Of a stretch of 64,000 bases of DNA, positions 1 to 64,000 are shown piece after piece. The stretch's first letter is position 1; the number at the start of each line of letters is the position of its first letter. A program made the translations under genes and the position numbers. A model generated the notes under the pieces. It was not told the DNA's origin, ran no database searches, and saw only the letters and a list, made by a program, of their open reading frames with translations. The stretch spans positions 26,598,001-26,662,000 of the forward strand of contig OZ116699.1 in NCBI GenBank assembly GCA_964199315.1, in the 5' to 3' direction. The stretch comes from Orbicella franksi. Lineage: Eukaryota.

Positions 1-166
1 TCTGCAGAAATACCTGTGTAAATGTATGTTGCTAGAACGCCAAAGAGCGAAAACTTAATGCGAATCTCGTTTTGATATCAGTGGTTTTAAGCTCACTGAG
101 AAATTTACCGACAGCAACATGTTGAAAAAACTGTGTTTGTTTGCTTTACAGCCGGTAAACACTCAC

Positions 167-214
167 CAAAGATGGCTGCCAATCAGCGATCGTTTCTCCC
201 CAGGGAGCCGTCAT
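167..214 (-). CDS. Possible first coding exon (MTAPWGETIADWQPSL) of a divergently transcribed gene that continues off the left edge
   Basis: ATG at 214, 16 codons, then donor TTG|GTGAGT at 166. A candidate acceptor (TTTCTGCAG|) lies at the very start of the window. The context is locally GC-richer and promoter-like. Product not recognised. Confidence 0.35.
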
Positions 215-2713
215 GTTTGGCGCGAACGATAGGCCGGCGTCTTCCCGCCTTTTTTCTGCGGTGTTTGTGTTGTTTAAACACCAGCTTGTGGTCGTTTGTT
301 GGGACATTCTGCTTTGTTTAGGTAACCTTTGCATTATTAACGAGCACTGGAAGCAAAATTTGGAGAGAGAGGGACGGTTTTTGCAAGGAATAAATGTGAA
401 TTTAACGGCGGCTTGAGGTTAGTAGCGGACAAGAAGTTTGCTCAATTGTTATTAAGTACAGCATAGCCAGCGAAGCTATATATGTTTTGCACAAAACCCA
501 CAATCCTAATTCAGCCTCTACTGCATTTTTTTTTTTTCGTAATTGAAAAAATGGCGATATAATAAAATAAGAGGAGGTGATCAGCAATATTTTTTACCGC
601 CACGTTGAGCAAGGATATTTTTTCTTACTTCTTTTTCAAATGTGAATTGTTTGGTCCCGGGAAAGTTGATCTCGGTGGAAAACCCCCAAGAGGTGTCAAG
701 AACACAATCGAAGTTTCACGCTCGGTAAATTATTCACATGACCTGTGATTTTGGGAAACAAAATGACATAATCAAATGCAAATGCGATGTTGTAATGACG
801 ACTGACCTAGGAAATCTGCAATCTGTTCCAGAATCGCTTGCGATTACAAAACTAAGTCGAATTACTTACCGAATTTCCCTAGAAAAGCGAAAAGACAAAA
901 TTCGCTCATGTGGTAAAACAGGGAAAAGCACATGTATTTTTAGCACGAGAGCTGTGCCTCAGGATTTAAAACCCGTATCAAGCTTGAATTGTCAAACGGG
1001 TAAGTGTCAGGACTTTTCCTATATTTTACTTCTTGGTACGCCGTATCTCATGGAAGGTTGATATCATATAACTCTATATAGATAAGTTGAATATACCAAT
1101 TAATGCATCTTTGCTCGAAATATTGCTCGATTCTGCATTTGTTTAAACCACTGTTGGAGTATGCAAAATAGTTTTCTTAAGTGTGGTAAGGTCAACTTAG
1201 TTTGCTGTGTACTTAGCCGTGCATCTTGGCGAGTATAAGTATTAAATTTCAGTTTTTAAAATTTAGAGATAAGGTAAACTTGGATATAAAGTTTGTTTTA
1301 ATCTATCAACTCACTTATTAAGTGTCTTTGACTTGTCTTGTTTAGTTGTAAGTGACGATACCCACCGAGTATTTTGATTTTGTTCTAATCTTTTATTATA
1401 AAGCTTAGAACAAGATCGCCATTTAAAACAAATTGTCATTGATATATTCCTCTTGATTCATCAATACTTGATTGTGCTTCTTGCAAAAATTTCCTTTTTT
1501 TTCTTGACGGATTCGGCAATACACATCCCATGTCACCAGTAGGAGAAAGCTTAACCTGAGGAGCTAATATTCACGCAAAGAAAGTGATTGAGACAGACAC
1601 AGACTAGATTACGCACGTGCAGTCAGTCTCATTGCTGTGTAAAAAGAAACTGCGTGCAAACTAAAAAGTATCATTTCCAAACTTTTGCAAATTTTAATTA
1701 GTCCAAACAACTACGCCAAGTCTATGTTATTAATGCACTGTCAACGCTATTGAAATAAACTTAATAGCTACCAATGTTCACATTAATTGCGATAAAGTTT
1801 TGCCCCATTAAACTTTGTTACACACCACGTCCAGCGGAAGGGAAATTGGAAAGTTCTTAGTTCTGTTATGTGTTAAGCAATTGCGTTTAGACTTTTTAAA
1901 CGATCAATGTCAAGATGGACGTTTTGAATCATCCTCTTTTTTAGAAGATGCCAGTTGCTGTTGTGTCATAAGCAGAAAATATTTTTTATTTTTCTATTTT
2001 TTTGTCTGTTTTTTCGCACTCTCACTGTACTTTCTCTTTTATAGTTTTTTTTTTCTTTTTTAATTTAAGAAGCTCAGCGACATTTGAAAGTTTGCTAGAA
2101 AGTAGCCTGGCCAAAGGCCAAATTGAGATCACATTTTGATAACTGGATCTCTTATCACCTTTTTGGTTGCATTTGAGAGTACTTTCCTATTACGCACGTG
2201 ACGACAGAACTGGTAGTAAATCATTGCGTTACATAATTGGATGATATTTTTACGTATTTGTTAACAAGACATGAGTATGCAACAAAATGTAGAAGCGCTC
2301 GTTTTATTAAAACCTTCCTTGAGTCCTTTAGGAATGCCTTTAGCCCTCTTCGTTTGTACTGAACATAAGTCCGTAAAATAGTGCTTTGGAATAGGTTACT
2401 AGGAGTCACCTTGCTTTAGGGAAAGAAACGGGAACGTTCTGAGGTGATTGAATGAAATACACCATATAATCCACCTAAAGTATAAAACGATCTCATGATT
2501 TCTCAAAGCAAAGTAATAATAATTACCCATTTTCTTTGGAATAATTCCTATCAAGGTTCTAGATTTAAGAAGATTTTTTTCTCTGTATATTTTAAGCCTT
2601 TTTTAAACTATATTTCATCGTCTACAGTCAAAATGGCTGCCTTGCTGTGATGTAAATGATTGCTTACAACTAACTTTCTTTGTTTACTTCCTTAGGTTAC
2701 AACCAACTCAATT

Positions 2714-5700
2714 ATGGGTTTTGGTTTTTTACTTTTAATAATATCATTAGTACCACTATCAAGAGCGAAAGGTAAGCGAAAACTGACAAGAACGTATGTT
2801 TTTACCATTGCATGAGATAGATTATTTCAGTTCTGCATCTGTACCGATACCCTACCTTAAATGGGACGTTACAAAGAGACAAATGATCACATTTTTAAAA
2901 CAGCCTATTAAGCCTTTCTCTGATTCCGTGTCCTGGACTTAAACTGTCAGAAACGAGTTCTGTAAATAGACTCTCAAATACTTAAAGAATAAGCTTAATT
3001 ATGTCCAGGATATAAACTAAATCTGGGATAATGAATCGTGCAGCAGGTTGCGAGTATTTGAGCGGAAACTGAAAAGTTCTCTATGAGCTTATTACAGCAA
3101 TAAAGAGCAAGAAATAGAAAACTTTTTGCGTATCTGCAGCATTTAAGAAACAGTTGAATGTGAATTAACGTACATTTTTACGTTTACAAGCATCCGTGTG
3201 GATGTTGTAATACTTAAGTTATTAGACATATTTCAAGTAGTTTAAATGCATCTATGCCAACGATGTTATGTTAACAACGATGTAAGGAGACTTTCTCAAG
3301 TATCTTTCTCAGTATCTGCAAGGCAACGGACAGTTTTTGTTCACACCAAGTATGTTAAAAGTTTACAAGCTGGCGGTAAAATTACCCGGAGAGTATATTT
3401 AGCAACATAGCTACCAGAAACCCATTATTGTCATAACGATAATTCCAAATACCTAAATGACATTGAGATTGTTTGCATGTGCTTTTAATGCTACTATATA
3501 ACCGAAAGCAACCCTAACTCCAGAATGTTCTTTCCACCCTATTACCTTAACAAAGCTATTATTAACGCTCATCAGTGTTACTAACAAAAGCGCTGCTAAA
3601 CTAACTTTCAGACCTCCGATCTCCGACGTCAGCTGTTGACCGTCGAAGTGCTCCTGATGCTCTTCTCGGCGAGATCTTTAACGATCCAAGCGCAACAAGT
3701 CTAACAAAACTCAACCTCGAGGATAGTGACAGTGACAATGACGACTTTTCCGGTTCGGGTTCGGAACTGTGGTCGGGCTCGGGTGAGTTGCCGAAGCCTT
3801 CCGAAGACAGTAGCACACCCAGTGAAGCCGTGACGACAGACAACCAACAGGGACAAGCGACACAGACGTCGACACAAACAGACGCGACTTCCAATACAAC
3901 ACCAAGCGAAAACACTAACAGCTCTAATAACAGTAGCAGTGCTGACATAAAAGACAATACAAACATCTCAGAAACCCCCGCTGCTACCCCTGAGAGTACT
4001 AACTCAGTGAATTCTTCTACCGCAGCACAAACTGCTCCTCAACAAAGTTCGACGGAAGCGCCCATGACGTCACCAGTGGTGACGCCACAGGGCGCCGACG
4101 CAAAGTTACCCTCTACTGAGGATCAGAGCCAAAATAAAGTTGTGCAGACAGAAGAGAGCGACAAATCTTCCAGTGACCAGTCGACTCCCAATGCTGATTT
4201 TTTCCCTGCACAAACACAAAATCCCTTGGAAAGTATTCCTGATAATCCTGCTGCGGCCCTTGTGGGGCAGCAGTCTCCTGGGTTTGACGACAATTCATTA
4301 TATGACCCCACAATAGTGAAGAAAACAGATATTCCTGTTGCTGCAGATATGTTCTCCAATCCTTTAGGTAAGTCCGCTAAGGATTTGATTACATATCGTG
4401 ATAACTTCTAACTTACTTATCAACGGCAATGCTGAGTGCAACATAAACAGCCCATAAAAGCAAGAAAAGCTTTTTGGAATACGGGATTTTATGTTAAAGT
4501 AATAGACCAGCCTACGCTCTTAATAGAGTTGAAATACGTAATCCTGAGATGAGGTTGAAGGTTTTGTTTTATACGAAGGAGAAGATTTAAAAAAACGGAA
4601 AATAGCTTTTGCTCAAAGTTCGTTCTTTCCAGAACAAAATATGCTGAAGAGTAACCCGCGATGTACCAGCATCCTATCAAGTTAGAGAAGATGTTAAGTA
4701 ACGGCATTGATGAGACACAAGGATCACCTGATCTCTTGGATTGGACTCACTTGAACCTTGAACCTTGAACCTTTAACCTTTAATTTCATCAACAATCTTC
4801 TGGTTTCTGGAATTTGCTATCACTTTACTGACTTTTACTGCGCATGCTTTCTCTTCTCCAGCAGTTAACAATACAATGGACGTTCCAGGAACTGCTCGTT
4901 CAGCAATTCCGCAGGCACCGGTGCTTGCGCCGCAGGCACCAGCCGTTCCTAAGGCAGCCATTCCGTACAAGGGTTCCTTTCCATTACAGCTTCATAAATA
5001 CTCACCATACTCAAAGCTGATGAAAAAGAACATGATCGCAAATACGGGTGAGTAGAATGTTGACTGTTTTGTTTTGGAGAAACTAAACCTAACCGAGTTG
5101 TCCGATCAACTCTGTCAACTAAGCAGTGTTTAGTCCCTCTGCACGACCTGTTCACATCATTGGTAAAAAAATCAGCCATGCTGGGTCACAAGTTAAGCAT
5201 CGGGACATCCAGAACAAAACGAATGCCACGGATCACCATTATGTCTGATGATGTTTGTCCAAAGGGCCCGTTGCTTTCTGTAACAGCATTTAGGTTAACT
5301 GTATGACATGACGTTATTGTCATGCTGCCTTCTAGTGTGACACAATGAGTTTACCTCGCTACATCTGATTCTTTTCGTTACTTCAGGCTTAAACCAGGAG
5401 GCCGCAAAGAAATCTGTGATACCGCTCAATGCCGCAGGGGGTCTGCGGCCGCTGACGGTGAATCTGCCTCAGCAGCAGCAACCACAGCAGCAGCAAGATT
5501 CAACAAACCCTCAAGGCTATCCTCAACCCCAAGCGCCAGCCCTTGATGTCAACCCAGCGCAAATGCCTTTTGGAGACCAAGCCCAGGCCCCTCCTGCTGC
5601 ACAACCTTTTGCCCCAGCCCCTACTACATCACAGTCTCTTGCCCAAGCTCCAGCGGAGGCCCCACTGCAGAGCCCGCAGCAGGCACTCGACCAAGCTCAG

Positions 5701-8700
5701 GGAGATGTTCCCCAGGCTTCGGAACAAGCCTTTGCTCCTCAGGTGGCTGCTCCATCTAATATGCAAATGCCAGGGCCAGAAAATGTCGCGGCTGCATTTC
5801 CAATGAGTAAGAATTTTTTGTATTACTATATAGCAAAATTAAAGTGGGCCAAACCCCGCATTAACAACGAGCAATACTGTTGTGAAACATGTAGATAAAC
5901 CGTCGCTCATTGCTTTATCGATAGCTGTCGTTAAACCCCTAATGATGAAAAGGTAGTTCTCTGGCACTCTTTGCTCAGCCAAGTGAACCAAACAGCACTT
6001 AGATTAAGTACCTACAAAATAACTGAAGGTAATATCTCACTAGTCTTCTTTTTTTCTGCCTTTGTTGAGCATTCGTCGTTAATTCACTTCTGTTTAACAG
6101 ATACAACCATGAATGATGCTATGGCTGGAGCCATACCTCAAGAGACAACAGGAATTCCAGCCCAGGGTCTGCAGGTTGTGCCAGTCTATCAGGGGTTGAA
6201 ACCCAAAAAGCCTGTCATAGAAGAAGGTACATATAGTATCATAGTAGTTTGAAGACCTTACTCAAGATTGCAAAAGTTCTTGAGAAGACTTAGTTAAGCA
6301 AAATAATGTTATGTTCCTCTCTCTTTTTCCCTTTGAAAAAATGAGATGAATAGGGAAAATATTTGTCATTTTAGGCTCGAAGCCGTGCGGGAGAAAATGA
6401 ACTCCCACTCATCACTGAAAGCGTCTCTTAAGATCGCTGTAGGATGAGAACCGGTCAAGATAAAGCGGCCGGCGAAACAGGTTCCAAAATGTTCTTTTGG
6501 ATGCGATTAAGAAAGTGAAACACATGGGATTCCTTGATTTCTAACTACGGAGAGAATCATGGATTATCCATTTAGCTACCACCTACTTTTTTATGCTACT
6601 ATAAAGTGTTAAAAAAATAATAGACGAGAAAGAAAAGACAGTACTTTTACTTTATTAGAAAATGATCAGAAGCCATAAACAGTGGTTGGAATATTTATTG
6701 TTCATTGATTGGCCCATTATCAAAGATTTTCAATAATTACTGATTTTAAGCACTAACGTTATATTTTCCATTTACCGTTACACTAGATCAATGTGATGAT
6801 CAGTTTGATACTTGCCCTGAAATGGCTAAGAATGACTACTGTACTAAATATCCTGATTTAATGAAGATTCAATGCAAGAAGTCATGCAAATTTTGTGGTA
6901 GGAATTTTTTTGTTATAAATATTGTCATATGCAGAGTGCGACATTGAAATATGCGCTTGCCTTATGAAAAATGCAAATTTGCCCATTGTTCGAATTCTTG
7001 GTGAAAATGTGTATACAAGGCCAGTGAGTCTGGAAGTCGTTCAAGGGAGGTCCGGTAGCTTAATGGTTAGCTCGCTGGTGCCCGGATGAACAGTCCGGTT
7101 TTGACAGCTGACCGGGACGGTGTAGGGATTTTAGGTAGGCAAAACACCGGACTCTGTCACTCTCAAGGAATGTAAATGGATGCAAAACACAAACTCTTAG
7201 GGTTACGTGCGATTAACTAGCATCTCATACAGAGGAATTCGAAGCAGTTATGCTTCAGTTCATACTACAGAAGCCTGAATCCAGAGGTGTGGGCCTCCTA
7301 ACATGAATTATTGTTCTTTTGCTGAGTCAGCATAATTTAAAGAAAAAATGCAATGTAATAAGTAATTAGGAAACGACCATTTCAGCGAGAAAAACAACAA
7401 ACTCCATTGCATTTTTTCACCTTTAGAGATGAAGAAGAGAATATCTTCTGGTTCGACTTCTTTTATCTGCTTCATTAGACGGCTTAACTAATGACATTCA
7501 TTCACCATCCTTCCTACACAGAGGTCAAGCACGGTGACGAGTCTGGGTCGGGATATGACGAGTATGATTCAGGTTCAGCAAGTTTGTACTATGCTGATGA
7601 AGCTTCCAGTTCCGGGTCCGGTAACTGGGATGATGATAACGATGAAGGTGAGTGCAGAACTCTGGCTATATTGTATGGGTCTTGTATTGATCAGAACTCA
7701 ACCTTCCTAAAGAAAATGCCCCATATTGTTAAAGGCTGCAAGACGAACAGAAACTTAGAAGAGAGATGGCTGTTACCGAAAGCTTCGGCAAACAGCCTAA
7801 ATCATCGACAGAGTTAGATTCCAAACACACCAGGTGTTTTAGCAAAAAGGTACCGAAACGCACCTTCCATTTGATTTCCGGAAAGAAATTTCCGGAATCT
7901 TTGGCATTTGGAAAGCACCCTATAATTTTTTTCGAAATTGTCTTATTTGCAGATGACGACCCAGAATATAAAAAGTCTGGGATTCCTCAACCAATCCACA
8001 AAGTCCTGATGGCAAAATTTGCAGGAGCTGATTCTGGATCGGCTTCGGGCGCGTCCGGAATGGACGAATCATCAGCTTCAGATGACGACATCGTACAGAC
8101 TTCTGGTAGCGGTGAAGCGGCATCTGGCTCTCAGAAGAAAAATGAAGTCAATGCGATAGCATCAGGATCTGGTGAGGCCGCTGCAGCGCCGGTCACGGCG
8201 TCGCCAACTGTTGGGGCGGCTGAGATTGGCTCCGGGTCTGGAAGTCTGGCTGAAGGTTAGTTTGCATATAATGCATGAAATCTCATAAGAACACATTAAC
8301 TGTTTATTTCTGGTACTCGAAAAATCCATTAAACTCTTTTTCGCAAAATAGCTATTATTGTAGTAAACAGTGTTTTGAGGCGAAAGGGTCAATTCTGCTT
8401 TGTACTGACCTTTTCCCTTTCACCGTGTTTGTGTCTTTTTAAACAACAGCAATATATGGAATAGTTGACTACAGACTCAATCGTACTTTTACAAATCAAC
8501 TTTACTAACAGTTATTCTTGACAAAACAGCATGCTCATTTAAAGCATCTTATTTCAAGATCCTTTGTCGGATCGCATAGCATTGTAGTTATACATGTAAC
8601 GGTGGCTGCTTTTTCAGTTTTTAATACTCTGGCGGAACGATTTGCAAAGATTCCATTTTAAATGAAATGGTTTCTTTTAGTTTCGTTAAACTAGACATAA

Positions 8701-11700
8701 AATACGCGCACAAACTTGTGAGATACTAAACAATAAGTCGGTTTATAAAACAAGGTCACAATTCATCTAAATGCAACCCGACACTCCAGTAGTGGTCCGT
8801 TTTTCGTATTACTGAGATTATGTCAGTTTTCTTCTGACCTCCTAGTCTCTTCCCTTTTATCAATAACAGCAGTATGTTTGCACACCAACTACGACTTGCA
8901 CACTCTACTTGTTACTCTGAAAATTGATTTCCGACACATATGATTGATTACATCAACAGTTTATGTGTATCTCTCGACAACAGATCTTGCAACTGGTACT
9001 GTAAGCAGAGCTAACGAAAAACACAGCTCAATTCCGAGACCACAACCTCCACAAGTATCAGTGTATCCGAAGATTGACCTGAAAGAGATAGCCAAGGCTG
9101 TTAATGTGTATCGAGGTGTTGCGTTAAAGATGCTTGGCGAGGCGCTTGAGGGCGCAGCAGAAGAAAAAGAGCAGGAACTATCAAAGAAGTCTCACATTCC
9201 ACTTCCTCCTGCTACTGCCATCTTACAGAAGATGGGGTTTCCCGTGGGATACGATGATAGTGCCAAGAGGAATATGATTCCAAACATGATGCAAGATCCT
9301 AATATGATGATGGCTCCCAATAATGGAATGATGGGGTTCGTCAACAATGGATACGCATATAATTATCCACAACCTACTGGTAACGAACCTTTGGCCGACT
9401 TTTATGGCCAGTACCAGCAGCAACCAAACTTTGCGAGGTCGGGCATAATGGCGACACCCGAAGAAGAAGAAGCAGAAATACAGCAAAACGATGACGAGGG
9501 AGCCGCACAGGATGAGCAGCCCGAAGAGATTCAGCCAATTCAACAAGAAAATGAGCCGGCCAAACAGCAAGATAACGCAACAGAGACGGCGAAAGAGGTA
9601 GAGAATCAGGTAAAGAAAATAAGTAATGATTGTTTAATTGATGCAGGTAAAGTGGTATTGACTATTCGGTTAATACTGGTAAACTGTATTAAACGCCCAG
9701 TTTAGTGAGACAGTGGCTGCTCATCTGATACGGGTTAAGTTGTATGACTGTTTCTCAAAAACAGGTCCTGTGAGTTGGACATTTTAGTTGATATAATTTA
9801 GTAAAATGTTCTTAACTGTTCTGTTTAGTGGACATAAAAAGACCTGAAAACCATAACCTAATCAACTGCGACGAATGTAATGTATATGAGATCGGAAAAT
9901 ATGTAAGAGTGTGCTCTCCGTCGTCAAAAAATTATGTTCGTGAATTTCTTCTTTATATTTTGGCAGGATAAACCAGAGGCAGCACAAAACATGACTACCG
10001 ACGACAAGGACAAAAAGAACAAAATTGTCGACCCATTTGAATACGTTCGAAACATGGGCACCGGAGCATCGATGGAGCCTATTCGCTCGAAGACCGCCTC
10101 TAATTTAATATCCTCACATTCAGATCCTCTTATCTTATGGAAGAATTCTCAAATACAAGCTCTCGCTACCTTAGCAAAAAAGAAAAGCGATATACCGCAG
10201 CCCGGTAAGAAGAATCAATGGAAAAGAATCAAACTTGGTTTACCTGCCTAGTTAACCATTTTTAAATGGTTTCCTTTGAAAGGTCATGTAATCGATGCCT
10301 AATTTTTCGTTGCAATGTAGCTGATCATAGCTACATTTCAAGTCATTCGGCGTGTTCAGTTGTATCACTCAGGCGCAAAGGGCGGCAACAAGGCTCTTCC
10401 ATTCTAACTGGTCTTTTGTGGCCCTCTCGGTTGTCCTCCAGCATAAAGCAGTTGTATACTACCTACCAAATGTCCAACAGACAGAAGCAGTTTTAGAACG
10501 ATATTTAAAAAATCCTTTGATTAATTTTTCCGTAGGAAGTGAACCTGCAACGCCTGCAGAAACCAGCAATCAAGGAGCTTTCCAGTTCCCTCAGCAGCAG
10601 TTTAGATCTGACATTCCAGAGCAGAATATCACGATGAGCGGTCTGCCAGATATGACAGGACAAGCCTTCCCAGAATCGGCACCAGTCTTCCCGCAGTACA
10701 CACCCCAAAGTGATTATCTGACACAAACCCCTGGCGATGATCTCGCTGCAAGTGAGTACATCAGTGGTTACATGCTTAATTGGAAGGTCATTATGAAACG
10801 TTTCGAAGAATTACCGTTCCCATTGGACAACGATGAGTAATTATTTATCCAATGAACACAAATCACATTTAACAGTAGCAATGCTTACCATTAACTCTTT
10901 GATAGTCTCCAAACTTCACCCAAAACCACTTAAGAGTCAAAGGAATCCTTGAAATCTAACTTTGAAAGAGAGTGCCAATTAAAACTTAAAGAAAAGGATA
11001 CCCCGCTTCTACATAGTTCTTTGCACACCCGTTTTTTCTTGGTGCACGTGATTCACGTTTCATAAATTTGGCTAAATTCTGCTTTCATCAATTCGTTATG
11101 AACAGGAAGCCAAATCGTACAAAGCCAGGCACCACAACAGCAACAACAAGGTATGTGACTCTGTATTATTTCTTTCTATTCATATTTTCAAGTTTTTAAA
11201 AAGGCTTACGGATTGCACTTATTTGACAAAAAGTACTCGAGACAAAAGTTGAATTTCAGCTTATCTTAATTTCCTAAAAGAAAAAAAAAAAAAAAAAAAA
11301 CGTTACGTCTTCTACTTATCTAATCCACGACTGACTGGTACGAGTTTGCCAGACTGGACATTAAATGTGTTCTCAACTGTTGATAAGTAGGATAAAGTGA
11401 CTTCTTCGATCGACAGTAAAAGCGTGCTCAGAAAAAAACAAACAAACAACATCAAGTCATGACTTACACGCGGCTCCGCTTTTAAAATAATGTTCTTTTC
11501 TACAATAAATTCAAACCGCTTTGGTCCTTAATCTGCTCTTAATTCTATTGCGGGCGCTAAGACGCTAAGCAAAGTAAACCTAACGCGATTAATTTTCACT
11601 GCCGAAATTGCTACTTTGGCTGGTCGATGCTTCAGTGCTACTCTCAGAAAGCAATAGCTGAAGGCACCATTACCACTGTTGACACTACCACCATCACTAC

Positions 11701-12386
11701 AACAACATAAGCAGTTGCTGTCATTTTTCTTTGTTATTCCTTTTACTGCTTGGTGTTATTCAGTCTGTTTTCTACTTCTACACGTCTCTATTTTCCTGTT
11801 ATTTCACTGTGACGACTCATACCACACTGGAACTGAAAGTCAATAACATTTCACAAAACCTGCCCTCATACACTTTATAATATGTAATCTTTATCCCTTA
11901 GGAGTAATTTCATTTTTCGTAACTTTTCCTCTCCTTTTGCTACTTTTTGTCTACACTCAGCATTTTCACTGTTTTTTTTTTTTGTTTTTTTTAATTTAAA
12001 TTTGCCTTCTGCCTCTCAAACATAACTTTTAACTTTAAACTTTGGCGCCGACCGCTTTCGTTGCCGTCAATGAAACAAATCCTACTTCAAATAAATAAAT
12101 TTACCTGAAATGTGACCACTAAATTAAATTTCTTACACAGTGACATACCGATTACCATTCAAAGTTCGCCTCGTATACTGTAATCTTGGCGAAAGGAGAG
12201 CTTACATACTCAAGAAATAAAAATCTGATATTATTTAAGATATCCTCGGAGATACCCTTAGCAATGGCAGCATGAATGAATCGGAGCCTGCACGTTTCAG
12301 ACCAGCGTCATCATAAAGAGAAAATGCCGCTAACAACGGATGAAGATGAGCCTTCTGACGTTTACAAAACCGCGTCAAAAGCGTAA
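2714..12386 (+). CDS. Gene A: secreted low-complexity, Ser-Gly/acidic (proteoglycan-like) protein with one ShKT domain, ~1100 aa
   Basis: The exon chain stays in frame with GT-AG sites: 2714-2771 (signal peptide MGFGFLLLIISLVPLSRA), 3612-4367, 4865(or 4862)-5047, 5387-5806, 6101-6226, 6787-6897, 7522-7647, 7953-8255, 8984-9609, 9967-10204, 10536-10751, 11106-11150, and a tentative terminal exon 12301-12386 (DQRHHKEKMPLTTDEDEPSDVYKTASKA*). It explains ORFs 3788, 5416, 5971, 7491, 7766, 8944, 9934 and 10352. The terminal exon is less certain. Confidence 0.75.
6787..6897 (+). CDS. ShKT domain exon of Gene A
   Basis: Symmetric phase-1 exon encoding DQCDDQFDTCPEMAKNDYCTKYPDLMKIQCKKSCKFC. Six Cys with the terminal C-x3-C-x2-C pattern typical of ShKT. 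Confidence 0.9.
7045..7296 (+). mobile_element. Degenerate tRNA-derived SINE
   Basis: tRNA-like head (GGGAGGTCCGGTAGCTTAATGGTTAG...) and a body homologous to the reverse complement of the better-preserved copy at 35891-36180. Confidence 0.65.
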
Positions 12387-12879
12387 CGATTCGGAGAAGT
12401 TCCTTATCCTTCTTATCAACAAACTAGCGATAAAAAGAAAGTTTGCATTTCGCGTTTTGTTTCAAAAGAACAACGCTTCTAACATCAGATTTGCATTTTT
12501 CTAACAACCAATAGGCGATCAGGAAAGCAGCCTGAGAGAGTTAAGAAGTTACTTTCCTGAGGACGAGTAACTATGGGTCGATATGGAGTTAGCCTTAAGG
12601 TGGCTGAGAATAAAAACAAGCTATGCTAGCAATCCCGCCGTCAACGATACAGTATACGACGGACTTGTTTCCACACCAACACAACTTGACGAGATCAACA
12701 GTTTCTTTACATTATCAACACTAACAGTCATATCAAATAAGTGCAAAGAAAGACTACGGGAATAGGAAATAGAACTTACAGTCTCGAAATTATAATGTAA
12801 ATTAATTGTTCATGATTTAACCTTGTTACTTCTCCCTTTTTATAAAGTAAAATAAAGGAAGCGATATTTCCTGAACCCT

Positions 12880-13085
12880 TTTCTTTGAAGTGGCATTTAC
12901 TTTAAGAGCCACTGTCACATGGCTTTTTGCCTCCCTTTGAAAACGAGTTTTGTTATAAAACATTTCATATATGTGAGTGTTACAGGTTCCTTTTCGTGTA
13001 AATCAAACTCATTTTTTATGAAATGTTTTGGACCAAACTTTGGTTTTAAACATAGGCATAACTTAACTTAAAACCGGTTTATTTT
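12880..13085. mobile_element. Degenerate non-autonomous DNA element (MITE-like)
   Basis: Shares blocks (TTTGAAAACGAG, TCAAAC..ATTTT..ATGAAA, GGTTTTAAAC) with the element at 20257-20425. Confidence 0.4.
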
Positions 13086-25300: not shown

Positions 25301-28300
25301 TTGGAAACAGGCAGCCGCTCCAAGTTCGGGTTCCTACTCCTGGTCCATCGGTCGGAGTTGGAAGATTCACTGGATCTGCTGTTCAATTTAACCCAACGTT
25401 AAATAACCTAACTAACACTGGGAATCCCCGAATTAATTCACTTAAATCAACTGACGTGTCCCAGACTCCTAGAACTGGGACTAATTCAATAATTAATAGT
25501 TATAATACAGTCCCGGTCAAGCCCCAGGAACCAATTTTACCCTATTTAACAAATGTAAATCCACCAAAGGATAACGATGAGTTCCAAAGACAGCGTCTGG
25601 CGCCTAATCAGATAGCTAACGAATTGACATCAAATGTAAACCTACAAACGCAAAGCCTGAGGTTTAATCAAGCAGCAGCTAAACCAAACAGTAATGGACT
25701 TTCCCAGATACAGAATCTGGGTCTTAACGTGGTTGCTAATCAACCTAGAAACGGTACAGAATTTGATGATGGTAATCCAGTAACTAGCCAACCTCCATAT
25801 AACAGTGAGTTTAACTTACCTAACTTTCCTTCTCCTAACCAGCAGTATGTTAACCCATATCTTAACCCAGGTGAAATGATACAGAGCTACGTTGGTAAAC
25901 CTCCCTTGACTCCCCCTCTTGAGCATGCGTACCCTATGAGTCATGAGCATGAGGCTCTTCTTCCGCCATTAAATCACCAGCAACTTCCGCCTCTCAACCA
26001 CAATGACTTGGTAGCTACCGAAACCTCCAGGTATACCGGAAGTGACGTTAATGCATTCCCGAACCAAGGTAAGAATTAATTTTATCATGACCAATCAAGA
26101 TGGCAGAGTTCGATGCATTAATTCCTTTTTAACCATTTAACCGATGCTGGAATGCTTTGTTGTCATTCTTAAATGAAATAAGTTGTTGTTGCTGCCAATG
26201 TGGCCCAAGTTGTGTCTCGCGAAGTTGTTATGTCTCGTGTAATGGGTTAACATGTCAATGCTATGGGGAAAATATTATCACTAAACTCTTGGAGAAATAA
26301 TGCAGTGATATCATAATGTGTAAGATAATGTTGTTTAACAGGAGTATGTCACAATAACAACAAATCACTAAAACAGCATCAGCTTAGGACTTATTCCAAA
26401 AGAGAGCATTTACCAAGTGCAGAAAGTTGCTACTAACCTCCCGTTAAGAGCCAATCAATCCAGGTTTTATAGTTATCTGAACGTTTTAAAAATGGTAGAC
26501 ATGAACGACAAACGTCATTTAACCGAACAAGACATTTCACACGATAACCTTTTGAAAACAGGTCAAGCAAGGTCCAATCCTGCGCCACCAATATATCCCT
26601 TCACCATCCCCCCTGAAGGACAGCAGGAGAACCAAGGTTACCATGGTTACCAAGGAAGCGAAAACAACAACGATGCCATAAAGGTACTTTGTCATTGTTA
26701 CTTGTGTAGACCTCACATTTTATGTTGATATATAATTAGTTAGTTTGTTTTCTAATCATTTGTAGTTTGAAACAAATACGTTCATTTTTAAGCCTAACCC
26801 TTTTTCAGTGTCTCAGGCCTCCATTTCAGACGCCTCTATTCTCAAACGAGGAAGGAATCGTGCTTTATCTATTTTTATTTTTTTAACTGGAAAGCTATCA
26901 TTTAACAACAAGAATCCATACCGTTATCACATAACTAGGTAACATTAACTCGTTGTTTCTTATTTTTCATCAAGACTAGTTCCCAGGCCTCTGCTCGAGG
27001 ATCTCTGCCATCAGCACAGTCTCCCTATTATCCACTCCCTAAATCAGCTAACCAGCAACAGGTATGATAACGGTGGAAAAATAATTGCTTAAGGAGACTG
27101 GGGCGGTGGAAAGAGGGGAACAAGAGGAGTATTAGACCACAAATTAAGGAATAACATTTAACTTAATCTGTAAATTAGACTAACAGGAAATCACACTATT
27201 GTGTATCTTTAAACTCCAAATTTAATCAGCTTGTTTTGGGTTGATTTGCCTCCTGAATGTTATAAGCAACCAAATACTAACCCTGTCTATAGAAAAATAG
27301 ATTAAATAATGTTCAGTGACATTCATAACAATAATTTGTTTTAATAGACTATTTTACAGTTGTCTGCTCAGTGACCTGGCCTTTGTATGGCAGCGAGGCT
27401 AGAGTTGACCTTGTTTTGATACAGACCTCACTGCTTTTGTCATGTAAATGCACCTAGTTAGCATCAGAACGACTTGTTTTGCACAACAAAAGCAGTGATG
27501 TCTGTATCAAAACAAGGTCAACTCTAGCCTCGCTGCCATACAAAGGCCAGGTCACCGAGCAGACAACTGTAAAATGGTCTATTCTTTGAAGTAAATGTCG
27601 ACTTTCTCATAATCACAATCACAATCATAATCATAAGCATAACCATAACCATAACCATAACCATAACCATAAGCCTAATCATAATCATAATCATAATCGT
27701 AATCATAATCGTAACATTATCCACTACAATCAGTCAACCCTTTTTATCAAAAAGTGGTGTAAAGTTTACGTTGAGGTTTACTCTCCTCCGCGCGAAACTA
27801 CGTCAAGAAACACGGTTATGTAAAGAACCATGTGCTCTTATATGATTTTTTATTCGAATTTGGTTTCTGGAGGTTTCAGCGTTCTTGGCGATTCTATTTC
27901 TGCGCATCAAAGAGCATTCTGATAGTGTAATCTGTATTGGGAATGGTATTAAATTACTGTGATGTCAACAGCCTGCGGTTACTCGTCAATGGTTTCCAGA
28001 GGGCGGACAACCTTATCCAATCCCATTGCCACCAGAAGGAATTCAGCACGTTCCAATAGACACAGACGACACTGTAAGATCAACTTAAAAACAATCTTAG
28101 TTTTAGAGCGTAAAGGCACACCAAGAGTCTTCAAAAACAAGAAATCGTTTGGGATAGACTACCACTGTTTTTGTAAAAGCAGTAGTTTTCCTTTCCTATT
28201 TCGTAAGAGACTATCATTGAACCAATTCGTTTAGTCGTTTGAGAACTAAGCAGTGGACGAACAGTCCCACCTGCTACTGATGGTACTCTAAGCCATCGAA

Positions 28301-31300
28301 ACAACGCGATTCGTTGATCCAATTATATCGGCAATTTTACCACGTTGTTATGCACCAATCAAATCGAAATATCAATATCCCTCCCTCGGAAATCTACTTG
28401 TCGACTTTTTGACACGTATAGCGTTCATTTTCCTTAAATGCCAACGTTGCATGAGATTCAACTGTATTGCTAGCATTGTTAACAATGAATGACGTTCTAC
28501 CAGCGTGCACGTACATGAACTAAACTTCTTGCGTCTCCTTCTCCTCGTCCTCTATCTTCTTCCTAAGAATTCTTCTTCTTGGTTTTCTTCTTCTTTAGCC
28601 TAAATGAGAAAGCTGCATAAATGTTACTTGTGTAAAGCAAATTTACCTTGCAAGATGTATTTGATTAGTTTCGTATTTTTCAACCGTGACAATAATTTGA
28701 TACGGTGATTTGATAAGGTTCCTCAGTCCTTCTACTACAGTACCCATGAAATTAACAGTCACAGTGTCTTTGAAATGTAAACTTTAAAATCCACCTATAT
28801 AAAAGTCGCGCTGTACCTGAAATTCATAGAATAAACTCAAAGTGTTTTGAACAACAGGAAAAGAAACAGAAACTGCCTTTACTTAGACAGTGCAAATTTG
28901 TTCTGCTGAGTTTTGCTACTGAGGTTTTACCAATGTAGTTATCTAATTTCCAACGTTTCCGACTTTCTGGGCACTGGAGAAAGTATGAGATCAAATTCCC
29001 ACAAGATGTCGGGTGGAATACTGATTTTTCGATTTGATTAAATGGTAACAATGAAATTTTAACAAGATCTTATGTTGTAAAAGTTATGCTCGAGTATCAA
29101 AAACTTAATCGACTGAAGGTGAGTGCTTAAAGACGAACTAAGCTCAGCTTGTATCATTTTATTGCCGCAATGGCATGCAGCCGATTGACAGCCAGTTGTT
29201 GGAGGATCCAAGCCCGTTCCCGTTGCCAATAGGATGGAAGAGAGGAGAAAACAATAAACCTGTAAGATCATAAACGTTAAGCAGTTGATTTAGAGAGTGT
29301 TATAATGAGTCATCCTGTCGAGCCTAAGACAAAAATAGGACTATTTAAAAGAGTGCGTTAAAACGTCCCAAAATCGTCTTTATCTCTAAACAGTTCACGT
29401 CATACATATCGCTCACTTCATGCACGTTACAAGGAATTGTACCATGCACCATTCCCTACCACGTCTATCGAGGTCATGTACATCTTGTTGCATATAAATG
29501 AGCTAAACTTCTTATCACGTCATGTCAAACACATCAAGGTGTCAAACTTACATTTATCTTTGTACTATTGTTATTGACTGGTGTTTAAACGTTACCGACA
29601 GAAACCGTGTGATAATGGTGATAACTGGTGTCCTTACCCGTGGTACCCAGTACCACTGCCACCAGAGGGACAGCAGAGCGATCCAATCAACCAAAGGACT
29701 CAAACAAACCCCAATCCAACTAACAACATTGGCAAAAAGAACTTAATTCGACCTAAACCAGGTAGGTCATGAGTATGGAGCCAAAGTTTCTTTGACGGTC
29801 AATTCAATAGCTGTTACCACTATAATCAATGTTCCATAAGGCTGGCACCAACTTTCAAACGCCGTCATTTTTGAATAAAAATAGCTGTGGTATCAGGTCT
29901 ATGCAGCTGCAGGAAAAGTGTTTTGTAAGTGAAGTTCATTTTACAGAAGGTGAAATAAGGCTGCTCAACCCGATATAGCATTGATATAACATTTTCAAAA
30001 AATGACTACGACATGAAAAATGTTTGTTGAGAAAATGCTGTCCAAAAAATTTTCAACAGCAAGGAATTTGAAACGTGATAAGACTATTTCTTCCATACAG
30101 CCGAAAATTAAAGGCCCCTTTGGTATGTTTCTGAGAGAAGGATGGCATGTCCCCTATAAGTAGAGGGCTTTCCCTCGGGTATTTGTATTATTTATTTGAC
30201 ACGTAAATACGAGTTATCTGCCTTTCTATCTTTCCTCAAGAAAGTGAGATGTTTGATATTCCAAACACTAGATATGTTTTCAAAGGATATGTAAGCGAGA
30301 ATTGCGTGTTGTTTTTACTGCAGACCTTCAATGCGGCGCCGGTTGGACTGGAGCTCTCGGTGACTTTGGTTCATTTTGTTACAAGGAGATTTTTGAACAT
30401 AAAACATGGGACAACGCTCATCACACATGCAAAGGTCTTGGCGGTGATCTTTTCAGCGTGACTAACGCCTATGAACAACGTTTTCTTGAAAACTTCACCA
30501 ATATTGAATCTTGGTTGGGATATCGGGACAAATCCCGGGACGGGACGTGGACTTGGAGTGACTCAAGTCTGTCCGTGTTTACCGACTGGGACAGCAGTGC
30601 TAAGGACGATCACGGCAAAGGTCGAGACTGTGTCTTGCTAAGTTCTAAAGAAGGCAAATGGAAAGATGCATCATGTTCACAGACTCACGAATACCTTTGC
30701 AAGAAAAAGGCCGAAGGTAAGAATATTTTGTAGACTGTAATATTAATCACAATTTATTTACTGTGAAATGCTCTTTAAGACCTAGTTCACACTGATGACA
30801 TAACGACAGAATCGCTCATGTCGGTAATGTGAACATCGACATAAAGATATTCTTTTTTCCTCATGTCGTTATGTTCATGGTGCTATGTAGCTATCATGCT
30901 ATTATGCCAGGATGTTCACACTGCAAACACAACAACATAATGCCCTTCCTATGTCGTTATGTTGCCAGTGCTAGGCTTTTAAGCAATTATTCCCTCGACA
31001 AAAGAACATTTACGTAGTCAGTTCAACAGAAATAAGGAGGCCATCGACGTTCACCAACTGCTTCGATCCATTTGAACTTGACACCAACACCTAAATTACT
31101 TACGCTACAAGTTTCAACCTTCACAATTGCTGATGCTGTTTAAGGTACGTTTATACATTTTGCAAAGTCTTAGTCCTGATTACAGTACTTATAGTTTTTA
31201 TGAAATTTAGATTGCAATAAAGGCTGGAAGAAGCTGACCCTTAACTCAGTCCGCGGATGTTATAAATTATTCAAAGAACCAAAAACGTGGGAGCATGCGC

Positions 31301-34300
31301 TGGTGGCATGCATGGATGAGCAGGCGTCATTAACAAGTATACTCAGTGATGATGAAGAAACCATGATATCGCAGGTATCACAACGTTTCAGACACGTTGC
31401 ATTTTTCATAATGTGTACGTATAGGAAATTGACAAATTGATTTGAATTCTTGTGAGGAATACAACGATGAAGTAAAACGATGGGCTTACCTGAACTGCAA
31501 ATGCAACATAGGCATAGACTATCAAAGCGGTCTGTATGAAGTTGAAGAATGTTTTCCAATGCAATGTATTGCCCATAAATTGGTATGAAACATCAACTCG
31601 AGAAAGCTTCGTCGTCAATAATTTAATAAACAGAATTCATGTTAAGCAACCATGCAACGAAGGGTTAACTTTGCTTTCAACAGTCTGAATGTATGTCCCA
31701 CCGTGCTGGTTAACTACTCAAAAACAAAACTTGAAATAAATTGCCGATTATATTACTAATATTCTTGATGATAAAGTGCTTACTGCGGGCGAGGTTGGAC
31801 TAAAGACAGTTACTTGTGCCTAGGTGTATTCTAAATCTGACTTCTGGATTGGTTACAATGATATTGACAACGAGGGAGACTGGGTCTGGAGTGACCGCAT
31901 GACGTCTTCTTACACCAACTGGGACGACAAGTCACCTAACAATGGTGGTGTGTCATGCGCGATAGTGACGAGGACCGGAAAGTGGCACGACGAACCATGT
32001 CAGAGCCAGTATAGCTTTATTTGTAAAAAGCCAAGTAAGTGAATTGAAAAAATAGTGATAATATCAAGGAAAATCTTTGGAATTAAAATTCAATAATATT
32101 TCTGTAAAACGTTTATAGCATTAGCTTACTCAAATGAAAGTTACGACAACAATGATTTGCTTATTTTTGTCTTTAGATGATCGGACTATTTGCGTTAAAT
32201 AAAATGTATTCGTTATAGTGTTGAATTTTGAAATACATATTTGCTAAAAATTTTTCCTTCGTCTTAATTCCTTCAAAGTAATATGTGTATAAGTATTTCT
32301 GGTCCAACTGCCCTGCTGCCCGTTTGAGTGTTGTACTTAGGTCAACTGGCAGGAACCCTTTCTTGAAAACGTTGTAGATTAAACTAAGTTTAATGCCCAT
32401 ACCGATGTGAGTTTGACAATAAATTTTATTGAGCGTTTATATTTTCAGGTCCCAAAGGTCCTCATCATCCACTTAATGGTTAGTACAGAGTAGAGGTGGT
32501 TTTTTTTTTTTTTTTTAATTTTCACTTGGTACCCTATCTCATATTGTTATCGTATTGTCTTTTAATATTGTAGACGCAACTTTGACTCAAGAGGTTGAGA
32601 AATTTGTCTCTAACAAGTCATTACTGAATCCCAACATCGATACAAGCGTGACCATATTTGGAAGGCATTCAGGTGAGAAAGCAGAATTTTTGAAAATTAG
32701 AAGAAAATTTACCTTAAAGAGATAATTCTGATTGCCATCAAGGCATATCTTCTTGTAAGGCGATGTAATGTGTTTTAATCACCTGTTCTCATCAGATAAA
32801 TAAAGGGGTGCACGTGTTTTCTTAATGTTCACACTTGGTTACAGTTAACAGTTTTAAGTTTAAATTTAGCAAAAATGGCTGAAGAAACTGCAGATTTATC
32901 TTTCCATCTTGATGCGAACTGCACATTTCATGATAACATCGATCTTTATTTTCGTAGTGACTCCTCAATACTTATGGACGGTGCAAAAGATCTTTAACAG
33001 CCGCATTCACGGATCAAACCCAATTGCCACCCATGGTAACTTGAAATCAGTGGACGGTGGTCTTCAACTCAATGGAGTGGATGCATGGCTTGACGCAGGG
33101 GATTACTATGGACAGTGCTTGGGTGATCCTGATCTCTGTATTAAGGGATTCTCTTTTGCGTTACAGGTATCAAATCCCTTTGTATATTACAGGCTCTGAA
33201 GAAACGTTTGGTGCTGATCATGATAAGATCGAGGCATAGGGATTTGGGAGATGAAATAACAAAAACTGGATTAAGATCACTTTTTTGAGCTTTCTTGGCC
33301 AAAAAGAATAGGTTGCTAGGCAGTTTTGTACACAGTATTGTATGAATTTATCCTGACGACGGGCGGAACATCTTGATCGTGGAAATAATTCATAAATATA
33401 GTGAGTACACTTCAGATACATTATTCAAGTCGTTTGGATGCAATTCATTATACGACTGTCTGCGTTCCAGGTTCATTTCTCCATATCTGTGTCATTTAAA
33501 TTTACCTGTAATTTAGTAATTAACTGTTGGATGAATTTGTTTCCCTTAGCTTAATTTCGACGACGATGCTTTGTCTTACAAAGACAAACGATATGTTTTG
33601 GACTCTAGCGGAAACTCGCGAGGTGTGTCAATCTTCATTCAAAATGGCTCTCTGTTTTACAAGGTGAGATTTCATTAGGACAAACCAACACTTCAAATAT
33701 ATGTAGTAAGATGGTGCAAAATCTACAAGCAACCAATGTATTTCACACAATAAGACGAAACAGCGCACACTGCGACCACTAATGTAAGAATGACGGTAAA
33801 CAACGATATTTCGGTGTTTCTATTATAGTGGATGCAAATGGTCAAATAAGGATATCAAGCATTATTTTTGCCAACCTTTAATTGTACTCAGCTGCAGATT
33901 TAAGCTGTGTCATCATACAATAAAACTGATCCACTGTGTAGGTTGTGACCTCGACAAAAGAATGGCAACTTTCAATGGAGCTCGTAACCAATGAGTGGCA
34001 GGATATCGCGCTGACATGGAAGAAAGAGGAAGGGCTAATGCTCTATGTTAATGGAGCATTCAGGGACTCTCTGAAGGATGGAACAGTAACAAGTCTGATA
34101 CCGAACAAGCAGGCACGACTTACCATTGGTAGAAAGAGTGGAAACCCGCCCTTTAAGTATACAAGGTACGTAGCCACTACCGTTTGAATGATGTTGGTGA
34201 TAAGAGTGATTTTGAATGAGTTACAGGTCCTTCTACCAAGGAATCTAATCACTTAGAAACCCCGAAGACAAACATTTAGGTCTTGCAATTAAAAAAAATA

Positions 34301-37300
34301 ATAAATGGCCTGACGGAGTTCTGGTGTGTTCAATAGAAAAAAGCATGTAGATGATATAGGAATTCTAAGTGAGACCGTTGAACAGACGTCAAGCATGACT
34401 TGCCTTATTTAGGCTTCAAACTGCGAAGTAGTTTCAAAATGGCTCGTTACCGATGAAAGTTTGCCGTACTTTCAATCCTACTGAGACGTTAAAACCCTTT
34501 TCTTTGTATAAGCTATTGGCACAGCGTGATGTTTCTTCTTCCATAGAATGTACATCAGTTCGCTCTACGCGTTCACTCGTTTCCTTGCACCAGAGGATGT
34601 GCCGTATGTATTTACGTTTGATAATACAGGTAAGATGCCCTATTTTCTAACCTGGAGAACATTTCATATTAATTATTACAAGTATTTACCCCGAGAGGAA
34701 CAGTTTGGTGCGCGGCTTTCGATGCTATGTGTGGAGATCAAACCTCCGCTCTAACAATCTACTTGAGTTGAGCTCGCTATAAGTACTCGTCTCATTTCGA
34801 AGACATTTTTTTAGAAAACCCACAATCAAACTAAACGTTATATTGGATTTGAATAACTTGAAATCCTTTACAGCTTCCACCCTTGTAATTCGCAAGATAG
34901 TTGCTCTATCTTTTAGAGGGTGGCTCCTCATTCGTTTTCCTGTGTGGTTGCAAAGCTTTTTTCCCTCCTAATCCGAGGGTTGTCACTCGCAACCAACTTT
35001 AAAGTGTAAAATACGACAATTGCACTACACGATTCGACCACTCTGGAGAAGATGGTGAGATCCTATTTATTAACTGAAAACGAAAGATATAGATTCATGT
35101 TGCTAAACTAATGTTGTACATATGTGACTACATGACATGATATGGCAAATCCTTCCCACTAACATCTCGCCTGATTTTTCATGTCCATAGTTGTTCCACG
35201 CTACATGTGGCTTTTCCCTAAGCTTGAAGATAAGAAAGTAACAGGCAGCCCAGATATCGAAGTAAACGGACCAGTGAGAGCAGTGGATGGAGGCGTACAT
35301 CTCGATGGTCAGGGATCTTTCCTGAAAGTTGGAAGCTTTGACAGCAAATGTCTTCATGATCCTTCCAAGTGTCCCGATGGACTCAGCTTGAGCTGCAAAC
35401 TTAAGTTCAACCGGGTAAGATTCAGTCCCAACCAAAGTTCTTTTCGTCTGTATTTGTCAAGACAATTACAGAATCTGCTTCTTCTGACTTCTTTTCAGAT
35501 TATAACGTTAAACCGGAACAAAAACAATAAGTAAAGGAGTTAGGTTCTAAAGAAACTGTTATGCTTCGTTGGTGGGGAGGTGAAACACTTAGCAGTTTGT
35601 CAATGTGGAGTTGATATAGCTAAATAAACTGCCATAGCAAGTTTGTGAAGCTGAGTCGACGTTTCGTGCGTTATTCCTTAAAGTATAGTAACTCACTTGG
35701 CTCTTACTAAAAGCAGATGCTCGAAACCTTACCTTCACAACTTTGCTACGGCGGTTAATTTACTTTTATCAACTCCAAGTTGATAAACAGCTAAGCGTTT
35801 AAAAGACTATAAGAATTTTTCACCATTGATGCCCTTGACAATTGTTAATTCGTGCTGAAACTTACACTCCAAGATGGATGGTAAAAAGATAAAGTCTGCA
35901 TACCTGCCAAGTGGCCCATCAGGCCGGAGCTTATCCCAATTTCTGTAGCATGAGGCGACTAGGAGTATTTCTACTACCCCCTGGATGGGATGCTTGTACA
36001 TCGTAGGGTTACTCCCAGCATTAAATTCACCGGTACCCATTCACACACCTGGGTTGAGAGAGGTACTTTGAGAGCAAAGCGTCTTGCTCAAAAACACGGC
36101 GCGATGTCCTTGTCAGGGCTGGAAAGCGGACCGCTTGATCCAGAAGCGATTTCACTAACCATGAGGCCACCGTGCCTCCACACAACAAGATGGATGGTTC
36201 TGAAGTAATCAAAGCATAACAGTCAGTTTCCTTTATTGATAGAACGTGCTTGAAGAAACAGCTCTAAATTGCCTAATGTAAAACGGCCTGCACATAGAAA
36301 CTCGAGGATTAACCCTAGTTTCACTTATTCAAAATTTGTTGATTCAACGTAGTTGTATTTGTGCATGTTACAGGTTGTACGAACTTACAAAGAGCCTCAT
36401 TACATTTTGGACTCCGGTGGCCATAAGAAGGGAACCAGAGGCCTGTCTGCATATCTCCTTAACAATAATTTGTACTTCAGTGTTGCCATGAGTACTGATG
36501 AGGACACTCTGACTTGGACAGTTAGAACGTCTATTTTTACTGTCAGGTAATAGCTACTGTAAAAATCTCTTAGAACTTGTTTTTACACTTTTTATTGGCA
36601 CTATAGGACATTACTTCCTTAGTATTCAACTGCATTAACTTGTAACTGCAAATGTAACCTTATCGTTCTCTTGTAACTAATATTTTAACCATGTGTATAT
36701 ATGTTGGTTAACTATATTTTTTGATACTGCCAAGTTTACTCACAAGCAAGGTGTTTTTTTCCTTCATTTCCAGATGGCAGCGTGTCGTTCTGAGTTGGAG
36801 TCTATCTGACGGTCTCTGGCTTTACACTGACAGTCAGTTCCGAGGCTGGACCAAGACTCCTAAGAGCGTACCACGTGACCTGGTGACCGAGAGTGCAGAC
36901 TTTATTGTCGGTCGTAAGAATGTTGGACCCGACTACTCCCCAGCAGAGTTCTCGATTGGCTCTCTCGCAGTCTTCCCGAGGTTCCTTGAGAAGAAAGATG
37001 TCGAGAAAATATTCAGTGGAAAGAGTTAGTGTCACAGTATATACATAAAAAAAAATTCAAACGTATTTTGAAGGAGTCAGCTGTTATTTTAGTTCCAAAA
37101 TGTCTCCGCGTTATCAACAAGAGATTCACTGAGCTACTGTTATGAAAAAAAATACTTTGTAATTTTGTTTGCTGTGGTGTCATACCGATACAAAAAGAAA
37201 TTAAGAAAATTAGGTATGGTAGTCAATTGTCTCCTTCTTGGCGAATCAGTGTGTACTAACTGTATACTCCATGTCGCTTTAAAAAATGTTTTGAGCCTAA

Positions 37301-40300
37301 TAGTTGCTTAATGTGACCTTATGACTGTCCAAGTTCCACCTCAGATTGCAATGTAACCACTTACGCTTCTTTCCTACTTTTGTAACAGAGATGCCATACC
37401 CAGGCCTTATTCGCGAAGTGTGGAAAGAGCTGCCCGGAAAATCAATCAACAAACTCAAAGACGATCCCTACTACCCTAACGACCCCTCGCTTATTGAGAT
37501 CATTGAAAACTTCGACGCTCCTTTTGACATTGACAAAGACTACGGTAGTAGGGTGAAAGGATACTTCGTGGCTCCGGAAACTGGGAACTACACTTTCTAC
37601 ATGTCCGGGTCACAGAGCGGTGAACTGTGGATGAGTAGTACAGAGAGCCAGCAAAACCTGACTAAACTGATTTCTCTAGATCAAGCAACCGGTCACAACC
37701 AGTGGAACAAGTAAGTTGTGTTACTATAAATCGATTTTAAATTGAGTGTCGAAAGTAATCAGGCAATTACTTTGGTTTTGGTTTTACTACGGTTTGAGAT
37801 TGGCTGAGTAGTCTGATTGGTAAGAGATTGGTTTGATTTGGTTTTACGACACTCAATTGAAAACCGCTCTATTTGCACTTCACTCCCTATAATTATATCA
37901 ATGACGTGTGGTAGTGGCAAGGGCAAATTGAAGAAGGAACTTTCAAGTAGGGCTTCTAATGAGAATATCCAAATTCGAGATGCAACGATGCAATCAAGCT
38001 ATCAGCAAGGGTGTTTTTTTTGTTTGTTTGTTTTTTTTGTAAGAAAACCACGGTCACCTTTTCAAAGCAAGAGCAACAAGAAGCCTTAATCAATAAGGCA
38101 ATGAGAACCTTAATCAACAAATTTTGTCTCCTTTTTTTTTTTTTGCGCTTTCCATAGATATGCCGGCCAAAGCTCCAAATCTGTTACATTAGAGGCTGGT
38201 AAATATTACTACGTCGTTGGACTACAGAAGGGCACAGAGTCAACCGACTCACTCTCCGCTGGGGTACGTTTGCCCAGCGGTCGCTTCATGAGACCTATCA
38301 CGAAAGAAATATTACAGTGGAGAATGCCGGGTAAGAAAGAATAAATACAGATTGTCATTTATTCACGGTGTAAATAGCGTCACGAATTGTAAGATTTTAA
38401 TAAAGTGGAAAGGGGATAACAGAGGCTGTATGCTAGTATGTACCGACAGACAAGAAAGATAATTTTAGATTACAATTCTGCATGTTTCACTTATGCAGGT
38501 GAATTATTCGGACTGGTATGTACCTAATTCAGATGGTTCATGTTTTGTTCTTTTTATTGAACTACAATTCTCTATTCAAGTTTTCTAACTTTAGACGAAT
38601 TTTTGTAACATTATTGGAAATCCATTAAGTACGCTTCGGCTTTTTTCAAAATTCACAAAAAAAGAAAATTCTGCACATTTTCGATCATTGCATAAATCAG
38701 AAATGAACGAAGAGATCGAAAATTTTCACTTACAGCATACAAGATAAGATTCATTTAATTACTTAAAACAGACTGTGTAAACTACTTTTGTACCATGTAG
38801 ACAGTTGGTAACCAATTTTGTTTTTTTCTTCTCGAGGTGATCCATTCGCTGGTGTAATCCGTGAAGTTTGGCAAGACATCCCTGGCTACAGAATAATGGA
38901 TCTCACTTCTAATCCAAACTTCCCAAACAACCCATCAAGTATTGAGGTGTTGGACAAATTCGACGCACCACATAATGTTGACGATAATTACGGCTCAAGA
39001 ATACGAGGTTTCTTCAAGGCGCCAGAGAGTGGACTATACAGGTGAGCAGTAATCCTAATTGAGTTACTAATAGCAACAACAATGATAATTTTGTTACCTT
39101 TTTTGACAAATATAACCTTTCAAGTTTTTAAACAAATAAAATTTTCTCGAAAAAATGTGAACAAATTTTCATAAGTAAATTGTCAAACAAAGAGTTCAAT
39201 AATATAATATAACTCTAGGCCAACGTTATACTCTATCCCCCTATTCGTTTTTGTTTATTGGACACAAGAGATCGTTTAAAGGCAGGGTTTTCTTGGAATA
39301 GATGCTTAATGTCTGATGAATGAGACTATCGGTGCATCGTGAACAAAACTTATGTGTACACATATTTCCGAAAATAGCTACGTCGTTACCAGTGGAATTA
39401 CATTCAGATTTTGTCAATTAAACGTTAAGGGGGAAAGGTATCTTTTTTTAATGATGCTGTCAGTTGTCTAAGCTATTTATCTTTTCCCAGGTTTTTCCTG
39501 GCTGCCGACACCACTGGAGAATTGTGGCTCAGTTCAGACGAGACAGAGAAGAACTTGAAGAAAGTTGTGGCAATAAATGGTTGGACAGCTCATAACGAAT
39601 GGCTCAAGTAAGTCATATCAAGCAATTACTATAAATATCTGTAAAGTTTCGTCACGCTTCATAGTAAAAGTTCCTGGCGAGTGTCAAATCTTGACCTAAT
39701 AGTTAGGGCAGGCGCGGATCTAGGATAAATGGGGGTGGATCTCTGAAACAATGAGCGCCGAAGGCCCAAGCTTCTGTGGGAACCGGGACCATGCTCTCCT
39801 AGGAAATGCTTTGGACTTTAAAACTTAACCACAAGAACAATTTTTATTTGTACTCTCTCATACCATAATTTACCAATTGTACAAAAATATCCTGTATAAA
39901 AGTTATAGTACTGGCTGCCTGGAATAACCATAGGGGCTAGCGGAGCCAGGCAGCCAGGTGACATCAGTGTTAAATGAAAATATATTGCAGGGCAGGAAGA
40001 TAGCAGAAAGGCACACATAAAAAGAAAGAAAAAAAAAAGAGAGAGAAAAAAACGCTATTACTACGCTATTAAGGAAGTCTGAAATAAATAAATTTATGTA
40101 TGAGTATATAAGAAAAGCACACAATTAACAGCTATGATAACCAATAACACATAATAATAACCCTAAAGTCCCCTTTCTTTGGTTTCTGAGTCATTCTCAT
40201 AAATATGTGCTCGAAACGGGTATAGATCAGCACCTGCTGTGTTTTGCGTGTGTTAACGTTGCGGTGCTTGACTTACACCTAACGGTGCCTGTCTCTCGAT

Positions 40301-43300
40301 CTCTCCGATTATAACTGTTTGATGCAAACTGGCATAAAATGTATGCTGCGAGGGACTGGTATCAAGGGGGATAGCAATCTCCGCTTTATGATTAGTTTTG
40401 ATGCAAAAACCGGAAGGTTCAATCCCAGAATTTCTGAGCATCTGGTTCTCATTACAGAAAGACAGTTTCGTATTATAAAATAACAAATCTGCAAAACAAA
40501 ACCTGATCTGACTCAGTTATGTTTGAAGCTGTTCGATTCTGCAGGAGGTAAGGAAGGAAATTATTTTCCTTTTTCGCTTTTCATTTTGTGACTAAAATCA
40601 AAAGCTTTGTAGGTCAACCAAACTTAATTCGTCATGTATGTCTTTTCCTTCATATTCAGGAGCTTATAAAACCAATTGTGCTGAAATTAGAGATTTTAAT
40701 GACTAAACTGAAAGGATTTTTTAAGTTTAATACATCGGAAGGAGAAAGTTAGAAATAACAAACAGTAATGCCTGCATAATTAGTTCGATTAATTCAGTAA
40801 CTATGGTAACGGTATCTTACAAGCTACCGTAATTTCTTATCTAATCCACTCGTCCACTTTGTGTCTTCCCACGCACGATCAACAAACAAATTAGACGAAA
40901 GACTCGTATATCTGAAAGGCTCCTTCTACAATATCAAAATTGATCTCATTCTGTAAAGAAAAGAAGAAATCTTTTTTGCTGTAAGAGAACCAGTTCAGGG
41001 TCTCTCAGTCATAAAACCAAAATGATCTTTAAATTTAAAAAAAAAAAATGCGCACTTAACAAAAAATGATAAGACTTTTACTATCTATAAATTAAAAGAG
41101 CTTTTATTTTAGTTTTTGCTGAAATGGCTTCACATTTATCAGTGCACAGTTCATTAAAAGCGACTTGAATGTCCAAATTTCAAATACGTTTGCTCTGAGA
41201 ATGAAAGAAAAACAAACGTTTTGATCGAAAAGGAAACTGCAGGTCTAAAAATATGTTCTCTCGCCAACAAAAATAATTGACAATCCTCTTCACAAAAATA
41301 AAAATATCACGACTGTGTCAATTTTGTTTGCTTGCAAACAATGAACGCTGTGAAAGATATTGGCACACAGGTCAATATGCCTAAATATCGCCTTTTGGCT
41401 TTGAAATTTATGGAACTACAAAAAAACACCGTTTGAGTGAATGTTAATTAGGTATTCTATGTGCCACAAAGATGTGATGGCGAGCTGTTGTTTCTATTTT
41501 TACGGAAGTTGATCACAATGTTTTTCTAATCCTGTTTTTGTCCGACCACCTCGTAAACGATATAGGTACGAAACAAACTTAGAATCGCATCTCCGCTAAA
41601 ACTTCAAACGAAAACCGCTAAACCGTAATTATTAGTGTTTTAGTTTTCCTTTTTGATTTTAAGCAGTTTCCTTAGCGTCACTTCGTCTTTGAACATGAAA
41701 CCAAAAAACCTTGAATGGTTATTTCTTTTACTCGAACAGATATTTTCCAAAATACTATGTACTCCCGTCTGGCGGGAAATGGATTTCTGCCCAATTTTGC
41801 TATAATGTGATCACAAAAAGCATTTGTTCTGCCGCCTTTTCGTTAAGATTAATTGATTCACAATGGAAACACATTTGAAAATATCCTGCAGTGGAAACAC
41901 AATGTAAGTCCATTAAATTTGCGTTTTCGTGATTATGTATTTTTCTCCGGTTGTGCATGTTTTTTTTTCTAATACACAACACAAGCACCTGCAATGGCAT
42001 ATTTCTAAATTTGCATATCGAGGAGGATAAAGAGTTATTTCCTTTCGCTTCAATTAGTTTTGTTCCTCGAATTAAAAAAAAAATAGTACAACTCTTGGAA
42101 TTTTCTTCGAAAAATGCAGGACTACCAGGCGATCAGTGTGAAGAAACAGAATAGCAAAATTCTGTTAAATCTCACTGTCATTTAACTTTGTCTTCAAGGT
42201 TCTGTAGTGTTCGTCCCGTGCATTATTCACGTTTCCGTTGAAACGATATCCCAAAATTCAATCGAAATGACTGAACGCCAAATCTGAGAACATTCAGTCA
42301 AGTCAAATTCAGATTCAGCTGAAAGAAACTAAATTTCAGAACCTAAATTTCAGGTGAATTCAATGTTACGTAATGCAATGTAATCTTGAGGATCTATGCA
42401 ACAATTTTGAATTAGTGACTTGTATCGCGAGCGTCCTGGATCTTCTGTATTTCTCCATCACTTGCTAAGGAGTAGAAGGAGGTGTAAAATCGATCTCTGA
42501 AGGCGAACAAGAAGAAAGAATGTCCGGGGGTGGCTGCGTGAGCGTAAGCGCACCACCAATGATTGAATCCAAGGACTCGACACTTAAAGACAGTGACGGT
42601 GATAAAGCAAAAATTGCGTTTTTATCGATAGGTGCGAGTTTCAGTGTAGGATATGTGGCTTGTAGCTCAGGCCTTGATAGTTTCACAGGATGGCTCTTGA
42701 TAGCTTTCCTTGTGTGTCTGGGGAATAGCTCCATAGGGCAAATCCTCAGGCTATTTTCCCGCTGAAAACTTGGTTTATTCTCGCTTATGTTTAGATCGAC
42801 TATCCGTAATGACTGTAAGAGCCTTTGACTGCTTCTCGAGTTAGCGGCAGCTCCAGCAAACTTCACAGTGCCATGAAAGTTGACCTTTTTCGCCGCAAAT
42901 GAGTTAAATGGTGATGTGTTGCTATCAAAATTGTTACTTGAGGAAGTGCAAAGATTAGCATGAGAATAACATCTTTTGCACATGCTGAAGGATTCTCTCT
43001 TAACACTTATACGGGGCAGACGAAATGCCTTCTTTTCTTGCTTTAGGGTTGTCTTGGTTTCTTGCTGACTTCGATCGCGGAAGGACGTTTCTGTTTTTCT
43101 CTGTCTTTCATACTGATAATTATTTGTTATTGCTGGAAAACATTTCTCTTCTTCTTGGCTCGCTCGCGTATAGAACTTTTTCCCTCCTGCGTAACGAGAG
43201 TTGAGTTTCCTTACATCCATATCCATTAGCTTTTCTTCAATAAGAAATTAAAACTGAATCAACATTTCGTGAGAAATATTCATGCTCGATGCGAGTCAAT

Positions 43301-46300
43301 TTTCTTTTCGCATGTGAGCCTGCTGTTATCTCAATGTAGGGACATGTACTGTTTACCTTTTGTTTTTCTTATTTGCTTTCTAGATAAATATAGTTGACAA
43401 ATCTTAAACGTCATTCGTTACCATTTATCACACATGAAAAACCTCGATAAGGACCCAATAGGTTAATGAGATGCTAAGTATGTTTTAGTAGTAAATTTTG
43501 TGACCGTATGCTGAGAAACATGCTTGCTGATATCGCTTGTTACCTAGAAACCAGAATCTGACCTACAAAATAGCATTCATCTGAGAACAAAAGACAAAAA
43601 ATATCAAAAAAAAATAAACTGCAGTATTTACCTTTTCGATTGGCGGCAGAAGTGGGGATTCAAAGCTGCAAAGGTTCTTCAATATGAATTAATCCTTGCA
43701 GCCATTAAATTACAAGTTTGGTTGTTACCGGAGAAAATAGATCATTTCACTCAGAACGAAAAGAGTGGCGCCGTCACATTTCAAGAGAAATGACCCGATC
43801 TGTAATTTACTTAGTGCAGTCTCATGTTTGCTAGCGAATATGTGTTTTCCTTAAGAGAAAGACAATCAGTAAGTCTAGAAAAAGGTTTTCCGAAGAAATA
43901 TCTTAGTAAGTTAAAAACGGTAGTTCTATATTACAACAGAAACGTTAATATTTGTCCATTAAACTGAAATTTCAAAAGTTTTTTTTTAGTTCACGCGAGA
44001 TGAAATTGTATTTGATATCTTTTGCCAAACCTTGCAACGATATTCAGGTAAATATCACTTTGACGAGAATATCATTGATGAGGAGTTTCGAAGATGTGAG
44101 ATGCAAGGGTAATTTGGACCCTTCAGCTGTGCAAACGTCGGCAATTAAGCAATTTCGGCTAGTAAACACCATTTTGTGAAACTGGATAATATTTTGGAAT
44201 ATGCGAAAATGGATTATCATAATTAGTATCGTAATATTTAATGTGAAGAAGCTATCAGATCCACTCATTTTACAAATAATTAGTTCAGTATTGGTTGACG
44301 GGTTACCATGCTATATAGGTCGTCGAAATAGCAATGACTAGGGAATAATATTGGATGTTGTTTTTTCTGAAGATTCCCGGAACAGAAGTCTGAACGTATT
44401 CACCTGAAGAAAGGTAAATATTATTACCTCGAGGCATATCAGAAGGCAGATAAGCTGGCTGACTGTGCATCAGTGGCAGTCGAACTTCCTAGTGGTCATT
44501 TTGAGGGACCAATCAAAAGAGTACATTTGAGCTGGCGGTTACCAGGTGAGTGACAGTAGACTAGGAAGATGAATATCAAGGCATAATCTATCGATCAGGA
44601 AACATCGCAACATATATCGTGCATTATCAATAATGAAAGAAAGAGGAATGATAAACTAAAGGCTATGAATGATATCAAAGAAAAATATTTTGCCAAGATA
44701 AAAGGGGAAAGCGTTAATGCTCTGTTTATGGTGTTCGAAAGATGGATGTCATTTAACCTAAAAAGCTTTCGATTAGTGGACAGTGAATGGTGAGAGAACA
44801 TTTGCACCAGTAATTAAATGCAAACAAAAATCCCTTGACGTTCTCAAATTTCAATACATTTTAAACCAACCTTAAATAAGCCCGGGACAAAGCGGCACGG
44901 GACTTTTTAGATGCGAAAGAATGTAATGTGAATAAAAAGAAATGACCAAACGAAAAACATATTGTGGTGAAAATCGCAGTGTGTAATCTGGTTATTGTAA
45001 GTTCTTATTTATGTGAATAAATGTTTCCGCAGATGGAAGAACTGGTCCTGGGCCATCTTCAGAGGAAGAAGGTTTGTACTCATTTCGCATGTGAGGATGG
45101 CATCTTGTTAAAAATTAAAAAATTAAATCACTTTATTGAGTGTCGAGGTGTTTAGCACTACTGTACTAATTGGGGACACTGAAATAAGCAAACAAATATT
45201 GAAAATTGAACATAAACTTGTTAAAAATCCCAGTTGGTGATAGGCTGACCAGCTGGCTATTTACTAATCGTGGAGTAGTTGAATCTAGCGCCACCAAACA
45301 CAGACCCATCATTCATAAAACCGATCATTTGCTTAATCTGGTGTCAGTTTTCTAGGTATGAAGTAGCTCTGGCCAGGAGATGACGTTGTCAGTCAAAATG
45401 TGTATGATTGTTTGCCACTGGCTCGAACATTTTTCAGTATTCGACACCGTCACGGTTATTCCGAATGATGTGAATATAAAGGATTGAACGACTTCTCGCG
45501 TGGCATTTTTATATATATCATTCAGTCGGACTAATGGAATCGTTATCAAGAGAGCTCTCTTTTTACAAGTCATCTTAGAATTGGACAACCTTACGACACT
45601 AAGAGGAGAGCAATTAAGTGAAAAAAGATAGTAAGAGCTGTCTCAGTGCTGTTTGTCGTTATTTTTGCAGCTATACCCAAGCCAGTTGGTTTGTATCCAC
45701 TAAACAAAGCATTTGGTGCTAAGGATGCAGGACCTAACCACGAAAATGGAGTACTCAGTAATGTGGACCTCAGCACGGGCCCTGATGGTAAGGGTTATTC
45801 TTCAACTTAATTATAGTGTTATTGGTAACAATGGTCCAAGCAGCTGTGACTTTGATGAATGTTTGGTCGTGTTCGATATACACCTGGATTATCCCAAGAG
45901 TAGAACTGTAACAGTTTGAATAAAGATGTGCAGTCCTTTTGAGCAGTACACAAGGCTGCAGCAAGGAAAGGTTTGATACCAACGGACTGTTAGTTACTTC
46001 CAGTGCTGTCTAAGATGTGTTTTCTTGTTGTGAAACTAAACGAGCAAGCTTACTATTGAAAGGTTTTTGCGCTTTTTTAATTTCTTCCATCATTAGGTCA
46101 CATACTGAACCCGAAACTAACGAGCATAAATCGTTGTTTTCTTGATATTTACATAATTGTGTCAAAGGAGCTACGTCACGGTTTGCGTATCTTTGAAATT
46201 TATGCCTCAGTTTTTCAAGTTCGTCGTTTGTAATGAACGAGGATCTTCTCCATCCTTAGCTATCCTTGTTCCTTTATGGTTTACTGTTATATCTTTGGTA

Positions 46301-49300
46301 GTTTTCTTATTTAGTAAACTACTATTTTCAGGTTTCCTTCAATTTAAATGTAATTTTGTGCGAGTCCAAAATAACTCAAAATACTGTGACTGAGCCCCTT
46401 TAAGAGTTCTACTTACTGTTAAACAGTTTAATATGTAACCATTTTCAAAGGCAAAATTTTCAAGAGTTGATATTGACAATACACTCTTCTTGCTGAACAG
46501 ACAATGAAGATGAAGCCTTCGAATTCAAAGGTACGGCAGATTCATTTGTGGAGATTCCCAATGACGGCAAGCTGGACACACAGAACTCCATGACAATCCT
46601 CGCTAACGTCTACCCCACCGGTAGTGGGGGACCCATCTTAAATTACAAAACACATGGTTGGGGAGTCCATCTTTGGCAGTTTGAGTCCACTGAGCTATTT
46701 GTGCGATTTGTGCATCGTAATGGAGTTTTCCATAAGCCAATTGCGTCGAGGGTGTTACAGGTACGCGGTCGCAATCTTGCATCTTTCCACAATTTGGGGA
46801 TACTGCAGGGTCACTTTTCTTTCCCTGAAGTTCTTTACGCGTATAAAGTTTTTGAAGCTCAGAGTGCTAAAGGGCCAAGACCATGAGTAAATCTCTAGTC
46901 TCAAAAAAGTGCACAGGCAGTTGTTTTATTATTATTTCAAAAAACTGATTAGGATTAATTTCGATTCCTGATGGCTGCGATGAAAAGAGAAGTTACAAGA
47001 CCTGAGATGCTACAAAATGATTCGTAAAAGCTCGTAACCAGCTGCGCAATGAAGCACATAATTTCTTCCCGGTCTTAAGAAAAAAAAAGAGTTTAAGAAT
47101 GTCTTCGTTTCAGGAGCTTTGTTTAAAGATGTCAAACAATCATAAGCGCAAAATGAACCTGATATGCATACACAGTAACAAAAACCGCTGATAAGATGAC
47201 TAATGATAAATATATTGCCTCTGCGACTCTACGTTTATAAATTGCGTTTATATGCTTTTTCTCTACTGTGAACGCAAGAGACATGCTGAATGAGATCTTT
47301 TGTTTTTTCCTACAAGCTGAACGAGTGGAATCAGGTCGGTGCAACATACGACAACACTACTGGTGTAGCGCAACTTTGGCACAATGGTAAGATGGTAAAG
47401 AGTCGTAATATCGGTCAGATTAAACTTGCTACCCAGTATCCAATCAGGATCGGTGCCAGGGATGGAGACGAGAGGAGGTTCACTGGAAAGATTTCATGCT
47501 TACAAATTTACAACAAAGCATTGGACGAGCAACAGATTGGAAACCTTAAGAGTTGTCCTGTCAAAGGTATGACACCCATAACTTTACTCATTTGTCATTA
47601 AGACAGCTAAATGTTTGGAAAAGGTAGTACCTAAAAAGCTTTATGTACAAGAAATTCTTGCGACTTTTTGATCCCGAATGAGCGTGAAAGCTGAGAGTGA
47701 AGAATAATGAGAGAAGCAGGCTATGATCAAATTTAAGATAAGATTAGAAGTTTTCCCCTTTTTTCAATGTTGGAGCAGCCATTTTTTTCCTGCAAGAACT
47801 GCTGTAATCTCCATCATGATGTACCTATAAATTAATCGTCTATAACGCCTATATATTTCCCAGGCCAGGATTTTTCTATAATCCAACCAAGAATAATCCT
47901 TACAACGATTTTAATTAATCCTACTAATAAGCTTGAAATTCAACGCCAAATAACACAGAACATTTGTTTTTTGTTTCCGCACGCAGCAAAGATCTTAAAT
48001 GATGACGAGCTGGACTCGGGTGATGGCTCAGCCTCAGGAGACTGGGACGTTCATGATTTAGATTGTGAGTTAATTTCCTGTATAATGCATAAACAGACAT
48101 TCTTATCTCGCCTCTCGTTTCAGTGACGTCGTTGTTCTTTTTTGAGCGTTCCTCATTACCTAAACCGTTGGTGCGTCTAAAAGACCAACCTGGAACTAGA
48201 CAACAGTTAATTCCGGGCCGAAAACGTGACAACATGACTTTAATACGCCGTTATGTTGTCACGTAAAAAACCACCATTATACAGCTCTCCAAATATTCTT
48301 TCTAATTAATTTGCTGTGAAAAGGTCTTCTGTGGTTTCTCGCTAACCTTTGTCTTGTTAATCCTTTTTGCTAGCCCTTAATAGTTATTTTGGATAGCCCG
48401 TAAGCCCTTTTAACTTTTTGGATTATTTAGTTAAAATTTTGTAGTAAAAGTGGGATATAAAGAAAGTTGTTGTTGTTGTGCAGAATCAATAGCTTCTCAG
48501 TTACATTTTATTTGCAGCAAGTGCCGTGGATATTTCACACAATGCCGGTAAATATGACAAGGACGAAGAGGCTGATGACGAGATTCAGGGTTAGTAACAA
48601 AAGCAATAAAGCAAGGTCGACTGGAAAGATCACTTGGATATATTATTCAAGAGAATAGCTTTCACTACTTTGAGTGATCTTACCACACAAAAAGACTTGT
48701 CTTAAAACATAATTAAACATAATGGCATTAAGTAGCAGAAGACAGATCTAGAGGATACTAGAGGTGGCTTTGGCCTCTAGAGCCACGGACAATTATAGAA
48801 ATGGACTGTCAGGAACGTTACTTAATTTCATCAGTTAGATCAACAGCGAGCCAAGTCTTGAGTCAATGTATATGATATTTTCTCTTAATATGAAATATTT
48901 CATTAACATTTTTTGGCGTTAAGTTATAGCCAGAAATATACATTTACTCGCCAAGATTGAAGCAGGTCATAAAAAGCGAATTTGAAGGAGGGTTTCACTG
49001 GGCAGCGATCTCATCCTTTTAACTACTTGAGAAAGTTGCAAAACTTGCAGGGAGTACTGAAAAACAGCGCACAAGGGCAGTAACTAAGAAGAGACGGACT
49101 GAGTATAACCTACCTCTTCACGAAAGAACCTTATTATACAACATGTAAACTGAGTTAATAACATTCTTTTTATATCTTTACAGGATCAGAGTCCACTTCA
49201 GGTAAGAGTTATCTTAACCGTCTCTAAGACGAGGATCGCAGGAGATTTAAAAGACTCTTGCGCAGAGAGTCAGCCTATCAAAACACCATTAATAGAAAAT

Positions 49301-51936
49301 ACCCAGACAAAAATAAAATTTTGTTTAGACTTAATTATAAATGAGAGTTAAAAAAAATTGCAGGGAACAAGTGCGACCCAGAACCATGTGAAAATGGCGC
49401 CAAGTGCATCCGGGATAATAAGAGGATGGATGGCTACCGATGCAAATGCACTTCTGATTTTACAGGACGGAACTGTCAAGGTAATTGCCTGCATACTTTT
49501 AAATTTTACTGAAAGCATTACAACATTTAAAACCTTGAAAAAGGCGCCCTCTTTTGAATTCTCCAAAAAAGCAGTTTCCTCTCCCCTCCGCTAAAAGAAT
49601 CACGTGCACAACAAGAAAAACATGTCAGATGTTCAGAGAAAATATACCGAAACAAATTTGTGGATCTTCGAATCTTTAATTTTAAAGTGAGTTCCATTGT
49701 AAAGATAAGTAATGAATGGTTGTCCAAAGTGTTAACGTAATTTAACAAGAGTTTGAGTAACCTGGGCAATACCTTTTATTGAGGCGTTCTTTGTAAAAGA
49801 ACGCCTCAATTGCACGCCTGTATTGTAAAGAAGAGCATACAAGTCGTGAGATAATATTATTGAAAGAGGAATACAAACTAAGGTGTTGATTTCGGTGTTT
49901 AATTCCAGTTTCCAAGCCAGATGCTGAGAATCCTATCGTAAAGAAGGCAAAAATTCCTAAACCTGAACTGAAGATCGGAAATGAGGATTATCAAAAGAAT
50001 GCCAGTGCCTTAAATCTGATTGGTGAGTTTTCCATTCCTTTTTTTAAACTTTGAAGTTGGGAAATCCGAGATGGCATTGCGAAATAAAGGTATTTGACTA
50101 TGGAATTTTCGAGGGAACAACAAACGTTGTACACATGCGCAACTGAGGTAACGAGAAAAAAACTGTGGTGAGTCTTCTCTTGCAGATTTTAGGGAAAAAA
50201 CATTGGAAGCCATGTTGCCCCGAAAATGGTCCAACAAGCGAGTTCGAGATGAAACATACCCCTGATTTCTTCTCGATTTTAAAGTCGCTAATTGTGTTTA
50301 TATTTTAGTCAAATAATAGTGAAGTTAATAATGTCAGTAGTATTCTATGTAGTTCTCACAATTCTAGCAAATAAAGATTAATAAAGCCTTTTCTTTAAAT
50401 TCAAACAACAGAAAACCTACCAGAAGAAAAGAAAGAAGACGTGCTCTTACTTTTCCAAAAGGTCGGCTGTTACAAGGACGAGATTGTAAAACATGATCTG
50501 CCGGACAGAGCCACAGTCAAATCCGTCACTCAGGAAGACTGCGTACGATCATGCGCACTGGAAGAAAAAGGATACTCATACTTTGGACTTCAGGACGCTG
50601 ACAAGTGTTTTTGCGGGCATCGCTATGGAAAGTATGGCAAAGCAGATGAGGCTCTCTGTAACATGCCGTGCAAGGGAAATGACAAAGAGAACTGTGGTGG
50701 TAATTCTACAAATATGGTTTACTTCTTTGGTTTAGGTAAGTTTTTATTGCATCAAAAAACTGCGGCGTGGTTAGTCAACCGAAATTAATCTTATAGGGAC
50801 ACCTCCAGGGAGCTTTACCACGAAATAATCCCCAGTTTAAAAAGTGACAATGCCCCATCAATAAGACATAATGGTTTTGCCATTTTTGTTTTCTGAGCCA
50901 GTGATGATGTTCGAGTCATTTTCTGAGTCATTTCAATTTCGAGTTTCCACTCCAGCATGATACAAACTGTTTCATAGTTTTGAAATTTTCTAAGGCTCAC
51001 GTTTTTGCTGGCATGTCGTGTAACCTAACTATTCTATCTTCAGGTACTAATTACACTATAACTACTTCAACTGGTGACATCGATGGAGCTGACACAGACG
51101 CTAAGGTATACATAACCTTATATGGGGAGAAAGGCGATTCGGGATTCAGAAAACTGGACACTAAACATTTTACAAGGGGAAAGTAAGTTGATATCTCGTT
51201 TGAATGACCACAGTACAGAATAATGTGTTCATGTTTTATTGGTCATGCATTTTATATGATGTTGTTTAATCTCTCTTCTTCTTAGAAATGATACAAACAC
51301 TCTCGTATTACCTGACCTCGGTAAGCTGAGGCAAGTTAGAATTCTACACGATAACTCAGGATCAACTCCAAGCTGGTTCCTGGAAAAGGTGCGAGATTAC
51401 ACTTGTGTGGAATTCATAATTTATTCAAGAGGCCATTTCTCTGAAGAAGCAGAGAGCTGTGCTGAGACCAGAAATGCTTTTTGCACCTTCAATAGCCAAT
51501 TTACTCTATGAGACGTGCCTGCGGGGAATCGCGGTAGTTGTATTCATCATCTTAGACTGGATATTTGTTTCGATGAATACAACTACCATGATTCCATGCA
51601 GGCGCGTCTAATAGAGGGAATGGGCGATTGTTTGGATTCGAGCCAGACCACATGAATCTCATTGGTGAATCAAAGCCACGGTCATAGATATTCCAAGAAA
51701 CTAGGATATGATTGAAAAGAACCAGAAGAAAAATCCCCTCGAGTAATAGTGTCCGAACCTTTTCAATGGATCAGTCAGTCAGTTAATGACTTATTCATAC
51801 ACGTAGTGCTAAGGAGCTCGAAAGCTATTTGACAAAATTTCGTGTGCAAAAGGATACTAAACGATGTGTAATAAGAGGGAAAAAATACTAAATACTAAGA
51901 GATTAAATCTAATATGATTTATTTATTTAGTTAGTC

Positions 51937-51973
<37 letters not shown>

Positions 51974-52218
51974 TTCATTTAATTATATAATGTTGTTTAC
52001 AATGAAACCACGATCGAGTGGAAACGAGCAAAAGGTTTTCACGTTTTAAACAGGGATATCCCCTTTCAGGTTCTTCAAACTTCATTTCTCCCCATGTTTT
52101 GCAGGTGACAGTGACAGATGAAAATGGTCGGACGTATGAGTTTCCATGCAAAGAGTGGCTGAGTGAAACACAAGGTGGCGGCAAAACAGAACGACTTCTC
52201 AGACTGCAACGTACATAG
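17829..52218 (+). CDS. Gene B: giant secreted mosaic protein (~2800 aa): low-complexity/LPPLNH repeats - 2x C-type lectin - 2x pentraxin/LamG-like - 2x PA14 - LamG - EGF - WSC - PLAT
   Basis: About 42 phase-compatible GT-AG exons: 17829/31-17888, 18123-18323, 20113-20250, 20836-20934, 22003-22101, 22694-22990, 23604-24611 (alt donor 24560), 24977-26068, 26342-26416?, 26499-26683, 26975-27061, 29602-29761, 30324-30716, 31211-31374, 31824-32034, 32449-32478, 32574-32672, 32958-33166, 33550-33663, 33942-34165, 34547-34629, 35191-35414, 36374-36546, 36774-37024, 37389-37710, 38158-38330, 38837-39041, 39491-39607, 44373-44545, 45033-45071, 45671-45787, 46501-46760, 47317-47566, 47987-48064, 48518-48589, 49184-49201, 49364-49480, 49921-50022, 50412-50735, 51044-51182, 51286-51388, 52105-52218 (TAG). 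AATAAA follows at 52318. The 5' end and the 26.3-26.5 kb region are uncertain. Confidence 0.8.
19318..19372 (+). repeat. (GTT)n / (GTTTT)n microsatellite
   Basis: Read directly from the sequence. Confidence 0.9.
20257..20425. mobile_element. Non-autonomous DNA element (MITE-like) in a Gene B intron
   Basis: Imperfect inverted arms (GTTTGAAAACGAGTC ... GACTGGTTTTGAAAC). A related copy is at 12.9 kb. Confidence 0.5.
21261..21530. mobile_element. Truncated DNA-transposon-like insertion (TTAA-AG start, Kolobok-like)
   Basis: Present after duplicate copy 1 but absent at the equivalent point of copy 2. Begins TTAAAGTGCCTATGAAA; the right end is not recognisable. Confidence 0.35.
22131..22287. mobile_element. 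157-bp insertion with an 8-bp target-site duplication (ATTCTCGC)
   Basis: The empty site in copy 1 reads GAGTATTCTCGCATAATCC. In copy 2, ATTCTCGC flanks the insert at 22123-22130 and 22288-22295. The insert has C-rich ends (..GGGAGTATCCCCCCCCCCCG). Confidence 0.85.
23681..24058 (+). repeat. Coding array of 10 LPPL(N/M/H)H repeats with ~13-aa period
   Basis: Visible in ORF 23495-24712. Two more copies lie at 25960-26001. Confidence 0.95.
27343..27583. mobile_element. Fold-back MITE with ~95-bp terminal inverted repeats
   Basis: AATAGACTATTTTACAGTTGTCTGCTCAGTGACCTGGCC... is mirrored by ...GGCCAGGTCACCGAGCAGACAACTGTAAAATGGTCTATT. Confidence 0.9.
27608..27715 (+). repeat. Compound hexanucleotide microsatellite (CATAAT/CATAAC)n
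   Basis: Read directly from the sequence. It generates the spurious I/M/V-rich ORF 27524-27724. Confidence 0.9.
30324..32034 (+). CDS. Two C-type lectin domains of Gene B (exons 30324-30716; 31211-31374 + 31824-32034)
   Basis: CGAGW..CYK..TWDNAHHTC..WLGY..WTWSD..DW..C..W.D..C..YLC and CNKGW..CYK..TWEHALVAC..FWIGYND..WVWSD..NW..C..WHDEPC..FIC. Confidence 0.9.
30781..30975. mobile_element. Degenerate palindromic MITE
   Basis: CCTAG..ACTGATGACATAACGACA is mirrored by TGTCGTTATGTTGCCAGTGCTAGG. Confidence 0.55.
32958..37024 (+). CDS. Two tandem pentraxin/LamG (ConA-like) domains of Gene B
   Basis: Paralogous exon sets: G(L/V)xL(N/D)G..(W/F)L..G....CL.DP..C..G(F/L)S; Y(V/I)LDS.G..RG(V/L)S; W.....L(T/S)W....GL.LY; IGRK/VGRK. 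The style resembles the N-terminal pentraxin domain of ADGRD1-type proteins. Confidence 0.8.
35891..36180 (-). mobile_element. Near full-length tRNA-derived SINE
   Basis: The reverse complement begins GGAGGCACGGTGGCCTCATGGTTAGTG (A-box-like) and ends ...GGGCCACTTGGCAGGTATGCAGACTTT. Homologous to 7045-7296. Confidence 0.85.
37389..44545 (+). CDS. Two tandem PA14 domains of Gene B
   Basis: Each has G(L/V)IREVW, FDAP...D.DYGSR(V/I).G(Y/F)F.APE(T/S)G.Y.F, GELW(M/L)SS, L..GKYYY and LPSG.F..PI, as in B4GALNT3/4-type PA14 domains. Confidence 0.9.
42465..43226 (-). CDS. Nested antisense gene, 253-aa basic Ser-rich protein of unknown function
   Basis: A 762-nt uninterrupted ORF inside AT-rich Gene B intron 39608-44372. 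There is an in-frame stop 8 codons upstream of the ATG, a pyrimidine-rich acceptor just upstream, and AAAG|GTAAA donor-like sites near 43355 and 43630 (possible spliced 5'UTR). Minus-strand AATAAA near 41105. Confidence 0.7.
   Translation of the reverse strand: MDMDVRKLNSRYAGGKKFYTRASQEEEKCFPAITNNYQYERQRKTETSFRDRSQQETKTTLKQEKKAFRLPRISVKRESFSMCKRCYSHANLCTSSSNNFDSNTSPFNSFAAKKVNFHGTVKFAGAAANSRSSQRLLQSLRIVDLNISENKPSFQRENSLRICPMELFPRHTRKAIKSHPVKLSRPELQATYPTLKLAPIDKNAIFALSPSLSLSVESLDSIIGGALTLTQPPPDILSSCSPSEIDFTPPSTP
45130..45310 (-). mobile_element. 3' fragment of a second SINE family
   Basis: Shares CTAATTGGGGACACTG and AATCCCA..TGGT...GCTGACCAG.TGGCTATTTAC with 59241-59542. Confidence 0.75.
45671..47566 (+). 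CDS. LamG/ConA-like domain of Gene B (exons 45671-45787, 46501-46760, 47317-47566)
   Basis: PVGLYPLN, AFEFKGTADSFVEIPN, MTILANVYP, WNQVGATYD, LWHNG, IRIGA, FTGKISCLQIYNKAL. Confidence 0.85.
49364..49480 (+). CDS. EGF-like domain exon of Gene B
   Basis: Phase 1-1 exon encoding NKCDPEPCENGAKCIRDNKRMDGYRCKCTSDFTGRNCQ. Confidence 0.9.
50412..50735 (+). CDS. WSC domain exon of Gene B
   Basis: VGCYKD..C..SC..GYSYFGLQDADKCFCG..YGKA....CNMPCKGNDKENCGG. Confidence 0.9.
51044..52218 (+). CDS. C-terminal PLAT/LH2 domain of Gene B (3 exons) and stop
   Basis: YTITTSTGDIDGADTDAKVYITLYGEKGDSG; DLGKLRQVRILHDNSGSTPSWFLEKV; YEFPCKEWL. Confidence 0.9.
51491..51630. mobile_element. Small palindromic MITE
   Basis: GGTAGTTGTATTCATC is mirrored by GATGAATACAACTACC, with weaker outer arms. 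Confidence 0.7.
51928..51974 (+). repeat. (TTAG)n microsatellite
   Basis: Read directly from the sequence. Confidence 0.9.
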
Positions 52219-52317
52219 TGCCTATTCTGCATGCCGTTAAGGTAATGACAGGTCACGTGATTCAATGTGGCCTTCAAAACTGCAAAGACGTTGCATAGTA
52301 CAAGCTATGCAATTCGT

Positions 52318-52323
52318 AATAAA
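52318..52323 (+). terminator. Candidate polyadenylation signal of Gene B
   Basis: AATAAA 100 nt after the TAG stop. Confidence 0.55.
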
Positions 52324-55300
52324 GGAATTTCAAGTTTTCCGTAATACGTTATGGAAAAGAAAACATGGCTACTTCGCTCAATTTCTTGACACGTAGCTTC
52401 ACGAAGTTAAAAGTAACGAATACAACGTGTCTATGACTTTTTTGAGTGTTTTTCGCGAAGAAGCTTGAGGTCTAGCAAAACAAACTGGGAGTCGAGTAGC
52501 GTTTTTAAAGTTTGAAGCAGCCCCCTGTGATGAGGTGTGTGGTTGGTGTTTGATAGCTCTTAAACTGCCAGTCAGTTTTCCGACACAAAGTAAATATTTG
52601 GTATGGTGGTCAGCTACACTTTCCAGCTCTGGTCTGTCTAGAGTTTTAGTAGTCTAGCTGAGCATGTCACATACTCATTTCTGTGAATGGCGTTTAAATC
52701 AATCATGAATAATGTAATTGACCGCTTTCAAGTTTGTTTGGCTAGACCTGTGAAGTTTTTCGGGTTGTTTAAATTGAACGCATTTGCATGCATAGTTATT
52801 TTTGATAAGAAAAGTTACAAATGGGGCAGTGACACACGGAACAAAAATAATAAATTTCATTAACCAATTTAACTACATTCCACTCAAACAAAACTTTGAA
52901 TTACTTAACCACTTTCACTTGAATTACTTAACCACTTTCACAATTAAAAGCATCAGGCTTTAAAAATTTTAAAAAATAAATTTTCAATGCACTTAACAGT
53001 AGCAACACATGAACTCGGACAACCTTCATCTAAATTGTCACACAAAAAAATTCCATAAACAAACCTCCAAGTTAAACAGCGTTAATTGTCTCAAAGGTTT
53101 ACTCTGAAGATGAAAGAGGTTATGAAAGTTTCCGTCTTAGATTTTGAAATTTAAAGGCTAGAGAATCTATCTATCTCAAAAAGACTCACCCAGCTTTTGT
53201 TGTAGCTCAAAAGATTTTGAAAAACAGTTCTCAAGAACGTCAAACAGTGATCTGTTTAGTTTGTCTCGTTCTGTAGTCGCCCGGTACTAGCGACGATATG
53301 TAGTTTCTCCTTATCGAGGAATAGCATTTACAATGAGTGTTAGCTGTGATGAAACATTTATTATTTTTGCACAAAATAGTGTCTCGTTCCAAATTTTAAA
53401 AAAGACCGTCGGGAAAAAAGAAAAACGACAAGCAAAACTTGCATTATGTTTTGAAAAGCATGTCATAAACGCTAGAACGTACTAAACGTTTTCAGTCAAG
53501 TTGCTAGAGTAATAACATTACTGAAATACGAATGTAAAGGCAAATATCCAAATTTTCTAGCTGTTTTGATAAATTATCGTTAATTCCCCTTGAAGAATTG
53601 CGTTTTTAGTGGATAGGTCTTCTCCTTGTTTGATCAGGGGAACTGAGAATATCAGGATTTTAAATCACATGTAGAATGATGGTTTAGACTTTTTCAAACG
53701 TAATTTATCTGCAATGATGTTTACAATGTAACGTTAGATTTAATCTGAGAAAATAGCTATAGTCACCAATCACAGAAGCTAATTTTACAGTTTATTACAC
53801 TACATACATTGTGTTAATGATTTTTAAGATATATTTTTTTTTAAATAAAAACCGTCAATCCTGTTTGAAATTTAATCAACACAGGTATTTAAAAACAGTT
53901 GTCTCGTTTTTCTTCTAATCTTCTAATCCTAGATAATCCTGCTGAACACTTAGCCTTCTGTCTAAACTGTTCATTTGTTGGTTTTGTTGGGGTGGAACAA
54001 ACCCTGTAACGTAAGCCAAGCAAATACCTCTCTCCTTTATTCTTAGGAATAATGCTTATTTTAATTTGACTTACAGATGCGTGCACTGTGACATGAAGAA
54101 CCACTAACAACGGACTGTGACCACTGACGTCAAAGACAGACAAAATACAGTAGACAAGTCACTTGGTCGAAGCATGATAAAACGTCAGGCCTTTCGCAAC
54201 TTGCAAGGCACTCCTCTTCAATGCAGATTCTTTTCTGAAGCTCTAAATGATTTTTAACCTTTTTTGTATTTTATAGATGACTTAGCACAGAGCCCTTGAG
54301 TGCAAGCTCGAGTGTTCTTCATCGATCATTCTCGGACCGATTGCATGTAGTCTTTTTGTTTTTGTTTAACGATATCTCTAGTAGGGGGCTGATTATTTTC
54401 TCTAACCGGCGAAAGACTTCAACCCTTAGTTTATTAAATGAACGACGCCTTGAAGTACCTGACTTTTAGCCAAACGGTATCACGAAAAAGTTGGACAAAA
54501 GGAATGATATCATTTTGTGTATGCAGGCAAAACAGATCAGAATATCCCAACTGTATCACTAAACGGAAAACGTCGGGTTAACAAAACCTCCTATGACATG
54601 CCATCTGAGACGGTATTATTTTGAAATAGGGCATTACTTTTAAGTGACAACGTTGACCTAAAGAATTGCGACGAATCGTAGTAGACATGACAGCTCCTAA
54701 AGACGACATTCGACTGATTTATTGATGCACGCGATTCCAAGTATCTTGACGCATCTACCCTCTTTGATTGGATCAAAGTAACATTGGCAAACCTATCTAC
54801 GACAGCCTACTTTGGTAGAGGTTTTACATAGTGCTCATGAATTCGGCCGGTAGACGTTTTCTTGTTTGAAGAGAGACTGAAACTAGACTGAGAAGGAAGA
54901 CTGAAGCTATTATCAGAGGACTCGGGCCGACTCGGTTTAGAGTTCGACATATTGTTTGTGCATTAGAGCACCATAAAAATAACCTGTAGTAATGAAAAAA
55001 AAAAAAAACATACCGCTGAGGAGTGCCTTCCATTATCAAAGGAACTTTGTGGCGACTGAAGTTATTTGAAACATTGTAGGCGCTCCCATTCAACCAAAAC
55101 TGAATTCCGAAAATTTCGAAACAGGCACAAATGGCACGGAAATTTCAGATAAGAAATTTCCGAACGGAAAGCGCCCTGTGTCTCATATGAGATGGTTGAA
55201 CCTGCCAACGGGGTATTGATCACTTGTCTTTGTTGCCTTGGCAACACTGTTTACCGTCTGCAGATGATAGGGAAAAAAAGACTTTGAAATAACATGAAAT

Positions 55301-55904
55301 GAGGTCATGTCAGTTTTAGTTGATGTTCGTGGAGACAAAATTCAACTGAATTCTTAAAACCATTCACTCCCTCTTAGTGCGTGAGGGAGAAAATATTTTC
55401 TTGAATGGATGTAAAACCAGGCTACCACTCGTCGCGACATTTTCTGTCTTTCACAGTGTATTTCTTCAGTATTGAAGATTGATGGTCAAATCTCGCTCCT
55501 TTCCCACGCCATCAACGAACAGTCATCATTGTCACCTACTACTTCTTCAAATCGCGGACCAAGCGACCAAGTGTCACGTGGCTAATCATGTGACAATAAA
55601 CAGAGAACAATAAGGTCACCATAAGCTTCATGTATGCCACCATAGAGAATACCTCAGTGATTAAGTATCTTTCAAGGATTGTAATGACATTGTACCACAA
55701 TGGTATGTTCAACAATGAAACTGTAAATACTGTACAATAAAACTATATTTAATTGTGTATCATGACAATTTTGTTGGGGGGTGGTAAACAGTCTGTTAAA
55801 CGTTAAATGTTGAATGTTTATTGTGGTCGATCCGCAAGTTGGCAGGCATGTCTCTAGCTTAAACTGAAAGAAAGAAATATTTGGAGTAAAGATAATAGGC
55901 TTCA

Positions 55905-56059
55905 TAATAATAGGCGGAAGGCAGACCAATTAACTATTTACAAGCATGACCGAAGAGTTGAAGTAGGGTCTACCGAGAAACAAATCTAGCGGAACTTGAA
56001 ACCGCGACCTCGGGATTTCAAGTCCGCGGCGCCCTAACCACTCAGCCACGCTGCCTCCC
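55905..56059 (-). mobile_element. 5' half of the second SINE family
   Basis: Ends CCCTAACCACTCAGCCACGCTGCCTCCC, like the copy at 59241-59542. Confidence 0.75.
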
Positions 56060-56554
56060 TCCGTCTTATGCGTGAAATTGATAGGGTTCTTCGCTTTGCC
56101 TATCCCGGGCTGGGACGGATAAAAAACCGAGCCGTTGCTAACTTCAAAATCATGCAAAAACCGAATCCAGTAATTCTTCCATTTTACACTTAATAAAATC
56201 ATTAATAATTCATTAATTTTTAAGCTTTAAGTGTATCCCTTGCGGAATTTGGAATCTCTCTCCCGCCATCGCTCGTGAGGCGAGTGACGCGCAGCACACG
56301 TGCATAAAGCCATAAACGGGCTCTACTGTCTATAGAAATGGCGTCAGCTCTGTATGCTTAAAGACTATGGCCACTGAGAATACAGAACAAACTGTATAAT
56401 AACACGGTATTTAGAACTGTTTCAGGCAAAAGAGAGCACCTGTTCCCTGTGAATATAGCGTCATATAATGAGCTTTTCGACCAATCAGAATGTCCCATTC
56501 TTATATTCACCCCTCGAAATTATACTAATTAAAATAACTTATAGATAAAAAATA

Positions 56555-57060
56555 AAAAAATACGTTTCAAAAGAAAAGTCTTTAGCTTAGATTTAAATGT
56601 CGCAAGTGACCTGCAGTTTCTTATATTGTCTGGTAGCGAGTTCCATAAAACTGGAGCAATATACGAAAAATGCTCTGTGTCTGTATAAGATTACATTTAG
56701 GAGTACAAAGTAGAGATTTTTTGGAGGAGCGTAATGATCTAGCAGGAACATATGGTTGTAACAGTTCGTTTGAATAAGGAAGGGCAAGAACATTAATAGA
56801 TTTAAAGGCCAAAAGCAAAATTTTGAAATCTATTCTCTCGGCCACTGGCAGCCAGTGTAACTCTTGAAACACAGGCGTGATATGATAGTGCTTCCGAGTT
56901 CCAGTGAGGAGCCGCGCGGCTGTGTTCTGAACATACTGCTAGCTGCAATCTCTGAATCTGGTTTTTCGGAAGACCCGACAAAAGGGAATTGCAATAATCC
57001 AACTTAGAGGTTATAAATGCTTGGATGAGAATCTCACAATATTTAAATAATAACATAAAG
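56555..57060 (-). mobile_element. 3' end of a degraded L2/CR1-clade LINE ORF2
   Basis: Frameshifted pieces ILIQAFITSKLDYCNSLLSGLP, ELHWLPVAERIDFKILLLAFK, YVPARSLRS and FKSKLKTFL. Confidence 0.85.
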
Positions 57061-57069
57061 ATTTAACCA

Positions 57070-57113
57070 AGCCTAAAAGCGGAGCTCGTGGCCGTTTTGC
57101 TCAAAACCCGATT

Positions 57114-57150
<37 letters not shown>

Positions 57151-58870
57151 TTTGTAACTTAGCTGTAAGGTATTCTGTTTATATCTTTGGCCTTCTGACT
57201 TGATTTTGAATAATCTCAATCCCTGCCCCTAAAACAGTGAGAAACACTTGTATAGACGATTATACTTCGGTGGATTAGCGTTAACCCAATTTCCGAACAA
57301 CCCGGCCTAATTACAACAAATTAACCTGGCATGAGCCCACAATCAAATCGGAAACAACTACTTGGCCAGCAGTCAACTTTAAAAAAACACATGACCTCAC
57401 ATGAGCCCGCCATATGGTAAAGTGATACTGGTCAGCGCATACCTTGTTTTCACAGGTGTCAACTGACCATAACACGGATGTCAAATATCAAAGGCGTATA
57501 CTGTAAACCAAGACTTAGTATTAGCTGGAGTATGCCCGCCATGTTCCCGACGTCTTCGTCGGGCGCTAGTGCCCACGATCCATGCCGCTAGCCGTGTTGA
57601 CCAAGAAAAAAGAGTTGTATGGGTTTCTATTTCCATGCATGCATGTGGTTCTGTTCCTATCGTTATCCTGATCCGCTTGGCGGCCCATTGAGCCGCCGAA
57701 ACTCCGCTAATATAGCCGTCATCTTGAAACAAAGTCCAACATCTCAGGTCTAATAACGTTTTTCTTAATACGTTGGTAGTTTTTGTCTTTACATCAAGAC
57801 AGTCTACTGTCGCCAGGAACTTCATCTCTCGATATTAGAATCCCATCTCTTTCACGAATTGAAAACAGGATGAAGTGCAAACCAACGGCCACGTTACTCT
57901 CGTATGGCCGCCATCTTCAAACGAAGTGTAATTTTTTGTTCTAATGACACGTAATGTAGTAGCTTGGTAGTTTTTATGTGGATATCAAGATATAAAAATA
58001 TCACGTAAAAGTTCATCTCTCGATGGTAGAATTCATCTCTTCAACGGGTGAAACAAAGAATGATGTCAAACATCGGCCACGTTAGCGTAATATGGCCGCC
58101 ATCTTGAAATTTTCTTGTCTAATAAATTTTTATGTAGTTAGCTTTGTTGTTTTTGTGTAGATATCAAGATAATATATAGAATTAGCCAAGTCTAAAAGCT
58201 AGCACACGATAAGCGAGAATTTTGATTTGAGTTTTGCAAGGTTGTTGAGGTTTTGTGAGGTTTTCTGTTTATATTGTTTGGCCTTCTGTTTTAAGTTTGA
58301 ATGATCTTAAACTACAAACGCAGCCCCGCCACGACCTAAAAGCAGTGAAAAACATTTGTATGCAAGAAAAAATTATACTTAAGTTTAGTTTTAATCCTGG
58401 GTTAGAGTTAACCACCTGGAACAACCTGGCCCTGATCGTCGCCCTAATTACAACAAATAAACCTGACATGAGCCCGCGATCCTATCTAAAGCTAGCATTT
58501 GGTCAGCGATCAACCTGAAAAAAACACATGACCTCGATGAGTTTTTAACCTGAACCCGCGATATGGTCACCGGATACTGGTCAGCAAATAGCTTGCTTTG
58601 ACAGGTGTCAATTGAACATATTATGTATGTCCAATATCAAAGACATGCTGTAAACCACAGACCGCATACTTGGTATTAGCTGGATGGCCGCCATGTTGTG
58701 CGACGTCGTCGTCGTCGTTGGGCGCATGCGCCCCCGATTAATGGCGCTAGCCAGATTGACCATGAAAAAAGAGTTACATGGGTTTCTATTTTTATGCATG
58801 CACGTGGTTCTGTTCCTATAGTTCTGGTGCTCCGCTTGGCTGCCCTTCGGGCCGCCGAAGCTCCGCTATA
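57070..58870. mobile_element. ~1.8-kb composite non-autonomous element inserted into the LINE
   Basis: Termini AAAGCGGAGCT / AGCTCCGCTA are inverted. It contains two related ~650-bp modules (57105-57750, 58200-58870) and two ~100-bp direct repeats (57823-57920, 58014-58110). Confidence 0.65.
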
Positions 58871-59190
58871 AATTTCTGTATATGATAAAAGGTGACTTGC
58901 AAATAGAGGTAATTTGTTTGTCTATGAGGACCAAATTATCGAACAAAACGCCGATGTTCTTTACAGACTTTGATGCAGTTATCAATTCAGTACCAGCATA
59001 GATGGAGTTGAGCATGGTTGGCAACAGATAACCTGCATTTAGAACAAGGAGTTCTGTTTTATCATTATTTAACTTCAATTTGTTTGTTGTCATCCACCGT
59101 TCGATATCTTTACAACTCGATACGAGACTTGGAGTATTCTGGTTCACCATTTGCTGAAGGGCGGAAAGGCATATAGATCTGTGAATCATC
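58871..59190 (-). mobile_element. Upstream part of the same LINE ORF2 (end of the RT domain)
   Basis: DIERWMTTNKLKLNNDKTELL...VKNIGVLFDN...ITSICKS, which normally precedes the IHAFITSRLDYCN block. Confidence 0.85.
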
Positions 59191-59240
59191 TACATAATAA
59201 TGATAGGCCATGTTGTGCTGCTTGACTACTCCAGCGAGTA

Positions 59241-59276
<36 letters not shown>

Positions 59277-59542
59277 TTTATTTAAGTGTGGAATGTATTT
59301 AACACTATTGTGCTAATTGGGGACACTGTAAATAAGTAACCAAATATTGCAAATAGAAAATAAACTATTAAGAATCCCAACTGGTGGGAGGCTGACCAGT
59401 TGGCTATTTACACAACGCAGTCGAGGAGTTGAACTCGGGACTACCGAGAACAAATCCAGATAGCAGTAGGGTGATGGATTTGAACCATGGACCTCCAGAT
59501 TTCAAATCCAGCGCCCTAAACCACTCGGCCACGCTGCCTCCC
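59241..59542 (-). mobile_element. Full-length SINE (second family) with (ATT)n tail
   Basis: tRNA-like head on the minus strand (GGGAGGCAGCGTGGCCGAGTGGTTTAGGGCGCTGGATTTGAAATCTGGAGGTCCATGGTTCAAATCC) and a simple-repeat tail. Confidence 0.85.
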
Positions 59543-59766
59543 TAGAGCAGTATACATGGAGTACAGCATAGGTCCTAGAACCGAACCCTTTTTAACACCG
59601 CACGTGAGACCTCTGCTTGAAGATGGCTCATTATCAACGCACACAAATTGACTTCTATCCGATAGGTATGATCTTCAACATGCCAGCGCCTTGCCCTTGA
59701 TGCCATAGTAATCACTAAGTCTGCCAAGTAGGATACTGTAGTCAACGGTATATCGAACGCAGCGGA

Positions 59767-59860
59767 AAGTAAGTAAGTAAGTAAAGTAAGTAAGTAAGTA
59801 AGAGCTTTATTTTAGTGTCAATGTATTTAGCCCATATGGGCTAATTGGGGACACTGTATT
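59767..59860 (-). mobile_element. SINE 3' stub with (AAGT)n tail
   Basis: CTTTATTTTAGTGTCAATGTATTTAG..CTAATTGGGGACACTGTA preceded by (AAGT)n. Confidence 0.65.
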
Positions 59861-60252
59861 AACTCTACCGAAAATTTTCATTAATCAAAGATCTAATAGA
59901 ACGAGTATAACGCAATGACCGTCGTCTATGGCGCGGAGGATATCAGGTGAACAGGGGCCGGCGCTGTGTCGATTGAGATAGGTCTAAAGCTCGCGTAAAG
60001 TTCGTGGTCGAGGTAATCTTTCTTTATGATTGGAGTAAGGACTGCTTTTTTAATTTTCCTTGGGACAGTAGAACTGTCAAGAGATAAATTCGTGATTTGC
60101 AAAAGAGACGAGAACCAACTTATATGGGTTATTAACTAAGCTTGTACGGTCAAGATGGCTTGATAATGGTCAAGTTCTTTTTTGCGTGTTTATGGACCGA
60201 GACTGTTGAACTGGCGCGAGGAAGAAAATTTATTGTGGACAATAAAGACAAC

Positions 60253-60426
60253 AGAGTGTTTTTGTCTCGGAAATATCGGTCTGATAGTTGCCCCTTGGAA
60301 ATTTGATGTTCTTAAAACTAGCATATTTGCCCTCGAAACTTCGCTTCTCGAGCAAATATTTGTTTTAAGAACGTCAAATTTCCGCGAGGCAACTATCAGC
60401 CGATAGTTCCTCGACAGAAACACTCT
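60253..60426. mobile_element. Fully palindromic ~175-bp MITE
   Basis: AGAGTGTTT...CTGATAGTTGCC...TGTTCTTAAAAC is mirrored by GTTTTAAGAAC...GGCAACTATCAG...AAACACTCT. Confidence 0.85.
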
Positions 60427-60530
60427 AACGCTGTCAGCGGGAAAAGAAAAGAGGCCTTCAAGACGCACATCAAATTACAGTATTCAACCTACAGATTGCA
60501 GGAAGGCATTGCTATGAGCCAGAGTTGTTA

Positions 60531-64000: not shown

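Follow-up and report, generated by a model that had tools for sequence, protein, structure and literature searches.

Structure of gene A

The window analysed here is a stretch of 64,000 nucleotides from Orbicella franksi (contig OZ116699.1), in which two neighbouring gene models, A and B, had been recognised. Gene A occupies positions 2714–11150 of the forward strand, where 12 exons join into an open frame of at least 1069 amino acids. The exon set is based on RNA joints from three runs belonging to three studies, and introns are in phase 1 almost throughout. Gene A is present as a single copy in the 497-Mb genome, and public RNA runs from corals show it to be well expressed. Its product carries a predicted signal peptide, one ShK domain and acidic Ser-Gly clusters. 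It looks like a secreted, strongly acidic and largely disordered protein of proteoglycan or granin type, with 140 acidic versus 69 basic residues, 22 Ser-Gly dipeptides (many inside D/E-rich runs), 99 Gln and also Lys pairs.

Exon 1 (2714–2771) supplies the start codon and the predicted signal peptide and ends at a phase-1 donor. It is the sole upstream candidate that combines an ATG and a hydrophobic stretch with a G/GTAAGC donor in the right phase. No joint to it was present among the RNA reads. In agreement with exon 1, a transcript contig continues for approx. 77 nt beyond the 5' end of exon 2, and the orthologue L007 is preceded by a comparable signal-peptide exon. An RR-S site directly follows the predicted signal peptide. 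Exon 2 (3612–4367) is acidic, disordered and rich in Ser, Thr and Asn; it contains Ser-Gly clusters of the DDFSGSGSE type, an RR site (3638–3655) and the first motif site, KKTDIP (4319–4336). It is linked to exon 3 by loose read ends at 4863 that match 4336–4365.

Exons 3 to 10 were delimited by RNA joints. In exon 3 (4865–5047), RSAIP (4897–4911), KAAIP (4951–4965) and KKNMIA (5023–5040) flank the conserved module GSFPLQLHK. Exon 4 (5387–5806) encodes KKSVIP (5407–5424) followed by a Gln/Pro/Ala-rich stretch, and exon 5 (6101–6226) ends with KKPVIE (6205–6222), a dibasic site without Pro located seven residues ahead of the ShK domain. This domain is encoded by exon 6 (6787–6897), has six Cys, matches Pfam PF01549 (E 3.7e-07, 31 bits versus a cutoff of 20.9) and is kept in four orthologues (L005, L001, L007 and L013). 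The acidic exon 7 (7522–7647) with Ser-Gly and Tyr residues (GYDEYD) is free of the motif. Exon 8 (7953–8255) comprises KKSGIP (7970–7987) after DDDPEY, KKNEVN (8135–8152) and Ser-Gly clusters. The four sites of exon 9 (8984–9609), KHSSIP (9019–9036), KKSHIP (9184–9201), KRNMIP (9265–9282) and RSGIMA (9436–9453), bound a long conserved helix and two short conserved modules. Exon 9 gave 14 matches in a library of protein representatives, and in its AlphaFold2 model residues 32–68 form a helix, with the motifs outside it in less confidently predicted, non-helical flanks. KKNKIV (10012–10029) and KKSDIP (10180–10197) in exon 10 (9967–10204) bound the conserved module DPFEYVRNMG...LILWKN. Exon 11 (10536–10751; RNA joints and loose ends) contains RSDIP (10604–10618), and its last base opens the Arg codon of RSQIV, which straddles the exon 11/12 junction (10751 plus 11106–11119). 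The remainder of RSQIV and a Gln run are encoded by exon 12 (11106–11150), to which a loose-end consensus of 35 reads matched from 11107 onward and which closes at a phase-1 GT donor.

Excess of a basic-x-x-Ile-Pro motif in gene A

All ten motif positions given in the original prediction translate as stated on the forward strand, and the items listed without positions were also located. Every gene A motif among them lies inside an RNA-confirmed exon. The description as roughly one motif per exon is loose, as the sites are unevenly spread: four fall in exon 9, three in exon 3 and two in exon 10, and exons 1, 6 and 7 lack them.

An enrichment over composition-matched controls was found for gene A when the mature protein was shuffled 3000 times at constant composition. 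Here, [KR][STN]xIP was observed eight times versus a mean of 0.06 (maximum 2), and 0 of the 3000 shuffles reached eight. The same shuffles gave expectations of 0.15 for [KR][STN]xI[PAV] and 0.6 for [ST]xIP, of which 11 and nine were observed. Given the 13 Ile-Pro dipeptides of gene A, approx. 0.19 would be expected with a basic residue at -3 and Ser, Thr or Asn at -2, and eight were seen. A raw six-frame translation of the whole window yielded 12 matches to the strict motif, eight of them within the 6.3 kb of gene A. Codons for Ile, Pro, Ser, Lys and Arg differ between the sites, which argues for selection at the protein level.

The wider form [KR]-[STNA]-x-I-[PAVM] has 14 sites in gene A, nine dibasic, four with a single Arg and one Lys-His. 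The single Arg residues are preceded by A, F, T or Q, and no basic residue is found at P4/P6. Outside the ShK domain, 10 of 11 dibasic runs are followed by residue-x-Ile/Val. Ile/Val-Pro follows S/N/T-x at 10 of the 14 sites, often with x-Pro next, giving an extended consensus KK[S/N]xIPxP; at the other four sites Pro is missing (IA, IM and twice IV). All nine [ST]xIP cores have K or R within the two preceding positions. Position x is Asp at three sites (KKTDIP, KKSDIP and RSDIP) and flanks can be acidic, as in DDDPEY-KKSGIP. The motif-bearing exons resemble each other only in the motif, and the stretches between sites (20–250 residues) are mutually dissimilar and mostly unconserved.

Conservation of the motif sites

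The expected conservation in orthologues was likewise found for gene A. Comparison with five other cnidarian loci (L013, L012, L005, L001 and L007) and many exon fragments (P0001–P0034) showed that motif sites are kept at orthologous positions, while position x and the flanks drift. Exon 2 site 1 reads KKTDIP or KKNEVP. Exon 3 sites appear as RSTIP, RSAIP or RSNIP and as KKNIIG, KKNMIA or KKFFIA. The exon 4 site occurs as KKSQIP and KKDSIP, and the KK of the exon 5 site KKPVIE is retained in L005 and L001. At the exon 8 site we found KKSGIP twice, KKARIP, KKSDVP and RKSGIP. The first exon 10 site is KKDKIV, KKSEIV, KKSEIA or KKSEIY, the second KKSTIP, KKSSIP, KKNTIP or KRNSIP, and the exon 11 site is RSDIP twice and RSEIP.

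Dibasic sites remain dibasic in orthologues. The four single-basic sites are Arg-Ser in all orthologues seen, never Lys, and at least six related sequences have Lys-His at site 7 but retain Ser-x-Ile-Pro there. The polar position after the basic residue (-2) varies among S, N, T and D. Conservation of Ile-Pro at P3'/P4' equals that of the basic residues, and the spacing of two residues is fixed.

Gene B and distribution in the genome

The motif had been proposed to recur in both secreted proteins, in otherwise unrelated exons, as a code shared by the two neighbours. Its recurrence in gene A, whose product has a predicted signal peptide, is non-random, whereas the gene B list is at chance level except for KNAIP, so that a shared code is not borne out. 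A pattern loose enough to include all eight gene B items occurs 3.5 times per kb on the forward and 2.2 times per kb on the reverse strand of the gene B span. Since such a pattern is met at 2–3.5 per kb in any frame, eight listed items in 32 kb represent no excess. The strict motif was found in this span twice on the forward and once on the reverse strand. The three RS[DG]LLP items lie within one triplicated exon and were thus counted as one event. KSTVP is represented by KNSVP in one relative and absent from another. KKAKIP(KP) at 49941–49958 of the forward strand, translated from a putative linker exon between EGF-like and WSC exons, fits the extended consensus of gene A.

KNAIP (18182–18196) is the only gene B item that is demonstrably conserved, with KN[ASTF][IV]P in ten orthologous exon ORFs. 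According to a splice-site reading, it belongs to the first recognisable exon of gene B (18123–18324, forward strand, phase 1-1) and is followed by GSFPLSLRK...KKDELYK. This exon aligns collinearly with exon 3 of gene A (basic-x-AIP, approx. 20 residues, GSFPLxLxK, KK), which does not support the notion of unrelated exons. Its phase allows splicing onto exon 12 of gene A. Judged from this resemblance, it is likely either a paralogue of exon 3 or an additional exon belonging to gene A itself. The conserved KNAIP in an exon resembling exon 3 suggests that any sharing between A and B would be by descent, or that A and B would be one gene.

Three genome-wide pattern searches of the 497-Mb genome revealed no coding cluster of the motif elsewhere among the places listed. 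The motif is a feature of one single-copy gene family, and the idea of a general processing or sorting code is not sustained.

Possible functions of the motif

The gene A motifs may well mark sites of endoproteolytic maturation in line with the rule published for cnidarians, a cut at KK, KR or R combined with an X-Pro guard; we favour this reading tentatively. In cnidarian precursors, cleavage takes place at KR, RR or R, and N-termini preceded by S, T, D or E are trimmed up to a protecting X-P or X-P-P group (PMC7523074). Applied to gene A, the unit [K/R]-[K/R or none]-[S/N/T]-x-[I/V]-P(-x-P) would mark cuts splitting the precursor into modules. The basic residues, KK/KR pairs or a single Arg, would determine cleavage, as with enzymes of the prohormone-convertase type. 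The product would begin with the polar residue and x, which are perhaps trimmed, and Ile-Pro(-x-Pro) at the new N-terminus would serve as an X-Pro guard against aminopeptidases. The motifs are placed in non-helical linkers and, in exons 3, 9 and 10, stand at either end of conserved modules, and the predicted signal peptide, the ShK domain and the RR-S site provide a secretory context. The stable dibasic class and the Arg-only single-basic class are expected under convertase specificity, and a purely electrostatic contact would not need them.

Several observations speak against cleavage. Neither convertase specificity nor unspecific trimming explains the conservation of Ile-Pro and the fixed spacing. 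Monobasic convertase sites usually require a basic residue at P4/P6 (P8), which the single-Arg sites lack at P4/P6, and the Lys-His site keeps Ser-x-Ile-Pro. Given these three points, the plain convertase rule of the original prediction fits the motif only in part. Moreover, Pro is lacking at four sites, and true polyprotein hormone precursors differ in that their peptides are not, like the intervening stretches here, mostly unconserved.

A possible but doubtful alternative is an uncut, multivalent docking motif, 14 copies of which (KK[S/N]xIPxP) would bind a lumenal or extracellular partner from disordered linkers. Chaperones, sorting receptors, matrix proteins or modifying enzymes are candidate partners. 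Binding might resemble that of SxIP on EB1, where a hydrophobic pocket takes up Ile-Pro, a small polar residue acts as a cap and the basic residues contribute electrostatically. Six to eight consecutive constrained positions (basic, polar, free, Ile/Val, Pro, free, Pro) are typical of linear binding motifs. As nearly every dibasic run is coupled to Ile, the whole unit appears to be selected. Interchange of S, N, T and D at -2 would be expected of a residue that forms a turn or cap, less so of an acceptor of modification, and both the retained Ser-x-Ile-Pro at the Lys-His site and the position of the motifs in non-helical, low-confidence linkers agree with docking. On the other hand, the data point to no partner, binding would tolerate Lys at the strictly Arg-Ser sites, and the motifs lie at module boundaries like cleavage sites. 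The missing Pro at four sites argues against docking as it does against cleavage, and use by only one gene family in the genome would be unusual for a general receptor.

In a further reading, KK[S/N]xIPxP would be an undescribed secretory-pathway motif with a dedicated reader, either a sequence-specific maturation protease or a lumenal or extracellular docking domain. Conserved across anthozoans, it would serve at approx. 14 places for the cutting or tethering of a single granin- or proteoglycan-like protein specific to cnidarians, and would be a lumenal look-alike of SxIP. We consider this conceivable, if on balance unlikely.

A modification site or a purely structural turn is improbable. Ser/Thr with Pro at +3 resembles the preferences of mucin-type O-glycosylation, hydroxylation of Pro or Lys is conceivable, and the 99 Gln together with Lys pairs would suit Lys cross-linking by transglutaminase or lysyl oxidase; polar residues at -2 are classical turn formers. 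Asn or Asp replaces Ser at orthologous sites, indicating that an acceptor hydroxyl is not required, Pro is not present throughout, and the invariant Ile and the Arg-only monobasic class are left unexplained.

It is very improbable that the motifs are EB1-binding SxIP sequences and gene A a microtubule plus-end tracking protein. The nine [ST]xIP cores after basic residues, often followed by x-Pro, do look like known SxIP proteins. SxIP, defined as a [ST]-x-[IL]-P core close to basic residues, excludes acidic residues inside or adjoining it, and gene A has an acidic x at three sites and a twofold surplus of acidic residues. Signal peptides are predicted in gene A and L007, and the motifs are flanked on either side by the ShK domain and acidic Ser-Gly clusters, from which no hydrophobic membrane span separates them; they would thus be lumenal or extracellular and beyond the reach of EB1. 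Finally, chance, a low-complexity by-product or recent internal exon duplication can hardly account for the pattern, although Ile-Pro and Lys-Lys are each enriched in the protein and gene B items are at chance level, because no shuffle reached the observed count, motif exons are dissimilar outside the motif, and sites persist in orthologues of 30–50% identity while their flanks diverge.

If the sites are cut, granin-type precursors would have a cnidarian counterpart in gene A, and the phylum's unusual logic of a basic cut plus X-Pro guard would reach beyond small neuropeptides to a large ShK protein of matrix or proteoglycan type. If they are not, they would represent a multivalent and strongly conserved linear motif that faces the extracellular side and lacks a known reader, a rare class easily accessible to peptide studies. 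Either way the claim is narrow and concerns one gene family.

Comparison with known systems

Site-1 protease (SKI-1) sites, R-x-hydrophobic-[LKTF], share with gene A a basic residue three positions before an aliphatic one. Gene A was rejected as such a substrate, since its P2 residues (D, A, G, S, H, M, K, Q) are not hydrophobic and P1' would be Pro. Crayfish astacin substrates show a preference for Lys/Arg at P1/P2, a small P1' and Pro on the prime side. Gene A likewise combines two basic residues, a small residue and a downstream Pro, which is at P4' instead of P2'/P3'. Many cnidarian astacins carry ShK domains.

Syndecan-like and small proteoglycan cores resemble gene A in the signal peptide, acidic D/E-x-SGSG clusters, a disordered ectodomain and basic protease-sensitive sites, which are putative in gene A. 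They differ in that gene A has an ShK domain and that no transmembrane or conserved cytoplasmic domain was found in its frame of at least 1069 amino acids. Granins (chromogranins, secretogranins) and acidic prohormone-like proteins are acidic, disordered secretory proteins like gene A and share with it many conserved dibasic sites, short amphipathic helices and Tyr residues placed among acidic ones. The C-terminal inhibitory peptide of 7B2 has a Lys-Lys followed by Ser-Val-Pro (KK-SVP site). No sequence homology of gene A to granins was found, so that the likeness is functional and architectural only; granins have neither the ShK domain nor the Ile-Pro rule.

SxIP motifs of plus-end trackers, which bind the EBH domain of EB1, correspond to gene A in the order basic, Ser/Thr, x, Ile/Leu, Pro, often x-Pro, and in being disordered and sometimes present in several copies. 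They are cytosolic, whereas the gene A copies are predicted to be lumenal or extracellular, have acidic residues within and around them, and may have Asn or Asp in place of Ser.

The preprohormones of cnidarian neuropeptides described by Grimmelikhuijzen and co-workers (PMC7523074) share with gene A the secretory context, KR, RR or single-R sites (putative in gene A) and X-Pro or X-Pro-Pro N-termini. As would be the case in gene A, the cleavage point of these precursors is followed by hydrophilic residues (S, T, D, E), and processing at Ser/Asn has been reported for Hydra (PMC7523074). In gene A, Gly precedes the basic residues (P2/P3) at none of the sites, which argues against amidated neuropeptides, and the putative products measure 20–250 residues versus approx. 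six. Its spacing is fixed, X is always Ile/Val, and the carrier is proteoglycan-like with an ShK domain. With no amidation Gly and no repeated short peptide copies, gene A was not classified as a neuropeptide preprohormone. GLWamide-type peptides start with X-P-x-P, which the I-P-x-P of gene A resembles. The view that the motif is undescribed thus needs qualification: a basic cut with an X-Pro guard is known from cnidarian preprohormones, and its letters match those of the cytosolic SxIP motif.

Exon structure and predicted product of gene A

The window is free of N runs, and the public sequencing runs that contain it carry coral labels. Exon joints of gene A, the + strand gene at 2714-11150, were derived from RNA of three studies aligned on positions 4780-10779, namely two runs of transcript contigs and one of raw reads. 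These provided eight GT..AG joints as well as loose ends that were informative; a fourth RNA run gave no alignment on this segment. Exon boundaries were moved to canonical dinucleotides. The RNA-joined exons were extended by an inferred exon 1 (2714-2771, + strand), which combines a start codon with a signal-like hydrophobic peptide and has a G|GTAAGC donor, and by exon 12 (11106-11150, + strand). A good phase-1 donor closes exon 12, and further 3′ exons may follow. A candidate terminal exon ending at 12386 fits in phase, but conservation gave no confirmation of it. Joined together, the 12 exons can be read through for 1069 codons without meeting a stop, and all introns except one are in phase 1.

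Exon 6 encodes an ShK domain (Pfam PF01549, 31 bits vs. a cutoff of 20.9), and no further Pfam domain was detected in gene A. Outside the ShK domain the protein is acidic (140 D+E vs. 69 K+R) and has a high content of A, S, P and Q. It contains 22 Ser-Gly dipeptides, many of them within acidic runs, and an RR-S site 11 residues past the predicted signal cleavage. Judged from its sequence, the product is predicted to be a proteoglycan core with an ShK module. Searches with exons 9 and 10 found no paralogues of these exons in the genome; gene A is single copy. A conserved Lys-Lys (KKPVIE, 6205-6222) lies seven residues upstream of the ShK domain (6787-6897).

The RNA runs differ from the window, or from each other, at several positions. 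At the exon 3/4 junction (5046-5388) the contig of run X1 is joined at GT..GG and has an additional A, which probably reflects variation between strains or species, or else an artifact of assembly; runs X3 and X23 have a canonical GT..AG joint there, one to two bases off. Fixed differences between the window and runs X23 and X3 were found at 9225 and 9295, and at 10675 all three runs deviate.

A recurrent motif in gene A

Fourteen sites in gene A match [KR]-[STNA]-x-I-[PAVM], x being a free position: KKTDIP, RSAIP, KAAIP, KKNMIA, KKSVIP, KKSGIP, KHSSIP, KKSHIP, KRNMIP, RSGIMA, KKNKIV, KKSDIP, RSDIP and RSQIV. All ten peptides to which the original prediction had assigned coordinates, in gene A and gene B together, were recovered at those coordinates on the + strand, and its unnumbered items were also located. 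Many sites run on into x-Pro, giving the extended consensus KK[S/N]xIPxP, and of the 11 dibasic runs that do not belong to the ShK domain, 10 continue with residue-x-Ile/Val. In a six-frame raw translation of the window, 8 of 12 strict motif matches fell within gene A.

The mature protein was shuffled 3000 times. The pattern [KR][STN]xIP, present eight times, had a mean of 0.06 and a maximum of 2 in the shuffled sequences, confirming that the motif exceeds chance in gene A; [KR][STN]xI[PAV] was observed 11 times vs. 0.15 and [ST]xIP nine times vs. 0.6. Even given the 13 Ile-Pro dipeptides of gene A, simple arithmetic predicts about 0.19 with a basic residue at -3 and S/T/N at -2 relative to Ile, where eight were observed. 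Chance can practically be excluded as the origin of the motif. Across the sites, Ile is encoded by ATT, ATC or ATA, Pro by CCT, CCG or CCA, and Ser by both TCN and AGY codons. As codons vary between sites, it is the protein that is constrained rather than a nucleotide element, which rules out a splicing enhancer or another nucleotide-level origin.

Conservation and structural context of the sites

With exon 9 as the query, a full HMMER search retrieved 13 true relatives, all of them exon-sized ORFs on genomic or metagenomic contigs; a match to the bacterial repeat protein P0009 was spurious. Queries with gene A against protein libraries returned exon-sized ORFs only, with no full-length annotated relative and no named family. 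Contigs of the exon 9 relatives were fetched for five cnidarian loci, L005 and L013 (long contigs), L012, L001 (about 52% identity in exon 9) and the much more distant L007 (30-50% identity to gene A), which shares the exon order and includes a signal-peptide exon of its own as well as an ShK exon.

Exon-by-exon alignments of these loci demonstrated that the sites are orthologous and kept, as expected for the conserved motif originally proposed. The orthologous forms are KKTDIP and KKNEVP for KKTDIP; RSTIP, RSAIP and RSNIP for RSAIP; KKNIIG, KKNMIA and KKFFIA for KKNMIA; KKDSIP and KKSQIP for KKSVIP; and KKSGIP, KKARIP, KKSDVP and RKSGIP for KKSGIP. KHSSIP (site 7, exon 9) occurs as KHSSIP, KHSRIH, KKNTIP, KKNSIP, KKDSIP, KKDEIP and KYSEIP, KKSHIP as KKSRIP, RKSHIP, KKSQIP, KRTNIP and KKSNIP, and KRNMIP as KRNMVP, KRDMIP, RKSFIP and RRNMIP. 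The forms RSDIM, RSEIM, RSDIS and RSDIF correspond to RSGIMA, KKDKIV, KKSEIV, KKSEIA and KKSEIY to KKNKIV, KKSTIP, KKSSIP, KKNTIP and KRNSIP to KKSDIP, and RSDIP and RSEIP to RSDIP. Position x and the flanks vary freely, S, N, T and D replace each other at -2, and Ile and Val do so at position 0. Two site classes are stable: dibasic sites remain dibasic, and single-basic sites are Arg-Ser in all sequences seen. Single sites are lost in a few distant fragments, such as site 7 in the protein fragments P0012 and P0032.

In exons 3, 9 and 10, short conserved modules are bracketed by motifs. Exon 9 was modeled over its first 105 residues with AlphaFold2 from a 15-row alignment. The model shows a single long helix spanning residues 32-68 (pLDDT 90 in the best block), and the three motifs lie in the non-helical flanks, which are of lower confidence (mean pLDDT 68).

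Relation to gene B

According to the original prediction, the motif is common to gene A and the downstream + strand gene B. A pattern covering all eight gene B items occurs in any frame of the gene B span at 3.5/kb on the + strand and 2.2/kb on the - strand; being so frequent, it leaves the list without statistical weight. The strict motif was found twice on the + and once on the - strand of this span. Three items (RS[DG]LLP) reside within an exon present at 19998-20258, 20814-21092 and 21981-22172 (+ strand), which encodes ...NNPAI(S/T)..VPQP.QM.P..SRS(D/G)LLPG. Flanking intron sequence is also duplicated (20628-20801 resembles 21785-21982), and the arrangement is a local tandem triplication.

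What stands of the shared motif is KNAIP (18182), conserved as KN[ASTF][IV]P in 10 orthologous ORFs, while the remaining gene B list is at chance frequency. The KNAIP exon (18123-18324, phase 1-1) is collinear with gene A exon 3, both having the order basic-x-AIP, about 20 residues, GSFPLxLxK and then KK. The blastp E-value between the two is only 0.22; MAFFT placed the L013 copy of the KNAIP exon into the exon 3 alignment. Owing to this collinearity, the sharing reflects common descent, or both genes are one transcription unit. Splice phases of exon 12 and the 18123 exon are compatible, and a search of the interval from 11.2 to 18.1 kb found no convincing second signal-peptide exon. Two blocks in this interval, 11303-11499 and 12034-12904, are conserved, with 65-80% identity to three other species; they contain stops in every frame and could be gene A 3′ UTR, gene B promoter or 5′ UTR, or intronic regulatory DNA. 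Rfam gave no RNA family match across the whole window.

Further downstream, gene B encodes two Lectin_C domains, PA14 (PA14/GLEYA), Laminin_G_3 (pentraxin-like), WSC and PLAT (30272-51183, + strand), and an EGF-like exon (49345-49509, + strand). The order Lectin_C, Laminin_G_3, PA14 also follows the gene A orthologue in L007, and the neighborhood is therefore syntenic. Long open exons at 23483-26076 (+ strand) carry about a dozen LPPL(N/M/H)H repeats, which are kept in L012 and L013.

Occurrence of the motif in the genome

Pattern searches of the 497-Mb assembly with the eight-residue consensus KK-[S/T/N]-x-I-P-x-P revealed no other coding cluster among the matches listed (100 of 212 in one search), and a general motif code in the genome is rejected at this stringency. 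Within this scope the motif is restricted to one gene family; looser forms of it may occur elsewhere. Many of the listed matches come from one repeated element. The 23-mer AAAAAAAGCCAAATCCCGCATCC, which dominated the first pattern search, occurs dozens of times on many contigs (e.g. C1:4217874, C2:3222418, C5:4147953) and presumably belongs to a dispersed repeat family. Paired matches on contigs C4 near 7.79 Mb and C3 near 3.16 Mb lacked a plausible coding frame.

Discussion

By analogy with cnidarian preprohormones, the gene A motif quite possibly marks endoproteolytic cleavage sites, a reading that we favor tentatively. PMC7523074 describes cleavage of these precursors at KR, RR or R, after which unspecific aminopeptidases trim N-termini preceded by hydrophilic or acidic residues up to a protecting X-Pro or X-Pro-Pro group; a title in its reference list reports Ser and Asn as sites of processing in Hydra. 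In gene A, the basic residues would be the cut, S/N-x would begin the product and Ile-Pro(-x-Pro) would be the guard, so that every constrained position is proposed to have a role. That single-basic sites are always Arg, and that the motifs sit at module boundaries, agrees better with cleavage than with binding. Against cleavage speak the fixed spacing and the invariant Ile, monobasic sites without an upstream basic residue, the Lys-His site that retains Ser-x-Ile-Pro, the lack of an amidation Gly, and four sites without Pro.

The main rival reading, a docking motif, would account for the constraint over six to eight residues and for the Lys-His site; it has no candidate partner and appears somewhat less likely than cleavage. 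That the motif serves as a modification site or turn is improbable. Its letters strikingly match the EB1/SxIP motif, but the wrong compartment and the acidic residues make this identity hardly credible. If the basic sites are cut, as the cleavage reading proposes, gene A could yield an ShK-like peptide in free form, extended at its N-terminus by a short acidic stretch.

In the literature we found no description of a fixed, conserved hexa- to octapeptide unit like that of gene A, nor of such a unit in a large ShK-bearing, proteoglycan-like protein, and nothing relevant on either ShK proteoglycans of corals or SxIP-type motifs outside the cell. Dibasic and monobasic processing with X-Pro guards is known from cnidarian neuropeptide precursors, and the granins offer an architectural parallel to gene A.
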